DNA of 64,000 nt, taken from positions 64,001 to 128,000 of the forward strand of contig JBKAGE010000080.1 of the NCBI GenBank assembly GCA_046290225.1, in the 5' to 3' direction. Source of the DNA: Bradymonadia bacterium (GTDB lineage: Bacteria > Myxococcota_A > Bradymonadia > UBA7976 > UBA1532). Positions within the stretch are counted from its first letter, which is position 1. Each line of letters opens with the position of its first letter. Below, piece by piece: positions 1-64,000 of this stretch. Below the pieces are notes generated by a model. That model was given only the letters and a program-made list of their open reading frames with translations. It was not told where the DNA came from and ran no database searches. The position numbers and the translations under genes were made by a program.

Positions 1-793
1 CGCTCCAGATGTCCCGCCAGCGCTTGGCCTCTTCGTGGCCTCTGCCCGGCGTGGTGTCGTCGGGCAACGTCGAGGCGATGAAGTTGGCGTGAATGCCAGA
101 GACCTTGTCAGTGTAGACGATGCCGTCGTGGGTCGTCTCCACCACCAGATCTTTGTACTGGTCCGAGGCCCCACACTCCGTCGAGGCGATGAAGCGCGTG
201 CCCATGTACGCCAGCTCCGCCCCGAGGGACAGCGCCGCAGCGACCTGGGCCCCGCCAGAGATGCAGCCGGCCCCGATGATGGGCACCTCGAGATGCTCAC
301 GCAGGTACGGAATCAATGCGTAGGGGTTCACCGTGCCGGCGTGCCCACCTGCCCCCTGGCTGACCCCGATGATGGCGTCTACACCTGCGGACTGCGCCTT
401 GAGGGCATGCTTGAGGTTGATGACGTCGTGGAACACCGTCACCCCTTTGCCGTGGGCCACCTTCACGATCTCCGTGGGGTTGCCGTAGCTGGTGATCATC
501 ACCGGCACCTCATACTCGAGGCACAGCTCAACATCCCGCATCAGCCGCGCCGGATCAGTGAGGCCGATGGTGACGTTGATGGCGAAGGGCCGGTCGGTCC
601 GGGCCCTGATCCACTGCAAATCGGCCTCGAACTGCTCCACGGTGCGGGCGTTGAGGCTGGGCATCGATCCGAGGATCCCCGCCTCGGCGCAGGCCACGAT
701 CATCTCTTTGTTGCTGATGATGAACATGGGGGCGGCCACCAGGGGGTACTTCAGCCCCAGCCGCTTGGAGAGCGGGGTGGAAAAGCTGGCCAT
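1..793 (-). CDS. Nitronate monooxygenase / 2-nitropropane dioxygenase family flavoprotein (3' end runs off window)
   Basis: Manual translation from ATG at 793: MASFSTPLSKRLGLKYPLVAAPMFIISNKEMIVACAEAGILGSMPSLNAR..., later GAGGHAG. Start overlaps the upstream stop (TGATG). Confidence 0.85.
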   Translation of the reverse strand, partial: MASFSTPLSKRLGLKYPLVAAPMFIISNKEMIVACAEAGILGSMPSLNARTVEQFEADLQWIRARTDRPFAINVTIGLTDPARLMRDVELCLEYEVPVMITSYGNPTEIVKVAHGKGVTVFHDVINLKHALKAQSAGVDAIIGVSQGAGGHAGTVNPYALIPYLREHLEVPIIGAGCISGGAQVAAALSLGAELAYMGTRFIASTECGASDQYKDLVVETTHDGIVYTDKVSGIHANFIASTLPDDTTPGRGHEEAKRWRDIWS

Positions 794-1512
794 CAGGGCT
801 CCTCTTCGCCGGGTTCCAGCAAGAAGGGGTAGGTCACCTCGAGGGGCTCACCGCTCTCGGGGGCCTGGAACTTCACCCCTTCGATGCTGTTTACGATGCA
901 CCCTTCCAGGGCGCTGTGGTCAAGATCTGATTGCACGATCTTCACTGCTTTGATCTGCCCAGGCCGATCCTGGGCCGCTTCGGTGTCGCTGCCCTCTTCG
1001 ACGTCTGGCGCGTCGATGGTGAATTGAATCGCCACCCGGCCTTCGATTGGGTCTTCGGTGCGCTTCGCCCACCCGTCGTAGCATTCTTCGATGTGGGGCT
1101 TGATCTCTTTCATCGCCCCCACCACACCTTCTTTGTCGAGGGACCAGATCATGGCCTCTTCGACATCGCCCTCTGCTGCCTCATCGAGGGGCTGAGCTTC
1201 TTTTTCGGCATCTTCAGCGACATCGGTTTCAGCAACTTTGGGAGCGGCCTGAGGATCTCCGCCGGGCATCACCTTGTCCTCTGCGGGTGCCTGCAATGGA
1301 GGTTGGGGCCTGGCGACGTCACGCTGAGTATGCGCCGGGCTCGGTAGCTCGGGCGGGTTTGACGGGGCTGGGCGATTTGCTGTGGCGGGTTGTGTCTCGG
1401 TCTTCGCTGTGGGGCCACTCCGGGGGATGCCGTCAGGCCCTGGCGGACGATTGAGCCACCACAACCCACCGATGGCGATCAACAACAGCGCAATGGCGCC
1501 CCAGATCTTCAT
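793..1512 (-). CDS. AgmX/PglI C-terminal (TonB_C-like) domain membrane protein
   Basis: N-terminal TM (MKIWGAIALLLIAIGGLWW), Pro-rich linker, then IEECY...GRVAIQFTI...GCIVNSIEGVKFQAP...VTYPF. Confidence 0.75.
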   Translation of the reverse strand: MKIWGAIALLLIAIGGLWWLNRPPGPDGIPRSGPTAKTETQPATANRPAPSNPPELPSPAHTQRDVARPQPPLQAPAEDKVMPGGDPQAAPKVAETDVAEDAEKEAQPLDEAAEGDVEEAMIWSLDKEGVVGAMKEIKPHIEECYDGWAKRTEDPIEGRVAIQFTIDAPDVEEGSDTEAAQDRPGQIKAVKIVQSDLDHSALEGCIVNSIEGVKFQAPESGEPLEVTYPFLLEPGEEEP

Positions 1513-1709
1513 GTGCGATCTCCCCGTGGTCTCCACAGCCATCGAGAAACACGTGTGCCCGCCTGGGCACCCCGATGCCCACAAGACAACACATCACCTC
1601 GCGATGAACAACACAGACACACGCTCTCTACCGACTTGGTGCAATGCAACAATTCACGATCAAGTGCCACTCTCCCGGCACAATCATGTTGAAACACGGG
1701 TAGAGCGAC

Positions 1710-2906
1710 ATGCTGAGGAAGCTGAACGGCACCATTGTATCTATGGCACTGGCACTCATGGGGTGCGAGACGTCAGGCTTCAGCGAAGGGGCCACAGCAC
1801 ACGACGGGGGCATGCCTGAGCCAGACATGCACATCAGTCAGAGAGACGCCACCGTCGATGACTCCAGCCTGCCAGATGCGGACACAGAAGACCTGGATGA
1901 TGCCGGGCAGGATGCCGACATCGACGATCCCTGGTCCAGTGCGGGCTGCGCCTCCGGCATCGAGTGGTCTCCCATGGGAGAGCTGGCCGGTGCGGGCCGC
2001 GATCACCACATGACCTTCATCAACGCACGGGTCTCACCTCCGACCCTGCACGTCGTCGGAGGCACGAACTACAACACAGTGTTCACCGACAGCTGGCGGG
2101 CGCCGATTCTCGAAGACGGCGCCCTCGGCGAGTGGGCGCCCGCGGTCGACCTGCCTCTCCCCAGGAGCGGGGCCGCGGTCGCTCAGGCCCATGGGCGCAC
2201 CTACATCCTTGGTGGTCGAGATCGCGCCGGGATGAAGCGTGAGGTGTATGCCTCACGACATGATCCGAGTGGTGCGCTCGTCGGCTGGGACCCCATGCCC
2301 GACTTGCCCCAGGTTTCGTTCCACGGAAGCGCCACAGCCACCGAGTCGCACGTCTACCTCACCGGTGGCCTCGACGGGCGGGGCAACGCGCTCCCGCACA
2401 TTTACGTGGGGGCCCTCGACGCAGATGGCGAGATCATCGAGTGGCGCACCCAGGCGCTGCCAGAGGATCGCTCACATCACTCGAGCTTCGTAGGCGACGG
2501 GTATCTGTATTTGGTCCACGGCTTCGCAGGGAACCCCTTCAGAAATCAGACGCGCTACCACCAGGGCATCTTGAGGGCACAGATCCTCGAAGACGGCGTC
2601 CTGGGTCCATGGGCAGAGGTCGTGCGCTTCGAGGACGAGCTCGCCACCCACGCAACGACGCAGGTCGGTACCTGCGCCTATGTCCTCGCTGGTCTCGTGA
2701 ACAGCGACGACTACTCCGGCTCAGCCTTCGCACTGGACTGGTCGGAAGGCGCTGTGGAGGTCCTCCCCGTGGGGGGTGTACTGGGCACTGGGCGCTCCCA
2801 CATGCACCAGGTGCCGTTCTACGACGGCAGGCTCTATGTCGTAGGTGGCAGCGAGGCTTATCGACAGGTCAGCACGCAGGTGGAGGTCGGTGAGTTGATC
2901 GAGTGA
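1710..2906 (+). CDS. Kelch-repeat beta-propeller lipoprotein
   Basis: Lipobox LMGC; repeated YxxGG Kelch motifs (HVVGG, YILGG, YLTGG, YVVGG) with LPxPRS. Confidence 0.75.
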   Translation: MLRKLNGTIVSMALALMGCETSGFSEGATAHDGGMPEPDMHISQRDATVDDSSLPDADTEDLDDAGQDADIDDPWSSAGCASGIEWSPMGELAGAGRDHHMTFINARVSPPTLHVVGGTNYNTVFTDSWRAPILEDGALGEWAPAVDLPLPRSGAAVAQAHGRTYILGGRDRAGMKREVYASRHDPSGALVGWDPMPDLPQVSFHGSATATESHVYLTGGLDGRGNALPHIYVGALDADGEIIEWRTQALPEDRSHHSSFVGDGYLYLVHGFAGNPFRNQTRYHQGILRAQILEDGVLGPWAEVVRFEDELATHATTQVGTCAYVLAGLVNSDDYSGSAFALDWSEGAVEVLPVGGVLGTGRSHMHQVPFYDGRLYVVGGSEAYRQVSTQVEVGELIE

Positions 2907-2930
2907 TGGAAAGCCTCTGACTGTACGGAA

Positions 2931-5840
2931 TCAGTCCACAACGCCCATCAGCTGTACGTCGCCATTCTCAAGCCAGAGCAAGGGCAACGGTGGCACGATC
3001 GCCCCCGTCGGATCGAGCGGCACCAGACTCAGCCCCTGCCCCAGACCCATGGGGTGCTCGATCACCACCCAATCACCATACACGGCCACCGGGTAGGCCC
3101 CTCGGCCATCAGTGGGGGTCAGCTGACGCGCGGGACCGCCATCGAGGGGCAAGGCGTGGACGTCAGGCTCTCGGGTCAAGCGGGGCTCTGGCGCCTCACC
3201 TACGTCCTCCCCCGCCGGCTCACCTTCGGCGCGGGCCACCAGCGCATGATCGCCCGTCAACACCATGTCGGTCAGCGCCATCGGCTGGGGCCAGGGGTGC
3301 CACAGACCAGTCTCGTGGCTCACCTCACCCCATGCCTGAAAGCCCGCCTCCGTACCCACGCCATACACCCAGCGATCTCCGCTCCATTTGAGGTAGGTCT
3401 CTTCTTCGAGATCCTCTACAGGCAAACCGTCGGCGACCACTTCGTGGGGCTGCGCCTCTTCACCAGGGGCAAAAGAGACAGCCATGAGCGTGCCCTCTGG
3501 CCGCATGTAGAAACCTCTCGTGCCCACGACGCCGGCGAAGCGGGCTCGATGCATCTCATCGCCTCTGGGCGCATAGCTCGGCGTCTCGTCATTGGCGTCC
3601 ACGATGTGGAGATGCAGGTTGAACGCCAGGTTGGCAGCGGCATTGGCCAGAACACGCCCATCAGGCAACACCGCCAGCACCTCCACCGACACGTGGGGAT
3701 CATGCTCCACCGGAGTGACTTGCCCAGTTTCCAGGTCTACGATCTTCAACCCCCGCACACCGTCACTCTCCCCGACCCAAGCAGCACGACGTCTTTCGGG
3801 ATCGAGGGCCACCAGCATCTGGTGGGGCCCTGCGTCAGGTGTGGACCCGAGCTGCTGAGGGGCACTTGGGCCCTCTTCCGGAGGCTCGACGAGAGAGATC
3901 GAACTTGAGCGCACCACCAACAGGCGTCCGTTTGTCACCGGGGCGATGGCGATGATGGGCTGGCGCTGCCGCGTCGCCCAATCGCGACCTCGACCCTCTG
4001 GACTCAGGTCATACCCGACGATGGCCCCGCTCTCGGTGGCCGCGAGGACCTCGTCGCCCATGAAGACCACCCCGCTGCTCCACTGATGACCATTGAGGGC
4101 ACCTGCAGCGGGCACCCGTACACGGTTCACGTTGTCGTGGAGCACCTTCGGACCGCCTGGTGTCGAACGCACCAGCGCCTGGCCCTGGTCGCCCCTCACC
4201 CAGGCGGAGTAGCGCAACCAGAGGCCACCACTCGGTGTCACCCTGCAGCTCACGCTGAGGCTGATGTCGTCGTAGTTTCGTGTAGGACCTGTGACGATGG
4301 TGCTGGTCGCTGGCCGCCCGTCCAGCGGTTGACGTACGATCTCGTACATCGCCACTGGCATGTACTCTGTCTGCGATGCGAACCAGATCTCCCCACGCGC
4401 TCGATCGATGGCGCATATCTGCCGGGGGTGATCTGACAACCCGGGCCCTTCGGGCAGATCCCTCACAGCAGCTGGGCTGTCTGGCACAGTCGGCACCTGA
4501 GCATATCGCCGATCGCCGATGCTGAGCACCACAGTTCCGCTCTCATCGTCTATGAGCAGAGGGCGATCGATGGGCAACCCGTCGACCTCTTCGCGGACCA
4601 GCTGAGGTGCGCCGACTACGCCATCTGCCAGCGGCAGCCACATCAAACGCCCATCTTCGACATAGACAGCCCCGCTGCCGTCTTCGAAGAAACTCAGAGG
4701 CGATCTGGTCGGCACGGGTTGGGGTGCACCTGGCCAGTCACTGTCGAGATGACGGACCCATTTTTGGTCATCGTGCCAGTAACTCAGCCAGTGGATGTTG
4801 TCACCGAAATGGCGCAGCTCAGGCCGAGAGAAGATCTCCGACAGCATCATGGCACCACGGGCACCCTCCAGGTCGACGAGTTGCAGCCGATACTCACCGG
4901 CGGCCTCCCCCTCGGTCATCCACGCCGCCAGCCCCGAGACCATGGTGAGTTGGGTGCCCTCCGCCGGCCGGCCCCACTGACCCACCCTGACAGGCTCACC
5001 TGACCAGAGCGCGGTCCACAGCTCTCCCTCCGCGTTGAGCCAGCTCACTCGATGATCGGTCAAGAGCTGAGAGACCACAGGCACCTCACCTGCCATCGGG
5101 AGCGTCCACTCCGCCTCACTGACCTCGGGGCTGTCAAATGTGAGCTGGTGATGGGCGAGATGCTCCGCCTCTCTCACGGACATCCACACCTGCTCGGCGT
5201 CGGCCCGCGTGAGTGCAGGGTGCAGCAGGCCGACATACGACCACCACGCGGTCAGCTGCCCCCTGACATCTACGGCCCCGAGCAGGGTCTGCCGATGCGT
5301 GCTCTGCTCTTCAACAGTGCGGGTCAAGACGATGTGCTGATCGTCAGATACAGACCAGGTGGCCTCTTCGGGTAGCGGCAGGTTGAAGCCCTGATGCTCG
5401 AGGGTGCCATCGGCGGCAACGTCCACCCGGGACACGAACAGCCCGGTGACCGAATCTCCCCACAACGTGCCGAGCGCCACCACGACTGGCAGCTCTGCTT
5501 CTCCGAGGCATTGTCCGTCTATACATCGCCCGCCGTGGGCGCCCTCGCAGCAGATACCGTCGAGCGCGTGCGCCATGACACATGCGCCTTCTACATCACA
5601 CTGGACGACCAGACACTCGTTCTCGCTGGGTGGGCACATACAGGCCTGCGCCTCGTCACCAGGATCGCCCTCGCCGCCCGCGCCGCCCTGGCCACCCACG
5701 CCACCATCTGCGTTGTTCGACAGGTCGGCCGCCCGGGGCGTGTCTTCACATGCTGCCAGGGCCACCAGCGCCCACAACATCACAATGGGTGCTGCGCGCC
5801 CACGCGTTGTCGCTCCCCTCTCACTGAACATGGCGTCCAT
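2931..5840 (-). CDS. Large hypothetical lipoprotein with Cys-rich N-terminal module and probable beta-propeller repeats
   Basis: 969-aa ORF, lipobox LAAC, Gly-rich linker, Cys cluster, beta-rich remainder. Confidence 0.6.
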   Translation of the reverse strand: MDAMFSERGATTRGRAAPIVMLWALVALAACEDTPRAADLSNNADGGVGGQGGAGGEGDPGDEAQACMCPPSENECLVVQCDVEGACVMAHALDGICCEGAHGGRCIDGQCLGEAELPVVVALGTLWGDSVTGLFVSRVDVAADGTLEHQGFNLPLPEEATWSVSDDQHIVLTRTVEEQSTHRQTLLGAVDVRGQLTAWWSYVGLLHPALTRADAEQVWMSVREAEHLAHHQLTFDSPEVSEAEWTLPMAGEVPVVSQLLTDHRVSWLNAEGELWTALWSGEPVRVGQWGRPAEGTQLTMVSGLAAWMTEGEAAGEYRLQLVDLEGARGAMMLSEIFSRPELRHFGDNIHWLSYWHDDQKWVRHLDSDWPGAPQPVPTRSPLSFFEDGSGAVYVEDGRLMWLPLADGVVGAPQLVREEVDGLPIDRPLLIDDESGTVVLSIGDRRYAQVPTVPDSPAAVRDLPEGPGLSDHPRQICAIDRARGEIWFASQTEYMPVAMYEIVRQPLDGRPATSTIVTGPTRNYDDISLSVSCRVTPSGGLWLRYSAWVRGDQGQALVRSTPGGPKVLHDNVNRVRVPAAGALNGHQWSSGVVFMGDEVLAATESGAIVGYDLSPEGRGRDWATRQRQPIIAIAPVTNGRLLVVRSSSISLVEPPEEGPSAPQQLGSTPDAGPHQMLVALDPERRRAAWVGESDGVRGLKIVDLETGQVTPVEHDPHVSVEVLAVLPDGRVLANAAANLAFNLHLHIVDANDETPSYAPRGDEMHRARFAGVVGTRGFYMRPEGTLMAVSFAPGEEAQPHEVVADGLPVEDLEEETYLKWSGDRWVYGVGTEAGFQAWGEVSHETGLWHPWPQPMALTDMVLTGDHALVARAEGEPAGEDVGEAPEPRLTREPDVHALPLDGGPARQLTPTDGRGAYPVAVYGDWVVIEHPMGLGQGLSLVPLDPTGAIVPPLPLLWLENGDVQLMGVVD

Positions 5841-6028
5841 TGCTCCCCCCTCTGCCTACGGCAACATGCCTTCTGGAAGGGAGAACCGTAGAGAAGACCT
5901 CGAATCGAGATTCAACGGGCAACGGGCACTTCTGTATATCTGTTGAAGCTGCGAGCGGAGGGGTGCCCTCGGCGTCGAGGGAGAGGGCTTCCAGGAGGGT
6001 GGCGTCGGCGCCCGGAGCACCCGAGGGC

Positions 6029-7186
6029 TCAGGCGGCGGGGGCGATCTCGGGCAGCTCGGTGGTGGGCGAGGCGGGCTGACCAGTCTGCTCCACCACGCC
6101 GGCGACGGCGAGCTCGTCATCGCCACGGCCGAGGCGACGCAGCGAGCGGTAGTGACCGGCGATGGCGGTGCGGAGGGTGGGCACGTGGCGGTAGGTCACC
6201 CCATGACGATCAGCCACCTCTTGCAGAATCTTGGAGATCGCCGGGTAGTGCACGTGGCTGATGCGGGGGAACAGGTGATGCACCACCTGGTAGTTCAGCC
6301 CACCCACGTACCAAGTCAGGAGGCGGTTGCTCCGGGCGAAGTCCACGGTGCCGGCGAGCTGATGTTGGGCGAAGTCCACCTCGAGCATGGTGGGCCCCTC
6401 GTGGTTGGGGATCACGAACTGCGCTGACTCCACGCAGTGGGCGAGCTGGAAGATGACCGCCAGGGTGAGGCCCAGCACCATCTCGGTGAGGACGTAGAAC
6501 ACCAGGGCGGGGCCCACACCGACGAAGATCGCCGGCAGGATGATCATCCAGGTGAGGAAGAAGATCTTGCCGAAGAGGAACTGCGCGAGATCGAGCCCCC
6601 GGGGCAGCTTGATGGTGCGCTCGGCCACCCGACGGTTCTTGAGCTGTACGAAGTCGTCGAAGTACCAGCGGATGGTGAGCATGCTGTAGAGGAACCACAT
6701 GTAGAACTGCTGGTATCGGTGGAACCACAGCCGCTCGTGATCAGGGGCGAAACGCCCGAGCTTGCCCACGTCGAGATCGTCGTCCACGTGGCTGACGTTG
6801 GTGTAGGCGTGATGGATGCGGTTGTGCTTGGTCTGCCAGAGGTAGCTGCTGGCCCCGAGAATATCGAGGCTGCAGCTCACCAGGCGGTTGACCCACTTCT
6901 TCTTCGAGTAGGCCCCGTGGTTGGCGTCGTGCTGCACAGCGAAGCCGATGCCCGCCATGACCAGGCCGCAGATGACGGCGAGGCCGATGGTGAGGCCCCA
7001 GGAGAAGGGCAGGGTCAGGAAGGCCGTCACCACCCCAGCGAGGCTGCTGAGCAGGAACGCGGTCTTGAGCCACATACGCCAGCCACCGGCGGTGCTGGTG
7101 CCCGTGCGCTCGAAGTGAGCGTCGACGGACTTGCGCAGGTCGCGGTCGAAGTCAGAGCGTTTCCCGAATCGGATGACGTGGGCCAT
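6029..7186 (-). CDS. Membrane fatty acid desaturase (front-end type His boxes, no cytochrome b5 fusion)
   Basis: His boxes HDANH, HNRIHH, QVVHHLFP; TM segments; GAGGAG RBS before ATG 7186. Confidence 0.9.
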   Translation of the reverse strand: MAHVIRFGKRSDFDRDLRKSVDAHFERTGTSTAGGWRMWLKTAFLLSSLAGVVTAFLTLPFSWGLTIGLAVICGLVMAGIGFAVQHDANHGAYSKKKWVNRLVSCSLDILGASSYLWQTKHNRIHHAYTNVSHVDDDLDVGKLGRFAPDHERLWFHRYQQFYMWFLYSMLTIRWYFDDFVQLKNRRVAERTIKLPRGLDLAQFLFGKIFFLTWMIILPAIFVGVGPALVFYVLTEMVLGLTLAVIFQLAHCVESAQFVIPNHEGPTMLEVDFAQHQLAGTVDFARSNRLLTWYVGGLNYQVVHHLFPRISHVHYPAISKILQEVADRHGVTYRHVPTLRTAIAGHYRSLRRLGRGDDELAVAGVVEQTGQPASPTTELPEIAPAA

Positions 7187-7519
7187 GACAGGCTCCTCTC
7201 GATTGACTGAGACCATTGTGGCGAAAAGGCCCGCACCCTGCCGTCATGCTTCGGTCAAGTCGTGGCACCGTTTCATAGGCGGTCTGTCACCACTCAACCA
7301 GTAAAAGGTCTCAGAAATGTCTTTGGGGTCTTCGAAGGGCAGCCTTCACATGATCTACAACGAAACATCTGGGGGGTGATTTGAAGGATTTCGGCCAGGA
7401 GTTCTCCGAATTTGGCCGCTGCCTTACGGCTACATCACGTTATCTCCCACGCGACAGATTGTGAACCCTGTTTATCTGTGCAGGCTCCGGGGTGATTTTC
7501 ACGAGACACAGGAGGCCTC

Positions 7520-8794
7520 ATGTCTGCGTACGTCGGCCTGGACTTCGGCACCACCAACAGCGCCCTGGCCATCGCGCCGGAGCACGGCCCGGCCCACTTG
7601 ATCCCCCTCACGGGCCCTCAGGGCACAGCGAGCATCTGCCGCTCGATCATGTTCTTCGAGCGCGGCATGCGCGCCACCGACCTCGAGATCTCCATCGGCG
7701 CTCAGGCGGTGCACAGATATGTGGAGACAGGCGGTGAGGGTCGTCTGATCCAGTCGATCAAGTCCCACCTCGCCAGCGGCCTGTTCTCCGAGACCCGCGT
7801 CATCAATCGACGCTTCGACCTGCCTGATCTCATCGGGGTGTTCCTGCAGCACCTGCGACGCCACACCGACGTCGATCTCGGCGATCGCGTCGTGGTGGGG
7901 CGCCCGGTGCGTTACTGGGGCGCCAAGGATGCCGAGGACGAGGCCCGGGCCCTCGAGCGCATGCAGGCCGCCCTGGCCCTGGCGGGCTTTCACGAGGTGG
8001 TCTTCGAGTACGAGCCCGTGGCCGCAGCGTTGAAGTACGGATCCGGGCTGCACCGTGAAGAGCTGGTCCTCATCGCCGACTTTGGTGGTGGTACCAGCGA
8101 CTTCTCCCTCATCAAGGTGGGCCCTGGCGTCGACCCGGAAGATCCAGACACGATCCTCGGCACCGGCGGTGTGGGCATCGGCGGTGACACCTTCGACGGG
8201 CGCATCATCCACGAGGCAGTGGCCCCGGCCCTGGGCTACGGCAGCACCTATGACACGCCTTATGGCAAGACCCTGCCCATCCCCGCCTGGATCTACGGCA
8301 AGCTCGAACGCTGGCACCACCTGTCGTTCCTCAAATCGCCCGACACCTTGAAGCTGCTCCGCGAGATCGCCTCCGGGGCCGAAGATCCAGATCAGATCGA
8401 GGCCCTCATCGCCCTGGTGGACGAGAACCTCGGGCACCCGCTGCACCAGGCCGTGGAGCGCACCAAGGTGGCCCTCTCCGGTGATGACTCGACGCGTTTC
8501 CGGTTCGACCTGCCCCCCCTCGACCTCACCGCGGCCGTGCAGCGGGCTACGTTCAATGATTGGATCAGCCCTGATCTGGCCACCATCGACGCGGTGATCA
8601 CCGATTTGCTCGACTCCACAGGTGTCTCTGCTGATCAGATCGATCGCGTGTTCACTACGGGTGGTTCTTCCCTGGTGCCTGCTGTCCGAGGCATGCTGAC
8701 GACCCGCTTCGGCGCAGATCGCCTCGCCGCCGGTGACGAGCTCACTTCGGTGGCCACCGGGCTGGCGATCCGCGCTCGCTCCCGCTTCAAGTGA
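7520..8794 (+). CDS. Hsp70-family protein, YegD-like
   Basis: GLDFGTTNS, EPVAAA, DFGGGTSDFS, GIGGDTFD, TGGSS; no substrate-binding domain. Confidence 0.85.
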   Translation: MSAYVGLDFGTTNSALAIAPEHGPAHLIPLTGPQGTASICRSIMFFERGMRATDLEISIGAQAVHRYVETGGEGRLIQSIKSHLASGLFSETRVINRRFDLPDLIGVFLQHLRRHTDVDLGDRVVVGRPVRYWGAKDAEDEARALERMQAALALAGFHEVVFEYEPVAAALKYGSGLHREELVLIADFGGGTSDFSLIKVGPGVDPEDPDTILGTGGVGIGGDTFDGRIIHEAVAPALGYGSTYDTPYGKTLPIPAWIYGKLERWHHLSFLKSPDTLKLLREIASGAEDPDQIEALIALVDENLGHPLHQAVERTKVALSGDDSTRFRFDLPPLDLTAAVQRATFNDWISPDLATIDAVITDLLDSTGVSADQIDRVFTTGGSSLVPAVRGMLTTRFGADRLAAGDELTSVATGLAIRARSRFK

Positions 8795-8816
8795 GATCAC
8801 ACGCGTGAGACTGAAC

Positions 8817-9572
8817 ATGCGCATCACCGGGCTCTGGCCTCTCCTCGTCACAGCGCAGCTCTGGGCATGTGGCGGCGCGCCGACGCCAAAACCGTCTGCA
8901 GATCCACTCCAGCTGGCCTTTGAAGCCGCGGTGCTCAGGGCCTCGGATGCCTACGTCCAGGATGTCCGTGATGATCTGCGCTCCGTACCCGAAGACACAG
9001 AGCAGGTGCAGGTGGTGGCCATGATGTCTGCGGCCACCCAGAGCCGGTTCTATGGGGTGGGTGTGCGCGGGCAGCTTCCCGAAGAGATGAACGGCGCGCC
9101 CTTTGTACTCTGGGTCACCCTCGAGCCCGAGCTGCGGGATTTTTGTACCGGGCCGGGGCACCGCGACGCCCCCCGAGCTCAATGGACTCGGCTGCGGCAA
9201 TACCTTGGGATGAAGCCCCCACAGGCAGACGAGCCCCCTGATGTGCTGGTCTACCTCACGGTGCACCCTCTGGATCTCATTCGCCCGTGCCGGGATCCGG
9301 AGACCTTCGACACCGCGTGCACCCTGGGCGTCGCGACGACCTATCACAGACACATCCCCGCTTACGCGAAGTTCTTCGAGGGCCTCGCGGGCAATGGCTA
9401 CCCCTTCACGGGTCTCGGCTACACCTTCGACTGGGGTCGTGACTGGTCCGGTGACGCGCCCATCCCCGCTGGGGCCTCAGAGTACATTTTGCGCCCGGGG
9501 GGCCCCTACACGGTGCGGGCGGTGCACTCGGTGACAGAAGATTGCAACGGTCCCCAACCACGGATCGAATAG
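8817..9572 (+). CDS. Conserved hypothetical lipoprotein
   Basis: Lipobox-like LWAC; motifs LRQYLG, LIRPCRDPE, YPFTGLGYTFDW, GASEYIL. Confidence 0.6.
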   Translation: MRITGLWPLLVTAQLWACGGAPTPKPSADPLQLAFEAAVLRASDAYVQDVRDDLRSVPEDTEQVQVVAMMSAATQSRFYGVGVRGQLPEEMNGAPFVLWVTLEPELRDFCTGPGHRDAPRAQWTRLRQYLGMKPPQADEPPDVLVYLTVHPLDLIRPCRDPETFDTACTLGVATTYHRHIPAYAKFFEGLAGNGYPFTGLGYTFDWGRDWSGDAPIPAGASEYILRPGGPYTVRAVHSVTEDCNGPQPRIE

Positions 9573-9699
9573 CTTCAGGGGATCCACCGTCGGGGGGTGC
9601 TGACGAGAGGCTTGCAGGTATAGAGCGAACCTTGGCTCTAAACTTGACAGCGAGGGCCTCAACCACCACACACTCCAATGATTTCACTGGAGGACCCCC

Positions 9700-10476
9700 A
9701 TGGGGCTGTTCAAGACTCTGTGCGCTACGGCGCTCTTCGCCACCCTGCCCTTCACCTTCGCTCACGCCAAAAAGGGTGAGAAGGCCCCTGCGGCCGAGAA
9801 GCTGTACTTGCTGGGTTCTTCCTCGATCAACGGCGCCTTTGGCCGACAGCTCGAGACCGCCCTCGAAGAGGGTGGCTACGATGTCGAACGTTACGGCAAG
9901 TCGTCTTCGGGCTTCTCCCGCCCCGACTTCCTCGACTGGCAAAAAGAGCTGAAGAAGATCAAGGGCCTCAAGAAAGCCAAGGGCGCTCTGGTCTACATGG
10001 GCGGCAACGACGGCCAGGGCATCTGGCTGCGCCCCGACGAGCGCGAGGGCGGCAAGAAGGGCGAGAAGTGGATCAAGTTCGGCCAGGCTTCGCAGTGGTC
10101 GAAGGTCTACAAGGCCCGGGTGCAGACCTTCGTGCAGGCCCTGTGCGACGCCGGCCTCGAGAAGGTGATCGTGCTGCCCCCCATGGACGCGGTGCCCAAG
10201 AAGTCCGAGCTGCGCTTCACCCGCATTCGGGCGCTGCAGGTGGCCGGCGCCACGGCAGCCTCGTGTGGCGCCGTGGTCTCCACCAGCGGTGACGCCGCTC
10301 AGCTCAAGAACAAGAAGAAGGCCAAGGAGCTGCGCCAGAAGGACGGGATCCACGCCTCGATCTCCGGTGCCCGTCGAGTGATCAAGCGCATCACCCCGAA
10401 GGTGGCCGAGATCTTCCCCCCGCTGAAGCAGCCCGAGCCCCCCGCAGAAGACGCACCTGCCCCGAAGAATAAGTAG
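9700..10476 (+). CDS. Secreted SGNH/GDSL-family protein (DUF459-like)
   Basis: Signal peptide; LLGSSS block I, SSGFSRPDFLDW, MGGNDGQ, DGIH. Confidence 0.75.
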   Translation: MGLFKTLCATALFATLPFTFAHAKKGEKAPAAEKLYLLGSSSINGAFGRQLETALEEGGYDVERYGKSSSGFSRPDFLDWQKELKKIKGLKKAKGALVYMGGNDGQGIWLRPDEREGGKKGEKWIKFGQASQWSKVYKARVQTFVQALCDAGLEKVIVLPPMDAVPKKSELRFTRIRALQVAGATAASCGAVVSTSGDAAQLKNKKKAKELRQKDGIHASISGARRVIKRITPKVAEIFPPLKQPEPPAEDAPAPKNK

Positions 10477-10529
10477 TCACCCGCCCAACCTTCTCCGGCT
10501 ATCCTGGCCTCTCATCGACGCGAGAGACC

Positions 10530-11141
10530 ATGCTTCCTGCCCTTTTCGAGCTGCCCGACCTGCCCGAGCCCTGGCCGCTGTTTCTCTTTCTGCACGGAAA
10601 AGGCGAGCGCGGCCCTGGTGGTGACGATCTCGACCGCGTGCGCCAGTGGGGCCCACCGAAACAGATCGCCGAGGGCGCGAGCATTCCGGGTTTGCTCGTC
10701 TCCCCCCAGTGCCCCCTCGATCGATTCTGGCGCACCGACGAGGTGCTGGCTCTGCTCGACGATGTGCAGGGGCGATATCCCATCGACCGTCGGCGGGTGT
10801 ACCTCACGGGTTTGAGCATGGGCGGCACCGGCAGCTGGGATCTGCTCGCCGCGGCCCCCGATCGCTTCGCCGCCGCCTTCATCATCTGCGGGCGCACTGA
10901 TCTCGAACAGGCACCGAAGATCACCGATGTGCCGATTCAGGTGTTCCACGGCGCCCTCGATCCCATCATTCCGCTCTCCGATTCCGTGACCATGGTCGAC
11001 GCCGTGCGACGAGCGGGGGGTCAAGTCGATCTGACGGTGTACCCCGAGGCCGCCCACGTAGAGGCCTGGGTACAGGCCTACGGCGCCGAAGGCGGTCGCC
11101 GCTGGCACACCTGGCTGATGCAGCACACCCGAGAGGTATAG
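10530..11141 (+). CDS. Alpha/beta hydrolase (phospholipase/carboxylesterase-like)
   Basis: FLHGKGERG, SPQCP, DRRRVYLTGLSMGG nucleophile elbow, FHGALD, YPEAAH. Confidence 0.85.
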   Translation: MLPALFELPDLPEPWPLFLFLHGKGERGPGGDDLDRVRQWGPPKQIAEGASIPGLLVSPQCPLDRFWRTDEVLALLDDVQGRYPIDRRRVYLTGLSMGGTGSWDLLAAAPDRFAAAFIICGRTDLEQAPKITDVPIQVFHGALDPIIPLSDSVTMVDAVRRAGGQVDLTVYPEAAHVEAWVQAYGAEGGRRWHTWLMQHTREV

Positions 11142-11146
11142 AGATC

Positions 11147-11986
11147 ATGCAGCACGTCGTGACCCGACCCCGTGAGCCCTTCACCGCCGCCGACGGCCGA
11201 CTGATGGTGCATCAAGTGCCAGTGTGGAAGGACAACCTCGTCTGGCTGGTGGTCTGCACCGAGACCGGCGCCGCGGCGGCCATCGACGGGCCAGAAGCAG
11301 GGCCGGTGCTGGCGTACTGCGAGGCCCACGGCATCACCCTCGGGGCCATCTTCAACACCCACGTGCATCCCGATCACATCGGCATCAACAACGCCCTGCA
11401 GAGCGAAGGCAAGCTGGCCTCGATGCGGGTGGTCGGCTCGCGCGTGCGACCCCACGACATCCCCGGCATCACGGAGCAGGTCGGTGAGGGCGACACGGTG
11501 CAACTGGGCGCGGTGGAAGGTCGCGTGATGCTCACCGAGGGGCACCAAGACGGCCACATCTCGTATCTCTTCGGCGACGTGCTCTTCTGCGGTGACACGA
11601 TGTTCGCCGGGGGCTGCGGCTACCTGTTCGACGGCCCGCCGGAGAAGATGCACGCCAGCCTGCAGCGTTTGGCAGCCCTGCCCCCGGAGACGCGGGTGTG
11701 CTGCGCCCACGAGTACACCGAGTCCAACCTGAAGTTCGCGCTGTCGGTGGAGCCAGGAAACGCAGCCTTGGTGGATCGCGTGGCCCGCGTACAGGTGATC
11801 CGCGCCGAGGGGGGCTGTACGGTACCCTCGACCATCGCCGAGGAGCGGGCGACGAACCCCTTCGTGCGGGTGAGCTCACCCGAACTCAGAGCCCAGCTGG
11901 CCCGGCAGGCCCCCGATGCTTCTTTGGAGACCGGCGCCGAGATCTTCGCGGCCACTCGAACGCTCAAGAACGGCTTCAAAGGCTGA
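11147..11986 (+). CDS. gloB: Hydroxyacylglutathione hydrolase (glyoxalase II)
   Basis: THVHPDHIG, GH, FCGDTMFAGGCG, CAHEYT, PSTIAEERATNPF. Confidence 0.88.
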   Translation: MQHVVTRPREPFTAADGRLMVHQVPVWKDNLVWLVVCTETGAAAAIDGPEAGPVLAYCEAHGITLGAIFNTHVHPDHIGINNALQSEGKLASMRVVGSRVRPHDIPGITEQVGEGDTVQLGAVEGRVMLTEGHQDGHISYLFGDVLFCGDTMFAGGCGYLFDGPPEKMHASLQRLAALPPETRVCCAHEYTESNLKFALSVEPGNAALVDRVARVQVIRAEGGCTVPSTIAEERATNPFVRVSSPELRAQLARQAPDASLETGAEIFAATRTLKNGFKG

Positions 11987-12769
11987 TCAGCCCTGGTTGC
12001 TGAAACACTGCAGATCGTACAGGTGTCGAAAGCCCCGCTTCTTGAGCAATGGCGCTGACGTGGCGGTGCGGGCGAGGGTCACGGCGAGCTCGACGCCCGC
12101 CTGGGCCAGCTCGGACAACCGTACCTCGGTGAGCTGCCGATACAGCCCGCGACCTCGGGCTTCTGGGGCCACCACGGCCCCTGAAAGATAGGCATACCGC
12201 CGACCGTCGAGTTCGAGCAGCAACGTCGACGACACCCCCACGACCTGCCCGTCGACGCGTGCAGCGTAGAGCCACCTCGGTGTCGCCCACTGAGCGCGCT
12301 CCAACGCTTCTCGCTCCATCTCGGAGAGACCCCACAGAGCACAATGGGCCGGCGTGTAGGCCGACGCGTCGACGCGAGAGACCTGCGCTGACGTCTGAGC
12401 ACGCACAGTCGGGGTGATGGCCAGAGCCTCGGCCTGCCACGTACGAAACCCGCTCACGGCCTCTGGCGCCTTGGCCCATGGCCCCACGCAGAGCTTGAGC
12501 GGTGCCCCCTCTGGTGCATCAGCGAAGGGCTCGGGCTCCACCGACAGCGGCACCTCGTTGGTCATCGTAGACGAGATCGTGGGATGCCAGACTGAGAAGT
12601 GCCCCGGCCGAGCCACCCACTGGCTCCCAGGCCACCACGGATGCACCCCCACGGGGGCCAGCGCAGCAGCGAAAGCTTCAGATTCGAGGGCCTCACGCAA
12701 TGCCGGGGTGACAATCTGCGAGAGCAACGCGCCTCGGTGCCCTGTCATGGACGAACTGACACGCCTCAT
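11987..12769 (-). CDS. GNAT-family N-acetyltransferase
   Basis: C-terminal acetyl-CoA motif VAPEARGRGLY; AGGAGG before ATG 12769. Confidence 0.7.
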   Translation of the reverse strand: MRRVSSSMTGHRGALLSQIVTPALREALESEAFAAALAPVGVHPWWPGSQWVARPGHFSVWHPTISSTMTNEVPLSVEPEPFADAPEGAPLKLCVGPWAKAPEAVSGFRTWQAEALAITPTVRAQTSAQVSRVDASAYTPAHCALWGLSEMEREALERAQWATPRWLYAARVDGQVVGVSSTLLLELDGRRYAYLSGAVVAPEARGRGLYRQLTEVRLSELAQAGVELAVTLARTATSAPLLKKRGFRHLYDLQCFSNQG

Positions 12770-12873
12770 CTGACCCCTCCTGATGCACCGGTGTGCGCAG
12801 TGCGGTGTTTGAAAACACGTGCCACGGAGTCCTGTAGAGGACAAGCACGGACAACACACCTTCAGGGGCAAAG

Positions 12874-14370
12874 ATGAAGCAATGTTCAACACTGATGCTC
12901 GTGTGCCTCGGCGCACTCTGGACACAGGGCTGCATCGAACAGTCGCCGACGATGGATTCAGATGGTCGAGAAGCTGAGTTTGGAGATGAAGCTGGTGTCA
13001 CGGGCGGCGTACCTGCACTCAGCGAACCACAGGATGACATGCCCACAGGGGGCTCTGACCAAGCAGAGGATGAAGATGATGAAGACGAGGCCTACGAGCG
13101 CCCTCGTGTCGCCGTTCAAGTGGCTGTCGGCTCAGGTTACACATGCGCTCTGCTCGACGACGGCCTTCGAGAGGGCACCGTCAAATGTTGGGGTGTAGGT
13201 GAGGCGTTGGGGCTCGGAGATGACGAGCCCATGGGAGACGAGCCTGGCGAGATGGGCAACGCGTTGCCTGCCCTCGACTTTGGTGCAGATGCGGTGGTCA
13301 CCCAACTCACCGCAGGCTTCCGCCACACCTGCGCCCTCTTCGAGGGTGGGAGGGCGAAGTGCTGGGGCAGCAACGATTGGGGGAGTCTCGGTCGAGGTCA
13401 CGACGACAACAATCACGGCGCTGAACCAGGACACACCCTGGGCGATGACGACCCTTTCATCGATCTCGGCTCCAGCGGCACAGTGGTCCAGCTTGCCGCA
13501 GGCGGGTCTCACACCTGCGCGCTCATCGATGACGGCTTCCGAGGGGGCATCATCAAATGTTGGGGCGACAACCAAATGAGGCAGCTTGGTCTGAACACCT
13601 ACGACCCTCGCGGGGAGAGGCCCAGGGACATGGGAGACAACCTGCCGCCGGTCGACCTCGGCACTGGACAGAGCGCGATCCAGGTCACGGCAGGCTCCGT
13701 GCACACGTGCGCACTCCTCGAGAGCGGACACATCAAGTGTTGGGGTTTGGAGAGCTACGCCTACGAGGGTGCTTCCCCAAGCCCCCTCGGCGACGCGCTG
13801 CCCTTCATCGATCTCGGACCTGGCCGTACGGCCGTTCAGATCGACGCAAGAGGCCTCCACACCTGTGCTCTACTCGACGACGGCTCGGTCAAATGCTGGG
13901 GCAGCAACAGTCACGGTCAGCTCGGTCAGGGACATCGTCAAAACCTTGGTGAGGGCACCGCCCCCAGCAGCGACATCCCCCCCATCGATCTGGGCACCGG
14001 GCGTACGGCGCTGCGCATCACAGCCGGCCGTTTACACAACTGTGCCCTGCTCGACGACCACAGCATCAAGTGTTGGGGCAGCAACTACTCGGGGAGGCTC
14101 GGCCTCGGCATCCCGGGCGAATTTCGAGGAGCCGAGCCAGGGGAGATGGGTGATGCGCTGCCGCCGGTCGATCTCGGCACTGGGCACACTGCTGTAGATG
14201 TCGTGGCTGGCGAAGAGCACACCTGCGTCCTCTTCGAGGAGGGCGCCATCAAGTGCTGGGGTGACAACTCTTTCGGACAGCTCGGTCAAAACGATCGCCT
14301 AGCTCGTGGAGCCGAGGCGAGCGAGATGGGGCATGCCCTCCGAGTCATCGATCTCGGCACAACACCCTGA
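12874..14370 (+). CDS. RCC1-repeat lipoprotein
   Basis: Lipobox TQGC; about 7 repeats of AGxxHTCALxxxGxxKCWGxNxxGQLG. Confidence 0.9.
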   Translation: MKQCSTLMLVCLGALWTQGCIEQSPTMDSDGREAEFGDEAGVTGGVPALSEPQDDMPTGGSDQAEDEDDEDEAYERPRVAVQVAVGSGYTCALLDDGLREGTVKCWGVGEALGLGDDEPMGDEPGEMGNALPALDFGADAVVTQLTAGFRHTCALFEGGRAKCWGSNDWGSLGRGHDDNNHGAEPGHTLGDDDPFIDLGSSGTVVQLAAGGSHTCALIDDGFRGGIIKCWGDNQMRQLGLNTYDPRGERPRDMGDNLPPVDLGTGQSAIQVTAGSVHTCALLESGHIKCWGLESYAYEGASPSPLGDALPFIDLGPGRTAVQIDARGLHTCALLDDGSVKCWGSNSHGQLGQGHRQNLGEGTAPSSDIPPIDLGTGRTALRITAGRLHNCALLDDHSIKCWGSNYSGRLGLGIPGEFRGAEPGEMGDALPPVDLGTGHTAVDVVAGEEHTCVLFEEGAIKCWGDNSFGQLGQNDRLARGAEASEMGHALRVIDLGTTP

Positions 14371-14384
14371 GAGGCCTCTGCCGC

Positions 14385-17300
14385 TCAGTCGTAGATGTAG
14401 AGCGGACGATCCACCGGGTACAGCCGCAGATCGAGCGTGTATGGGTGCCGAGGGTACACCGACGAGGCCAGCGGCCGCACCGGCGAGCGGGCGTTGCCGT
14501 GGATCGTGAAGCGTTGAGCCCGCCGCGCCCCGGCCTCGAAGGCCGTGAGCGGCGGATCTTCGAAGGCCCGGCCCTCGGGATGCCACACGTGATAGGTGCA
14601 GCGACCCAAAGATCGCTGATGCCACGTGTCCACCACATCGAAGTGCAGCGGGTGGTGCACCCCGATGCTCGGGTGCAGACAGTGGGCCGGCTGCCACGCC
14701 CGGAACTTCACCCCGGCGATCTGCTCCCCCACCACGTCGGTGGGGTGCAAAGGCACCGCGAGGCCGTTCACCATGAGCACGTGGCGGCCCTCGGTAAAGC
14801 CCGTAACCTTGAGTTGCAGGCGCTCGAGCGACGAGTCGACGAAGCGCGACACCGTGCCCCCCGTGGGCTCCTCGCCGAGCACGGGCCAGGGTTCGAGGGC
14901 CGGTCGGATCTCCACGTTGATGCCCTCGGGCAGGGTGAGGCGGCCCATGATCGGGAACCGGTACTCGATGAAGGGCCGGAACCACTCCGGATCGAGCTCG
15001 ATACCGTGGCTGCGCAGCTCTCCGAGCAGGTCGAGCAGATCAGCCCACAAGAAGTGAGGCAGCATGAATCGGTCGTGCAGCTGATGCCCCCAGCGCACGA
15101 AGCCCCCGGGCACTGGCCCCGCGAGGCAACGGGCCACCAATGCTCTCACCAGCAGCATCTGCGCCGCCGCCATGCGCTCGTGGGGCGGCATCTCGAAGGC
15201 CCGCAGCTCGATGATGCCCTGGCGCCCGGCGGCGTGGGCGGGGCTGTAGAGCTTGTCGATGCAGATCTCTGCGCGGTGGGTGTTCCCGCTCACGTCCACG
15301 AGCAGGTTGCGCAGGGCGCGATCCACGAGCCACGGCGGGGCCATCTGGGCGTAGCCGGGGTTTTGCACGAGGCGGTCGAGGGCCAGCTCGAGCTCATCGA
15401 GGACCTCCATCCGGGCCTCGTCTATGCGGGGGGCCTGCGACGTGGGCCCCACGAAGAGCCCCGTGAAGAAGTACGACATGCAGGGGTGGCGCTGCACCAG
15501 CTTGAGAAAGCCCGCCATCACGTCAGGGCGCTGCAGGAACACACTCTCGGTGGTGCTCGGCCCCCCGAGGGTGAGGTGGTGGCCGCCGCCGCTGCCCACC
15601 TCGCGGCCATCGAGCTGATACTTCTCTGTGCTCAGACCTGAGTGGTTCGCGGCGTCGGAGAGAGTCTCCGAGAGCTTCACGTAATCAGCAAAGCGCGAGG
15701 TCACTGGCAGGTTCACCTCGATGACCCCAGGATCGGGGGACACGAGGATGCTCGACAGGCGGCTGTCTTTTGGCGGCGGGTAGCCTTCGAGGCGCACCGC
15801 AGTCTCGATGCCTGCTGATTCCAGGGCGCCCTCGATGGCGTCGAGCAACACCACGAAGCGATCAGCGTCGGGCAATGGCGGCAAGAACAGGTTGAGCGTC
15901 TGCGACTGGGCGTCGGGCTCGATGACCAGCGCCGTGAGAGGCGGCAACCAGGGTCCCACAGGGTAGGTCACCGCTGCAGGCGTCTGGCCGGGCTGCTGGC
16001 CTTCGATCTTCGCCGGATCGGGCAGGGCGCCCTGGGGCTCGGTGACGTCTCGGGGCACCAGCGTGCCCGCCTGGCCAGTGATGCGATCGAGAGGCAGGCG
16101 CAAACCCACGGGGCTGTCACCGGGGATCAGGTACAGCTCACCGCGGCGGAAGCTCCAGCGGTTGCTCGCCCAGCGGGCGCCGTCCCACGTAAGCGGGATC
16201 ACCTGCCCTGCGGGGCGGCCGAGGCCACGGTCGAGCACCCGTGCGAGGCGTCGGCGCTCTTCGCTGTCGGTGAGATCGGCCTTCAGCGGGTCGACGTCCA
16301 CAGGGAGCGCCTGCTCCTGGGTGGTGAAGTGCCACGGATCTTCGTAGGCAGCGTGCAGATTGGGGGCCACACCGAGGGTGGCACAGAGCGCCTCACCGAG
16401 GGCTTTGGCCTCTGCCTCGAGGCGATCGTGCGTCTCTGCCGGGGCGCCCACGCTGCCGTCACGGCTCACAGGGTTGGCGAAGCCGAGGCGCTCGGGGTTC
16501 TTCCAGAGGGGGACGCCGTCGGTGCGCCACCACAGCTCCAGATTCCAGCGGGGCAGTGATTCCCCAGGGTAGAGCTTGCCCATCCGCGACAGCGGCAGGC
16601 CGCCTTCGCCGAAACGCTGCTGTAACGCCTCGGCAAAGCGCAGCCCCTGCGCCCATTTCGTGGGGCCGAGGGCTTCAGTGATCCACTCTTTCTCCCGCGG
16701 ATGCTCCCGAGAGGTCCACGTAGGCTCGCCTCCCATAGTGAGCGTCACCCCATGACCCTCGATGATGGCGTCGACGCGATCGCCGGTGGCCTTCAGGGCC
16801 GACCACTGGTCTTCGGTGAGGGGTTTGCGGGGGCTGGGCTCATGGCCGAGGCGCTCGACGGTCATCTGCACGTCGAGCTGCCCCATGGACGAGGCGGTGC
16901 CGGTGATGGGCGCCGCCTGGAGCGGGCTCGCGGTGCACGCCAACGGGATATGGCCCTCGCCGCAGAGCAGCCCACTGGTGCCGTCGAGGCCCACCCAACC
17001 GGCGCCGGGCAGGTACACCTCTGCCCAGGCGTGCAGATCGACCACATCCTGGGTCACCCCCTTGGGCAGATCGGGGATGATGCCCTCGTCGGTGAGCTGC
17101 ACGAGGTACCCGCTCACGAAGCGCGCAGCGAGGCCCCTCGCCCGCAGCGCGTCGACGAGCAGCACCGCGGAGTCACGACAGCTGCCTCGACCGTTGAGGA
17201 GCGTCTCCTCGCTCGTCCAGACCCCGGGCTCCATGCGGATCACATAGTCGACGGTCTGGGCCACCTTGGTGTTGAGGGCCACGAGGTAGTCCACCACGTA

Positions 17301-17717
17301 CTGGTCGGGATCCGTGGGCACCCCTTCGAGCCACTTCGCCAGCTCGGGCCCTGGCTCACCTGTGGCGAGGTAGGGGGCCACCTCGGCGCCGAGGCCGTCG
17401 GGGTACTCGAAGGGCAGATGCTGGCAGCGCTCGTCCACATAGAAGTCGAAGGGGTTCACCGGCTGGATGTCGGCCACCACTTCGACCTCGATGCCCATCT
17501 CGGTGATGGGCTCGTCGGCGAACGTCAGCCGCAGAACCCGGTTGCCCCACGGGTCTTGCTGCCAGTGCGCGCGGGCCTCCTCGGGGCTCACCTCAAGGGC
17601 GTACGTCAAGATGTGCGTCCGGGTGTGCTGCACCGGGTGCAGCCGGATCACGTGAGGGCCCAACATGGCAGGGGCGTCGTAGAGATAGCGGGTGTGGTGG
17701 CGAACGCGAATGCGCAC
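14385..17717 (-). CDS. Transglutaminase-like protein fused to DUF2126 putative amidoligase
   Basis: N-terminal Bact_transglu_N (HHTRYLYD), catalytic GSCRD and HAWAEVYLPGAGWVGLD, then TMGGEPT, PDPGVIEVN, GGGHH, GPTSQAPR, GNTHRAEICIDKLY, ELRAFEMPPH. GTG start with AGGAGG. Confidence 0.9.
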   Translation of the reverse strand: MRIRVRHHTRYLYDAPAMLGPHVIRLHPVQHTRTHILTYALEVSPEEARAHWQQDPWGNRVLRLTFADEPITEMGIEVEVVADIQPVNPFDFYVDERCQHLPFEYPDGLGAEVAPYLATGEPGPELAKWLEGVPTDPDQYVVDYLVALNTKVAQTVDYVIRMEPGVWTSEETLLNGRGSCRDSAVLLVDALRARGLAARFVSGYLVQLTDEGIIPDLPKGVTQDVVDLHAWAEVYLPGAGWVGLDGTSGLLCGEGHIPLACTASPLQAAPITGTASSMGQLDVQMTVERLGHEPSPRKPLTEDQWSALKATGDRVDAIIEGHGVTLTMGGEPTWTSREHPREKEWITEALGPTKWAQGLRFAEALQQRFGEGGLPLSRMGKLYPGESLPRWNLELWWRTDGVPLWKNPERLGFANPVSRDGSVGAPAETHDRLEAEAKALGEALCATLGVAPNLHAAYEDPWHFTTQEQALPVDVDPLKADLTDSEERRRLARVLDRGLGRPAGQVIPLTWDGARWASNRWSFRRGELYLIPGDSPVGLRLPLDRITGQAGTLVPRDVTEPQGALPDPAKIEGQQPGQTPAAVTYPVGPWLPPLTALVIEPDAQSQTLNLFLPPLPDADRFVVLLDAIEGALESAGIETAVRLEGYPPPKDSRLSSILVSPDPGVIEVNLPVTSRFADYVKLSETLSDAANHSGLSTEKYQLDGREVGSGGGHHLTLGGPSTTESVFLQRPDVMAGFLKLVQRHPCMSYFFTGLFVGPTSQAPRIDEARMEVLDELELALDRLVQNPGYAQMAPPWLVDRALRNLLVDVSGNTHRAEICIDKLYSPAHAAGRQGIIELRAFEMPPHERMAAAQMLLVRALVARCLAGPVPGGFVRWGHQLHDRFMLPHFLWADLLDLLGELRSHGIELDPEWFRPFIEYRFPIMGRLTLPEGINVEIRPALEPWPVLGEEPTGGTVSRFVDSSLERLQLKVTGFTEGRHVLMVNGLAVPLHPTDVVGEQIAGVKFRAWQPAHCLHPSIGVHHPLHFDVVDTWHQRSLGRCTYHVWHPEGRAFEDPPLTAFEAGARRAQRFTIHGNARSPVRPLASSVYPRHPYTLDLRLYPVDRPLYIYD

Positions 17718-17867
17718 AGCGGGCCTCCTGAGAACACCGAGAGCCAGGGTGAGGGCGCCGACCACCTTGACCGGCCGGGCAGCGTTGGCATACGACACCC
17801 CCACGGGCCCTGCAAGGCGTTCCCCACACGCGCCACAGGCCTGTCACCGACTGGAGGCACGCCTGCC

Positions 17868-19343
17868 ATGGACGCCCTCTTCGATCAGTATCGCCCGCTC
17901 CCCCACACCGAGGACGAGTGCTGTGAGCGATCCGGCGCCCCGAGATCGGCCACGGCTCGGGTGGTGGACGATCTCGAAGCCCTCGGCCGCGACGAACTGC
18001 AGCGCCGGCAGCTCATCGCCGACACCGCCTTTCGCCGCGGCGGGGTCACCTTCTCGGTCTACGCCAGCGACGAGGGCGTGGAGAAGGTGTTCCCCTTCGA
18101 TCTCATCCCCCGGATCATCCCCGGCGACACCTGGGCCGAGCTGGAGCGTGGGCTGATTCAGCGGGTCGAGGCCCTGAACCTGTTCCTGCTCGACATTTAC
18201 GGTGACCAGAAGATCCTCGAGGCGGGCATCATCCCTCGGGACTTCATCGAAGGATCCACAGGCTATCTGCCCGAAATGCGGGGGGTGCGGCCCCCTGGCG
18301 ATCTGCACATCCACGTGGGGGGCATCGATCTCATCCGCGGCGGCGACGGGGTGTATCGGGTCCTCGAGGACAACATCCGCACCCCCTCGGGGGTGTCGTA
18401 CGTGCTCGAGAACCGCGAGGTGATGAAGCGGGTGTTGCCCCGAGTGTTCGGCGAGGCCCACGTGCGCCCCGTCGATCAATACCCCCGCAAGCTGCGGGAG
18501 GCGCTGTGCTCGATGTCGCCCCTCGACGCCGATGACGTGAACCTCGTGGTGCTCACTCCGGGGGCCTACAACTCCGCATATTTCGAGCACACCTTCCTGG
18601 CCCGGAGCATGGGCTGCGATCTGGTGCAGGCGAGCGACTTGTATGTGGGCCGTGACGATCGGGTCTATGTGAAGACCACCCGCGGCCCTCGCCGGGTCGA
18701 TGTCATCTATCGACGCATCGACGACGACTTCCTCGATCCCGAGGTGTTCCGCAAGGACAGCCTGCTCGGAGTACCAGGCATCGTGCGGGCCTACGCCCGG
18801 GGCAAGGTGGTGCTGGCCAACGGCATCGGGAACGGGGTGGCCGACGACAAGGCCATCTACCCCTTCGTGCACGACATGATCCGGTTCTACCTCGGGCAGG
18901 AGCCCCTGCTCGAGCAGGTGAAGACCTATGTCTGCGCTCGCCCCGACGAGCTGGCGTACACCCTCACCCACCTCGACGCGCTGGTGGTGAAGGCCGTCGA
19001 CGCCTCTGGAGGCTATGGCATGCTCATGGGCCCCTCGGCCACGGCGGAAGAGCGCGCCGAGTTCACCCAACGCATCAAAGACAATCCTCGGGGCTACATC
19101 GCTCAGCCGCTGGTGCAGCTGTCCACCTGCCCCACCTGGACCGATGAGGGCGTCGCCCCCCGGCGGGTCGACTTGCGGCCCTTCATCGTCACCGGCAAGC
19201 ACGGCAGCTATGTGCTCCCTGGCGGCCTCACCCGGGTGGCTCTGGAGGCGGGATCCTATGTCGTGAACTCCAGCCAAGGGGGCGGCTCAAAGGACACCTG
19301 GGTCCTCGACGAGTCACCCGCACATACAGGAGACCGCTCATGA
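17868..19343 (+). CDS. Circularly permuted type 2 ATP-grasp protein
   Basis: FPFDLIPRII, VLEDNIRTPSGVSY, NSAYFEH, VIYRRIDDDFLDP, GNGVADDK, GGYGM, PGGLTRVAL, NSSQGGGSKDTW. Confidence 0.92.
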   Translation: MDALFDQYRPLPHTEDECCERSGAPRSATARVVDDLEALGRDELQRRQLIADTAFRRGGVTFSVYASDEGVEKVFPFDLIPRIIPGDTWAELERGLIQRVEALNLFLLDIYGDQKILEAGIIPRDFIEGSTGYLPEMRGVRPPGDLHIHVGGIDLIRGGDGVYRVLEDNIRTPSGVSYVLENREVMKRVLPRVFGEAHVRPVDQYPRKLREALCSMSPLDADDVNLVVLTPGAYNSAYFEHTFLARSMGCDLVQASDLYVGRDDRVYVKTTRGPRRVDVIYRRIDDDFLDPEVFRKDSLLGVPGIVRAYARGKVVLANGIGNGVADDKAIYPFVHDMIRFYLGQEPLLEQVKTYVCARPDELAYTLTHLDALVVKAVDASGGYGMLMGPSATAEERAEFTQRIKDNPRGYIAQPLVQLSTCPTWTDEGVAPRRVDLRPFIVTGKHGSYVLPGGLTRVALEAGSYVVNSSQGGGSKDTWVLDESPAHTGDRS

Positions 19344-20350
19344 TCTCCCGCGTCGCCGAGCACTGTGTGTGGCTGATGCGCCACGTGGAGCGGGCCGAGA
19401 GCGCCGCCCGCATGTTGATGGTGAACCGCGCCCTGGTCCCCGGTGAAGGGGCGCTGGCCCCAGCCCGCTGGCACCCTCTGGTCATCGCCGCCGGCGAAGA
19501 AGACAACTTCATCGACCGGTTCTCCCGGGCAGCCCTCAACGACGGCGAGCAGGTGCAGGCCTACCTCACCTGGGACAAGCAGTGCGCCGTGAGCCTGCGC
19601 AGCGCCATCTTCTGGGCCCGGGAGAACGCCCGGCACATCAGGGAGACCCTCACCCTGGAGATGTGGGAGAGCCTCAACGTGATGTGGCTCTGGCTCACCG
19701 AAGGCGAAGCCCGAGCGCTCTACGACGCCGAGCGGCACCGCATGTACGAGCAGGTCCGCGAGGGCTGCCAGCAGTTCCACGGCGCCCTCGACGGCACCCT
19801 GCCCCGGACCACGGCCTACCAGTTCATGCAGCTGGGCAAGTGGCTCGAGCGCGGCGGCCAGACCGCGCGCCTGCTCGACGTGCATCACTATGTGCTGCAC
19901 CGGGACGATGGCCTGCCCCCTTCTCCCCTTGAGGCAGCGAAGTGGCAAGCGGTCTTGCGCAGCTGCTCCGCCCACGACGCGTTGCTCAAGGTCAGCCGCA
20001 AGCCGTTCTCGGGACGCTCCATCGCCCAGTTCCTGATGCTCGATCCGCACTTTCCCCGTTCGATCCGGTACTGCCTCGAGCGGGCCCTCGAGACCCTCAA
20101 GGGCATTCACCCCGAAGAGGGGCCCCACCTCGGCGCCAGCACCCGACAGCGGCTCGGCACCCTCGTGGGCGATCTCACCGGTCGATCCATCGACGAGCAC
20201 CTCGATCGTGGGCTGCAGCACAGTCTCACCGACATCATCGACCGCACGGCGATGGTGTTCAGCGCCGTGCAACAGGACTACTTCGAGCCCCCCATCGACT
20301 TGAGCACCCCCCTGCCCCCTGTGCCCACCCCCCTCGCCGACCTGCAGTAG
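19340..20350 (+). CDS. Alpha-E domain-containing protein
   Basis: MISRVAE..W..R..ERAE, ARENAR, EMWESLN, G..LER, FPRSI; ATGA overlap with the ATP-grasp gene. Confidence 0.9.
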   Translation: MISRVAEHCVWLMRHVERAESAARMLMVNRALVPGEGALAPARWHPLVIAAGEEDNFIDRFSRAALNDGEQVQAYLTWDKQCAVSLRSAIFWARENARHIRETLTLEMWESLNVMWLWLTEGEARALYDAERHRMYEQVREGCQQFHGALDGTLPRTTAYQFMQLGKWLERGGQTARLLDVHHYVLHRDDGLPPSPLEAAKWQAVLRSCSAHDALLKVSRKPFSGRSIAQFLMLDPHFPRSIRYCLERALETLKGIHPEEGPHLGASTRQRLGTLVGDLTGRSIDEHLDRGLQHSLTDIIDRTAMVFSAVQQDYFEPPIDLSTPLPPVPTPLADLQ

Positions 20351-20358
20351 AGCCATAC

Positions 20359-22185
20359 ATGAGTGAACTCCTGGTGCTGTCCTTCGACAGCCTCGCCTCC
20401 CCCGTGATCCATCTGAAGGGCATCGACCCTGATCGACAGCAGCGGCAGCCCTATGGCTGGGGCATGGCCTGGTACCCTTCTGGGGACAACGCCGCCATGG
20501 TGATCAAAGATCCGACGTCGATCGGCCGCAACGCCATGACGCAGGTGCTCACCGAGTGGCGCCGCTTCAGCTCGTGCACCTTTGTGGCCCACATCATCGG
20601 GGCCGCCAAGCGCCGATCTCAGCAGGACACGCACCCCTTCGTGCGGGCCTACGCTGGCCGCTCCTGGATCATGACCCACAACGGTGATCTCACTGACGAT
20701 TACGCCAAGGGGCTGCCCCTCGATGACGGGCCCCTGTTCCACCCCCTCGGCCGCTCCGATTCGGAGCACGCCTTCTGCTGGCTGCTCCAGCGTATCCACT
20801 CTGTGGGGGCGAGGAACATCCAAGAGGCGGGGTTCGACCGGCTGCACCAGTGGTTCCAGGAGATCAACGCCCTGGGCACCGCCAACTTGGTGCTCTCCGA
20901 CGGCCTCGACACCGTGGTGTACCGGGATCGACAGGGTTTCAACGGTCTGCACTGGATCAGGCGCACGCCGCCGCACCCAACAGCGGCCCTTGAGAGTCGT
21001 CTGATGTCGCTGAGCCTCGACGAGCCGCCGTACGAGAGCCGCACCAGCGTGGTCTTCAGCAGCGAGCCGCTCTCCGATGACGAGGGCTGGGCCGCCATGG
21101 GGCACGGGCAGATGATCGCCACCCGCCGAGGGGCCATCACCTGGGACACCGAGATGCACGGGCGAGATCAAGAGCCTGCCGCCCCCGTGGTGGCCACGCC
21201 GAAGACGCAGCAACCCACGGAGATGCCCATGAGCGCCGAGAGCAACCGCGCCTCGAGTTCGGGTCGCCGCCGCCCCTCACCGGAGGCCGACGCCCCCAAG
21301 GTTCAGCAGGGCCCCACGAGCCGGATCCTCACCGTGGTGCACGAGACTGAGTACGAATACGCCAAGCCCATCGAGCTGAGCCGGCATCTGTTGCGTCTGC
21401 AGCCTGTGCTTGACGAGCAACAGCAGGTGCTCGAGCACTCACTGCTCATCGAGCCCGAGTGCCTGCGCACCGACTTCGAAGATGTCTTCGGCAATCGGGC
21501 CACCCGGCTCGAAGTCGAGGGCTCGTACCATGAGATCAAGTTCGTGAGCACCTCGAAGGTGCGCCTCGTGGCCCCGAGCGATCTCAGTCAGGCTTATGGG
21601 CACCGGCGATCCACCATCCCGCTGGCCTGGATGCCCTGGCAGCGTGAGATGATGCACCCCTACCTGCTGTCACCGGAGCTGCCGGAGACCCAGCTCGAGG
21701 AGCTGTGGCACTACGCCATGAGCTTCGTCGAGCGTCAGGAGTACGATCTCGTCGAGACGCTCTACGACATGAACACCACGCTCTATCAAGACTACGAGTA
21801 CGTCCCCGGCTCCACCCAGCTCGAGACCACCCCCTTCGAGGTCTATGTGCAGCGGAAGGGGGTCTGCCAGGACTTCGCCAACCTGTTCATCTGCCTCGCC
21901 CGGCTGCTCAACATCCCCGCTCGATATCGGGTGGGCTACATCTTCACTGGGGCCGATTACGACAACAAGCTGCAGTCCGAGGCCTCTCACGCCTGGGCCG
22001 AGCTGTATCTGCCAGGCATCGGTTGGCGGGGCTTCGACCCCACCAACGGCTGCCTCGCGGGCCTCGATCACGTGCGGGTGGCCTGCGGCCGAAACTATGT
22101 AGACGCCACCCCCACATCGGGCACCATCTACCGCGGCGGGGGTGGAGAAGTGCTGCGAACCACCGTACGGGTCGAAGAAGCCTGA
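20359..22185 (+). CDS. Fusion of class II glutamine amidotransferase-like (YafJ/EgtC-type Ntn) domain and transglutaminase
   Basis: N-half GWGMAWY, THPF, HNG, SDSEHAF; C-half HETEYEY, GVCQDFA, SHAWAELYLPGIGWRGFDPT, GRNYVD. Confidence 0.85.
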   Translation: MSELLVLSFDSLASPVIHLKGIDPDRQQRQPYGWGMAWYPSGDNAAMVIKDPTSIGRNAMTQVLTEWRRFSSCTFVAHIIGAAKRRSQQDTHPFVRAYAGRSWIMTHNGDLTDDYAKGLPLDDGPLFHPLGRSDSEHAFCWLLQRIHSVGARNIQEAGFDRLHQWFQEINALGTANLVLSDGLDTVVYRDRQGFNGLHWIRRTPPHPTAALESRLMSLSLDEPPYESRTSVVFSSEPLSDDEGWAAMGHGQMIATRRGAITWDTEMHGRDQEPAAPVVATPKTQQPTEMPMSAESNRASSSGRRRPSPEADAPKVQQGPTSRILTVVHETEYEYAKPIELSRHLLRLQPVLDEQQQVLEHSLLIEPECLRTDFEDVFGNRATRLEVEGSYHEIKFVSTSKVRLVAPSDLSQAYGHRRSTIPLAWMPWQREMMHPYLLSPELPETQLEELWHYAMSFVERQEYDLVETLYDMNTTLYQDYEYVPGSTQLETTPFEVYVQRKGVCQDFANLFICLARLLNIPARYRVGYIFTGADYDNKLQSEASHAWAELYLPGIGWRGFDPTNGCLAGLDHVRVACGRNYVDATPTSGTIYRGGGGEVLRTTVRVEEA

Positions 22186-22367
22186 GACATCCGATACAGT
22201 CTCTCGGGTCAAAGGGTGGTCTGGCAGACGTGATTCGACCGCGTCGAAGGTGCTACCATGGCGTGGCCTCTCGGGAGGAGGCCTGAAGAGATGCCCAGAT
22301 CAAGTCCACGGCGACGTCATCGTCCATACGATGTCGCCGTGACGACACACGGCGCGCACCAGGAGGC

Positions 22368-23129
22368 GTGATGATTCGAAGAGGTTGGTCCCTTGTGCTG
22401 GCGATGTTGTTCATGGTGCCAGCGCTCGGGTGGCTGTCTCCGGCCCATGGCCAGGGCAAGCAGTCGATGGAGGAATTGCGGGATCAGGGCATCCTCTACT
22501 ACAAGCGCGACGTCTACCCTCAGGCGATGAACGTCCTCAACAAGGCCTACAAGGCCAAGGGCGGCAGCCAGGACTTCAAGACGGTCTATTACCGGGGTCG
22601 CACCGCACATCAGATGCTGCTGCTCGAGGTGGCCTTCGAGATGGCCGATCTCGCCCAGAAGCTCGCCGGCGACAACGAGCGGGCCAAGCAGCTCACCGTG
22701 GCCTTCGTCGAAGAGCTCAACAGCCTCTATGGCGCGGTGAACGTCAAGCTGGCCAAAGAAGAGACCAACACGCGGGGCCGGGTGTTCCTCGAGTCGAAGA
22801 CCGGCATCATCAACCGCGAGAAGAAGAAGGTGTTCCTCTCCATCAGAGAGCGCTTCAGGAACACGAACATCGCCTTCCCCACGAAGATCTATCTGCCTTT
22901 CGGCGAGTACACCGCGAACAACATCCCCTTCAAGATCGCCAAGGGCGAGCCCGAGCCCACCGTCGAGGTCTTCCTGCAGATCAAAGACGTGGGCAAGGGC
23001 GGCCTGAGCGGCTGGTGGATCACCGGCATCGCCGGCGCCGCCACCATCGCCGCCGGCGTCGGAGCCTTCTTCTTGTTCCGGGACAACACCGAAACCGTCG
23101 ACCGCGCCAACCTGGGTCTCAACCCCTGA
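22368..23129 (+). CDS. Exported TPR-like protein with C-terminal membrane anchor
   Basis: Signal peptide; TPR-like GILYYK..YPQA..L.KAY / YYRGR; C-terminal hydrophobic WWITGIAGAATIAAGVGAFFLF. Confidence 0.6.
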   Translation: MMIRRGWSLVLAMLFMVPALGWLSPAHGQGKQSMEELRDQGILYYKRDVYPQAMNVLNKAYKAKGGSQDFKTVYYRGRTAHQMLLLEVAFEMADLAQKLAGDNERAKQLTVAFVEELNSLYGAVNVKLAKEETNTRGRVFLESKTGIINREKKKVFLSIRERFRNTNIAFPTKIYLPFGEYTANNIPFKIAKGEPEPTVEVFLQIKDVGKGGLSGWWITGIAGAATIAAGVGAFFLFRDNTETVDRANLGLNP

Positions 23130-23146
23130 GAAAGGAGCCGTAGCTC

Positions 23147-26100
23147 ATGTTCCGTCGGCCATCACACCGCCGCTCGAGCCGGACCTCAGCCTGGGGTGCG
23201 CTGTGCATCGCCACCGCTGCCCTCATCGGTTGTGGCGAAGACATCGAATACAACGATTACAACCTCACGCTCGACATGACCGCCTGCCTCGGGGCCACCC
23301 CGGGCGGCGAGAGCGCCGAAGAGGGTCCGTCGTGTCGAGCCCAGCTCGACCAGACCGTCTCCGACTCTGCAGTGAACGCGTGCATGCTGCTGCGCAACGT
23401 CGAGGCGGATAAAATCGACTACATCCCCCTCTCGTGGCGCAAGGGGGCCGACGCTCAGAGCCCGGGCCGACTGGCCTTCGCCGACGGCGCCAACACCGCC
23501 ATCGAGCTGTCGGTGGGTGCCGTCGTCGAGGCCGAGCTGTACTTCTTCCGCCAGGGCGTCGATGGCGCCCCGCTGTGCGTGAAGGGCGGCGGCCTCGAGA
23601 TGAACGGCGAGTGCACCCCCGACTCCCCGTGCCTGCTCAAGCTCAAGCAGCCCCAGACCGCCATCGCCGGCGGTGAAGACGGCACTCAGTTCGACTTCGG
23701 TCGCCGCGGTGGTGACGGCCAGTGCATCACCGAGGGCTCGCTGATGCCCGCCGGTGACGGCGCCGTCGCCGAGATCTGCGACGGCCTCGACAACGACTGC
23801 GATCTGCAGGTCGACGAAGGCCAGCTGCCCCAGGTGGGCGACAACTGCCCTGAATCCATCGCCGAAGACGGCACCACCCGCCAGGGCATCTGCGCCCCGG
23901 GCAACCTCATCTGCGAGGCGGGCGCCCTCATCTGTCGCAGCGAGACTCTGCCCAATGATCGCGAGCTTTGCGGCAACGGCATCGACGAAGACTGCGACGG
24001 CAACACCGACGAGTCCGATCCCCGCATCTTCTTCACCCCTCCGGGCACCGAAGATCAGCTCATCATGGGCGAGGCCTGCCAGCTCGGTCTCGGGCAGTGT
24101 CTCACCGACGGCATGGTGGTGTGCGACGAGGAGAGCAGCGGCGCCGCCGTGCTCTGCAACGCCGCGCCTCCCCCTGGGGCAGAAGAGGTCTGTGACGCCC
24201 TCGACAACGACTGCGACGGTCGCATGGACGAGGATCTGCTCTACTCCGATCTCGACGTGAACGGGCAGCCCCTCAACCGCAACGTGCCCCTGGGCCGCGT
24301 GTGCACTCAGGGCCTCGGCGAGTGCGAGGCTCAGGGTACCGTGGTGTGCAACCCCGATGGCAACGGCGAGACCATGTGCAACGCCAACGTCATCGAGCCC
24401 ATCGAAGAGATGTGCAACAACCTCGACGATGACTGCGATGGCCAGATCGACGAGACCTTCCCCCTGGGTCAGATGTGCCAAATCGGCAACGGTGAGTGCA
24501 TCTCCCGCGGCGTGCTTGTCTGCACCCAAGATGGCGCCGGTACCGAATGTAACGCGGTGCCGATCCTGCCCGGTGACAACCCGGAGCTCTGCGGTGACAA
24601 CCTCGACAATGACTGTGATGGCATCGTCGACGAGTACCTGAACGGCCGCTTCGAAGACTTCCTCGGTGAAGAGTGCAGCGTGGGCACTGGCGCCTGCTTT
24701 GCTCAGGGCCAGGTGGTGTGCAACGCCGATCGCACCGATGTGGTCTGTGGCGCGGTCGCAGGTGAGCCGGCCCCCAACGACCAGAATTGCAACGGCGTTG
24801 ACGACGACTGTGACGGTGTCAACGACGAGAACTACCCCGAGATCGCCCCTGAAGAAGACTGCGGTGTCGGCGCCTGTGCCGCCTCTGCCCGCTTCATCTG
24901 CGTCGCCGGTGAGGTGGTCAGCGCGTGCCGCAACGGCGAGCCTGCGCCCAACGACGCGGTGTGCAACAGCATCGACGATGACTGCAACGGCGCCGTCGAC
25001 GAAGACTTCCCCTTCACCAACACTACCTGCGGCGTCGGTGAGTGTGTCAGCGCCGGTACGCAGCTGTGCTCCGGTGGTCGGGTCATCGACACCTGTGTGC
25101 CCGGGCAGCCTGCGGTTGCTGATGCGACCTGTGATGGCCGTGACGATGACTGCGATGGCGTCACCGATGAAGACTTCGTCACGAACATCACCCAGTGTGG
25201 CGTGGGCGCCTGCGCTGCCGAGGGTCAGACCCGCTGCGTGAACGGCCGCGTCGAAGACACCTGCACCCCTGCCCCGCCGGCACCGAACGATGCAGTGTGT
25301 GACGGCGTGGACAGCGACTGCGACGCCCGCACCGACGAGCACTACCTCAGCCAGAACACCAACTGTGGTGTGGGCCAGTGCGCCGCCAACGGCCTCACCT
25401 TCTGCGTGAACGGCCAGGTACAGGACTCCTGCCTGCCCGGCCAGCCCGTGGGCAACGACGCCACCTGTGACGGCCGCGACGACGACTGCGACGGCACCAA
25501 CGACGAGGCCTACGTGCGCCTCGACACGCAGTGTGGCATCGGCGAGTGCTTCCGTCTGGGTCGCACCCGCTGCACCAACGGCAGCGTCGTGGACTCCTGC
25601 ACCCCTGCGGCTCCGGCGCAGAACGACGCCAGCTGCAACGGTGAAGACAACGACTGCGATGGCCTCTTCGACGAGAACTTCACCAGCACGCCCACGGAGT
25701 GTGGTGTCGGTGAGTGCTTCAGCCGCGGCCAGACCGTGTGTCAGGGCGGTGTGCCCCTCGACACTTGCGCCGTGGGCCAGCCCGCCAACGATGACGCAGG
25801 CTGTAACGATCGCGACGATGACTGCGACGGTGAGATCGACGAAGACTTCGTGCGGTTCAACACCAACTGCGGCATCGGGGCCTGCGCCCGTCAGGGCTTC
25901 AGTCAGTGCGTCGACGGCAACATCGACCCTGCATGCTTCCCCGGCCAGCCTGAGGACGACGACGCCACCTGCGACGGCGTGGACGACGACTGTGACGGCC
26001 TCACCGACGAGGACTTCGAGCCTGTTCAGGTGAACTGTGGTCAGGGTGCCTGCGCCGCCACGGGCTTCACCACCTGCGTCGGCGGCAACGCGGGCGACAC

Positions 26101-27967
26101 CTGCCGCGAGGACGATCCTGCAGCAGACGACACCACCTGTGACGGTGTAGACGACGACTGCGACAACCGCCTCGACGAGGACTATGTGCAGACGCCCACC
26201 AGCTGTGGTCTGGGCATCTGCGCCGCCGTGGGTACCCTGCGCTGTGTGAACGGCTCCGAGCAGGACACCTGCCAGGCGGGTCAGGCGGAAGGCAACGACG
26301 CTACCTGTAACAACCAGGACGAAGACTGCGACGGCCGCTTCGATGAAGACTTCATCGTCACTGCCACCAGTTGCGGCGTCGGTGAGTGTGCCGCCACGGG
26401 CCTGCGCCAGTGCAACAACGGCGTGGTGCAGAACACCTGTGCGCCGGGCCAGCCTGCGGCCAACGACAACACCTGTGACCTGCAGGATGACGACTGCGAC
26501 GGCCTCAACGACGAGGACTTCCAGAGCCAGAACACCAACTGTGGTGTTGGCGACTGCGCCCGAAATGGCCAGACGCTGTGCCTCAACGGCCAGGTCCAGG
26601 ACTCCTGTACCCCCGGCAACCCCGCCCCCAACGACGCCACCTGTGACGGTGACGACGATGACTGCGACGGCCTCATCGACGAGGACTTCGTGAACACCCC
26701 CACCAGCTGTGGGGTGGGCGAGTGCACCCGCGCCGGTCAGCTGACCTGCGTGAACGGTCAGGTCCAGGACACCTGCACCCCCGGCAACCCCGTGGGCAGC
26801 GACAACAACTGTAATGGCGAAGACAACGACTGCGACGGCCTCATCGACGAGCGCTTCGGCCGCAACGTCAACTGTGGTGATGGCGCCTGTGCCGACTCCG
26901 GCGAGGAGATCTGCGTGAACGGCGAGGTGGTGAACACCTGCCGCGTGGGCGATCCTGCACCAGACGACGCCACCTGTGACGGCGTCGACGATGACTGCGA
27001 TGGCGCCACCGACGAGGACTTCAACGTCATCAACACCAACTGTGGCGTGGGTGCCTGCGCCGCCAACGGCCAGCGTATCTGCTCCAACGGCTCCATCGTC
27101 GACACCTGCACCCCAGGTCAGCCTGCACCGGACGACGCCACCTGCGACGGTGACGACGACGACTGCGACGGCAACACCGACGAGAACTACGACGTCACGC
27201 CCACGAGCTGTGGTGTCGGTGAGTGCGCCGCCACCGGTCAGCTGGTGTGCATCGCCGGCGCCGAGACGGACAACTGCAACGAGGGCGCTCCCGTGGCGGA
27301 GCTGTGCAACGGCCTCGACGACGACTGTGACGGCAGCGTCGACGAGACCTTCGCCAACCTCGGCAACGCCTGCACCAACGGCTTCGGTGCCTGTGAGCAG
27401 GCTGGCGCCTTCGTCTGTAACGGCGATGGCAGCGGCACTGAGTGCAACGCCATCCCTGGTGCCCCCGAAGCCGAAATCTGCGACGGCGTGGACAACGATT
27501 GCGACGACTCTGTCGACGAGAACAACCCCGGCGGTGGTGGCGGATGTACCGCCAACAACGCCGACGGCATTTGCCGCAACGGCACCAGCCTCTGTCAGGG
27601 TGGGGTGCTCATCTGCGCCCCCGGCACCCCCGAGGTCGAGGAGTGTAACGCCCTCGACGACGACTGCGACGGCGAGATCGACAACGTCGCCGGCGCGGGC
27701 AACAACTGCACCACCGGCTTCAACAACCAGTGTGCAGGCAAACTGGAGTGTGTCGGCGTCAACCTGCGCTGCGTGCCCACGAACCCCTCCGCCATCGACT
27801 ACTGTGGCGACGGCATCGACAATGACTGTGACTCCACGGCCGACGATGGTGAGGGACAACCCTGCACCCCCGAAGCGGGGGCGCCGTGTGCCGAAGGTGT
27901 CAACGTCTGTAACGACCAGGGCGACGCCGACGTCACCAACAACGTGCTTGAGTGTCAGTGTCCCTGA
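23147..27967 (+). CDS. Giant Cys/Asp-rich lipoprotein with MopE-related metal-binding repeats
   Basis: Lipobox LIGC; about 24 copies of C[DN]xxD[DNE]DC[DN]G; central period about 56 aa (168 nt). Confidence 0.85.
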   Translation: MFRRPSHRRSSRTSAWGALCIATAALIGCGEDIEYNDYNLTLDMTACLGATPGGESAEEGPSCRAQLDQTVSDSAVNACMLLRNVEADKIDYIPLSWRKGADAQSPGRLAFADGANTAIELSVGAVVEAELYFFRQGVDGAPLCVKGGGLEMNGECTPDSPCLLKLKQPQTAIAGGEDGTQFDFGRRGGDGQCITEGSLMPAGDGAVAEICDGLDNDCDLQVDEGQLPQVGDNCPESIAEDGTTRQGICAPGNLICEAGALICRSETLPNDRELCGNGIDEDCDGNTDESDPRIFFTPPGTEDQLIMGEACQLGLGQCLTDGMVVCDEESSGAAVLCNAAPPPGAEEVCDALDNDCDGRMDEDLLYSDLDVNGQPLNRNVPLGRVCTQGLGECEAQGTVVCNPDGNGETMCNANVIEPIEEMCNNLDDDCDGQIDETFPLGQMCQIGNGECISRGVLVCTQDGAGTECNAVPILPGDNPELCGDNLDNDCDGIVDEYLNGRFEDFLGEECSVGTGACFAQGQVVCNADRTDVVCGAVAGEPAPNDQNCNGVDDDCDGVNDENYPEIAPEEDCGVGACAASARFICVAGEVVSACRNGEPAPNDAVCNSIDDDCNGAVDEDFPFTNTTCGVGECVSAGTQLCSGGRVIDTCVPGQPAVADATCDGRDDDCDGVTDEDFVTNITQCGVGACAAEGQTRCVNGRVEDTCTPAPPAPNDAVCDGVDSDCDARTDEHYLSQNTNCGVGQCAANGLTFCVNGQVQDSCLPGQPVGNDATCDGRDDDCDGTNDEAYVRLDTQCGIGECFRLGRTRCTNGSVVDSCTPAAPAQNDASCNGEDNDCDGLFDENFTSTPTECGVGECFSRGQTVCQGGVPLDTCAVGQPANDDAGCNDRDDDCDGEIDEDFVRFNTNCGIGACARQGFSQCVDGNIDPACFPGQPEDDDATCDGVDDDCDGLTDEDFEPVQVNCGQGACAATGFTTCVGGNAGDTCREDDPAADDTTCDGVDDDCDNRLDEDYVQTPTSCGLGICAAVGTLRCVNGSEQDTCQAGQAEGNDATCNNQDEDCDGRFDEDFIVTATSCGVGECAATGLRQCNNGVVQNTCAPGQPAANDNTCDLQDDDCDGLNDEDFQSQNTNCGVGDCARNGQTLCLNGQVQDSCTPGNPAPNDATCDGDDDDCDGLIDEDFVNTPTSCGVGECTRAGQLTCVNGQVQDTCTPGNPVGSDNNCNGEDNDCDGLIDERFGRNVNCGDGACADSGEEICVNGEVVNTCRVGDPAPDDATCDGVDDDCDGATDEDFNVINTNCGVGACAANGQRICSNGSIVDTCTPGQPAPDDATCDGDDDDCDGNTDENYDVTPTSCGVGECAATGQLVCIAGAETDNCNEGAPVAELCNGLDDDCDGSVDETFANLGNACTNGFGACEQAGAFVCNGDGSGTECNAIPGAPEAEICDGVDNDCDDSVDENNPGGGGGCTANNADGICRNGTSLCQGGVLICAPGTPEVEECNALDDDCDGEIDNVAGAGNNCTTGFNNQCAGKLECVGVNLRCVPTNPSAIDYCGDGIDNDCDSTADDGEGQPCTPEAGAPCAEGVNVCNDQGDADVTNNVLECQCP

Positions 27968-28083
27968 TCACAGTGAACGTGCTCACAGTGACCTGATCAT
28001 CGGGGCCCTTCTCGCTCACACCTCGAACGTGAGGTGTGAGCGAGCCACAGCCCGCTCCCCGCTCTCACAGGATCCATCCTTCC

Positions 28084-30288
28084 ATGAAGAGGCCGCTTTT
28101 CGCTCCCCTGCGAGCTGATCACCTCCTGCCCGAGCTCACCTTGTGTGTGCTGGGGGCGCTCTGCCTCACAGGCTGTTTCACCTTCAGCGTCGATCCCGAG
28201 CTGAGCGACTGCTTCAACGACGATTGCCCGGTGGGCGAGCGATGTGTCGAAGGTGCATGTGCCCCCGTGGTGGATCCTGCAGACATGAGCGATCCACCCG
28301 ACGCGATGCCGATGCCTGCTGACGCATGTCTCGAAGGTTGCGGGATCCCTCAAGCCCCCATTTGCGACACCAACCCCTCCCCCGAGGTCCTCGAGGGCCT
28401 GGTGGAGCTGTGTGGCAACGAGATCGACGACGACTGCGACGGCACCGCCGACGAGGCGGATGACGGTGTGTTCTACCGGCCCGATCCCAACTCGGACATC
28501 AAGCTCGCCCTTGGGGATCCGTGCGCTCTGGGTCAGGGCGTCTGTGCCTCTGAAGGCACCGTGATTTGTGATCCCGATGGCGCAGGCGCCCGCCTGAGCT
28601 GTAACGCCATGGTGGGCACACCTGCCGAGAGCGACATTTGCAACACCCTCGACGATGACTGCGATGGTCGCATCGACGAGGAGACCGACGGCCTCGGCGA
28701 GATGTGTACCTCGGGGTTGGGGCAGTGCCAGCGTGTGGGGCTGTCTACGTGCAACGCCGAAGGCGAAGTGATTTGCGACGCTGAGCCCGGCCCCAGCGGC
28801 CCGGAGATCTGTGACGGTGTGGATCAAGACTGCGACGGCAGCACCGACGAGGACTTCCAGATCGGCGAGCCCTGCTCTGTGGGTGAAGGCGCCTGCCAGC
28901 AGACAGGGGTCTATGTCTGCACGCTCGACAACAGCGCCTCGATGTGTGACGCCCCCGAGCCGGGCATGCCTCAGCCCGAGGTGTGCGACGGCGCCATCGA
29001 TGAAGACTGCGATGGCCGCGTCGACGAAGACTTCGCTGATCAAATCAACCAGCCCTGCACCGTGGGCGTCGGCGCCTGTGAGCGCGGCGGGGTTCAGCTG
29101 TGCGCACCGGATGGTGAAGGCATCGTATGTGGCGTCGAGCCCGGCATGCCCGGCCTCGCCGATCAGACCTGTGACGGCATCGATGACGACTGTGACGGCA
29201 ATGTCGACGAAGCCTACGTCGAGATCGCCCAGACGCTCACGTGCGGTGAGGGCGTCTGTCGCACTGAGGCCCCAACGCAGTGTGTCGAGGCCGCAGTGGT
29301 GGAAGAGTGCACCCCTGGCGAGCCCACGGGCGACGACAGCCTCTGCAACAACATCGACGAAGACTGTGATGGCCGCATCGACGAGGCTGCGGACATCGTC
29401 AACATCGTCTGTGGTGAGGGCGTCTGCGCCGCCAACGGCATCCGCTCCTGTGTGGGCGGCGAAGTCCAGGAAGTGTGCACCCCCGGTGAGCCACGCGGCC
29501 CCGACGGCGATCAGCAACAGTGCAACGCCATCGACGAAGACTGTGACGGCAACATCGACGAAGGGTATGTCGGCGACGAGGTCCGCTGTGGTCTCGGCGC
29601 GTGCCGCACCACCACCACCCTCACATGCCAGAACGGTCAGGTGCTCAACCTGTGTCAACCCGGTGATCCCACGGGCGATGACGACGACTGCGACGGCATC
29701 GACGACGACTGTGACGGCGCCATCGACGAGCGATACCCTCAGACGGCCATCGAGTGCGGCGTGGGCGCCTGCGTACGAGAGGGTGTGCAGCTCTGCACCG
29801 ACGGAGCACCTGTAGACGAGTGCGTGCCTGGCGATCCTGTGGGGGCAGACGACGACTGCAACAACATCGACGATGACTGCGATGGTCTCGTCGACGAGGG
29901 CTATGTCTTTGCAGAGGTCGCGTGCGACGACGGCGCGCGGTGCAGCCTCCGAGGCCGAAGCCAGTGCATCGAGGGTGAAGAGCGCCTCACGTGTCGCGAC
30001 GGTGATCCCATCATCGAGGGCGGCAACTGCAACGGTGTGGACGAAGACTGTGATGGCATCGCTGACGAGGAATACATCGGCGGTGAAGCGTGCGAAGTCA
30101 CAGGTGCCATCGGCGCCTGTGCCCGAGGCACCACCCAGTGCACCGGCGGTCGAGTACAGTGTCGGGTGTCGCGGCCTGATGAAGAGGCCTGCGATGGGAT
30201 CGACAACGACTGTGATGGTCGCGTCGACGAAGACGAGCAGTGTCAGGGGCTACAAGATCCCGAAGCCCCAGTGGATCCCGTCCCCTAG
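28084..30288 (+). CDS. Cys/Asp-rich lipoprotein with MopE-related repeats (paralog of the upstream gene)
   Basis: Lipobox LTGC; about 11 CxxxDxDCDG repeats. Confidence 0.85.
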   Translation: MKRPLFAPLRADHLLPELTLCVLGALCLTGCFTFSVDPELSDCFNDDCPVGERCVEGACAPVVDPADMSDPPDAMPMPADACLEGCGIPQAPICDTNPSPEVLEGLVELCGNEIDDDCDGTADEADDGVFYRPDPNSDIKLALGDPCALGQGVCASEGTVICDPDGAGARLSCNAMVGTPAESDICNTLDDDCDGRIDEETDGLGEMCTSGLGQCQRVGLSTCNAEGEVICDAEPGPSGPEICDGVDQDCDGSTDEDFQIGEPCSVGEGACQQTGVYVCTLDNSASMCDAPEPGMPQPEVCDGAIDEDCDGRVDEDFADQINQPCTVGVGACERGGVQLCAPDGEGIVCGVEPGMPGLADQTCDGIDDDCDGNVDEAYVEIAQTLTCGEGVCRTEAPTQCVEAAVVEECTPGEPTGDDSLCNNIDEDCDGRIDEAADIVNIVCGEGVCAANGIRSCVGGEVQEVCTPGEPRGPDGDQQQCNAIDEDCDGNIDEGYVGDEVRCGLGACRTTTTLTCQNGQVLNLCQPGDPTGDDDDCDGIDDDCDGAIDERYPQTAIECGVGACVREGVQLCTDGAPVDECVPGDPVGADDDCNNIDDDCDGLVDEGYVFAEVACDDGARCSLRGRSQCIEGEERLTCRDGDPIIEGGNCNGVDEDCDGIADEEYIGGEACEVTGAIGACARGTTQCTGGRVQCRVSRPDEEACDGIDNDCDGRVDEDEQCQGLQDPEAPVDPVP

Positions 30289-30324
30289 AGCGCTGATTCA
30301 CAGTCGAACGAGGCAATGGTGAAA

Positions 30325-30817
30325 GCTGGGGCTGTGTAGGCAGTCATCGCTTCGCTCTGCCTGCGTAGGCGCCCGGTCTTCGGCAGCCCTTCGGGCCGCC
30401 TCGTCGGTCGCGTACACGTCGGCACACTCGCTGGCGCGAGCAGGCCTCCGGGTAGGCAGGGTCGCTCAGGGCTGCGCCCTGTTTGCTCGCTCCCCTGCGT
30501 AAAAAGTCAGTTCTGGTGTGGCTTTGGGGGTACTTTCAACGCTATTGGGGCTTACGCCGAACGTTTGATGTTCAGAAGCTTGTACGTTCGCGGCAGGTCG
30601 AGTGCCGGCAGACATCAGCAACAAGATACAGAAGAAGCTCTTTACGCAGGGGAGCGAGCGAGTAAGGCGAAGCCTTGAGCGACCCTGCTTACCCGGAGGC
30701 CTGCTCGCTTCAGCGAGCGTGGCGACGTGTACGCAGCTCCAAGGCGGGCCGAAGGCCGGCCGTCGGCAGCTGCCTACGCAGGCAGAGCGAAGCGATGACT
30801 GCCTTCACAGCCCCAGC
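30325..30817. repeat. Large imperfect fold-back element (REPIN/BIME/MITE-like), copy C
   Basis: Arms 30325-30506 and 30638-30817 are reverse complements (e.g. GGCAGTCATCGCTTCGCTCTGCCTGCGTAGGC / GCCTACGCAGGCAGAGCGAAGCGATGACTGCC); 131-bp core; lies between convergent genes. Confidence 0.9.
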
Positions 30818-30876
30818 CACCTACGGCCGCCCCAGCCCTATTCGACTCTGAATCAAGGCTCTCAAAGGCCCTCACC

Positions 30877-31416
30877 TCAGGGCAACACCATCTCGCAGTT
30901 GTTGGGGAAGGCGCTGCGACCAGCGGTGGTCTCACACAGACAATCCTTGATGGCCAGGTTGGCGCAGCGGCCCGACATCCCACCGAAGTACGTCATGCAG
31001 ATGCCACGCTGAGGCGGACACTGGCGGTTATTGGGGCCACCACACTCCGTCATGTCGTCGCGGACGCAGGCGCCCTCGTCGCAGATGTAGCTCTCAGGGC
31101 AGGGCGTCGCTTCGTCACACGCCTCGCCGAGAGCCTCGCACATGAAGGGGGGGGCTGCGTCGGGCAGCGGCTCAGCGTCGGCGCGGGGCTCGGCATCAGG
31201 CATGGCCTCTGCGTCGGGCACCTCGGCGTCGAGATCCATCTCGCCGCCGGCACCAGCCTCGCCGCCTGCACCTGCTTCACCACCGCCGGCTCCGGCCTCG
31301 CCACCACCGGCACCCGCGACGGCTCCGCCCTCACCACCAGAATCACTGTCGTCGTCACAGCCGACCGTGAGGGCCAAAGCGAGTGACATCCACACCATTG
31401 CGCTCTTGATTTGCAT
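30877..31416 (-). CDS. Small Gly-rich/Cys-rich lipoprotein
   Basis: Lipobox TVGC, GGEAGA repeats, PDAEP repeats, Cys-rich C-terminus. Confidence 0.75.
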   Translation of the reverse strand: MQIKSAMVWMSLALALTVGCDDDSDSGGEGGAVAGAGGGEAGAGGGEAGAGGEAGAGGEMDLDAEVPDAEAMPDAEPRADAEPLPDAAPPFMCEALGEACDEATPCPESYICDEGACVRDDMTECGGPNNRQCPPQRGICMTYFGGMSGRCANLAIKDCLCETTAGRSAFPNNCEMVLP

Positions 31417-31648
31417 GATCGTTCTCCCGTGAGTCGACGCCGCCTCTTACCGGTCAGGGGGGATCATACGCAAGTAGATCGACGCGCCAAGCCCATGAAG
31501 AAGCCTCATGTGGGGGCCTCACCGGGGGCTTAAATTTCCTCCCATTTGCATCTTTCGTGTCGTGAGGGTGCACACACCCGGGCGTTCCGGTTACACTCCG
31601 GCGTCGTACGATACTGATCTTGAAACCCTGTTTGGAGTTGAGGCCGCC

Positions 31649-32887
31649 ATGCGTTCCAGCAAGAGGCTCACCGATTTTCTCACCCTTGTGTTCTCTATCT
31701 CCCTGGCCACGGCCGTCGTCGGCTGTGACTCCGAGGAGTCCGAAGGCGACAACGGCGGTGCCGGTGGCGCCGGCGCGGTCGGGGGTGAAGCCGGCGGTGG
31801 CGCTGGCGGTGCCGCAGGTGGCGAAGCTGGCGCTGGTGGCGGCGAAGCTGGCGCTGGTGGCGGCGAGGCCGGTGCCGGTGGTGGCGAGGCTGGTGCAGGC
31901 GGCGGCGAGGCCGGCGCTGGTGGTATGGCCATGGGCGGCGAGGGCGGCGGCGAGCCCCCTGCCCCTGTGTGCGAGGGCAACGAGTTCTTCGTGAACAGCG
32001 AGCTCGCCCGTTTCCAGGATCCGGGCTTCCGCTACATCGGCATCGATGACCGCTTCAACGGCCCCATCTCCTTCATCAGCGTCGAGGTGGGTGACACCGT
32101 CGAGGCCGGGTCCTACGACCTCGCCGGCACCAACTTCAACGACTGTGAGGTCTGTGTCTACGCCGCTCAGGGCTGTGGCGAGAACGGCTGCGAGAAGATC
32201 TTCTACGCCGACGAGGGCTCTGTGGAGATCACCGGCTTCGACGGGCCCGGCGGTCAGTGGCAGGCCAACTTCAACAACACCATCTTCACCGAGGTGGACC
32301 TCGGCCCCGGCAACGTCTCCACCCCCGTCGACGGCGGCGAGACTTTCTGCATGGCCGACCAGGCCTTCGACGTCACCCTGCCCTCCCTCGTCAACCATCC
32401 GGTGCCCAACTTCGAGCTTCAGAACTGCGCCACCGGTGAGTTCGAGAGCATGCACGACATCGTCGGCGACATCCCCGCCCTCTGGATCGTGCTCAGCGCC
32501 GGCTGGTGCAGCGCCTGTCACCAGTTCATCCCCAACGTGATGCTGCCCACGGCTCAGGCTCGCCCCGACGCCATCAAACCCATCATCATCGTTGGTGAAG
32601 ACGACAACTTCGGCCCCGTGGACCTTGACTTCTGCGAGCGCTACGCCTCTCGCTACGAGGCCTACGACGCCGATCTGAGCATGTTCTACATCGACCACGA
32701 CGGCACCAGCAGCTTCTCCACCATGTTCGCCAACATGTGGGCCTACTTCGGCCCCAACGGCGAGTTCGGTCTGCCCTGGAACGGCCTCATCCGCGGTGGT
32801 GACAACGTGTACTTCTACGGCGACGGCGCTTCTGGCCAGGGCCGTGAGGGCCTCACCGATGCCCTGAACACGCTCATCGGCGAGTGA
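31649..32887 (+). CDS. Lipoprotein with Gly-rich linker and C-terminal thioredoxin-like (redoxin) domain
   Basis: Lipobox VVGC; VPNFELQ...WIVLSAGWCSAC...GLPWN. Confidence 0.7.
   Translation: MRSSKRLTDFLTLVFSISLATAVVGCDSEESEGDNGGAGGAGAVGGEAGGGAGGAAGGEAGAGGGEAGAGGGEAGAGGGEAGAGGGEAGAGGMAMGGEGGGEPPAPVCEGNEFFVNSELARFQDPGFRYIGIDDRFNGPISFISVEVGDTVEAGSYDLAGTNFNDCEVCVYAAQGCGENGCEKIFYADEGSVEITGFDGPGGQWQANFNNTIFTEVDLGPGNVSTPVDGGETFCMADQAFDVTLPSLVNHPVPNFELQNCATGEFESMHDIVGDIPALWIVLSAGWCSACHQFIPNVMLPTAQARPDAIKPIIIVGEDDNFGPVDLDFCERYASRYEAYDADLSMFYIDHDGTSSFSTMFANMWAYFGPNGEFGLPWNGLIRGGDNVYFYGDGASGQGREGLTDALNTLIGE
31817..31918 (+). repeat. In-frame 21-bp tandem repeat (about 5 copies, GGGEAGA)
   Basis: GGTGGCGGCGAAGCTGGCGCT-like units in tandem. 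Confidence 0.8.
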
Positions 32888-33969
32888 TTTCGCCTTTCCC
32901 TCCTGCGCTCCGTGGCTGCATCTTGCTGGCCACGCTCGCCTGCCTGAGCGCCTGCGACAGCGACACATCTTCTTCAGATACTGTTGATGCAGCCCAGTTC
33001 GAAGGTGATGCCTCACCTCAACAGCTCGGCATGCCTGATGCGTCTGCTCAGACAGATGCAGGGCTCGCGTCGGACGCCGAGACCAGCGATGGTGGGGTAT
33101 CCCTCGCCGATGCCGGGCCTCCACCGACCGTAGATGAGTGCTTTGGCGACATCGTCGGCGCCCTCGGCCCTGACTATTCGCCGTATGATCCGGTCATGGG
33201 ACACCACTGCCTGGGCACGAACCATCAGACCATCGAGGGGGTGCAACGGGTGGTCTTCCTCGGTGACTCGGTCACCAAGGGCACCCCGCCGACCCGTCGA
33301 GAAGAGTACTACCGCAATGTGCTCGGTGAGCGACTCACCGCATTGTGGGGTGACGATCTCGTCATCGACGACTGCTCAGATCTCGGCGCCCGAACCGACG
33401 ACTTCCTGCTGGGTAAAAAGCAGATCGAACGGTGCTTCCCCGAGGGCGGCGACGAGCGCACCACCCTGGTGGTCTTCACAATGGGTGGGAACGACATCTT
33501 CGAATGGGCCCAGGCCGATCTCGACCTCGACGACGCCCTCGTCGAAGCCGACAAAGCCGCCGAGCTGCTCGACGATGCCATCACTTGGCTCACGACACCG
33601 CGACGGTTCCCCAACGGATCTTTCGTGATCTTCGCCAATCCGTACGAGTACACCGACGCCACGGGCGATCTCGCCTCGTGTGACATCGCTCGCCGGGTGG
33701 GCATCACCGAGAACTGGCTGCGGGGGGCCCCTTCGGTGGTCTACTTCCAGTCGCGATACATGGAGATCGCCACACGCCATCAGGTGGATCTGATTTTCAC
33801 CTTGGAGCACTTCTGCGGCCACGGGTTCCACAACGAGAACCCGGAGAGTCAGTGCTATCGGGGCCCGAACACCCCGCGGTGGTTCGACTTCACGTGCATC
33901 CACCCCACCCCTGAGGGGCACGGGGTCATCGCCGACATGTTCGAGGCCGTCGTCATCGATCGTCGCTGA
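32884..33969 (+). CDS. SGNH/GDSL hydrolase lipoprotein
   Basis: Lipobox LSAC; VFLGDSVT, TMGGND, CIHPTPEGH. Confidence 0.85.
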   Translation: MISPFPPALRGCILLATLACLSACDSDTSSSDTVDAAQFEGDASPQQLGMPDASAQTDAGLASDAETSDGGVSLADAGPPPTVDECFGDIVGALGPDYSPYDPVMGHHCLGTNHQTIEGVQRVVFLGDSVTKGTPPTRREEYYRNVLGERLTALWGDDLVIDDCSDLGARTDDFLLGKKQIERCFPEGGDERTTLVVFTMGGNDIFEWAQADLDLDDALVEADKAAELLDDAITWLTTPRRFPNGSFVIFANPYEYTDATGDLASCDIARRVGITENWLRGAPSVVYFQSRYMEIATRHQVDLIFTLEHFCGHGFHNENPESQCYRGPNTPRWFDFTCIHPTPEGHGVIADMFEAVVIDRR

Positions 33970-33987
33970 GCCACAAGGCTCGGCGAC

Positions 33988-35013
33988 TCATCGACAGGCG
34001 CCAGCCTCAGCGCAATCAGCATCAGCACAGTCAACCTGGCCGTCACCGTCGTTGTCGATGGTGTCGAGGCAGAACCCTGCCTCATCTTCACGACACAGGC
34101 TCACCAGGGCGTTTCGGCTACAGCCGAAGTCTTCGCAGTCGACGAAGCCGTTCTCGTCGTTGTCGATGCCGTCGCTGCACAGCTCGTCGGTGTTCTCCGC
34201 AGGGCCACACACGGTGACCCAGGGGTTGCGACCGCAGCCGAAGTCTTCACAGTCGGTGAAGCCATTCTCGTCATTGTCGAGCCCGTCTCCACACAGGATG
34301 TTCCGGTTCTCGGCCATGGGGCAGACCGTCACCGTGGGCGTGTACGTGCAGTGGAAGTCGTCGCAATCGGTGAAGCCGTCACCATCATCGTCGATCCCAT
34401 TGCTGCAACGGGCGTCGGTGGCCTCGTGCAATTGGGGATCATAAGGACCCTCTGGCGCAGGGCCACCGCCGGCGCCACCAAGCGCCCCGCCCATGCCACC
34501 GGCGCCGGCCACAGGCTCGCCGCCCATACCACCAGCACCGGCCACGGGCTCACCACCCGCCCCTCCGGCACCGGCCACAGGCTCGCCGCCTGCGCCACCT
34601 GTCATCCCGCCGGCACCGGCCACAGGCTCACCGCCCATGCCACCGGCACCGCCAGCACCAGCCACGGGCTCACCACCAGCACCACCCGTCATACCACCCG
34701 CGCCAGCGACGGGCTCACCGCCAGTGCCGCCCATGGACATGCCACCAGAGCCACCCACAGGGGTGCGGCCGTCACCGCAGTCAGTGCTGGGCAAACGATC
34801 TTCGGGGGACTGGCCAACAACGCAGAGCATGTCGACGCAGACCCCTTGAGCGGCGCCGTTGCGCGTCTCTGCAGAGCAGCAGGGACCCACGATTTCAGTG
34901 TCTCTCAGCTGACACTGCTCTGCACTGTCGTTGTCAGATTCACAGCCCAGGGTGAGCGCGGTCAGCGCCGCCCAGGCCAGCGTCGTCCATCGTCGGTTCA
35001 AAGTGATGCGCAT
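33988..35013 (-). CDS. Lipoprotein with GGEPVAGAGG repeats and four Ca-binding-like CxDGxDNDxNGxxDCxDxxC repeats
   Basis: Lipobox TLGC; AGGAGG RBS; repeat motifs read directly. Confidence 0.8.
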   Translation of the reverse strand: MRITLNRRWTTLAWAALTALTLGCESDNDSAEQCQLRDTEIVGPCCSAETRNGAAQGVCVDMLCVVGQSPEDRLPSTDCGDGRTPVGGSGGMSMGGTGGEPVAGAGGMTGGAGGEPVAGAGGAGGMGGEPVAGAGGMTGGAGGEPVAGAGGAGGEPVAGAGGMGGEPVAGAGGMGGALGGAGGGPAPEGPYDPQLHEATDARCSNGIDDDGDGFTDCDDFHCTYTPTVTVCPMAENRNILCGDGLDNDENGFTDCEDFGCGRNPWVTVCGPAENTDELCSDGIDNDENGFVDCEDFGCSRNALVSLCREDEAGFCLDTIDNDGDGQVDCADADCAEAGACR

Positions 35014-35234
35014 GGGTCCTCCTGCATAATCGCGCGCTTGGTAACATGTCGCGGCAGGGTGGTTCAATGTGATGTGCTGGATGAGGGCTCGATGGCGTGT
35101 GACGAGAAGAGGAGGAAACGGTGTCGGTCCACCACGGGCAGGACTGTAGAAGACAGCTGATGGACCGACACCGCCCAAGGTGGGCTGAGCAAGAGAGGTA
35201 TGCACCTCTTGGGGTAGGTTGCATGCCTTGGTTG

Positions 35235-35251
35235 AGCAACCCGTGTGCCAA
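35235..35251 (-). promoter_or_regulatory. Sigma-54 -24/-12 promoter
   Basis: Minus strand reads TTGGCACACGGGTTGCT, an exact TGGCAC-N5-TTGC match, divergent from a sigma-54 activator gene. Confidence 0.8.
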
Positions 35252-35310
35252 GCAGCGGACGCTGGCATTTTCCTGGCATCATGGCCACAATCCATTCATC
35301 GACGCGAATC

Positions 35311-35335
35311 CATGTGTAGCGTTGCGCTACACATG
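35311..35335. promoter_or_regulatory. Perfect 11-bp palindrome, probable upstream activator sequence
   Basis: CATGTGTAGCG-TTG-CGCTACACATG, centred about 100 bp upstream of the inferred sigma-54 start site. Confidence 0.6.
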
Positions 35336-35353
35336 ACGCGAAAGAGGTCAGTC

Positions 35354-37339
35354 ATGGACAACACCCCCCTGGTCCTCGAAGACGTCGCACTGACGCAGTG
35401 GTCACGTTTTGTCGAAAGCAATGGCCAACCTTCGACCCTCGTCCCCAGCACGCTCTCACGGTGTTGGCGTCGGGTGATCGAGCTGGGGGTGGATCCCAAC
35501 GGCGAGCGCCCGACAGATCACCTGTTGCGTGGTTCAGACCTGTCGGATCGGCGAGCAGCCCTAGAATCAGTCTGGTCGATCTCCAACCAGGTGTTTCAAG
35601 AGGCAGCCCAGGCTTTCTCCGACCGCGACTACATCACGTTGCTCACGGATCGCGATGGAGTGGTCCTGCAATCCCTCGGGGGCGGCAACTTCTCCGACAT
35701 GGCCCGGTCGTCCCTGCTCATCGAGGGGGCCTGCTGGGGTGAGCCACACCGAGGCACCAATGCCATCGGCACCGCCATCGCGGAGAAGCGTCCGGTGGTG
35801 GTCCACGGGCGTGCACACTTCGAGCGTTCGAACCATGAGCTGGTGTGCTATGCCAGCCCGATTCGCGATCCCTATGGAGAGGTCATCGCCGTCCTCGACG
35901 CGACATCCTTCTCTGTTGCAGCTGATCCCTTCGTACACCACGCGATCCGCACAGCGGCCCGCGCCGTGGAGGAGATGATCCGGCTGCAAGCATATGCGGG
36001 GGTGGGACCCGGCATGCTGCAAACGCTGAGCAGCACGCTCGACCGCATCGACGGGCCCGCCTTCCTCGTGGAACGCCCAGGTGTGATTCGACATGCCAAC
36101 GTGCATGCGCTGCAAAGCTATGCGCTGCGCCCTGGCTACACCTCACTCTCGAGTCTGGTGTCGATGAGCTGGGACGACCTGCTCCACGAGATCGTCAAGC
36201 CTTCTCGAGGCGGCCATGCAGTTGTTGACGCCCTGGGCCGGCAACATCTCTTGCGAGCAGAGCCCATCTTCGGCCCTCAAGAGCAAGTGCTGGCCACGCT
36301 GGTGATTCTGACGCCCTCTCGTGCAGGCCGCTCGACGCCTGTCCGAACGCCTGCCCCACGCAAAACGACGGATCCGTTCGATCCGATCTTTTGTGCTGAT
36401 CCACAGGTGGCACAGGCGGTGAGCACAGCCCGACGCGTGGCCCGGAGCAATCTGCCGGTGATGCTCCTCGCGGAGAGCGGTACAGGCAAGGAGCTGTTCG
36501 CCCAGGCGATCCACAAAGCGAGCCGCCGCGCTGATGGGCCCTTCGTGGCCCTGAACTGCGGCGCGCTGTCGCCGAATCTCTTGGAGAGCGAGCTGTTCGG
36601 CTACGGGCCGGGGGCCTTCACAGGGGCAGATCGCCGCGGCCGCGACGGTCAGCTCCAGGCAGCCCACGAGGGTACGTTGTTCCTCGACGAAGTGGCGGAG
36701 ATGCCTCAAACGATGCAGGCGATGTTGCTGCGGGTTCTGGAGACGGGCCGCTTCCACCGTGTGGGTGAGACCCAGGAACGCCAGGTGAGCGTGCGCCTGA
36801 TTTGTGCCACCTGCGCCGAGCTGCCTCGCATGGTGGCGGAGAAGCGTTTTCGCAGCGATCTCTACTATCGCCTCAAAGGCATCTCGCTGGCGCTGCCTAC
36901 GCTCCGAGCCCGCACGGATGTGGTGCCTCTCGCGGAGTACCTGCTGGAGCGTATCTGCCATGATGAGGGCTTCGAGCATGTACCCGAGCTCTCTCCGGAG
37001 TTCGGGCAATGGCTCACCCGCTTCGACTGGCCTGGCAATGTCAGAGAGCTGCGTACAACGCTGCACTGCGCGCTCATCATGTCGGGTGATGCGCCGGTCC
37101 TCACTCTGGAGCACCTGCCTCCGGGCACTGAGCTCTCCATCTTCACCGAGCCTGCACCGTCGACCACACCCACACCCGGTAACCATCTGGCTTCAGGTCG
37201 AAACCTCAACGGCCTGGAAGGTGAGGCGGTCCGCACGGCCCTGAGAGAGGCTGCAGGCAACGTAAGCCAGGCAGCCCGTACCCTCGGCGTGGCTCGAAGC
37301 ACGCTCTACCGCATGATGAAACGTCACGGCTTGGACTGA
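35354..37339 (+). CDS. GAF-containing sigma-54-dependent Fis-family activator (AcoR-like)
   Basis: GAF (GTNAIGTA, CYASPI), AESGTGKE, ESELFG, GAFTGA, LFLDEV, WPGNVREL, HTH GNVSQAARTLGVARSTLYR. Confidence 0.92.
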   Translation: MDNTPLVLEDVALTQWSRFVESNGQPSTLVPSTLSRCWRRVIELGVDPNGERPTDHLLRGSDLSDRRAALESVWSISNQVFQEAAQAFSDRDYITLLTDRDGVVLQSLGGGNFSDMARSSLLIEGACWGEPHRGTNAIGTAIAEKRPVVVHGRAHFERSNHELVCYASPIRDPYGEVIAVLDATSFSVAADPFVHHAIRTAARAVEEMIRLQAYAGVGPGMLQTLSSTLDRIDGPAFLVERPGVIRHANVHALQSYALRPGYTSLSSLVSMSWDDLLHEIVKPSRGGHAVVDALGRQHLLRAEPIFGPQEQVLATLVILTPSRAGRSTPVRTPAPRKTTDPFDPIFCADPQVAQAVSTARRVARSNLPVMLLAESGTGKELFAQAIHKASRRADGPFVALNCGALSPNLLESELFGYGPGAFTGADRRGRDGQLQAAHEGTLFLDEVAEMPQTMQAMLLRVLETGRFHRVGETQERQVSVRLICATCAELPRMVAEKRFRSDLYYRLKGISLALPTLRARTDVVPLAEYLLERICHDEGFEHVPELSPEFGQWLTRFDWPGNVRELRTTLHCALIMSGDAPVLTLEHLPPGTELSIFTEPAPSTTPTPGNHLASGRNLNGLEGEAVRTALREAAGNVSQAARTLGVARSTLYRMMKRHGLD

Positions 37340-37360
37340 GCGTTCCTCGTGCAGTGTACG

Positions 37361-38509
37361 TCACCATCCCCTGGCGGGGTGCCATTGCTCGACGACGGTG
37401 TCTCCCTCTACGACGTGATACCGCTCGAAGAGCGCCGCCGAGAGGCAACTGTGATTGGGGATGATGCGCACCCGCTCTCCGATGTGCCATCTCGGATCTT
37501 CGGCTTCGACTCTCAGACCGCCTTCGACTTTGATGACGCCGTGCTCCTGACTGAGCGAGACGATTTTGAGCCCGTCGATACGCTTCTGCTCAGCGTCGAC
37601 GACGATGCCGTAGCCACACTCTGGATCGACGTGGGTGGGCCCTGGGTCCTTGCTCAACGCCAGGGCCCCGGCATTGACGACGAGCGTGCCCCGCTCGGGG
37701 TAGCGCCCGATGATGGTGGCGACCACGCTGTAGGCGATCTCGTCGAGTGCGCAGCTGCCAATGGCGTGTTGAAACGCATCGAACAACGCATAGTTGCCTG
37801 GCCGCACTTCGGTGACCCCCTCCAAGCCTGCGGCGTGCGTGAGTGTGGGGGTCGATCCCAGGCTGACGCCGTGGATCTCGATGCCGAGGGCCCGAAGCCG
37901 CTGAGCGCACCGAACGATGGCATCCCGCTCTTGCTCCGCGACCTGTACGATCTCTTCTGAGGTGGTGCAGGCATATGATTGGCCTCCGTGGGTCAGCAAC
38001 CCCCGCAGCTCGATCCAAGGTGATGCTTGAGCGCGCTCTGCAAGCCGCTGGATCTCCTGGCCCTCAGGGCTCAATCCACCGCGAGCGTCGCCGCAGTCTA
38101 TCTCCAGCCACACGCCCAGGGCACACTGCCGCAGCGCCCCTTCTCGGGCGATGGCTTCAAGTATCGTGGGATGGTCACACAACACATCGAGCCGCTCTAT
38201 CTCGGGCCATGCATTGAGTTCAAATATGTGACTGATCTGTTCGAGAGCGGGCGGTACAGCCCACAAGATGTCTCTGACCCCTGCCCTGGCGAACGCTCTG
38301 GCCTCGGCGAGGGTGCTGACGGTGACGCTGTGGTGATCGCCGGCGAGCTGATGTGCGAGCCCCTCAGGCGATTTGTGGGTCTTTGCGTGGGGCCGCAACG
38401 CCACCCCGAGCCTGGCCGCCCGTGCGCTCATGTTCTGACAATTTCGAATGAACCGCTGTCGGTCGATGACGGCGCATGGTGTGGTGACGTCTTTCAATTG
38501 AGTGGGCAT
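37361..38509 (-). CDS. D-threonine aldolase / D-serine dehydratase (DSD1)-like fold-type III PLP enzyme
   Basis: RPHAKTHK, EIDCGDARGG, HGGQSY, GSTPT, EVRPGNY, SQEHG, PNHSC. Confidence 0.88.
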   Translation of the reverse strand: MPTQLKDVTTPCAVIDRQRFIRNCQNMSARAARLGVALRPHAKTHKSPEGLAHQLAGDHHSVTVSTLAEARAFARAGVRDILWAVPPALEQISHIFELNAWPEIERLDVLCDHPTILEAIAREGALRQCALGVWLEIDCGDARGGLSPEGQEIQRLAERAQASPWIELRGLLTHGGQSYACTTSEEIVQVAEQERDAIVRCAQRLRALGIEIHGVSLGSTPTLTHAAGLEGVTEVRPGNYALFDAFQHAIGSCALDEIAYSVVATIIGRYPERGTLVVNAGALALSKDPGPTHVDPECGYGIVVDAEQKRIDGLKIVSLSQEHGVIKVEGGLRVEAEDPRWHIGERVRIIPNHSCLSAALFERYHVVEGDTVVEQWHPARGW

Positions 38510-38529
38510 GTGATCTTACTCTCGGGTGC

Positions 38530-38958
38530 ATGATGGGTCAGACATATCACATCCATGGCACGCTTCATTTCGATCCGCGACCCACGGGCAAGGGGCGAAA
38601 GGGCCGCCGCGCTCACGGCTGGTGCGTGCTCTCGGTGGATCCTGCGCTCGTGCACTATCTCCACTGGCACGTGGCCGCTGCGCATACACTGCCGCTCAAG
38701 CGCCCGGCGTGGCCTGGGGTGGTGCCGGTGGTGCTCGGTGCCACTCCCCGGAGAGGTGCGGATCTCTGGGGGGCTCGGGAGGGCGCCTCTGTATCGCTGG
38801 TGGTGCGAAGAATTTTTACAGAAGATGTGGGGCGCTGGTGGTGCCCTGTCGAATGCCCCGAGATGCGCCAACTCCGCGAAGCTCTAGGGCTTTCACCGCT
38901 GCCTCGCGGAGGCTTCAGACTCTGTGTGGCAGAGCCGGCCCCTTCGAGGCCCGGTTGA
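38530..38958 (+). CDS. Hypothetical protein
   Basis: Fills the intergenic gap; Trp-rich motifs WCVLSVD, WWCPVEC..LREALGL. Confidence 0.45.
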   Translation: MMGQTYHIHGTLHFDPRPTGKGRKGRRAHGWCVLSVDPALVHYLHWHVAAAHTLPLKRPAWPGVVPVVLGATPRRGADLWGAREGASVSLVVRRIFTEDVGRWWCPVECPEMRQLREALGLSPLPRGGFRLCVAEPAPSRPG

Positions 38959-39082
38959 GCTGGACATAGATGATGCCTTTGGGTACCCTGCGCGCCCTCA
39001 CACCCGTGGCCAAAGCTGTCACCGGCTGAATTCAAGCGCCTGAGCAGCAGGTGGTCACAACACAACTGGAGAGCATTCATAG

Positions 39083-39541
39083 ATGATGCAAAGCCTTACT
39101 GAGCACCCCTGGGCCGCAGACGAGTTCCACGGTCAGCAGGAGGTTGGGCTGGAAAGCGTTGGTCTGGAGTCGGTTGCCACCCCAGGCTCGCACGCTGAGA
39201 ACGCCCCGGCCCCTTACTACGCAGAGCTGGTCGAGATGCGGGGGGGTCGCCGTATGATCTTCCGCGCCTTCTTCCACGATTTCAAACAGCTGGGCTTGCA
39301 CCCCCGCTCCCAGGCCCGCCTCGAGGGTCTGGTGAAGCGCGGTGGTCACCTCTTCATCGATCCCGACGGCGAGCAGCCGATCTGTGGTCTGATCAAGGGA
39401 CGCCTCGCTGATTACCCCCGCCTCAACGCCGACGATGAGCAGCACTGCTGCATCGTCCTCGACGCGGATTACACCCCGGCGCCCCGCGACAACATCGACG
39501 CCTTCGCCCGCCAGAAGAAGATCCGCGCGTTTTTGGTCTAG
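39083..39541 (+). CDS. Hypothetical protein
   Basis: GGAG RBS, GC3-biased codons; no recognised motif. Confidence 0.65.
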   Translation: MMQSLTEHPWAADEFHGQQEVGLESVGLESVATPGSHAENAPAPYYAELVEMRGGRRMIFRAFFHDFKQLGLHPRSQARLEGLVKRGGHLFIDPDGEQPICGLIKGRLADYPRLNADDEQHCCIVLDADYTPAPRDNIDAFARQKKIRAFLV

Positions 39542-39692
39542 CTCCGGCGCTCCGGCGGCGCCAGCCGTCGTGAGCGCGGCGATTTCACGCACAGCTGCGG
39601 CGGGCAAATGCTCGACGCAGCGCTGGCAGAAGCCTTCGCTGCGCCTGCGCTTTTCCCACCACATCTGCACGCGAACTCACCACGCTCACGAC

Positions 39693-39843
39693 GACTGTCG
39701 CCACCTCCGCGCCTCCGCGGGGCTCGTGCATAGGTGGGTTATGGCTTTGTGGGGCTCTTTGGGACTTCTGACTGCCGCCTCCGGGCCTCCGCGAGACATG
39801 TGCATAGGTGGGTTGTGGCTTTGTTGGGGTTTTGTGGGGCCGG
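39693..39843. repeat. Imperfect ~75-bp tandem duplication in an intergenic region
   Basis: GCCTCCGCG...GTGCATAGGTGGGTT[A/G]TGGCTTTGT(T)GGGG at 39726-39754 and 39800-39829. Confidence 0.75.
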
Positions 39844-40129
39844 GGGTTTTTGGGCTCCGGTTACGGGTCGTGGGTGTTTGAGTTGAGGGCTCTCGTGCAT
39901 GACGCTTTGGGCTGTCCTACCTGCACCTTCATCACCGTGTGCCTGAACATGTGCCAGCAGCGAAAGCCACTGGTACCCATGCGGCCATCGTTGTAAGTTC
40001 CGGGCGAACCAGGCAGATAATCCCTGCCCAACAAACACCTTCATCCTTCGTGATCTCGGGCCCCTTCAGAAGCCTGGGCTCGCGGAGGCGCTTCGGCGGC
40101 CATCGTCGCCGAAGCGCCGGAGCAACATC

Positions 40130-40762
40130 ATGCGTATGATTCTCGTAGGGCCTCCCGGGGCCGGCAAAGGGACGCAGGCGGCTCGCCTCGTCGAGAAACT
40201 CGGCATTCCTCACTTGTCCACGGGTGACATGCTCCGCGCCGCCGTCAAGGCCGGCACCGAGCTGGGCAAGGAAGCTCAGAAGTTCATGAGCGCCGGTGAG
40301 CTGGTGCCCGACGAGGTCATCATCGGCATGGTGGTCGAGCGGCTGCAGGCAGACGATTGCCAGAAGGGCTTCATGCTCGACGGGTTCCCTCGCACCACCC
40401 CCCAGGCCGAAGCCCTGCAGGTGGCTCTTGAGGGTGTCGACGTGCAGCTCGACGCCGTTGTGCTCATCAAAGTGCCCGACAGTGTCATCGAGGAGCGGAT
40501 CGTGCATCGCCGGTCAGATCCCGACACCGGCACCATCTACCACCTGAAGTTCAACCCGCCCCCTGCCGACATCGCCGACCGGCTCACCCATCGCAGAGAC
40601 GATACCTCGGAAGCTGTGCGCACCCGACTGGCGAAGTACCACGAGGCCACTGCCCCCGTGGTGGACTTCTACGGTGCCACTGGCATGCTCAAAGAGGTGG
40701 ATGGTCTGGGTGCCCCCGACGAGGTCACCGAGCGTATCTACAGCGTGCTCGGCATCAGCTGA
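40130..40762 (+). CDS. adk: Adenylate kinase
   Basis: GPPGAGKGTQA, STGDMLR, GELVPD, LDGFPRT, YHLKFNPP. Confidence 0.96.
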   Translation: MRMILVGPPGAGKGTQAARLVEKLGIPHLSTGDMLRAAVKAGTELGKEAQKFMSAGELVPDEVIIGMVVERLQADDCQKGFMLDGFPRTTPQAEALQVALEGVDVQLDAVVLIKVPDSVIEERIVHRRSDPDTGTIYHLKFNPPPADIADRLTHRRDDTSEAVRTRLAKYHEATAPVVDFYGATGMLKEVDGLGAPDEVTERIYSVLGIS

Positions 40763-41442
40763 GACAGCCACATCGGTGTCTCGGCCCCTTCGGGCCACTG
40801 GCCATGAGCGCGGGCCAATGACACCACCTGGGCAGCCAAGTCGTCCGACAGCGGCGCCTCCCACGCCCCCACCCCATCACATTCGATGCGCCACGCGTGC
40901 AGACACACGCGCCCTGGGCCCTTGGTGTAAGTCGCACCGCGTTTGGGCGGATAACGTACGTCGTCCACCAACGCGTGGCCGATGCTCTGCATGTGTCTTC
41001 GAATCTGGTGCTTGCGGCCCGTCTCCGGGCGTACGTGCATCAAGGCCACCGGACCCAACCAGCGGATGACCCGATAGCGCGTCACCGCCTCGAGGGGTCG
41101 CTTGCGACGCCCGTCGGCGAGGGCTCGACGCACGATCCCCTTTTTCCTCGGGCGGCCATGTACCAGCGCCAGGTAATGCTTGCGCACGGCGTGCTCGGCG
41201 AACCGCTGGCCCATCTCGCGCCTGATGTCGGCGCTGTCGGAGAGGAGCACCACCCCCGACGTCTCTCGATCGAGTCGATGGATCGGGCTCATGCCGACCA
41301 GGCCCTGATCTGCCAACAACTCGGTCAGCGCAGGGCCCTGCCCCTCGACACCAGGGTGCACGGCGACGCCGGCGGGCTTGTGGACCGCGAGGATGCCATC
41401 ACGATGAGAGATGATGTGGATGAGTGGGGGTGTCACAGGCAA
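40738..41442 (-). CDS. RluA-family pseudouridine synthase
   Basis: HKPAG, HRLDRETSG, KHYLALV, TGRKHQIRRH, CLHA. Confidence 0.9.
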   Translation of the reverse strand: MPVTPPLIHIISHRDGILAVHKPAGVAVHPGVEGQGPALTELLADQGLVGMSPIHRLDRETSGVVLLSDSADIRREMGQRFAEHAVRKHYLALVHGRPRKKGIVRRALADGRRKRPLEAVTRYRVIRWLGPVALMHVRPETGRKHQIRRHMQSIGHALVDDVRYPPKRGATYTKGPGRVCLHAWRIECDGVGAWEAPLSDDLAAQVVSLARAHGQWPEGAETPMWLSQLMPSTL

Positions 41443-41477
41443 GCGTCAGAACAGCGTTCTCAGGAGGTGAAAGCGCC

Positions 41478-41909
41478 TCAGGAGGCGAAGGTGCGCTCCT
41501 GGCGCTCCTGGCGCTCCTTGCAGACGATGCACAGGGTGGTCACCGGACGCGCCCGCAGACGACGGAACCCGATCCAGGCGCTGCACTCGTCACACCACCA
41601 GTAGTCACCCTCGTTGAGGCGCTCGAGGGCCTCTTCGATCTTGCCGAGCAGGTGACGCTCGCGACCCCGGAGACGGAAGGCCAGGGACTGGTTGTAGTCC
41701 GATGTGGCGAGATCCATCTCGTCGGGGAGATCGTCGGGATCGAGGGTCATGTCTTCGGTGAGCGTACGCTGAGCGTTGCGCATCAGCTTGGCTTTCTCCG
41801 ATTCCAAGATGGCCCGAAACTCTTCGGTCCGCTCTTGGAGCAGCTCCTCGGAGACGCCCTCGAAATCAGCCTCTTCCCGAACTTCACCGGGCTCGATTTT
41901 CTTGGTCAT
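41478..41909 (-). CDS. dksA: DksA/TraR C4-type zinc finger protein
   Basis: Coiled coil with PDEMD, CDEC...RRLRARP.TTLCIVC; GGAGG RBS. Confidence 0.85.
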   Translation of the reverse strand: MTKKIEPGEVREEADFEGVSEELLQERTEEFRAILESEKAKLMRNAQRTLTEDMTLDPDDLPDEMDLATSDYNQSLAFRLRGRERHLLGKIEEALERLNEGDYWWCDECSAWIGFRRLRARPVTTLCIVCKERQERQERTFAS

Positions 41910-41940
41910 GACCCTCAACCTCCAGTCAGAGAGACGGCGA

Positions 41941-41970
41941 AAGTTACTGTCGTGCGGGCGCCGCTGTCAA
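41941..41970 (-). promoter_or_regulatory. Sigma-70-type promoter for dksA
   Basis: Minus strand TTGACA-N18-TAACTT. Confidence 0.6.
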
Positions 41971-42024
41971 TGCTCAGAGCGCATGATCGAACATGGACCC
42001 AAGTGTCGATGCCCGCAAGGCTTT

Positions 42025-43734
42025 TCAGGCCGCGCCGGGTGTCTGTTTCTTCGGCTTCACCATGAAGGAGGTGCCAAGCATCAGCGCGAAGAGCACCGTC
42101 CAGACATAGACCGCGAGCATGTCTTGCGACACGGGCTGGGTGAAGGAGTAGAACGCAAAGATGCCGAGGATCGGCACCAACGCACCCTGTACCCATAGCA
42201 AACCATTGGTGTTGAACGAATGCTGGGGGTTCTTCTCGGCAGCGCGGACCACGGCGTTGTAACCGATGAGCATGATCATCGACCCAATGCCGATGGCCAT
42301 GAAGATCATCCACATGCTGTAGGGCTCGTAGGTATCCCAGAGCAGCTGGCGGGCACCCCAGGCGTCGACCTTCGCCGTCTCCTCGAAGAGAGGCATCACC
42401 TTGTCCTTGGGCAACCCGTTGACCATGTCGGCGGCGAGGTTGGCTTTCTCGATGAGGTACTTCTTGGCGAGGTTCACCTTGTCGCCACCGTGCTCGTACA
42501 AGTTCCCGGCGACGATCGAGCCGATGGACCACCCGATGCCCACGGTCATGTTCACGTAGCCCATGTACTGCCCCTGTTTGCCAGGAGGAGCGATGGAGGA
42601 GACGTAGCGCATCTTGGTGGGGCTGGCGATCATCTCACCCACGGAGAAGCCAGCGATGGCCAGGAAGATCACCCAACCACTCATCGAGGTACCCAGGCCG
42701 TAGATGCCCACGGCGGCGATGGCGATGCCGATGATGATGGCGGTGAGAGAGTGCATCTTGCCGGTCATGTAACCAAAGACCCAGGCGAAGAGGCTGATCA
42801 GCAACGGGTTGAAGTTGATGATCCACTCCTGGGTGAGGTTCCCGCCGTTGGTGGTGGGGATGGCCCCCTCACCGAACATGCCGGCGAGCATCTCTGCGGC
42901 GGCTCGAGAGTCGATCCAGTCGTCGATGAAGTTCGGGAGGATGTCGAACAGCTGATAGAACATCAGCCAGAAGCCCGCGAACGTGATGGTGAAGAAGAAC
43001 AGCCGGGGCTCGAGCAGCCCCTTCACGGCGCGACCGATGAGGTCAGGGATGCTACCCTCGTCTTTGTGCTCGCGCTTGGGCTCGGCGAACATGAACAGCG
43101 GGATGAAGTTCAGGGCGATGGCGGCGGAGCACAGCAGGAAGACGTACTCCCACTCCAGAATCCGCAGGTAGCCCGCGATGAAGGGCCCCACGAAGCCACC
43201 GATATTTACACACTGGTAGAAGATGGCCCACCCCAGGGCGGCCTTGTCCGGGGGCATCTCGTTGGCGAGCAGCCCCTGCACACCAGGCTTGAAGATGGCG
43301 GTGCCCAGCGCAAGCAACTGCGCGCCAGAGAAGAAGATCCAGTAGGTGAGATCGGTGCCCTGGGCTCGAGCCTCGGCGATGGGCATGCCGGCGAGGCTCT
43401 CGGCGATGGTGATGCAATACCCCATCAGCAGATAGCCCAGGATCTTCAGCACGGTGCTGATGGCGATGTTGATCTTGTAGCCATAACGATCAGCGAAGAC
43501 GCCGGAGAACACGGGTACAAAGCTCTGCACCAGGGCCCAGATGGCATAGATACTGCCTTTCTGGGTGTGGGTGAACTCAGGGCCGCCCTCGGCGAGGGAG
43601 AGCACCATGAACACCGGCAACACGGTGCGCACGCCGTAGTAGGCGAAGCGCTCCACGAGCTCCATCCAGTTGGCGATCCAATAGACACGGTTGAAGCCGA
43701 GCTTCTTGCCGACTCCGGGATTGGGCTGTTGCAT
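42025..43734 (-). CDS. MFS transporter, POT/PTR peptide-transporter-like
   Basis: ELVERFAYYG motif, FYQCVNIGGF, GEMIASP, multiple TMs. Confidence 0.85.
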   Translation of the reverse strand: MQQPNPGVGKKLGFNRVYWIANWMELVERFAYYGVRTVLPVFMVLSLAEGGPEFTHTQKGSIYAIWALVQSFVPVFSGVFADRYGYKINIAISTVLKILGYLLMGYCITIAESLAGMPIAEARAQGTDLTYWIFFSGAQLLALGTAIFKPGVQGLLANEMPPDKAALGWAIFYQCVNIGGFVGPFIAGYLRILEWEYVFLLCSAAIALNFIPLFMFAEPKREHKDEGSIPDLIGRAVKGLLEPRLFFFTITFAGFWLMFYQLFDILPNFIDDWIDSRAAAEMLAGMFGEGAIPTTNGGNLTQEWIINFNPLLISLFAWVFGYMTGKMHSLTAIIIGIAIAAVGIYGLGTSMSGWVIFLAIAGFSVGEMIASPTKMRYVSSIAPPGKQGQYMGYVNMTVGIGWSIGSIVAGNLYEHGGDKVNLAKKYLIEKANLAADMVNGLPKDKVMPLFEETAKVDAWGARQLLWDTYEPYSMWMIFMAIGIGSMIMLIGYNAVVRAAEKNPQHSFNTNGLLWVQGALVPILGIFAFYSFTQPVSQDMLAVYVWTVLFALMLGTSFMVKPKKQTPGAA

Positions 43735-43862
43735 ATAGACCTCGCCACCAAAAACCCCAACACACGTGGGGTTCGATTGTCATCGCGCTCGATGAGCAGA
43801 CGTGCGGTTATACTCCCCGCACGTCTGTTCATCTACGCAAATCCCGAGGCCGCATAATCACG

Positions 43863-44822
43863 ATGTACGCCGCCACACTCGAAGACATCCGCGCCGCACG
43901 AGCGCGCATCGCAGGCCACGCCCACGTGACCCCGGTCATGACCTGCGCCGCTCTCGACGCCCTCGCCCATCGCTCGCTCTTCTTCAAATGCGAGCATCTG
44001 CAAAAGGTGGGGGCCTTCAAGTTCCGGGGCGCGGTGAACGCGCTGTCCAAGCTCAAAGAAGCGCCAGGGCCGACCCCTGAGGCCGTGGTGACGCACTCCA
44101 GCGGGAACCACGCCCAGGCCGTGGCCCTCGCGGGGCGCACGCTGGGCTTCGAAGCCCACATCGTGATGCCCACGTCGGCGCCCACTGTGAAACGTCAGGC
44201 CGTAGAGGGTTACGGGGCGCGGGTGTACCCCTGCGCCCCGGTGCTTGAGGCACGTGAGAGCACGGCGGCCCAGGTGGTGGCTGAGACTGGAGGGGTGCTG
44301 ATCCCCCCGTACAATCATCCCGACGTCATCGCTGGTCAGGGCACCATCGCCCTGGAGCTGCTTGAGCAGGTTGCCGATCTCGACGCGGTGATCGTGCCCG
44401 TGGGCGGTGGCGGCATGATCTCGGGCATCGCCCTGGCCCTTCGAGAGGCGGCCCCCCACGTTCGGGTGTTCGCTGCGGAGCCTCTCGGCGCCGATGACGC
44501 AGCCCGCTCGAAGGCGGCGGGGCGTCTGATCCCCCAGACCGGCCCCGACACCATCGCCGACGGGCTGCTCACCAGCCTCGGCGATCTCACCTGGCCGGTG
44601 ATCCGCGACGTGGTCGAGCAGGTGATCACGGTGAGCGAGGCGGCCATCGTAGAGGCGATGTCCCTTGTATGGAGCCGTATGAAGCAGGTGGTGGAGCCCA
44701 GCGCCGCAGTGTCCCTCGCTGCGGCCCTCTCAGATGAATTTCGGGCCATTTCGGGGGTCAAGCGGGTGGCCCTGGTGCTGTGCGGAGGCAATGTCGACCT
44801 GAGCGCGTTGCCATGGGGATAG
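43863..44822 (+). CDS. Serine racemase / threonine dehydratase-type PLP enzyme
   Basis: FKCEHLQKVGAFKFRGA, SSGNHAQA, GQGT, VGGGG, EPSAA, CGGNVD. Confidence 0.9.
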   Translation: MYAATLEDIRAARARIAGHAHVTPVMTCAALDALAHRSLFFKCEHLQKVGAFKFRGAVNALSKLKEAPGPTPEAVVTHSSGNHAQAVALAGRTLGFEAHIVMPTSAPTVKRQAVEGYGARVYPCAPVLEARESTAAQVVAETGGVLIPPYNHPDVIAGQGTIALELLEQVADLDAVIVPVGGGGMISGIALALREAAPHVRVFAAEPLGADDAARSKAAGRLIPQTGPDTIADGLLTSLGDLTWPVIRDVVEQVITVSEAAIVEAMSLVWSRMKQVVEPSAAVSLAAALSDEFRAISGVKRVALVLCGGNVDLSALPWG

Positions 44823-45192
44823 CGGACGGTCATCGCCTTACGGCGACAGCCTGTAGCGGACGCCTGCTTCGCAGAGCTGTAGCGGACGCTCATTTGCCTT
44901 CGGCAAATTCCCTGTAGCTTTTTGAAGATCAGTTGAGGGGACGTGTGTGGGTTCATCTACCGCAAACGCTGGTGGCCCCTGACGCACCAGTTCCGGCGTA
45001 AGCCCCGACCTGGGTTGAGAAACCCACCAGCAACACCATAACTCTCTGAAAAAGCTACAGCTCCGGCTGCCGGAGGCAGACTCGGCGTCCGCTACAGCTC
45101 TGAGCCAGCGCAGCTGGTTCAGGCGTCCGCTACAGGCGCAGCGCAGCTGGGCCGTCCGCTACAGGCGGTGCCAAAGGCACGGCCGTCCGCTC
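44820..45192. repeat. Modular REP-like fold-back element, copy A
   Basis: CTGTAGCGGACG at 44851 and 44877 (partials at 44820, 44912); inverted CGTCCGCTACAG at 45086, 45124, 45153 (partials at 45053, 45184); hairpin spacers; 133-bp core. Confidence 0.92.
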
Positions 45193-45310
45193 GATTAATT
45201 CCAGCATTTCGGTCGAAAAACCGTGAACCCATCGGGCCATTTGGTTCATCGTTGCTCAGTGGTACAGGCAAAGGCCCGTACCAGCTCAGACCCCACATCG
45301 GAGTGAATCC

Positions 45311-45760
45311 ATGTCTCGTTTCCTCGCTGGCCTGTGCGCCGCTGCCGCCCTCACCCTCGTCGGGACCGTCGCCACCGCCTGCCCCGGTGGTGAGATGAAG
45401 GCCCAGGCCACCCCCGCCACCATGACCACCGCTCAGCTCGAAGAGGCCATGAGCGCCAAGAAGGTCACCGTGGTCGATACCAACAACGCCGAGAAGTTCG
45501 CCAAGGCCCACATCCCCGGCGCCACCCACGTGCCCTATGATCAGGTCTCCGCGAGCACCCTGCCCGCCGACAAGAACGCCAGCCTGGTGTTCTACTGCGC
45601 CAACACCATGTGTGGCGCCAGCAAGAAGGCCGCCACCGCCGCCATGGGCGAGGGCTACAACAACGTCGCCGTCTACCCCGAGGGCATCGATGGCTGGGTC
45701 GCCGCCGGCAAGCCCGTCGAGGCCGCCAAGGCTGCCAAGGCCGCCAAGGGCGGTTCCTGA
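45311..45760 (+). CDS. Exported rhodanese-like domain protein
   Basis: Signal peptide; HIPGA, VFYCANTMCGAS, YPEGIDGW. Confidence 0.85.
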   Translation: MSRFLAGLCAAAALTLVGTVATACPGGEMKAQATPATMTTAQLEEAMSAKKVTVVDTNNAEKFAKAHIPGATHVPYDQVSASTLPADKNASLVFYCANTMCGASKKAATAAMGEGYNNVAVYPEGIDGWVAAGKPVEAAKAAKAAKGGS

Positions 45761-45913
45761 GCCCACCCCTGCCTTCAGGCTCTTCTCCCCCAGCTCTCTC
45801 CCTCACTGCACCTCAGCGCCTCGTCACCACGAGGCCTGCCTCTCGCAAGACCTGACAACTGACTGTCGAGGCACTAACGTACCCCCCTCACTGGTCAACG
45901 TATGGGGAGTACG

Positions 45914-47065
45914 ATGCTCAAAGAATGGCTGGGTAAGCTCAAAGGTCTGCTGGGCAAGAGAAGCTCGGGCGGCGCCAAGGGCAGTGGCCGGCAGTGGATA
46001 CTGCCAGGCATTGCCACCTTCATCATCCTGCTCTCGCTCTTCAGCGGCGGCAGCGGCGCCGTAGAAGTAGAGCCCGGCGAGGTGGCCGTGATCTACAACC
46101 AGACTGGCATCAGCGCCTTTGGCGATCTCGCCAGCGTGAGCCAGGAGCAGGGCGTGTTGACCTTCTTCCCCGGGTTTCAGCGGGTCGAGAAGCTCGACGT
46201 GCAACCTCAGATCTTCGTCATGGAAGGCAACGGAGACTCTGCTGAGGCCAGGCCCAACCAGTCGGGCAAGCTTACCGTGCGCGCCAAAGACGGCTCGAAC
46301 TTCTACTTCGAGCGGGTGGAGATCCACTACCAGCTGATCACCGAAAAAGCCGCCGAGGTCATCGTCCTCAACGGCCCCGGTGACGACTACAAGGGCAAGG
46401 CCATCAAGACCCACGCCCGGGAGATCCTGCGCGACGAGTTCGGCCGCTACGAGTTCCTCGAGATCGCCAACCCCGCCACCTATGGCGAGGCCACCAGCCG
46501 GGCCAAGCGGGCCCTGAACGAGCGCCTCAACCCCCTGGGCATCGAGGTCACCAACATCCCGCCGCCGAAGCCCCGGTTCGACACCAACATCGAGCAGGCC
46601 ATCGAGAAGCGTCAGAACGCCGAGCAGGAGGTCGAGGTCCAGCGAGAAGAGCGCAACAAGCTCAAGCAGGAGCGCGAGCGCAAGCTGCAGCAGGTGGCTC
46701 AGCGCAAGAGCGCCGAGTTCCAGGGCATCAAGGCCCGCCTCGAGGCAGAGCTCAAGCAGGCCCAGAACACCGAGCTCGCCAGCAAGCGCGAGGCCGACAA
46801 GTACTTCATCGAGCGCGACGCCGAGGGCAAGGCCATGCGCGACGAGAAGGTCACCCAGGCCAAAGCCAACGAGGTGGCCTACCGCCGCGAAGCCGAAGGC
46901 CTCGCCGCCAAGATCCGCGCCGTCGGTGAAGAGGGCCCCGACGTACTCAACCGCGTCATCGCCGAGAAGGTGTTCCCCCAGATGCGCAACCTCACCGCCC
47001 GCCCCTACACCCGGCAGTCCACCCCCATCGACATCCGGCACATCGACTCTTCGGGAGAGCAGTAA
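45914..47065 (+). CDS. SPFH/Band 7 domain membrane protein with long coiled coil
   Basis: TM, VEPGEVAV, VRAKDG, LNPLGIEV, C-terminal AE-rich coiled coil. Confidence 0.8.
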   Translation: MLKEWLGKLKGLLGKRSSGGAKGSGRQWILPGIATFIILLSLFSGGSGAVEVEPGEVAVIYNQTGISAFGDLASVSQEQGVLTFFPGFQRVEKLDVQPQIFVMEGNGDSAEARPNQSGKLTVRAKDGSNFYFERVEIHYQLITEKAAEVIVLNGPGDDYKGKAIKTHAREILRDEFGRYEFLEIANPATYGEATSRAKRALNERLNPLGIEVTNIPPPKPRFDTNIEQAIEKRQNAEQEVEVQREERNKLKQERERKLQQVAQRKSAEFQGIKARLEAELKQAQNTELASKREADKYFIERDAEGKAMRDEKVTQAKANEVAYRREAEGLAAKIRAVGEEGPDVLNRVIAEKVFPQMRNLTARPYTRQSTPIDIRHIDSSGEQ

Positions 47066-48099
47066 TGGCGATGAAGATTCTCAACTGGATCAGCGGCATC
47101 ATCATCATTCTGTGGCTGGCCCCCAGCGCCTGCCTGGAGCGCATCGAGCCCGGTAAGATCGGCGTGCGCCGCAGCCTCTCTGGTGGTGTGAGCGAGGCCG
47201 ACTTCAGGGTGGGCTACCACCTGTCGCTCCCCTTCTGGCACAGCTGGTATCAGCTCGACGGCACCCTGCACTACCTCGAGTTCAACCAGGCCTCCCCGGC
47301 GGGCTCTCTCGAGCTGCGCACCAAAGAGAACAACATCATCTTCATCGATCTCACCATCCCCTTCCGCATCAAGAAGGACGAGGGCTGGCAGATCGTGAAA
47401 GAGGGCTTCTCCACCAGCTACAAGAGCAAGATGAAGTCCCAGGCCGTCGGCGTGTTGCGCAAAGAGCTCGCCGAGCTGTCCAGCCTCGACGTGCAGGTTC
47501 CCGAGAAGCGTCAGACCGTCGCCGAGAAGGCTCTGCCGCTGCTCAATGAGGCATTGTCCCAGTATCACATCGAGGCCACCCACGTGATCATCCGGGGCAT
47601 CCGGTTCCGACAGCAGTACGAGCAGAAGCTGCAGAACAAGCAGCTCTACATCGTGCAGGGTCGCCTCGACGAGGCCCTGGGCAAGGAGTCGAAGGCCCGG
47701 CAGGAGACCGAGACCCTCAAGAAGGTCATCGACAAGGATCTCGCCCTCAAAGCCGAGGAGTGGAACCGCAAGATCGAGGAAGAGAAGTCGACCTACGAGC
47801 TGCAGATCGCCCAGATTCAGGCCCAGACCAAGAAGTACGTCCGGGCCAAGAGGGCTCAGGCCGACGCCATGTTCTCCGAGCTCGAGGCTGAGGGTAACCT
47901 CGCCGAGGCCAAGGCCGCCGCCCTGGGCGAGAAGCTCAAAGCCGAGGCCCTGGCCAGCAAGGCCGGCCGCACCTTCAGCGCCATCGAAGCCGCCAAGCGG
48001 TTCCAGCTCGGCGACATCCAGCTCAACTCCAGCGATCCGCGGTTCTTGTACGAGTTCGGCAGTATGGCCGCGTGGCGACGGTTCTTCCTGGGAGAGTGA
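47065..48099 (+). CDS. Second SPFH/Band 7 domain protein
   Basis: IEPGKIGVR, GYHLSLPFWH, LRTKENN, coiled coil; TAATG coupling to the upstream gene. Confidence 0.8.
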   Translation: MAMKILNWISGIIIILWLAPSACLERIEPGKIGVRRSLSGGVSEADFRVGYHLSLPFWHSWYQLDGTLHYLEFNQASPAGSLELRTKENNIIFIDLTIPFRIKKDEGWQIVKEGFSTSYKSKMKSQAVGVLRKELAELSSLDVQVPEKRQTVAEKALPLLNEALSQYHIEATHVIIRGIRFRQQYEQKLQNKQLYIVQGRLDEALGKESKARQETETLKKVIDKDLALKAEEWNRKIEEEKSTYELQIAQIQAQTKKYVRAKRAQADAMFSELEAEGNLAEAKAAALGEKLKAEALASKAGRTFSAIEAAKRFQLGDIQLNSSDPRFLYEFGSMAAWRRFFLGE

Positions 48100-48102
48100 T
48101 CA

Positions 48103-48696
48103 GTGCTGCCTCGTTTGATCTTCTTCGCCGTGCTCATCGGCGGCGCCCTGTGGACCTACCGGCGATGGCAAATCATTCAGGCCCTCAAGCTGCCCGAGGT
48201 ACCCGAGGACTGGCGCGAGCTCGCGAGCCGTGACGCCCGGGTCGCCGAGGCCATCGACATGCGCGATCAGCTCGCCACTCAAGTCAGTCGTAAAGACAAC
48301 CGGCTCGATCGAGATGTGCTGCGGGAGCTCGACGAGCTCGTCGGCGGAGTGGTGGAGCTCACCCGTCTGCGTCACCAGATGGAGCATCACCTCGATCGTC
48401 TCGACCCCAAGGCCCTCGAGCGTGACGCCCACTTGCTCGGCGAAGCAGCCCTCGAAGATCATCAAGCGCGCATCGACGATCTGCAGACCCGACCCAAGGC
48501 CCTGGAAGCGGCCGCAGCGGAGACCGTACACGCCTTGCGGCAGTTCCACCTCGAGACCCTCGAGGCGCTGAGCCACATGGCCCTCGACCCGCAGACGGTG
48601 AGCCGGCGGCTCCGTGTCCACACCGAGGCGCTCCAGCACCGTCTGAAGGCCGAGCGGGAGATTCAGGCGCTGCTTGGGCCAGAGCATCGCTCTTGA
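48103..48696 (+). CDS. Membrane-anchored helical hypothetical protein
   Basis: N-terminal TM, all-alpha remainder; starts 3 bp after the SPFH stop. Confidence 0.65.
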   Translation: MLPRLIFFAVLIGGALWTYRRWQIIQALKLPEVPEDWRELASRDARVAEAIDMRDQLATQVSRKDNRLDRDVLRELDELVGGVVELTRLRHQMEHHLDRLDPKALERDAHLLGEAALEDHQARIDDLQTRPKALEAAAAETVHALRQFHLETLEALSHMALDPQTVSRRLRVHTEALQHRLKAEREIQALLGPEHRS

Positions 48697-48904
48697 TCTG
48701 CGGCTTCGGGTTGAGTATCTCTCAGACACGATCTGTGTGACACCATCACACAAAAACCTACTCATAATGGGTGGAGGTGGTTCACATGCTCAGCGCATAT
48801 CATACTTCCCTGCATGATGGCCGATATGAGGGGGGTGAGCAGGACGCTTCACCACACTCAGATCTGCGCATCTGGGTAACTCGCTACCCCCATGGTTTCC
48901 TGAC

Positions 48905-50167
48905 ATGACGACTCAAACCCTGCGCGAGGCGCCCATGAAGAAGTTGTACGACAGCACGGCTGGCCGCCTCTTTTCTCTCTCTCGGCGAAAGGGCGCCCCT
49001 CAGGCGTTGCTGGTGACTGCCTGGTTCCCCCCAGCCGTGGGTGGCAGTTGCGTGTTGTACGAGAACATCTACGGGTGGATGGCGCAGGAACGCGACGTGC
49101 CCGTGCAGGTCCTCACCGACGAGGTCCTGTCTCCGGGCGCCGACGGGCCCTTCGCCGGCATGCAGGTGCAGCGACGACCCATCCAGACGTTGGAGTGGGG
49201 GGTCACCGACTTCAAGGGCAGCATGCACCACCTCTCGGTGGTGAAGCGCATGCGACAGCTCTCTCGCGGACAGAAGACTGTGATCCACACGGGACGCGGG
49301 CTCCCCGAAGGCCTGTGGGCCTGGGCCAACCGCTACCTCGGCGGCGGCGCCCCCTATGTGTGCTGGGCCCATGGTGAGGAGATGTCTTTCTGCGCCGACT
49401 CCCGTGAGCTGGCCATGCTGATGCGCCCTGCGTATGGCGGCGCCGCCTTCTGCATCGCCAACAGCAAGAACAGCGGCAGTCTGCTCGAAGGCATCGGCGT
49501 GCCCTCGAAGCGCATCAAGGTGGTCTACCCCGGGGTGAACCTCGACTACTTCAACCCTGAAGATCACGACGGCTCAGCCATCAGGGCCCGCTACGCCCCG
49601 AACCCCGACGACATCTTGATGCTCACTGTGGGCCGTCTGCAGCGGCGCAAGGGCCACGACATGGCCATCAAGGCAGTGGCCCGTCTCAAGGACTCACACC
49701 CCAACCTCAAATACGTGATCCTGAGCGATGGTGAGGAGCGAGAGAACCTGCAGCAGCTCATCGACACGCACGATCTCGGCGATCGGGTGTTCCTCGTGGG
49801 CCAGATCGAGTGGGCCGACATGCCCAAGTACTACGCAGCCTGCGATCTGTTTGTGATGCCCAACCGCGACGATGGCTCTGATCTCGAAGGCTTCGGCATC
49901 GTCTTCATCGAGGCCCAGTCCATGGGGGTGCCGGTCATCGGCGGCCGCAGCGGTGGTGTGCCAGAGGCTGTGGGTGAAGGCGAAGTGGGCTTCCTCGCTG
50001 ATGGCACTGACGCTGAAGACATCGCCCACCACATCGCTCGTCTGGCGGACGACGAGGCCCTCCGACGTCGCTTCGGTGACGCGGGCAAGATCCGAGCGCG
50101 CCGCTTCACGTGGCAATCGGCAGCACAGCAGGTGTTGGACATTCACGAGGCAGCAGCAGAGACCTGA
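48905..50167 (+). CDS. Glycosyltransferase family 4 (GT-B)
   Basis: FPPAVGG, HGEE, VGRLQRRKG, EGFGIVFIEA, GGVPEAV. Confidence 0.92.
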   Translation: MTTQTLREAPMKKLYDSTAGRLFSLSRRKGAPQALLVTAWFPPAVGGSCVLYENIYGWMAQERDVPVQVLTDEVLSPGADGPFAGMQVQRRPIQTLEWGVTDFKGSMHHLSVVKRMRQLSRGQKTVIHTGRGLPEGLWAWANRYLGGGAPYVCWAHGEEMSFCADSRELAMLMRPAYGGAAFCIANSKNSGSLLEGIGVPSKRIKVVYPGVNLDYFNPEDHDGSAIRARYAPNPDDILMLTVGRLQRRKGHDMAIKAVARLKDSHPNLKYVILSDGEERENLQQLIDTHDLGDRVFLVGQIEWADMPKYYAACDLFVMPNRDDGSDLEGFGIVFIEAQSMGVPVIGGRSGGVPEAVGEGEVGFLADGTDAEDIAHHIARLADDEALRRRFGDAGKIRARRFTWQSAAQQVLDIHEAAAET

Positions 50168-50172
50168 TGGTG

Positions 50173-50585
50173 GAGCGGACGGCCGTGCTTGCGCACCGCC
50201 TGTAGTGGACGGCCGTGCTGCGCACCGCCTGTAGCGGACGCCTGAACCAGCTGCGCCTTGCAGAGCTGTAGCGGACGCCGAGTCTGCCTTCGGCAGCCTG
50301 AGCTGTAGCTTTCTAAGAGACTTTTGGTGTGGCTGGTGGGTTTCTCAACCCAGGTAGGGGCTTACGCCGGAAGTGGTCTGTCAGGGGCCAACAGCGTCTG
50401 CGGAAGATGAATCTACACACGCCCCCCTCAACTGATCTTCAAACAGCTACAGGGAATTTGCCGGAGGCAAATGAGCGCCCGCTACAGCTCTGAGCCAGCG
50501 TAGCTGGTTCAGGCGTCCGCTACAGGCTGTCGCCGTAAGGCGATGACCGTCCGCTACAGGCGGCCCAAAGGGCGGCCGTCCGCTC
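50173..50585. repeat. Modular REP-like fold-back element, copy B (inverted relative to copy A)
   Basis: Perfect 13-bp terminal inverted repeats GAGCGGACGGCCG / CGGCCGTCCGCTC; internal CTGTAGCGGACG modules; 134-bp core is the reverse complement of the copy A core with scattered substitutions. Confidence 0.92.
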
Positions 50586-50872
50586 AGCCCGCGATCCAGC
50601 CGAGCATGGCGGTCAACCCACACATCGCGACGCAACCGACAAGCAGGGTGCCTGCAGGGCCGGTGACATCGATCATTCGGGTGTAGCGTACATGCAAGGT
50701 CTTCAGGCTGCTCATCATCTCGCCTTTTGGGCAGTCGTTTCACCAGAGCGCTTAGCATGTGACATGCCAGATGGGCAGGTGTCGAGTTTTCAAGGGGATG
50801 GCGGCCTCGCCGTGAGGCCAATGCTTTTTAAAGCATCTTTTTTATCTACTGTGCTGTGATTTACAGCATCAT

Positions 50873-51346
50873 TCAGCCGTGGCTGCTGAGGCCTGTCAGA
50901 TGCTCCATCAGGCGCCTGATCTCGTCCGGCGTCACCGCGTCGGGCACCCAGTTGAGATTGCGGTGCACACGCTGCAAATGACGCAGGCGGGGCTGCTCTC
51001 GGGAGAAGTCGTAGGACAAGATGACCGGCACATCGCTGTGGCCGCCTTGTTTGAGGGCGTTCAAGATGAAGAGCCCCTGGTGATTGGCGAGATGGCGCCA
51101 GGCCCGGATGGGATCCCCATTGTGCTCCCGGGTGGCGGCGGCGTGATCTCCGAGCAAATCCCCCTCGGGGATGCGATCGAAGCGCATGTCGAGGTAGACG
51201 AGATCGATGGCCTCCCCAGGGCCTCGCTGCGACAGCCGGCTCAAGGCCGCAGCCCCGCTGTGCACCTGGATGTAGGTCGGCCCGGCGACGAACCGGCTCA
51301 GGTTGTCGAGATACTCGTCGCCGTCTTCGATGATCAGCACCTTCAC
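50873..51346 (-). CDS. Atypical single-domain response regulator receiver
   Basis: VKVLIIEDG...DLVYLDMRFD...QGLFILNAL...PVILS; GTGA overlap with the upstream gene. Confidence 0.75.
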   Translation of the reverse strand: MKVLIIEDGDEYLDNLSRFVAGPTYIQVHSGAAALSRLSQRGPGEAIDLVYLDMRFDRIPEGDLLGDHAAATREHNGDPIRAWRHLANHQGLFILNALKQGGHSDVPVILSYDFSREQPRLRHLQRVHRNLNWVPDAVTPDEIRRLMEHLTGLSSHG

Positions 51347-54264
51347 ATCAGGCTCCCTTCGAAGAGGTCTTCGTCGAAGCCCTCTTCTTCTTCTGCGTAT
51401 ACGCGGGGCAGCTTCACCACCACCGCCTTCTCCCAATCACCATCAGGCACCCGCACATCGAGAGTGCCCTCGTATCGAGAGACCTGCTCGCCGGTGAGGC
51501 CGAGCCCCTCTTCGATGAAGCGCCCCTGCAGCATCTGGGTGGTGAGGGTCTGCGGTGATCGATCCCTGATCAAGAACACCACCCGCTCGATGCCCGTGAT
51601 CATGTCCACCTCGACCTCGACGCCGAGGCCGATGGACAACGCCACCGGTGTGGACCCCTCACCGGGATCGTGCCCCTGGCCGTGACGCATGCCCGACTGC
51701 AGGGCGTTGCGAATCAGGTTGGCCAGGATGTCTTCGAATGGCCCCCGAGGAATACACACGCCGATGGGGAGCGGGGCGTGTACGTCGAGGTGCAGCGGCC
51801 CCACGACGGCTTCAGAGAAGCCTGGCTCCCGTACGGTGCGCTCGAAGATGTCTTCGAGCAGGCCTTCGTCCACGGTGAGTACTTTGAGCTGGTCGAGCAG
51901 ACGCCTGATCTCGCCGTAGCCGATCTCATTGAGCTGTGGCACTGCGCGGTTGAGCTGGCGGATGACGTCATCTCTGCGTTTGGGGGCCAGCGCCTCCACC
52001 CGGACGAGATCGGCGCTCACTCGAGAGAGCTGCTCGAACCCGGTGAGCAACGCCTTGAAGGCGGGATCTCGCCGCCTCAGGTTGAGCCGCAGCTTGTGAG
52101 CTCTGCCGATCTGGCGCAGCTGCTCGGCGTAGAGCTTCAGGCGGCCGTACACCCCCTCGTCTCCTCGGCGGGTGCCGAAGAGGCTGTGGCAGACATGGCG
52201 GGCCTTGTCACCGGCGGGCTGCCCCGCCTCGAGGGCGCTCACGAGGCCGGTGAGCACCATGGTGTTGTGCTTGAGCACCTCGTGGCGCACGGCAGACAGC
52301 ACCCGCTGCACATCGGGGCCAGTCTCGGGGTGCTCGGTGATCAGGGTGGCCAGATCGGTCCCCCCCCAGATACGCCGCCGCCACCCGAAAATGCCCACCC
52401 CGAGCAGCATCACGAGCCCGGCTCCCCAAATCGCCAGCCGCGTCAGGCGACCATCGACCGTGCCCTTGAGCTGCTCGGCCTCCTGCACCGACCACTCCGA
52501 GGCCCCGGCGCTGAGCACGTCTTTGAGGTGAGCGCGGGCTTCGAGCAGGGCGCCGAGGCCTCTCAAGTCGCCTACGGGGCCCCACGCGTCGGGGGCCTCT
52601 TCGAGGGCGACGCGGGCGAGGGACAGGGCCGCGTCGACTGATCCTCGCGCCCGGGCTCGGGCCCAGGCGGTGCGGGCGTCTTCGGGCCGATCGAGCTTCC
52701 ACAAGACCTGACCCATGAGGGCGTGGGTCTCAGGGCGCGCGTCATCGAGGGTCAAGGCGCGCTCCAGAGGCAGAATCGCCTCGGCCCAGCGCTCGGCGCT
52801 CACCAGTATCAGCGCCTCGAGGTTGAGCACCTCGGCCCCCCGATCCTCTTCGGGCAGCTGCTGCAAGGCCACCAGGGCTTCATCTGGACGCCCCTGGCTG
52901 AGCATGGCCCGAGCCGCCTTGAGAGTCGCGATCACCGAGCGATCGACAGGATCGCTCGCCGGCCCGGGCTCGAGGGGCTGATCGACCCCGTCGGGGAGCA
53001 CCCGCAGCAGCTCGGCCTTGAGGGCCTGGGCCCGCTCTCGCTGGGTGCCGCCGCCTTCGAGGTAGCGCTCCACATGGGCCAGGGCCCGAGGCAGGCGACC
53101 TGCGGCGCGACACGCCCGGGCCATGCTCAGGTTCAGCTCGATCCAATCAGGGCGAGCGTCGAGGGCGCGGCCGAGAAACAGGCGGGCTTCACCGGCACGC
53201 TCGGGGATGCTCAAGTACAGCCGCCCGAGGCGGGCATGAACCTCGGCGTCTCCCTGCTCGATGCTCATGGCCCGCAGCAGGGCCATCTCACCGGCCTTCA
53301 CCTCGCCGGCGGCCACTCTCAGGGCGCCGAGCTCGGACCAGGCCTTGGCATACTGCGGCGCCTGTGACAGGGCCTCGTCGAGCAACCGGCGGGCATCTTC
53401 TACGCGGCCCTGGCCGATCATGCGGGTGGCTTGCTCCACCAGCCCACGGGTCTGCACGGGGATCTCGTCGTCCGGGCCCGACCAGCCGAAGCGGCGCGCC
53501 GTGCGCTCCACCTCGATCTCACGGACCGCTTGACGGGCAGCCTCATATGCTGGCCCGCCGCGCTGGCCGGCGACGATCTCCTTGTACCAGCGCAGCGCCT
53601 CGTCCTCTTCGCCAAGGCTGCGGTGGAAGTCAGCGATCTCCTTACGATCTCCGTCTTCGAGGGGCGACGCCTTGGACAGCTCGCGGTAGAAGCGCCGGGC
53701 CTCTTCGGTGCGACCCTGTAGATCAGCCACCCGCGCCTGACGGCGGATGACGTCGGGGAAGTTGCCTTTGATGCCCCGGGCCTTCTGCAGCAACCTCGCC
53801 ACCTCGTCGAGGCGCTTGGGCGTCGACGGCCGCTCGAGGAGCAGATCGACGAGGTTGATGTGGGCCACATAGCGCTTGGGCGAGGCCTTGAGCGCCAAGC
53901 GGTAGTAACGCTCTGCGGCCTTGAGATCACCGAGCCGGTGATGCAGGTAGCCCGCGTTGTTGAGGATCTCGGGATCCTCCGGCGCCGCCTTGTAGGCTTG
54001 GCGAATCGCCCTCAGAGCCCCTGGGTAGTCACCGGCTTTGTAGAGGCGCAGGGCCCGCTTATTTTTGTCACGGGCGAGATTTCGAAAGGCGTTGTCGAAG
54101 TCTTTGAGCAGGGCCTTTCGATCGACCACGTCCGCGTCGGGCAGAGGGGACACAGGGGCTGTGAGCCCGGCGTCGAGGGCGTCGGAATCTGGGGCGGCCT
54201 TCTGAGCAGAGGCGACGAGGGGCAACCACGCCAGCACCACCCATGACCAACACCATCTGCTCAT
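51343..54264 (-). CDS. Periplasmic TPR-repeat, single-TM protein with degenerate histidine-kinase-like cytoplasmic module
   Basis: Signal peptide, many TPRs, TM (AIWGAGLVMLLGVGIFGW), VRHEVLKHN, N-box NLIRNAL, IRDRS, GLGL. Confidence 0.75.
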   Translation of the reverse strand: MSRWCWSWVVLAWLPLVASAQKAAPDSDALDAGLTAPVSPLPDADVVDRKALLKDFDNAFRNLARDKNKRALRLYKAGDYPGALRAIRQAYKAAPEDPEILNNAGYLHHRLGDLKAAERYYRLALKASPKRYVAHINLVDLLLERPSTPKRLDEVARLLQKARGIKGNFPDVIRRQARVADLQGRTEEARRFYRELSKASPLEDGDRKEIADFHRSLGEEDEALRWYKEIVAGQRGGPAYEAARQAVREIEVERTARRFGWSGPDDEIPVQTRGLVEQATRMIGQGRVEDARRLLDEALSQAPQYAKAWSELGALRVAAGEVKAGEMALLRAMSIEQGDAEVHARLGRLYLSIPERAGEARLFLGRALDARPDWIELNLSMARACRAAGRLPRALAHVERYLEGGGTQRERAQALKAELLRVLPDGVDQPLEPGPASDPVDRSVIATLKAARAMLSQGRPDEALVALQQLPEEDRGAEVLNLEALILVSAERWAEAILPLERALTLDDARPETHALMGQVLWKLDRPEDARTAWARARARGSVDAALSLARVALEEAPDAWGPVGDLRGLGALLEARAHLKDVLSAGASEWSVQEAEQLKGTVDGRLTRLAIWGAGLVMLLGVGIFGWRRRIWGGTDLATLITEHPETGPDVQRVLSAVRHEVLKHNTMVLTGLVSALEAGQPAGDKARHVCHSLFGTRRGDEGVYGRLKLYAEQLRQIGRAHKLRLNLRRRDPAFKALLTGFEQLSRVSADLVRVEALAPKRRDDVIRQLNRAVPQLNEIGYGEIRRLLDQLKVLTVDEGLLEDIFERTVREPGFSEAVVGPLHLDVHAPLPIGVCIPRGPFEDILANLIRNALQSGMRHGQGHDPGEGSTPVALSIGLGVEVEVDMITGIERVVFLIRDRSPQTLTTQMLQGRFIEEGLGLTGEQVSRYEGTLDVRVPDGDWEKAVVVKLPRVYAEEEEGFDEDLFEGSLM

Positions 54265-55934
54265 CTCGATCTCAGCTCCCTGACCTTCAAGCCGAGCTGG
54301 TTGAACCGCAAACGGACCGCTCGACCCTTCTCGCTGTCTCCCAGCAACCGGTGTGCCATCTGCGCAAAGTCCCCATCGGTCTGATGGAACAGCGCGGTGA
54401 GGTACTGACGTTCCACAGCGTTCGAAACACCATTGAGGGTGTCGGCAGGGGCGAGGGTGACGCCGAAGGCGTTCGGATCACCGGTAGAGGCCTGCTCGGC
54501 ACCTGCTGACGGCGCGAGCACCTCGGCGGCGGCGATGAGCTCGCTCACCAGCGTAGAGTCCACCTGCAAGCGGCGGGACTCCAAGGTGACCCCACCGTGT
54601 ACGGCGTCCACGGCGGCGACGAGGGTGAAGGTCACGAGGTTGTGCATGACCATGGCCAGCTCGCGCACGTTGCCGGGCCACCGGTGGGCGGCGAGGCGGC
54701 GCCAGGCCGGGTCGGGGATCGACAACAACAACGACTGGTCGAGGGCTCGACCTGCAGCTCCAGCGCCCTTGCCCCCCTTCTTCCGCACCACGAGGGCCAT
54801 GGGGGCATCTGCCGGCAATCCAGCGCTCCGGGCCACCACCGCCTTGAGCTCGATGTTGTCGGCGGCCTCGGCGGCCTGCGCCACGAAGCGTTGAGCCAGA
54901 AACAGCAGATCGGCTCTGCGGGCCCTCAGCGGCGGCAGGAGCACACGGGTGGCCGGCGACAAGCGCATGTAGAGGTCGGGGCGGAACTTCCCCTCGGCGA
55001 CGGCCTGAGCCAGGGGGGCGTTGCTCGCCACCACCACCTTCACGTCCACCACCCGCTCTTTCGACGCCCCGAGCGGGCGCACCCGGCCTTCCTGGAGCAC
55101 CCACAGCAGCTGCTTTTGCACCTCGAGGGGGATGTTCTGGATCTCGTCGATGAAGAGGGTGCCGCCGTGGGCCAGCTCGAAGACCCCTTTTCGGTCAGTC
55201 ACCGCCCCAGTGTACGCGCCCCGCAACGCCCCGAAGAGGTGGGCCGGGATCAGATCTCGGGGAATCGTCGACAGATCCACGGTGACAAAGGGCCCGGAGC
55301 GGCCGCTGTTGGCGTGTACGAAGCGCTCCGCAAGGAAGCTCTTGCCGGTGCCCGTCTCTCCTTCGACGATGATGGGCAGTCGGCCCCGAGCGAGGACCGA
55401 CAAGCGCCGGCGCAGCTGAGCCATCGCAGGATCTCGACCCCAGAGCAGGCCCGACTCTTCGAGACCTTGTGCGGCCTCCTGCAGCGCCGAGTGAATCCGA
55501 ATGCGCAGGGCGTCGAGATCCTCGCCGTCGAGGAAGTAGGTCATCGACTGACCCGCGAGATCGTCACCGAGGCCGCTGAGTGAGACATCTTCGAGGGCGG
55601 TGAGCAGCACCACAGGCAGGCTCGGGTACCGGGCCCGAATCGCCTTCAAGATGGCCAGACCCTGGAACCGTCGGGTCCGCCTCAGGCTCACCCCCTCCGC
55701 CAGGGGGAGCAGCCGATCTTCCGGCACGTCGAAGTGCAGGTCGAGCAAGGCCACGTCAACCTCTGCGGCCCGGGCCTCAAGGAACGCCAGAGCAGAAGGC
55801 CCGTCAGGCAGGCACTTCGCCGGATGCTCTCCGTTGAACCCGCTCGGATCGAGCAACGTGAACTCCGACATGCGGTGCTCCACCAGCTCGGCGTAGGCTT
55901 CTCCGTCATCTATGACCAGCACCCTGGGGCTCAT
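54261..55934 (-). CDS. Sigma-54-dependent response regulator (REC + AAA+)
   Basis: VLVIDD, DVALLD; GETGTGKS, GAYTGA, LFIDEI, FRPDLYMRL, WPGNVREL. Confidence 0.88.
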   Translation of the reverse strand: MSPRVLVIDDGEAYAELVEHRMSEFTLLDPSGFNGEHPAKCLPDGPSALAFLEARAAEVDVALLDLHFDVPEDRLLPLAEGVSLRRTRRFQGLAILKAIRARYPSLPVVLLTALEDVSLSGLGDDLAGQSMTYFLDGEDLDALRIRIHSALQEAAQGLEESGLLWGRDPAMAQLRRRLSVLARGRLPIIVEGETGTGKSFLAERFVHANSGRSGPFVTVDLSTIPRDLIPAHLFGALRGAYTGAVTDRKGVFELAHGGTLFIDEIQNIPLEVQKQLLWVLQEGRVRPLGASKERVVDVKVVVASNAPLAQAVAEGKFRPDLYMRLSPATRVLLPPLRARRADLLFLAQRFVAQAAEAADNIELKAVVARSAGLPADAPMALVVRKKGGKGAGAAGRALDQSLLLSIPDPAWRRLAAHRWPGNVRELAMVMHNLVTFTLVAAVDAVHGGVTLESRRLQVDSTLVSELIAAAEVLAPSAGAEQASTGDPNAFGVTLAPADTLNGVSNAVERQYLTALFHQTDGDFAQMAHRLLGDSEKGRAVRLRFNQLGLKVRELRSR

Positions 55935-56317
55935 CGGGCATGCACCTCGTCGGCGAGATCGCGGATCGCGTCGGCGACAGCGCTCATGTCGTCGAGGGCC
56001 CGCTGGCGATCGATGGGGGCAGAGTCGGCGAGGCTGGCTTCCCAGCCCAGTGCCTGACGCACCGCCGCTTCGAGGGGGGCGAAGGCGCTGAAGGCGCGCA
56101 GGGTCTCCCCCCCTTCGTCGACGATCTCCTGCCAGATCATGTGAGCCCCCCGCACGCCTCTGGGGGTGCGCCGTGTGCGCTTGATGGCCGTCTCGAGGGC
56201 CTCGCGCACCTCACCGTCGGTGGCCTCTGCAGGTAAGAAAGCCAGTGGCTGCCGCAGATATTTACCGAGGTCGTGCTGTAAATCGGCCACCAGATCGATC
56301 AGGTCATCGTGATGCAT
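55931..56317 (-). CDS. Small helical protein with H-box-like motif
   Basis: ADLQHDLGKYLRQPL resembles the HisKA H-box; translationally coupled on both sides. Confidence 0.65.
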   Translation of the reverse strand: MHHDDLIDLVADLQHDLGKYLRQPLAFLPAEATDGEVREALETAIKRTRRTPRGVRGAHMIWQEIVDEGGETLRAFSAFAPLEAAVRQALGWEASLADSAPIDRQRALDDMSAVADAIRDLADEVHAR

Positions 56318-57066
56318 CAGCTCTCCTGCTCCGTAGGGCGCATCAGGATGTCGTGAATCTGCGCGTGGGGTGGCTGGCCGAGGGCGTAGACCACCGCCTG
56401 GGCCACATCTTCACTCTGCAGACAGGTGTATTGACCATAGGTGGCCTCGGCGGCGGCGTCACTCTTGTGATAGTGGGCCGCGAAGCCCGTCTCGACATAG
56501 CCGGGGCTGATGGCGGTCACCCTGCTCTGACGCCCCGCCGCCCGCAGCTCGAGGCGCAGCCCCTCAGTGAGAGATCGCACGGCATATTTCGTCGCTGAGT
56601 ACACCCCACTCTCCAAGGGTACGCGATGGCCCGCCATGGAGGAGATGTGGATCACATGACCCTGATCACCTCGACGCGCTATGTCGGCGAGGGCCTCTCG
56701 CGTGCAGATGCACAGGGCGAGCACATTGACCTCGAGCATCTCTCGCCAGTGATGCGTCTGCCCTGTGGTCAGCGGCGCCTTGTGGCCCAGGCCGGCATTG
56801 TTCACCAGCACGTCCACACCGCCCCAGCGGGCTCTGATCGCCTCGAAGGCCTGCACGATCTGCGCTTCGTCTCTCAAATCGACCTGCTGAGGCACCACCC
56901 CCGGGGCCTCTTCAGCGAGAGACTCCAGGGCATCGAGGCGCCGAGCCCAGGCGGCCACGTGCATTCCGTGTGACGCGAGCAGCTTTGCCGTGGCCCGGCC
57001 GATGCCCCCAGAGGCTCCAGTGACCAGCGCCACCTGCCCTGACCAGCGCTCCATCCCAGTGCTCAT
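56317..57066 (-). CDS. Short-chain dehydrogenase/reductase (DHRS11-like, NADP-preferring)
   Basis: TGASGGIG, ARR, NNAG, ISSMAG, YSATK, SPGYVET. Confidence 0.92.
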   Translation of the reverse strand: MSTGMERWSGQVALVTGASGGIGRATAKLLASHGMHVAAWARRLDALESLAEEAPGVVPQQVDLRDEAQIVQAFEAIRARWGGVDVLVNNAGLGHKAPLTTGQTHHWREMLEVNVLALCICTREALADIARRGDQGHVIHISSMAGHRVPLESGVYSATKYAVRSLTEGLRLELRAAGRQSRVTAISPGYVETGFAAHYHKSDAAAEATYGQYTCLQSEDVAQAVVYALGQPPHAQIHDILMRPTEQES

Positions 57067-58004
57067 GGGCTCTCCTGCTTCACGAGGGGGGCCAGCTTCA
57101 GCGACTTCGCCATCTCGTCGAGGTGGATCGCGAGGCTTGGCGCCAGCGTACGGGCCCGACTGAGATCTTGATGGGCCCTGGATCGAGGCACGCCATTCGA
57201 GGTCTTCACCCGGGCGGCGAGAGACATGGCCAGGATCAAACGCCCCTGTTCCACGAGGAGCGGAGAGACCCCAGGCGACGCCATGGCTTGATCGAGGGCA
57301 TCGATGGCCGCGGTGAAGGCGCCACTGGCCACGGCCTCTTGCGCTCGGGCGTAAGCCAGGGCCCCGGGGATCGGGCCCAGGCTCTCCTCAGGGGCCCCTG
57401 CGGCGACGGCTTCTGCTCTGGGCACCGGGTTGAGTGCGTCGAGGGCCACTCGGATCTGCGTGTCGGGGCCATCTTTGATCCAGACCACCGTCCGACGGGC
57501 GATGCCGAAGTAACGCACCAGGCGCCCCACGGCCTGCGCTCGGGCCACAGGGGGGCCGAGCTCGAGCTTGCGCTCCATCTCTGCGAGTCGTCGATCGACG
57601 TTCACGCTCCTGGGGGCGCTGCTGGGATCGATGATGAGGGTTGCAGCGGCGAGGCGATCATCGACGAAGGAGAGCGAGGCCCTGGAAGGCAGCGAGCGAC
57701 ATCGCTTCGCTCGCTCGCAGCTGTACTCCAGGCGGGTGATTCGGCCGCTCTCATGCCGAGTCCACGTCGGATCAGCGGCAATGCCTTCACCGCGATCGGG
57801 GGCAAAGGCCACCTGCACCCGTTCGGCCGGGTCCCCGAGGCGCAGGCCCCACAACCCTGTGGGCACAGGGGCCTCGACGGCAGCTTTCTTCGGGGTCTTT
57901 TTTGGAGACTTCTTGCCCTTGCGCGCGCTCGCCGCGCCTGCGGAGAGCACCATCGTCAGGCCGATGAACACCCCTATGGATCTCGAGCACCACCACCTGG
58001 ACAC
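57063..58004 (-). CDS. Exported hypothetical protein
   Basis: AAGGAGG RBS, GTG start, signal peptide, C-terminal TPR-like helices; ATGA overlap with the SDR gene. Confidence 0.6.
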   Translation of the reverse strand: MSRWWCSRSIGVFIGLTMVLSAGAASARKGKKSPKKTPKKAAVEAPVPTGLWGLRLGDPAERVQVAFAPDRGEGIAADPTWTRHESGRITRLEYSCERAKRCRSLPSRASLSFVDDRLAAATLIIDPSSAPRSVNVDRRLAEMERKLELGPPVARAQAVGRLVRYFGIARRTVVWIKDGPDTQIRVALDALNPVPRAEAVAAGAPEESLGPIPGALAYARAQEAVASGAFTAAIDALDQAMASPGVSPLLVEQGRLILAMSLAARVKTSNGVPRSRAHQDLSRARTLAPSLAIHLDEMAKSLKLAPLVKQESP

Positions 58005-58084
58005 AACACCCTCCTTGTTGACCCCTCGCGCAAATGCCCGAGAGCAGGTATGTTGTTCCACATCCGTGGAGGTGTCGAGTCCGC

Positions 58085-59530
58085 ATGTGGTACGCCATTG
58101 TGCGCAACCAGCAGATAGGCCCGGTCAGCGCAGGCGCAATCGCTGAGCTCATCCGGGTTGGAGTCGCCGACGGCCAGACGTACGCCTGGGCCGACGGCAT
58201 GGGAGACTGGAAGCCCCTCAGCGAGCTGCCGGACTTCATCCCCGTGCTCAACGGTGAGCCGCTCCGAGTGTCTGATGGGGATGCGCGAGAAGCCGATGAG
58301 CACGCATCTACTTTGATGATGTCCTCTGACCAGGCTCAGGCCTGGGCCGAGGTGCTCAATCATCTACCTGAGCTGGCGAGCTCGGCGGCGGCGGCACAGC
58401 ACGCCACCGCAGAGCCTGATCCCGACGAGTCCCTCGCAGGCGACGACGCCTTCGCAGACGGGCACACCGTCCTTGAGATCCCGGGCCTGATCCCCGAGCT
58501 CGAGCACCGGCGTCAGAATCCGCCTCTCGATGCCCAGGGCACTCCCTCGCTCTCCGGGCCGCCGAGCATTCCCCCCTTCGATCCCAACCCGGAGCCGGCA
58601 CCGGCACCAGAGCCGCCGCCTCCCGTGGACGCCCCCCTCGATCTCGCCGGGCCCCCAGATCTTTCAGCCCCCCCCGAGCTTCAAGCCCCTGCTGAGTGGG
58701 CACCGGAGACGGTGGCCGATGTGCCTGCGCTCTCGCCCGAAGAGCAGGATGACGAAGAGGAAGACTCCGGCGGGGGCGGCAAGATGGTCCTGCTCCTCGT
58801 CCTGCTCGTCGTCCTCGGCGCCGGCGGCGCCATCGGGGTGAAGATGTGGATGGCCAGCGATCAGGGCGGCACGCCCGACGCCGCTCTGGCCGAGAAGCCG
58901 CTCCTCGCCGACATGGGCGCAGCAGTGGTGGCGCCGGTGAACGGCCTCATGGACGCTGGCACAGTGCCCAAACCTGACGCTGCGGCGCCAGCGGCCGCCG
59001 ACGCCGCCACCCCTGCTGCAGCTGATGCGGGCATGCCCGACGCTGCAACCCCCGACGCGGCACCCCCAGCCAAGCCTGACGCAGCACCTCCGGCGAAACC
59101 TGATGCCTCAGTGAAGATCGTGAAGAACAACACGCCGCCCAACCGCAGGAATGGTGGCAAGAGCCCCATCAGGCGCCGCAAGGGCAAGAACACTTCTGGC
59201 ACAGGCGGGAGCAGCGGCTCGAGTCCTATCAAGGACACCCCTCCTAAGAACAATCTGCCCGTGGTGCTCAGCCGCAACGACATTCAGAAGGTCATGAACG
59301 CCAACAAGCCCAAGCTCAAGGCCTGCGCTGATCCCGAAGGGCCTCAGGGCAGCATCACCGTGCAGGTGCTCATTCAGCGCTCCGGCAAGGTGGCTCGGGC
59401 CCGGGTCACCAAGAGCAGCGTCCGGGGCACCCCCGTGGGCAAGTGCATCGAAAAGACTGTTAAGGGCATCAAGTTCCCCGAGTTCTCCGGAAACCCGATG
59501 GACATCCCCCTGCCGCCCGTGGAGATCTGA
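58085..59530 (+). CDS. GYF_2 (DUF4339) - TM - AgmX/PglI TonB_C protein (GltJ/AgmX-like architecture)
   Basis: WY....QQIGPV...YAWADGMGDWKPL; TM; PDAA repeats; IQKVM..LKAC...SGKV...GKCIEK..FP. Confidence 0.75.
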   Translation: MWYAIVRNQQIGPVSAGAIAELIRVGVADGQTYAWADGMGDWKPLSELPDFIPVLNGEPLRVSDGDAREADEHASTLMMSSDQAQAWAEVLNHLPELASSAAAAQHATAEPDPDESLAGDDAFADGHTVLEIPGLIPELEHRRQNPPLDAQGTPSLSGPPSIPPFDPNPEPAPAPEPPPPVDAPLDLAGPPDLSAPPELQAPAEWAPETVADVPALSPEEQDDEEEDSGGGGKMVLLLVLLVVLGAGGAIGVKMWMASDQGGTPDAALAEKPLLADMGAAVVAPVNGLMDAGTVPKPDAAAPAAADAATPAAADAGMPDAATPDAAPPAKPDAAPPAKPDASVKIVKNNTPPNRRNGGKSPIRRRKGKNTSGTGGSSGSSPIKDTPPKNNLPVVLSRNDIQKVMNANKPKLKACADPEGPQGSITVQVLIQRSGKVARARVTKSSVRGTPVGKCIEKTVKGIKFPEFSGNPMDIPLPPVEI

Positions 59531-59538
59531 CCGTGACC

Positions 59539-59928
59539 ATGAAGACCTCGGAAGCCACCACCCAGGGCATCCACATCGTCGTTCAGGCCCGGTACATCCA
59601 GGAACAGTCCGATCCTGAGCGCGACTTCTACTACTTCGCTTATCACGTGAACATCGCCAACGAGAGCACGCAGACCGCGCAGCTCATCTCACGGCATTGG
59701 GTGATCACCGATGGGCAGAATCGCACCCAGGAGGTCAAGGGCCCTGGGGTCGTGGGCCAGCAGCCCATTCTGGAGCCGGGTCAGTCGTTCCAGTACACCA
59801 GCGCATGTCCGCTGCCCACCCCGGTGGGCACCATGCACGGCACGTATCAAATGATCACGCTAGATGGGGGTTCGTTTGATGCCGAGATTGCACCTTTCGT
59901 CCTCGCTCGCCCTGGTGCGCTGCACTGA
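59539..59928 (+). CDS. apaG: ApaG protein
   Basis: FAYHVNIAN, QLISRHWVITD, GPGVVGQQP, FQYTS, GTMHGTY. Confidence 0.95.
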   Translation: MKTSEATTQGIHIVVQARYIQEQSDPERDFYYFAYHVNIANESTQTAQLISRHWVITDGQNRTQEVKGPGVVGQQPILEPGQSFQYTSACPLPTPVGTMHGTYQMITLDGGSFDAEIAPFVLARPGALH

Positions 59929-60883
59929 AAGCCTCGCCCCTCAGGCCCCCTGCGGGCTGACGCATCCCCGAGACGATGAACCCGCCGAGCAATGGCTTGG
60001 CGAAGAATGATTTGCGTACCAGGGGCTCGACGCGCTCGGCCACCCACGCCATGGCTGTGGGCATCTGAGGCAGCACGAGGCCATCGAGAGAGGCCTTCAC
60101 CTCCACCATGCCCGCCTCCAATGCCCAGTCGATCATGTCGTCGTGCCGCAACGGCATCTCATTGGGCGAGAGGTTCTCGCTGCGGTTCCAGTCGAAGTAG
60201 TACCGGTTGAACAGGTTGTAGAGGCTCGGCTCCCGGAAGGCGAAGCTGCCGCCCACCCGCAGAATGCGCCACAGCCCCCTGAAGAAGGCCGGCATATCTT
60301 CGGGGATGTGATGCAGCACACCGAGGCCGATGGCTGAGTCGAAGACCCCGTCTCGAAACGGAAACGCCAGAATGTCCGCAGCGACGAGCAGTACATCTGG
60401 GTTGTCCCCGAGGCGCTTCTTCGCCACCCGGAGCATGTCGATCGACAGATCAGTGCAGACGACACGGCGCCCGGCGGCCAGGTGACGCTGGGTCATGTCG
60501 CCGGTCCCCGTGCCCACCTCCACAGTCAACGTGCCGGAGGCCTCAGTGGGCTCGAGCACCGAGGCCACCATCCGGGCGAGACGCCTCTGAGCAAAGGGCT
60601 TCTCGCTGCCGAGTACGTCGTGATCATACGCATCGGCAGTGGCCTCCCAGAAAGCCAGCTCACCCATCGTGTCCTGGGTCGTGCTGGCCTGGGCCCCCTG
60701 AGCCCGCACCCGGGCGATACTGTTCGGGCGTAGATCGAGGATCCCATCAATCCAGGGGACCCGCTCATGGGTGCCCCTGATGTAGAGCGCATCGTCACGC
60801 CACTCGATGGGAGTGTTGTCATTGGGGGTGGCAAACAGCTCGCGGGCCCAGACAGGCACATGGCCGGGGGTGGTGTCAGTCAT
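59855..60883 (-). CDS. Class I SAM-dependent methyltransferase
   Basis: VEVGTGTG, TDLSIDML, PFRDGVFD, VLHH, RILRVGG..EP. Confidence 0.85.
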   Translation of the reverse strand: MTDTTPGHVPVWARELFATPNDNTPIEWRDDALYIRGTHERVPWIDGILDLRPNSIARVRAQGAQASTTQDTMGELAFWEATADAYDHDVLGSEKPFAQRRLARMVASVLEPTEASGTLTVEVGTGTGDMTQRHLAAGRRVVCTDLSIDMLRVAKKRLGDNPDVLLVAADILAFPFRDGVFDSAIGLGVLHHIPEDMPAFFRGLWRILRVGGSFAFREPSLYNLFNRYYFDWNRSENLSPNEMPLRHDDMIDWALEAGMVEVKASLDGLVLPQMPTAMAWVAERVEPLVRKSFFAKPLLGGFIVSGMRQPAGGLRGEAFSAAHQGERGRKVQSRHQTNPHLA

Positions 60884-61151
60884 CGTCGTCGCTCTCGTCT
60901 CGTGGAAAATGAGCACACAGAGTAATGGCTTCGATCGCTGAGCCCGGACATCTGCCCACCAAAACTCGATGTTTCACATACAGTGAGCACGGGTGTTTTT
61001 CGAGGTGCGTGACCACCTCGAAACCCTCACGGTGTCTGGGTGTGCGTTCAATACCATGATGTATGGCGCCCCTGCCACCCACACCTACTCACAACAACGC
61101 ACAAAAGAGTTTATGTGGCGTGTGCATAGAGGCCTTACGAGACGGCCAGCA

Positions 61152-61847
61152 TCAACGCTCGGCGAGCCATGCCGCCTCAGCCTCGGTGGGCAACCGTGCG
61201 TCGCCTTCCGGGAGATCGCCGAGGCGAACCTCTCCGAACCGCACCCGCTGCAGATCGAGCACAGGATGCCCCGAGTTCGCGAGAATCCGCCGGACCATCC
61301 GGTGCTTGCCCTCACGTACGACGAGCCGCACCACATCCCCTTCTATGGCGAGTACATCGGCGGCAAAGCGCCCCTCGGCAGTCTCGACCCCTGCGGCGAG
61401 GGTCTGCACCAGCCGATCATCGGGCACGTTCTCTACCCGAGCGAGGTACTCCCGCTCTACAGCGTACTTCGGGTGCAGCATGCGCTGAGTGATGGTGCCA
61501 TCTTGCATGAAGAGCATCAGCCCTGTGGTCTCGGCGTCGAGCCGACCTACAGGGTGCAGTCCCAGGGCGAGATAGCTCGCCATCTCAGTGCCCAGGCAGG
61601 GGCGCCCCCATGGATCTTCAGTCGTCGACACCACGCCATTGGGCTTGTGGTAGATGACCACCGGCGGGGGTGCCAGGACCGGCTCACCATTGAGGGTGAC
61701 CTCGGCCCCGTCGGGCACGTGCATCGACACGTCTTTGACCGGCTCACCGTCCACGGCGACCAGGCCCTTCTTCACAAATCGTCGGACCTCTTTCCGAGTG
61801 CCCAGCCCGCGCTCGGCGAGCAGCTTGTCCAGACGTGCACCTGCCAT
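61152..61847 (-). CDS. RsuA-family pseudouridine synthase with S4 domain
   Basis: RLDKLLA, HKPNGVVST, PVGRLDAETTGL, EGKHRMVRR. Confidence 0.9.
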   Translation of the reverse strand: MAGARLDKLLAERGLGTRKEVRRFVKKGLVAVDGEPVKDVSMHVPDGAEVTLNGEPVLAPPPVVIYHKPNGVVSTTEDPWGRPCLGTEMASYLALGLHPVGRLDAETTGLMLFMQDGTITQRMLHPKYAVEREYLARVENVPDDRLVQTLAAGVETAEGRFAADVLAIEGDVVRLVVREGKHRMVRRILANSGHPVLDLQRVRFGEVRLGDLPEGDARLPTEAEAAWLAER

Positions 61848-61873
61848 CGTTCAACCTTTCGTCAGGGCCAGCA

Positions 61874-62983
61874 TCATCGTGGCCGTCGGGCCAGCCAGAC
61901 GCGGAACCGGGTATCTTCTTCGAGCACTGTGACCTCGTGGAAAAGGGCTTCGAGGCTCGGCTCCACCTTGCGCTGACGCTGAATCACCATCACCAGCGAT
62001 CCACCAGGGGCCAGCGCCCGTGCCCCCCATGTGACGAGATCGTCCACCACACCGAGATCGAGGGCCTTGCCGCGATGGATCGGTGGGTTGCTCACGATCA
62101 GATCGAAGCCCGTCGACTGCGGGAGCGCGCTCACCCCGGACCAGCCATCACCCACAGCCATGTGTGCACCTGTCACGTTCGTCGAAGCGGCGTGGGTGGC
62201 CAGGGCGTCGTGATCCACGAGGGAGAGGGCTGCCTGCAGACCGAAGATCTGCCGCACGCCGATGGCGCTCACCCCAGGGCCACAGCAGAAATCGAGCACT
62301 CGAGCGGGGGCGAGACCATCGGCCTGCAGCCCACGAAGCGCGTCGAGGAGCATGGCAGTGCCAGGATCGAGGGTGCCGCCGGCGAAGCAGCCCGGATAGC
62401 TCGCCACCTGGGCAGGGCCCAGGGGCAGATCCACAGTGTCAGTACTGCACCAGTTGTCGAGGGTGCCTCGGGCAGCGCCAGGATCAGATGCACGGCCCCA
62501 CCACAAGCGGCAGTGGGACTTCGTCGTGATGGTGCCCACTGAACCGAACCAGGGCGCCAGCACCTTCCCCGCGGACTTGGCCCCCTCGTCGTTGGCGCCG
62601 TAGAGCCAGATCACCCCCCCGGGCATCAGGTGCGCCGCGGCCAGCTCGATGCACATCGCCAGCTCGGGGCGGGCCCGGCTGAGCCGCAGCGCCACACCGG
62701 CGAAGGGCCCACCCTCAGGCCAGGGCGCACATGGTGGCGCGTCGCCTTCGGGGCTGAGATCACGGCGCCTCCACCAGACAGCCTGCTGCCCATGGGCTTC
62801 GAGGGCCTGCACCACGCTGCCGCCGAGATCGTCGATGACGAGCCATGGGCCTTCCACGGTGGGTGCCAGGTCACCTTCGAGGGCGAGCTCGTCTTCGATG
62901 GCGGAGACCATCAGCTCATAGGCCCGGTCACCGCGATTGGGGATGATCCGACGTGGACTGGAGGCGATCGATCTACGACTCAT
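61874..62983 (-). CDS. RsmC-like methyltransferase (start uncertain)
   Basis: GANDEGAKS, PGCFAGGTLDPGT, LDFCCGPG, IVSNPPIH. Confidence 0.8.
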   Translation of the reverse strand: MSRRSIASSPRRIIPNRGDRAYELMVSAIEDELALEGDLAPTVEGPWLVIDDLGGSVVQALEAHGQQAVWWRRRDLSPEGDAPPCAPWPEGGPFAGVALRLSRARPELAMCIELAAAHLMPGGVIWLYGANDEGAKSAGKVLAPWFGSVGTITTKSHCRLWWGRASDPGAARGTLDNWCSTDTVDLPLGPAQVASYPGCFAGGTLDPGTAMLLDALRGLQADGLAPARVLDFCCGPGVSAIGVRQIFGLQAALSLVDHDALATHAASTNVTGAHMAVGDGWSGVSALPQSTGFDLIVSNPPIHRGKALDLGVVDDLVTWGARALAPGGSLVMVIQRQRKVEPSLEALFHEVTVLEEDTRFRVWLARRPR

Positions 62984-63102
62984 TTCAGGCAGTTTGCTCT
63001 TTTGTTCAGGTGTTCGTTCAGTTTTTTGCTCTGGGGGGTGTTGTACCGCAGCCCACTGGCCTAATCTACCGGGCTTCAACGACTGTGCTCGAGAGTTCGA
63101 CC

Positions 63103-64000
63103 ATGCCGACCCCTTCCCCCTTCGCCGCCGCCATCGCCCAGGAGCTGAGCCTGCCCCGACGAGGGGTGGAGGCCGTGTTGAGCCTGCTCGGCGAGGGCAA
63201 CACCGTGCCCTTCGTGGCTCGGTACCGTAAAGAAGCCACGGGGGATCTCGACGAGGTGCAGATCCGCGCCATCGAGGAGCGGGCGGGCTACCTCAAAGAT
63301 CTCGCCGATCGGCGCAAGACGATCCTCGACAGCATCGAGTCTCAGGGGAAGCTCACCGACGCGCTTCGAGCCCGCCTGATGAAGTGCACCACCAAAGCAG
63401 AGCTCGAAGACATCTACCTGCCCTACAAGCCCCGACGCCGCACCCGAGCGCAGATGGCCCGTGAGCGCGGTCTCGAGCCTCTGGCGAAGCAGATCCTAGC
63501 CCAGCCCCGAGGGGGTGATCCGATGACCGATGCCCGGGCCTTCGTCGGCGACGAGGTCCCCGACGCTGAGGCGGCCCTCGCCGGCGCCCGGGACATCGTC
63601 GCTGAGGCGGTGGCGGAGCACGCCGACATCCGCCGCATGGCCCGCGACTTCTTCGGCAGTGAGGCCCTGCTGGTGAGCAAGGCCATCAAGGGCAAGGCCG
63701 ACGGCCCTACCCCCTTCGAGCAGTACTACGACTTCAGCGAGCCCGTGGCCAAGATGCCACCCCACCGCTTCATGGCGGTCCGCCGCGGAGAGAATGAGGG
63801 CATCTTGCGGGTAAAGCTCGAGGTCGAAGCCGAGCACTTCCTGCCCCACGTGTATCGCATCATGGGGCACGACAGCCGCTCCCCCTTCGGCACCCAGATG
63901 CTCGACGCCGCCGCCGACGCCTGGAAGCGTCTGCTGGCCCCGTCGATGGAGACGGAGCTGCGGGTGCAGCTCAAGATGACGGCAGACACTTCGGCGGTGG
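63103..64000 (+). CDS. tex: Tex-family RNA-binding transcription accessory protein (runs off window)
   Basis: Manual translation: ...LLGEGNTVPFVARYRKEATGDLDEVQIRAI...LEDIYLPYKPRRRTRA...HRFMAVRRGENEG. Confidence 0.92.
   Translation, partial: MPTPSPFAAAIAQELSLPRRGVEAVLSLLGEGNTVPFVARYRKEATGDLDEVQIRAIEERAGYLKDLADRRKTILDSIESQGKLTDALRARLMKCTTKAELEDIYLPYKPRRRTRAQMARERGLEPLAKQILAQPRGGDPMTDARAFVGDEVPDAEAALAGARDIVAEAVAEHADIRRMARDFFGSEALLVSKAIKGKADGPTPFEQYYDFSEPVAKMPPHRFMAVRRGENEGILRVKLEVEAEHFLPHVYRIMGHDSRSPFGTQMLDAAADAWKRLLAPSMETELRVQLKMTADTSAV

Follow-up and report, generated by a model that had tools for sequence, protein, structure and literature searches.

Element C and its copies in the genome

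The question raised by this locus is what has been conserved in a 0.5-kb non-coding palindrome whose two arms differ in part of their sequence, and whether its structure acts in DNA or in RNA. The palindrome, named element C, lies between a gene for a MopE-type cysteine-repeat protein (stop codon at 30286-30288) and a convergent gene ending at 30877, within a 64,000-nt stretch of DNA (G000:C80:64001-128000) that we call the window and whose numbering is used throughout. The genome comprises 8.58 Mb in 83 contigs, has a GC content of 64%, and is 99.4% complete. The arms of element C are 98% complementary at 30325-30370/30772-30817 and 85% complementary at 30410-30515/30629-30734. The adjoining region 23147-30288 encodes two adjacent large proteins of 56-residue cysteine/aspartate repeats with a MopE-type metal-binding motif.

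BLAST searches of the genome revealed 54 C-like loci and 50 loci similar to element A, a second palindrome of the window. Both outer modules of the palindrome were present in 41 of the 54 C loci, and in 36 of these they were 466-474 nt apart. Two more arm families, hexamer-armed and "F," were obtained from a scan for local inverted repeats in the genome. According to crude gene calls, 18 of the 41 C copies were located between convergent genes (background, 1120 of 5838 gene pairs), 20 between co-oriented genes, and 3 between divergent genes. A genome-wide 16-mer family beginning AGTGCTGGGG was also noted, with 84 occurrences.

Copies of C are placed just after stop codons, and 16 of 50 distances between an outer tag and the neighbouring stop codon were 45-60 nt. 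Beyond the outer tag on each side lies an eroded flank of ~50-55 nt, which often runs to the neighbouring stop codon, so that the element is longer than the palindrome first described. In the window copy, the left flank (30286-30335, ~50 nt, plus strand) begins with the stop codon that ends the upstream MopE-repeat gene and is a degenerate copy of the family-wide outer consensus, and the right flank (30807-30860, plus strand) contains 11 nt perfectly complementary to the left one. Conservation of the outer flanks was 0.3-0.5 and the termini were not sharp. The two flanks of one copy were identical by complement over at least 20 nt in 12 of 41 copies, compared to 0.4% of between-copy pairs. A heptamer periodicity in the outer flank of C was not evident by inspection.

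None of the 41 C copies showed a target duplication (0-3 nt at the palindrome boundary), and no empty site was found. Searches at the DNA level gave no homologue of C in 60 genomes of relatives, the core pattern had no match in 400 genomes of the phylum, the module pattern had none in five genomes of the same taxonomic family, and no C-like sequence was present in the metagenome contigs, viral contigs, or plasmids searched. The only matches outside this genome were three short C-arm contigs from a single DNA run that also held a near-identical contig of a neighbouring gene. As there was no target duplication, no empty site, and no copy in the 60 relatives, the mobility of C is deduced from its copy number alone.

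Internally deleted C copies, in which both arms are joined at a tag or loop, were observed at G000:C49:68290-68398, C77:70776-70904, C49:26734-27041, C13:12272-12303, C50:73487-73529, and C14:29027-29224; the smallest retains a lone module flanked by GTAG and CTAC. A mini C element consisting of one module, at G000:C79:179915-179946 (L256:2698-2730), lies between two convergent genes for retron-like reverse transcriptases, a position that is probably just another convergent gene junction.

The arms are mosaics of four hairpin modules

Genome-wide, 96 outer modules were found, and 81 arms could be parsed into four modules; the remaining 15, being truncated, miniature, or variant, did not enter any of the counts. 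Each arm has the plan GTAG-M1, GTAG-M2, GTAC-M3, GTAG-M4, followed by GTAA and the core, and the opposite arm is the inverse. The GTAG tag preceded modules 1, 2, and 4 in 78 to 80 of the 81 arms, with GTAC as the tag of module 3. In the left arm of the window copy, all four hairpins are on the minus strand. Module 1 (30336-30364) has its GTAG tag on the plus strand and pairs on the minus strand with tandem G·A and a GAA loop; module 2 (30365-30411, class b) has a GTAG tag, tandem G·A, one G·T, and a GAA loop; module 3 (30412-30451) has a GTAC tag, T·G/G·T pairs in the stem, and a GCCA tetraloop; and module 4 (30452-30498) has a GTAG tag, two tandem G·A units, and an inner stem with a GCA loop. 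The core with its GTAA/TTAC ends (30499-30645) is non-coding and has conserved blocks at 30514-30522, 30547-30559, and 30586-30596. The right arm follows on the plus strand, with module 4 (30646-30692; GAA loop, GCGAAGC at 30667, tag here TTAC), module 3 (30693-30732; GTAC tag and a TTCA tetraloop, one of 15 tetraloops deviating from GNNA), module 2 (30733-30777, class a; GAA loop, CTAC tag), and module 1 (30778-30806), which reads GA-GCGAAGC-GA with GCGAAGC at 30787 and whose tag is mutated to CTTC.

Tags and spacers are near-invariant, while the modules occur in two to four allele classes that are freely combined. All 81 parsed arms were distinct. In ten of ten tested site pairs, each of the four possible combinations of alleles occurred, and this was true even within 13 nt of module 1. 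Chimeric assembly among repeats could in principle have generated this mosaic as well as the gene-bearing C77 copy and the hybrid copy described below, and it would agree with 81 distinct arms in which adjacent modules are nearly unlinked. We regard this as scarcely credible, since recombinant patterns are found within 13 nt, a side bias persists (module 2 class a occurred 24 times in left and 5 times in right arms), and an unrelated run yielded a 172-nt arm contig differing by the same stem-preserving alleles. Furthermore, the loop and pair rules reported below hold within single modules, whatever their order.

Loops and mismatched pairs are fixed to one strand

The initial annotation had proposed that GNA triloops occupy one defined strand per arm and that A and B, the two related elements of the window, obey the same rule. 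All motifs on which it relied are present: GCCC-TTC-GGGC at 30386, GGCC-GAA-GGCC at 30747, AGGGC-TGC-GCCCT at 30468, AAGGC-GAA-GCCTT at 30664, GCGAAGC at 30787 and also at 30667, and the A/B hairpins at 44892/50456, 45067/50284, and 45105/50495. When the loops of the 81 arms were tabulated by strand, the GNA bias held genome-wide. Among 324 loops (218 triloops and 106 tetraloops), 211 of the 218 triloops were C-GNA-G, all of them on the strand reading from the core outward. The rule as first worded was incomplete, because tetraloops follow it too: 91 of 106 were GNNA (73 GNYA and 18 GNRA), again all on the strand reading from the core outward, and all 106 ended in A. No GNA or GNNA loop was found on the opposite strand of the 81 arms, and no tetraloop was UUCG in register. 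Outside the elements, a GNA loop or its complement was present in 113 of 1861 perfect 6-bp triloop hairpins closed by C-G.

The other families gave a comparable picture. In family A, 166 of 214 triloops were GNA (205 were NNA) and 43 of 51 tetraloops were GNNA, with a single complement on record for this family. The ends of the hexamer family carried GC-GNA/GNNA-GC in the outward direction in 81 of 123 cases and in the opposite direction in none. In the D modules (29 of 29), a further hairpin type introduced below, and in the F modules, the loop polarity relative to the core was opposite to that of C, i.e., on the inward strand.

The stems showed the same strand preference. Read on the loop strand, 2673 stem cells comprised 2051 Watson-Crick pairs, 366 G·A (mostly tandem GA/GA), 161 G·T, 42 G·G, 27 A·A, 14 T·T, 8 A·C, 3 T·C, and 1 C·C. 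Counted by distinct types, the contrast shrinks to 9 G·T versus 7 A·C, and to 5 versus 0 for types seen at least three times. At ten stem positions, two or more Watson-Crick types were each seen at least six times, as for pair 5 of module 1 (43 A-T, 34 G-C, 3 G·T, 1 A·C). As the copies are related and the swaps occur in two to four allele classes per module, these double-sided swaps represent about a dozen independent events rather than hundreds.

RNA prefers GNRA and UUCG loops. According to the part of PMC10085684 consulted, DNA forms stable GNA triloops and GNNA tetraloops, which are closed by sheared G:A. The loop set of C, with its GNA triloops, 73 GNYA tetraloops, and no in-register UUCG, thus appears to be a DNA-stable rather than an RNA set, an assignment that is supported at the sequence level.

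Local hairpins are conserved rather than the long fold-back

The proposal that local hairpins are conserved and not the long fold-back was borne out by the double-sided swaps within modules and by the allele content of the two arms. In the inner modules, the same allele was found in both arms of one copy more rarely than in shuffled pairs (8 of 35 versus 14.3 for module 2, 7 versus 10.8 for module 3, 4 versus 11.7 for module 4), whereas the outer module 1 pair was shared more commonly (22 versus 15.6); the shuffle p values of 0.003-0.04 are overstated, as the copies are kin.

For the further claim that selection acts on single-stranded DNA hairpins, the evidence was divided. The strand-fixed DNA-type loops and the conserved local stems are in favour, but nearest-neighbour folding of the whole strand predicted the long fold-back both as DNA (-215.6 kcal/mol) and as RNA (-374 kcal/mol), so that local hairpins would require one arm to be exposed alone or kinetic folding. 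Since DNA and RNA parameter sets favoured the same strand, the energy cannot tell DNA from RNA. A cruciform, which had been suggested as one substrate, fits poorly, because the outer stems pair through G·A and G·T on one strand only. Taken together, the C arms probably represent hairpins acting in single-stranded DNA, for which the sequence evidence provides good support.

An action of the structure in RNA, as a bidirectional terminator, an mRNA stabiliser, or a stem cut by RNase III like the rRNA intervening sequences (IVS) that contain the gene described below, appears unlikely. It would suit the position of 38 of the 41 copies, which are convergent or co-oriented and hence downstream of genes, the location of the stable arm as the 3′ one on each strand, and the high stability of the long fold-back as RNA. 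Tandem G·A and G·U pairs are RNA features as well, 33 of the 51 family-A tetraloops are GNRA, and IVS elements with the four-helix-bundle gene are described as RNase III substrates in the sections of PMC4990558 at hand. However, triloops dominate in C with their register fixed by the stems, only 18 of its 106 tetraloops are GNRA, and the two arms differ at places where a stem cut by RNase III would be expected to keep them identical. There was also no Rfam match and no covarying fold with GNRA or UUCG loops. Contigs of an RNA run did not include the element, a result that carries no information about its expression.

We also considered that the hairpins are a by-product, with quasi-palindrome template switching repairing stems, stable loops persisting, and gene conversion homogenising modules in the absence of a dedicated protein; small cruciforms may form in this case. 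The copy-specific matching of flanks and the four allele combinations within 13 nt do point to templated mutation or short conversion tracts. As a full account this is nevertheless very unlikely, as it leaves unexplained the fixed module number, the core length, the near-invariant tags, the one-strand G·A and G·T pairs, and the location of both genes described below in arms.

Cores and related elements

With its ends, the C core measures 144-147 nt in 37 copies, with a mean identity of 85%. Homology of this core to that of A (23 copies) was evident from a local score of 65, versus 42 for the best of 1000 shuffles. All 74 matches of a core profile adjoined C or A arms, one of them between an A arm and a C arm; this hybrid element (G000:C82:48338-48770) has a family-A arm on one side, a family-C arm on the other, and an intermediate core. 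Because 1-nt indels are common and the variability lacks a 3-periodicity, a coding core was rejected. A structured RNA core was rejected for lack of covariation, with at most one pair showing two Watson-Crick types on either strand. No remnant of a four-helix-bundle gene was found in the cores.

Family A/B has the same plan as C with another sequence, in which CT-GTAG-CGGACG stands before each hairpin. In the window it is represented by element A (44816-45195, plus strand), which consists of tandem modules of this kind around the homologous core and is truncated at its left end, and by element B (50171-50590, minus strand), a full copy. The idea that A and B are the ends of a 5-kb composite element was discarded, as both are palindromic units complete in themselves and only ordinary genes separate them.

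Several elements contain insertions or cargo. A C core (G000:C34:360961-361136) and an A core (G000:C78:372744-372905) are each interrupted by one and the same ~162-176-nt MITE, which has TA ends and terminal inverted repeats of ~20 nt; an internal ~30-nt word of this MITE recurs at many other places in the genome. An IS4-like transposase gene, labelled from its sequence, lies inside the intact core of a hexamer-armed element (G000:C50:55559-57127). At G000:C36:153145-154952, long inverted F-type arms surround three genes, one of which is SMR efflux-like by sequence, showing that arms can bracket other cargo. One or both arms of some hexamer elements contain one to three tandem copies of the ~101-nt "D" hairpin module with GNA loops on the inward strand (G000:C72:82345-83283, C1:38643-39190, C48:69762-70299, C55:124-734).

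REP-like features and the search for a RAYT

The initial annotation had suggested an HUH substrate, for which no support has emerged so far: neither a Y1/RAYT nor a Y2 gene was found in the 99.4%-complete genome. The RAYT/Y1 profiles PF01797 and NF047646 had no match, and tblastn with 32 reading frames from Y1 loci of relatives detected no Y1 gene. Y2 also had no match, in a search whose control likewise gave none. There were no matches for DUF559 or GxxExxY, and the single GIY-YIG match was a 625-aa frame, which judging from its length is likely UvrC. No transposase was found between C or A arms. Of 77 Y1 loci in 11 other genomes of the order, 30 were inspected, and none had long inverted arms or C/A-like sequence.

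These results bear on the possibility that C and A/B are orphan REP/BIME/REPIN arrays of a lost or gap-hidden RAYT (HUH Y1), with the gene described below captured once into a palindrome apex, in the way that rRNA stem-loops acquire intervening sequences. The REP features are genuine. GTAG stands directly 5′ of imperfect palindromes of 25-45 nt, the elements are multicopy, extragenic, and located downstream of genes or, in the excess given above, between convergent genes, and tags outside with a conserved spacer correspond to the "HH" rule in the portion of PMC3733652 available. CT, the RAYT cleavage dinucleotide, precedes every internal tag in family A. The variable self-complementary sequence 5′ of the tag resembles REPIN spacers as presented in passages of PMC3337134. 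Several contigs of the 83-contig assembly end in C/A-type elements. The strand polarity does not exclude a RAYT either, since according to excerpts of PMC3479197, A·C/A·G mismatches and a T-rich loop are likewise found on the strand of E. coli REPs to which TnpA binds; by the same example, the strand read by a protein need not be the more stable one.

Against the orphan REP reading, no RAYT was found by two profiles or tblastn in the 83 contigs, the Y1 loci of relatives lack C/A-like arms, and two independent captures would be needed for both genes to lie in arms. A REPIN consists of two inverted REPs with a spacer completing one hairpin, whereas C has four tandem head-to-tail modules per arm, with GTAC before module 3, around a core that is not palindromic. 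For these reasons we did not file element C as a REP or REPIN and consider this origin possible yet doubtful. In terms of likeness, C shares with REP/BIME/REPIN (PMC3733652, PMC3337134, PMC3479197, and PMC8266576, each as far as accessible) the 5′ GTAG, the outside tags, the intergenic location downstream of genes, and the allele mosaic. It differs in that the four modules of an arm are unlike one another, a ~140-nt core is common to two arm families, the genome searches detected no RAYT, and a four-helix-bundle gene is the only cargo.

A four-helix-bundle gene between inverted arms

In the C copy at G000:C77:107024-107840, the core is replaced by a gene for a four-helix-bundle protein (23S-IVS protein). 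Two PF05635/TIGR02436 genes are present in the genome, each enclosed by long inverted arms, which are of C type in one case (C77) and of hexamer type in the other (C72). The C77 gene is frameshifted and split near its start; the C72 gene is intact, with arms composed of hexamers plus hairpin modules. The two proteins are only 40% alike over 48 aa, and the C77 insert and the C core are unrelated in sequence. Among 119 paired arms surveyed (39 C, 31 A, and 49 hexamer), these two were the only core-replacing genes, so that none of the 31 paired family-A elements bears a gene.

In C77, the arm is separated from the gene by 179 nt up to the start of the match and by 28 nt after the stop codon, within the 10-90% range of 64 heptamer-armed relatives (109-217 and -22 to 44, respectively). 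Across phyla, inverted arms were found at 40 of 78 loci of foreign relatives of the gene, compared to 0 of 69 distal controls (two loci were too short). In other genomes of the taxonomic family, 8 of 12 loci of the gene had an inverted repeat, one of which is probably an IS end. Nearly all foreign arms are simple 7-mer runs, and no C-like hairpin array was found at 80 foreign loci. The 7-mer units include TAGCGGA, the tag word of family A, at two loci (L102 and L112). Arrays of (GTAGGCA)n, the tag word of C, flanked the gene and pointed inward in 3 of 80 metagenome loci with (GTAGGCA)3; the other 77, including all 33 with full flanks, had no four-helix-bundle gene. A gene-less inverted partner was present at 22 of 63 (GTAGGCA)n metagenome loci.

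Based on these data, we see about even chances that element C is a gene-less form of a four-helix-bundle cassette with REP-like, single-stranded DNA hairpin arms, a reading for which we infer folding, protein binding, and mobility. That the cognate factor of the C arms is the four-helix-bundle protein could equally well be true or false. It counts against the cassette reading that the link of C to the gene is one locus, C77, and that the gene there is frameshifted. Further counterarguments are the gene-less state of family A, the simple 7-mer arms at foreign loci, the 77 (GTAGGCA)3 loci devoid of the gene, the dissimilarity of core and C77 insert, the other cargo within F-type arms, the long fold-back predicted for the whole strand, and the inverted loop polarity of the D and F modules. 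Because of the frameshift, family C may have lost its activity by now, or the intact gene found in the hexamer family may serve it.

Proposed mechanism and implications

In the mechanism that we envisage for the cassette reading, one arm would become exposed as single-stranded DNA, either on the lagging-strand template or on the strand displaced behind RNA polymerase, and its fast-folding mini-hairpins would form before the long fold-back can. A protein, with the pentameric four-helix-bundle protein as candidate, would bind the hairpin array, and a putative nuclease or strand-transfer activity would copy the unit to the ends of genes. In the course of copying or thereafter, the two outer ends might pair by fold-back and thereby equalise the flanks of each copy, and the differing inner alleles might keep the arms from turning into one long perfect palindrome.

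By analogy, we tentatively suggest, while rating it rather improbable, that 23S-IVS proteins are binders of single-stranded DNA hairpins of transposase-free palindromic elements, one per arm family, with the strand-fixed GNA/GNNA loop code as the recognition signal. If they served their own arm families as RAYTs serve REPINs, a second system of non-HUH type could spread GTAG-tagged REP-like arrays, with a parallel in Avd and the GRNA hairpin of diversity-generating retroelements (DGRs); we take Avd to be a four-helix-bundle pentamer like this protein. Two puzzles meet here, namely, how REP-like repeats multiply without a RAYT and what role the widespread "23S rRNA IVS protein" has. The DNA-type loop code argues for a single-stranded DNA step where the name of the protein suggests RNA. 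About 80 natural arms, in which stem shape, tags, and loop polarity are constant and the sequence is varied, represent ready substrates. If the gene was merely captured, there would still be clear conservation of single-stranded DNA hairpins in a RAYT-less repeat family.

A literature search, mainly of open-access papers, gave no paper that connects this protein family to flanking repeats at sites other than rRNA and no description of such hairpin arrays; a matching GTAG family may be among the 24 consensus families of PMC3733652, a source covered in part. The hairpin-array form of the cassette arms with a strand-fixed DNA loop code is new here.

Comparison with other known systems

The ORF-bearing 23S rRNA intervening sequences (S23p/23S_rRNA_IVP, PF05635, TIGR02436; PMC4990558, in the sections at hand) likewise encode a member of this protein family within a loop that a long inverted repeat encloses. 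A four-helix-bundle ORF within terminal inverted repeats is present in one C copy (frameshifted) and one hexamer copy and absent from the window copy. The elements differ from the intervening sequences in that the window, C77, and C72 copies lie between protein-coding genes and not in an rRNA helix, the arms are ~170-nt series of mini-hairpins whose loops are of DNA type, in place of an RNA stem of 28 bp, and dozens of copies are gene-less. A solved relative of the four-helix-bundle protein, PDB 2GSC, is a pentamer of four-helix bundles with no known function according to the same sections, and the protein is not known to act as a nuclease.

DGRs depend on a hairpin in DNA whose loop is fixed as GRNA, and the target hairpin/cruciform (PMC3240598, in the excerpts consulted) offers an analogy to C, with a GC-rich stem free in sequence, a loop fixed in size and polarity, and an action at the DNA level. 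Unlike in a DGR, no template or variable repeat was recognized in a reading of the locus, and the loops of C are GNA/GNNA and mostly not GRNA. The only two reverse transcriptase matches of the genome are both retron-like, and in the locus as read no such repeats accompanied a reverse transcriptase next to the hairpin.

Bacterial MITEs are non-autonomous elements of fixed length with terminal inverted repeats and tens of copies, and C resembles them in all of these properties. In contrast to MITEs, C has no target duplication, its ends are eroded and copy specific instead of sharp, conservation lies inside the arms and not at the tips, and no autonomous partner with a transposase was found between C or A arms.

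Heptamer- and hexamer-armed four-helix-bundle cassettes resemble the elements described here in the equal distance from the gene to the inverted arms on either side of it and in having numerous copies devoid of the gene; the tag words GTAGGCA and TAGCGGA serve elsewhere as arm units. The C arms differ from these in being hairpin arrays with single tags between modules and not simple tandem 7-mers. Two further observations were made at foreign loci of the gene. In several genomes of the taxonomic family, a short motif ending in GTCCGA recurs between the arm and the start codon (L016, L017, L020, L021, and L022), and a four-helix-bundle gene of Gemmatimonadales has non-tandem, REP-like palindromic arms (L092:950-1000 and 1440-1700).

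Follow-up and report, generated by a model that had tools for sequence, protein, structure and literature searches.

What are the three intergenic fold-back elements in the 64,000-nucleotide stretch of Bradymonadia bacterium DNA analysed here (the window), and how could such repeats have spread? An earlier note on this DNA had described inverted arms around a non-palindromic core in each, and the coordinates, arms and motif positions that it gave for copies C (30325-30817), A (44820-45192) and B (50173-50585) are correct, while its core lengths of 131 (C), 133 (A) and 134 bp (B) were reproduced with the boundaries drawn there (Table 1). The note had described the arms as different. This holds for C, whose arms cannot be aligned to those of A and B (only an 11-nt hairpin is common; local score 22 against a shuffled mean of 18.2, p = 0.10), but A and B are ~90% alike and form one family, so that the window holds two arm types, not three. 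A position just after a stop codon applies tightly to copy A, whose start overlaps the TAG that ends the serine/threonine dehydratase-family gene upstream (43863-44822), and to copy B, whose left arm follows the TGA of a GT4 glycosyltransferase gene (48905-50167) by 5 nt, but more loosely to copy C, which begins 36 nt past its stop. The right end of copy B overlaps the stop codon (TGA, 50584-50586) of a minus-strand ORF of 44 aa. As the note had stated, the window holds no cognate enzyme.

Table 1 Parts of the three fold-back elements, in positions of the window.
Feature	Position	Strand	Remarks
Copy C left arm	30325-30506	+	String of GTAG/GTAC-headed hairpins; 154/182 aligned columns match right arm
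Copy C core, 131 bp	30507-30637	+	Identical to core of copy at G000:C72:92834-93325
Copy C core box 1	30514-30520	+	TGGTGTG
Copy C core box 2	30547-30559	+	The 13-mer; GCGTAAGC DNA mini-hairpin on minus strand
Copy C core box 3	30586-30596	+	GTTCGCGGCAG; family consensus GTTCGCGGTAG
Copy C right arm	30638-30817	-	
Copy A (B family) arm	44820-44919	+	Three hairpin modules
Copy A core, 133 bp	44920-45052	-	Reversed relative to B and C
Copy A boxes	45032-45038 (box 1), 44994-45006 (box 2), 44957-44967 (box 3)	-	
Copy A arm	45053-45192	-	Four hairpin modules
Copy B left arm	50173-50310	+	Four modules joined at CT-GTAGCGGAC
Copy B core, 134 bp	50311-50444	+	Box 1 50325-50331, box 2 50357-50369, box 3 50396-50406
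Copy B right arm	50445-50585	-	

Two gene-less families in a single genome

The genome from which the window was taken (G000; 8.58 Mb in 83 contigs, 99.4% complete, with some contigs breaking inside elements) contains two dispersed, gene-less fold-back families, with 36 full copies of the C type and 27 of the B type, the latter including copies A and B. All 63 lie between called protein genes and none within one. The non-autonomous, multi-copy nature that had been proposed for them is supported. Any one reading frame is open in at most 17/36 C and 3/25 B cores, and an Rfam search with the elements gave no match. Near-identical cores, comprising one identical pair and one pair at 99%, suggest recent copying or gene conversion without a Y1-type enzyme.

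Among the genomes searched, both families were found only in G000. They were absent from 60 related genomes, a plasmid search gave no match, and the C-arm motif had 0 matches in viral sequences, while a B-unit tandem pattern matched 17 genome and 4 viral sequences, none with the architecture of a B element. The core pattern occurred 46 times in G000 and once among 400 genomes of the phylum, where the reversed-pattern control also gave one match. A metagenome scan returned 52 exact matches to the core pattern, which were read as chance because they had no flanking inverted arms (at most four seed pairs) and no core homology outside the pattern.

Copies are concentrated at gene ends: 24/27 B copies have a stop codon no more than 15 nt away, and 17/27 B and 16/36 C copies occupy convergent gene ends, compared with 512 of 4192 spacers. 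Among the copies covered (27 B, 22/36 C), no target duplication was detected (mean length of flanking direct repeats 1.4 versus 1.5 in shuffled pairs for B, and 1.3 versus 1.2 for C). We infer that the elements were inserted into these sites.

A core common to two arm families

The B and C cores (~135 bp) are homologous at 52% identity, and a profile built from C cores alone detects 25/25 B cores, as one from B cores alone detects 36/36 C cores (E < 0.01); the two families share one ancestral middle piece. The series of spaced core motifs in the earlier note was supported in part: the cores keep three G+C-rich boxes, common to B and C, at near-fixed spacing (31-33 and 38-39 nt), the third of which, GTTCGCGGTAG, is the longest run common to both. 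The boxes are more conserved than the sequence between them (C: 0.968 versus 0.807, p = 2e-7; B: 0.891 versus 0.852, p = 0.049), though conservation within families agrees only weakly, site by site, with identity across them (Spearman 0.22, Fisher p = 0.37). The further shared motif of that note, GGG..TCAAC, is not kept across C cores. Recombination was evident among C cores from linkage decay (permutation p = 0.001) and was not significant among B cores (p = 0.095). Core orientation had no bias by replication strand (24 versus 23, on a crude skew proxy).

The 13-mer of box 2, once described as invariant, occurs in just 8/36 C and 18/25 B cores, and the commonest C form of the site is GGGGCTTTCGCCG. 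It is nevertheless strongly enriched (27 occurrences in the 8.58-Mb genome, compared with expectations of 0.18, 0.55 and 2.1 under Markov models of order 3, 5 and 7) and tied to the elements, as 27/27 occurrences lie inside element loci. The strand opposite the 13-mer carries GCGNNAGC in 57/61 cores, always on the same strand, and this word is a known ultra-stable DNA mini-hairpin (accessible part of PMC13037366). The site had been proposed to bind a protein or to be nicked; it has no nicking-site signature, and its letters suggest a mini-hairpin of the single strand rather than a fixed duplex recognition site.

Arms of shuffled, strand-polar hairpins

The arms are REP-like, as had been recognised, in that they consist of GTAG-headed hairpins. 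B arms contain 200 such units, 199 of them directly preceded by CT, with 5 nt between GTAG and the stem, whereas each C arm has three GTAG units and one GTAC unit. Hairpin modules are constantly swapped within a family: 27/27 B copies have distinct module strings, and the two ends of a B copy are built of different modules (0/27 symmetric). The ends of C copies are ragged, and their outer arms are more alike within than between copies (0.577 versus 0.457, p = 0.005).

In contrast, cores stay with their arm family. Arm families had been thought exchangeable, but the core tree needs only one change of arm type (support 100/99), and its split by arm family indicates that arms are rarely exchanged between families; one hybrid and one intermediate core were the B/C mixing detected.

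The hairpins are also polar. The 7-mers GCGNAGC and CCGNAGG, which are described as ultra-stable when made of DNA but far less so as RNA (PMC13037366, in part), occur in 3' versus 5' arms 152 to 0 times in B and 289 to 1 times in C. Read from the outside in, triloops are TNC rather than GNA in 117 versus 3 of 271 B cases and 85 versus 0 of 129 C cases, against a genome background of 79:101. On either strand, loops read GNA in the 3' arm only, and the GTAG-bearing arm holds the weak TNC loops instead of the stable ones.

Candidate routes of spread

We tentatively favour the reading that these are dispersed gene-less repeats that spread in the manner of REPINs and BIMEs, as folded single-stranded DNA, through an enzyme supplied in trans and not found in the assembly. 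TnpA-REP recombines BIMEs and cleaves single-stranded DNA between C and T, next to imperfect hairpins headed by GTAG (PMC3333891 and PMC8266576, both in part). In this reading the working form would be single-stranded DNA and not RNA, and a TnpA-REP-like cut and strand transfer at the CT-GTAG junctions would account both for movement of the element and for the shuffling of its modules. The core would be carried along as a functional passenger, with its hairpin and boxes acting on the single strand, where they may signal priming or protein loading for synthesis of the second strand. The mobiliser would most likely be an HUH (Y1) enzyme, since lost or left out of the assembly. The reading draws on the copy number and genome specificity, the core homology and conserved boxes, the polar hairpins, the shuffled modules, the placement at gene ends and the lack of target duplications. 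Weighing against it are the failure to find such an enzyme, the near-identical cores that exist in spite of this, the 5-nt gap between GTAG and the B hairpins, the weak loops of the GTAG-bearing arm, the absence of a replication-strand bias, the weak site-by-site agreement of conservation within and across families, and a four-helix-bundle gene as the only gene enclosed by C arms.

The resemblance to known systems is close but incomplete. As portrayed in the accessible portions of PMC3333891, PMC8266576 and PMC3733652, GTAG REPs, BIME-1 and REPIN-RAYT systems are likewise intergenic, genome-specific and multi-copy, with mosaic copies; in REPs, imperfect hairpins are preceded by GTAG, which adjoins CT, and BIME-1 places inverted units around a conserved non-palindromic linker, its L linker. 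Here, however, each arm strings 3-5 different hairpins over 100-180 bp in place of a single REP per side, a ~135-bp core is common to two unrelated arm families, GTAG in B lies farther from the stem than in the REP models given in that part of PMC8266576, and no RAYT was found in G000. The TIRtrons/TIRYT and long-TIR REPtrons of Pseudomonas (PMC3733652, in part) share long inverted arms of degenerate GTAG units and unrelated stem-loops, with many gene-less dimers, but their arms flank a tyrosine transposase, whereas those of G000 surround a non-coding core and in one case a PF05635 gene. For the mini-hairpins, the nearest parallel is with the phage G4 single-strand origin and ssiA, which carry GCGNNAGC and CCGAAGG mini-hairpins; the A form of box 2 matches the CGGCGAAAGCCG hairpin of the phage origin at 11/12 nt, a likeness of one short hairpin (PMC13037366, as far as accessible).

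Copies flanking a RAYT or other Y1 HUH gene would have pointed to a mobiliser, but PF01797 and NF047646 had no match anywhere in this 99.4% complete genome, and a custom profile of 26 divergent Y1 proteins from family relatives detected nothing in it (best E 0.32). The Y1 genes of those relatives do not lie within long inverted repeats (1/28 has a 29-bp repeat). No RAYT/HUH gene or other transposase was present inside B or C arms (span up to 3.5 kb), and no autonomous IS with B or C ends was found in G000. The profiles PF04480, PF13366 and PF01548 had no match in the genome, in which no IS110 enzyme was found; nor did that for the IS91 enzyme (PF04986) match, although its controls were equally silent, making this search uninformative. 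PF01541 matched once, in a 625-aa frame, and PF00589 had 8 matches, none enclosed by arms, the nearest B or C copy being 2.2 kb away.

A possible though unlikely alternative to spread by an enzyme of the TnpA-REP kind is that the elements are gene-less partners of a little-described mobile cassette, a gene for the PF05635/TIGR02436 four-helix-bundle protein within inverted repeats, that the core replaces this gene, and that the protein, with host enzymes, spreads both forms. Arms that are 93-96% like other C arms enclose a PF05635 gene (G000:C77:107013-107851), the only gene that C arms enclose, and the one other PF05635 gene of G000 (on C72, intact) lies inside arms of a third family, D, whose core has no similarity to the B/C core. 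Inverted repeats also surround PF05635 genes at 7/12 family loci of relatives, with one more weak case, and at 14/19 further loci of the class, compared with 0/60 small control genes of G000. In two relatives, G019 and G026, the cassette arm repeat is dispersed as well, and the two copies inspected were gene-less. A four-helix-bundle gene enclosed in a stem, as at C77 and C72, is also the layout of ORF-bearing 23S rRNA intervening sequences with S23p/PF05635 (accessible part of PMC4990558); here it lies outside rRNA and within much longer, modular arms, and almost every copy is gene-less. However, the C77 gene is frameshifted, no PF05635 gene was found inside B arms, and neither the cassette interior nor PF05635 resembles the core in DNA or protein sequence (best E 0.52). 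The cassettes of relatives are built on short tandem words (6-7-mers) that are absent from B and C arms, so that the C77 gene may be a captured passenger, and PF05635 proteins have no known catalytic activity according to the same part of PMC4990558. A literature search, with most subscription papers outside its scope, found no description of inverted repeat-flanked PF05635 cassettes or of such an element design.

The boldest form of this idea, which we consider decidedly doubtful, is that these are the non-autonomous members of an undescribed class of bacterial mobile DNA without an HUH or DDE transposase of its own, whose fold-back arms, drawn from a kit of ultra-stable DNA mini-hairpins, would carry either a PF05635 gene or a ~135-bp single-strand replication or priming core, with the PF05635 protein recruiting host enzymes that would copy them to gene ends.

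It is improbable that the elements are instead 3'-end RNA structures (terminators, stabilisers or RNase III substrates) kept by the host, and both spread and homogenised by gene conversion without any transposase. Their marked preference for stop codons and convergent gene ends would fit such a role, as would the very stable rods into which whole elements are predicted to fold as RNA (-210 to -374 kcal/mol), and both the recombination of C cores and the within-copy likeness of C outer arms are consistent with gene conversion. However, no conserved consensus RNA fold was found in the cores (structure conservation index 0.04-0.40); Rfam gave no match; copy C has no terminator- or promoter-like site; the hairpin stems are in triloop register, fitting DNA GNA loops; and gene conversion by itself generates no new sites.

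For the myxobacterium Nannocystis, repeats have been proposed to derive from retron msDNA that was reverse-transcribed and reinserted (work listed among the references of PMC6868368). An origin of this kind is very improbable here: a short collapsed C hairpin does lie between the two retron-type reverse transcriptase genes of G000, but these genes are convergent, and 57/1011 convergent pairs carry a B or C piece anyway. The putative retron ncRNA is single-copy and no more like A, B, C, D or E elements than shuffled sequences are (p 0.07-0.73), by which a retron origin already appears largely refuted. Bacterial MITEs (ERIC, Correia) are likewise gene-less, with inverted ends and tens of copies, and G000 has transposase genes that we take to be IS4-like, but classical MITEs moved by a DDE transposase are just as hard to credit, given the lack of a target duplication in the copies covered, of a fixed short TIR and of any transposase inside B or C arms, the modular arms, the asymmetric B ends (0/27 symmetric) and the ragged C ends.

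Implications

The spread of REP-like repeats in genomes without RAYT, and the function of PF05635 proteins, are the two questions on which these elements bear. If the reading of a lost RAYT is true, they would be an elaborate but familiar variant of REPINs. G000 offers ~60 full copies built from two arm kits on one ancestral core, together with natural hybrids and deletions and a form that carries a gene, a set that makes recognition of strand or structure, priming by the core hairpin and action of the PF05635 protein on the arms directly testable.

Two element families with one core

The three fold-back elements lie where the earlier note placed them, and BLAST with these copies located 107 loci in the host genome (8.58 Mb, 83 contigs, 64.4% G+C, 99.4% complete), comprising 63 full copies (36 C-type of ~490 bp and 27 B-type of ~400 bp), 9 partial copies that have a core, 19 pieces of arm alone and 16 short fragments. 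They had been described as a single family with different arms; copies A and B instead form one family in opposite orientation, while the arms of copy C indeed bear no significant likeness to theirs. Neither the B-type nor the C-type family was found in 60 relatives, in metagenome, genome and viral pattern scans or in plasmids, and 400 genomes of the phylum gave one isolated match, the same as the control.

The shared core claimed for these elements was borne out among the 61 of 63 cores analysed (the extraction pattern lost two), as the profile of either family recovered all cores of the other (25/25 and 36/36). Mean core identity was 84% for C-C, 80% for B-B and 52% for B-C, with closest pairs at 100% and 99% and a nearest-neighbour median of 91.5%. 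Positions shared by B and C are clustered (permutation p=0.011), forming the three runs TGGTGTG, GTTGGGGCTT and GTTCGCGGTAG, which are spaced by 31-33 and 38-39 nt and are more conserved than the intervening DNA (C, p=2e-7; B, p=0.049); testing column by column gave a weaker result (Spearman 0.22, Fisher p=0.37). The core 13-mer is enriched (27 occurrences versus 0.2-2.1 expected, 27/27 inside element loci) and is not invariant as first thought, being present in 8/36 C and 18/25 B cores. Within it lies a hairpin, GGC-TTWC-GCC, whose variable base is a loop position and whose three pairs are all intact in 52/61 cores; the other strand reads GCGNNAGC (57/61 cores). According to PMC13037366, GCGNNAGC and GCGNAGC have extraordinary stability as DNA, far less as RNA, and occur at single-strand origins. 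Recombination was detected among the cores of C copies (p=0.001) and fell below significance among B cores (p=0.095). The cores showed no conserved open frame and no conserved RNA fold, and Rfam, where an already described family might have appeared, gave no match; the last two results argue against RNA structures kept by the host, a reading that fits worse and is improbable.

Modular arms and their exchange

In B arms, hairpin modules follow one another with CT-GTAGCGGAC junctions (CT at 199/200), and by approximate module splitting the module strings differ in 27/27 B copies and are left-right symmetrical in none. In C arms too there are hairpins, headed by GTAG or GTAC and with alternative modules; these arms are more alike within than between copies (p=0.005-0.007), an excess not found for B arms. 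The hairpin loops are strand-polar: from outside in, TNC versus GNA numbered 117 to 3 in B and 85 to 0 in C (79:101 in the genome). Stable GNA mini-hairpins thus lie in whichever arm is 3' on the strand read (3' versus 5' arm, 152 versus 0 in B and 289 versus 1 in C). All these counts stem from a limited set of module types and do not represent hundreds of separate events.

The proposal that arm families are exchangeable is for the most part not borne out. In one hybrid (n=1), a B-type arm is combined with a C arm and a left core that is C-like (84%), and one copy with B-type arms (n=1) has an intermediate core, so arm replacement has occurred, though rarely; mostly arms were not exchanged, the core tree setting B apart from C with one change (support 100/99). 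Three collapsed elements, in which the arms are joined directly, show that the core is deletable. Four loci at gene ends combine half of a B or C element with E/F-type repeats, either as hybrids between families or because both collided at a site that they favour.

Among the other repeats, the E type has dozens of related loci across the genome, and one locus, with a gene resembling by eye an SMR-family transporter, is possibly a cargo-carrying form. Family D (47 copies) has GGGCAC-hexamer inverted arms and a core of ~163 bp with no relation to that of B and C.

Coordinates of elements, neighbouring repeats and genes (C-numbers, contigs of the host genome)
Feature	Location	Remarks
Copy C	window 30325-30817	C-type
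Copy A	window 44820-45192	B-type
Copy B	window 50173-50585	B-type
Hydrophobic ORF	window 50584-50718 (-)	44 aa; its TGA overlaps right end of copy B
Large protein	window 23147-27967	Cys/Asp-rich repeats, period 168 bp
Neighbouring large protein	window 28036-30288	same repeats; no match in NCBIfam
E-type hairpin repeat	window 39541-39727	adjoins stop codon at 39541; 82% to C46:54981-55149
E-type inverted arms	C36:153145-154952	~165-200 bp, 96%, around three small genes
Family D copy	C2:1885-2238	
Family D copy	C50:55559-57127	transposase gene inserted
162-176-bp element	C34:360961-361136	20-bp inverted ends
162-176-bp element	C78:372744-372905	with preceding row, sole full copies; each within a core (one of C, one of B), clear of the boxes
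Retron locus (L144)	C79:172510-189783	RT genes convergent, each with large partner genes
Putative ncRNA	C79:177728-178056	
PF05635 gene, frameshifted	C77:107013-107851	within C arms
PF05635 gene, intact	C72:82618-82929	within family D arms
Hybrid	C82:48338-48770	
Intermediate core	C35:507812-508205	
Collapsed element	C49:26723-27050	
Collapsed element	C35:489958-490159	
Collapsed element	C77:18779-18979	
B/C-E/F joint	C43:16529-16860	
B/C-E/F joint	C47:50610-51110	
B/C-E/F joint	C46:37746-38150	
B/C-E/F joint	C81:47840-48298	

Genomic placement

With genes called by a simple codon-model caller (6105 genes, 88% coding), 17/27 B (p=7e-10) and 16/36 C copies (p=2e-6) lie between convergent genes, against a background of 512/4192 spacers >20 bp; over all gene pairs, 1011 (~17%) are convergent. 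The position just after a stop codon seen in the window is general for B (24/27 copies at <=15 nt) and not for C (1/36), and TGA-GCGGAC occurs at 24/54 B ends. Core orientation showed no replication-strand bias. Target duplication was looked for at B and C copies and none was found; DDE MITEs fit worse and are very improbable.

Candidate enzymes and mechanism

The earlier note looked to a RAYT/Y1 HUH gene flanked by copies; the host genome gave no RAYT/Y1 match, even with a profile of 26 divergent Y1 proteins from family relatives (Y1 genes are present in 9/27 of these), and none for IS110, DUF559 or GxxExxY. It encodes two retron-type RTs, between which lies a collapsed C element, a single-hairpin remnant. 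The putative retron ncRNA is unrelated to the elements, and a retron origin, which fits worse, is hardly credible.

The main rival is that the elements are gene-less partners of PF05635 (TIGR02436) cassettes, in which a four-helix-bundle gene sits inside inverted repeats. A genome-wide inverted-repeat scan (<=3.5 kb) showed a single gene enclosed by B/C arms, the frameshifted PF05635 gene in C arms, and the other PF05635 gene of the genome is enclosed by arms of family D. In relatives, inverted repeats flank PF05635 genes at 7/12 family loci and 14/19 further class loci (excluding four loci of a related genome, G008, and the host's own, already seen) versus 0/60 small control genes, taken from the host and not from the relatives' genomes; in two relatives the cassette arm repeat is also dispersed. 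The core showed no similarity to the PF05635 gene, and we regard this partnership as rather unlikely. The labels Myxococcota (host group), retron type XIII, PF05635 as kin to Avd, IS4 family and PF11617 are our assumptions.

Our preferred, still tentative, reading is that the elements are REPIN/BIME-like and work as folded single-stranded DNA, because their GTAG-headed imperfect hairpins and CT junctions match those that TnpA-REP recognises and cuts (PMC3333891, PMC8266576). Cutting and re-joining as by TnpA-REP would shuffle modules and insert elements without duplication, and the core would travel along as a linker, with its mini-hairpin acting on the single strand; the single-stranded form, cutting sites, role of the core and enzyme are what we infer. 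The elements are taken to work as BIME-1/REPIN do and resemble the long-TIR REPtrons of PMC3733652, but are not classed as REP-RAYT members, since no cognate RAYT was found in the host genome. Within an incomplete coverage of the literature (main texts), no description of such an element design was found, and the part of PMC4990558 seen treats the rRNA form alone. What is new is the large modular arms, the sharing of one core by two arm kits that are not related to each other, and the link with PF05635.
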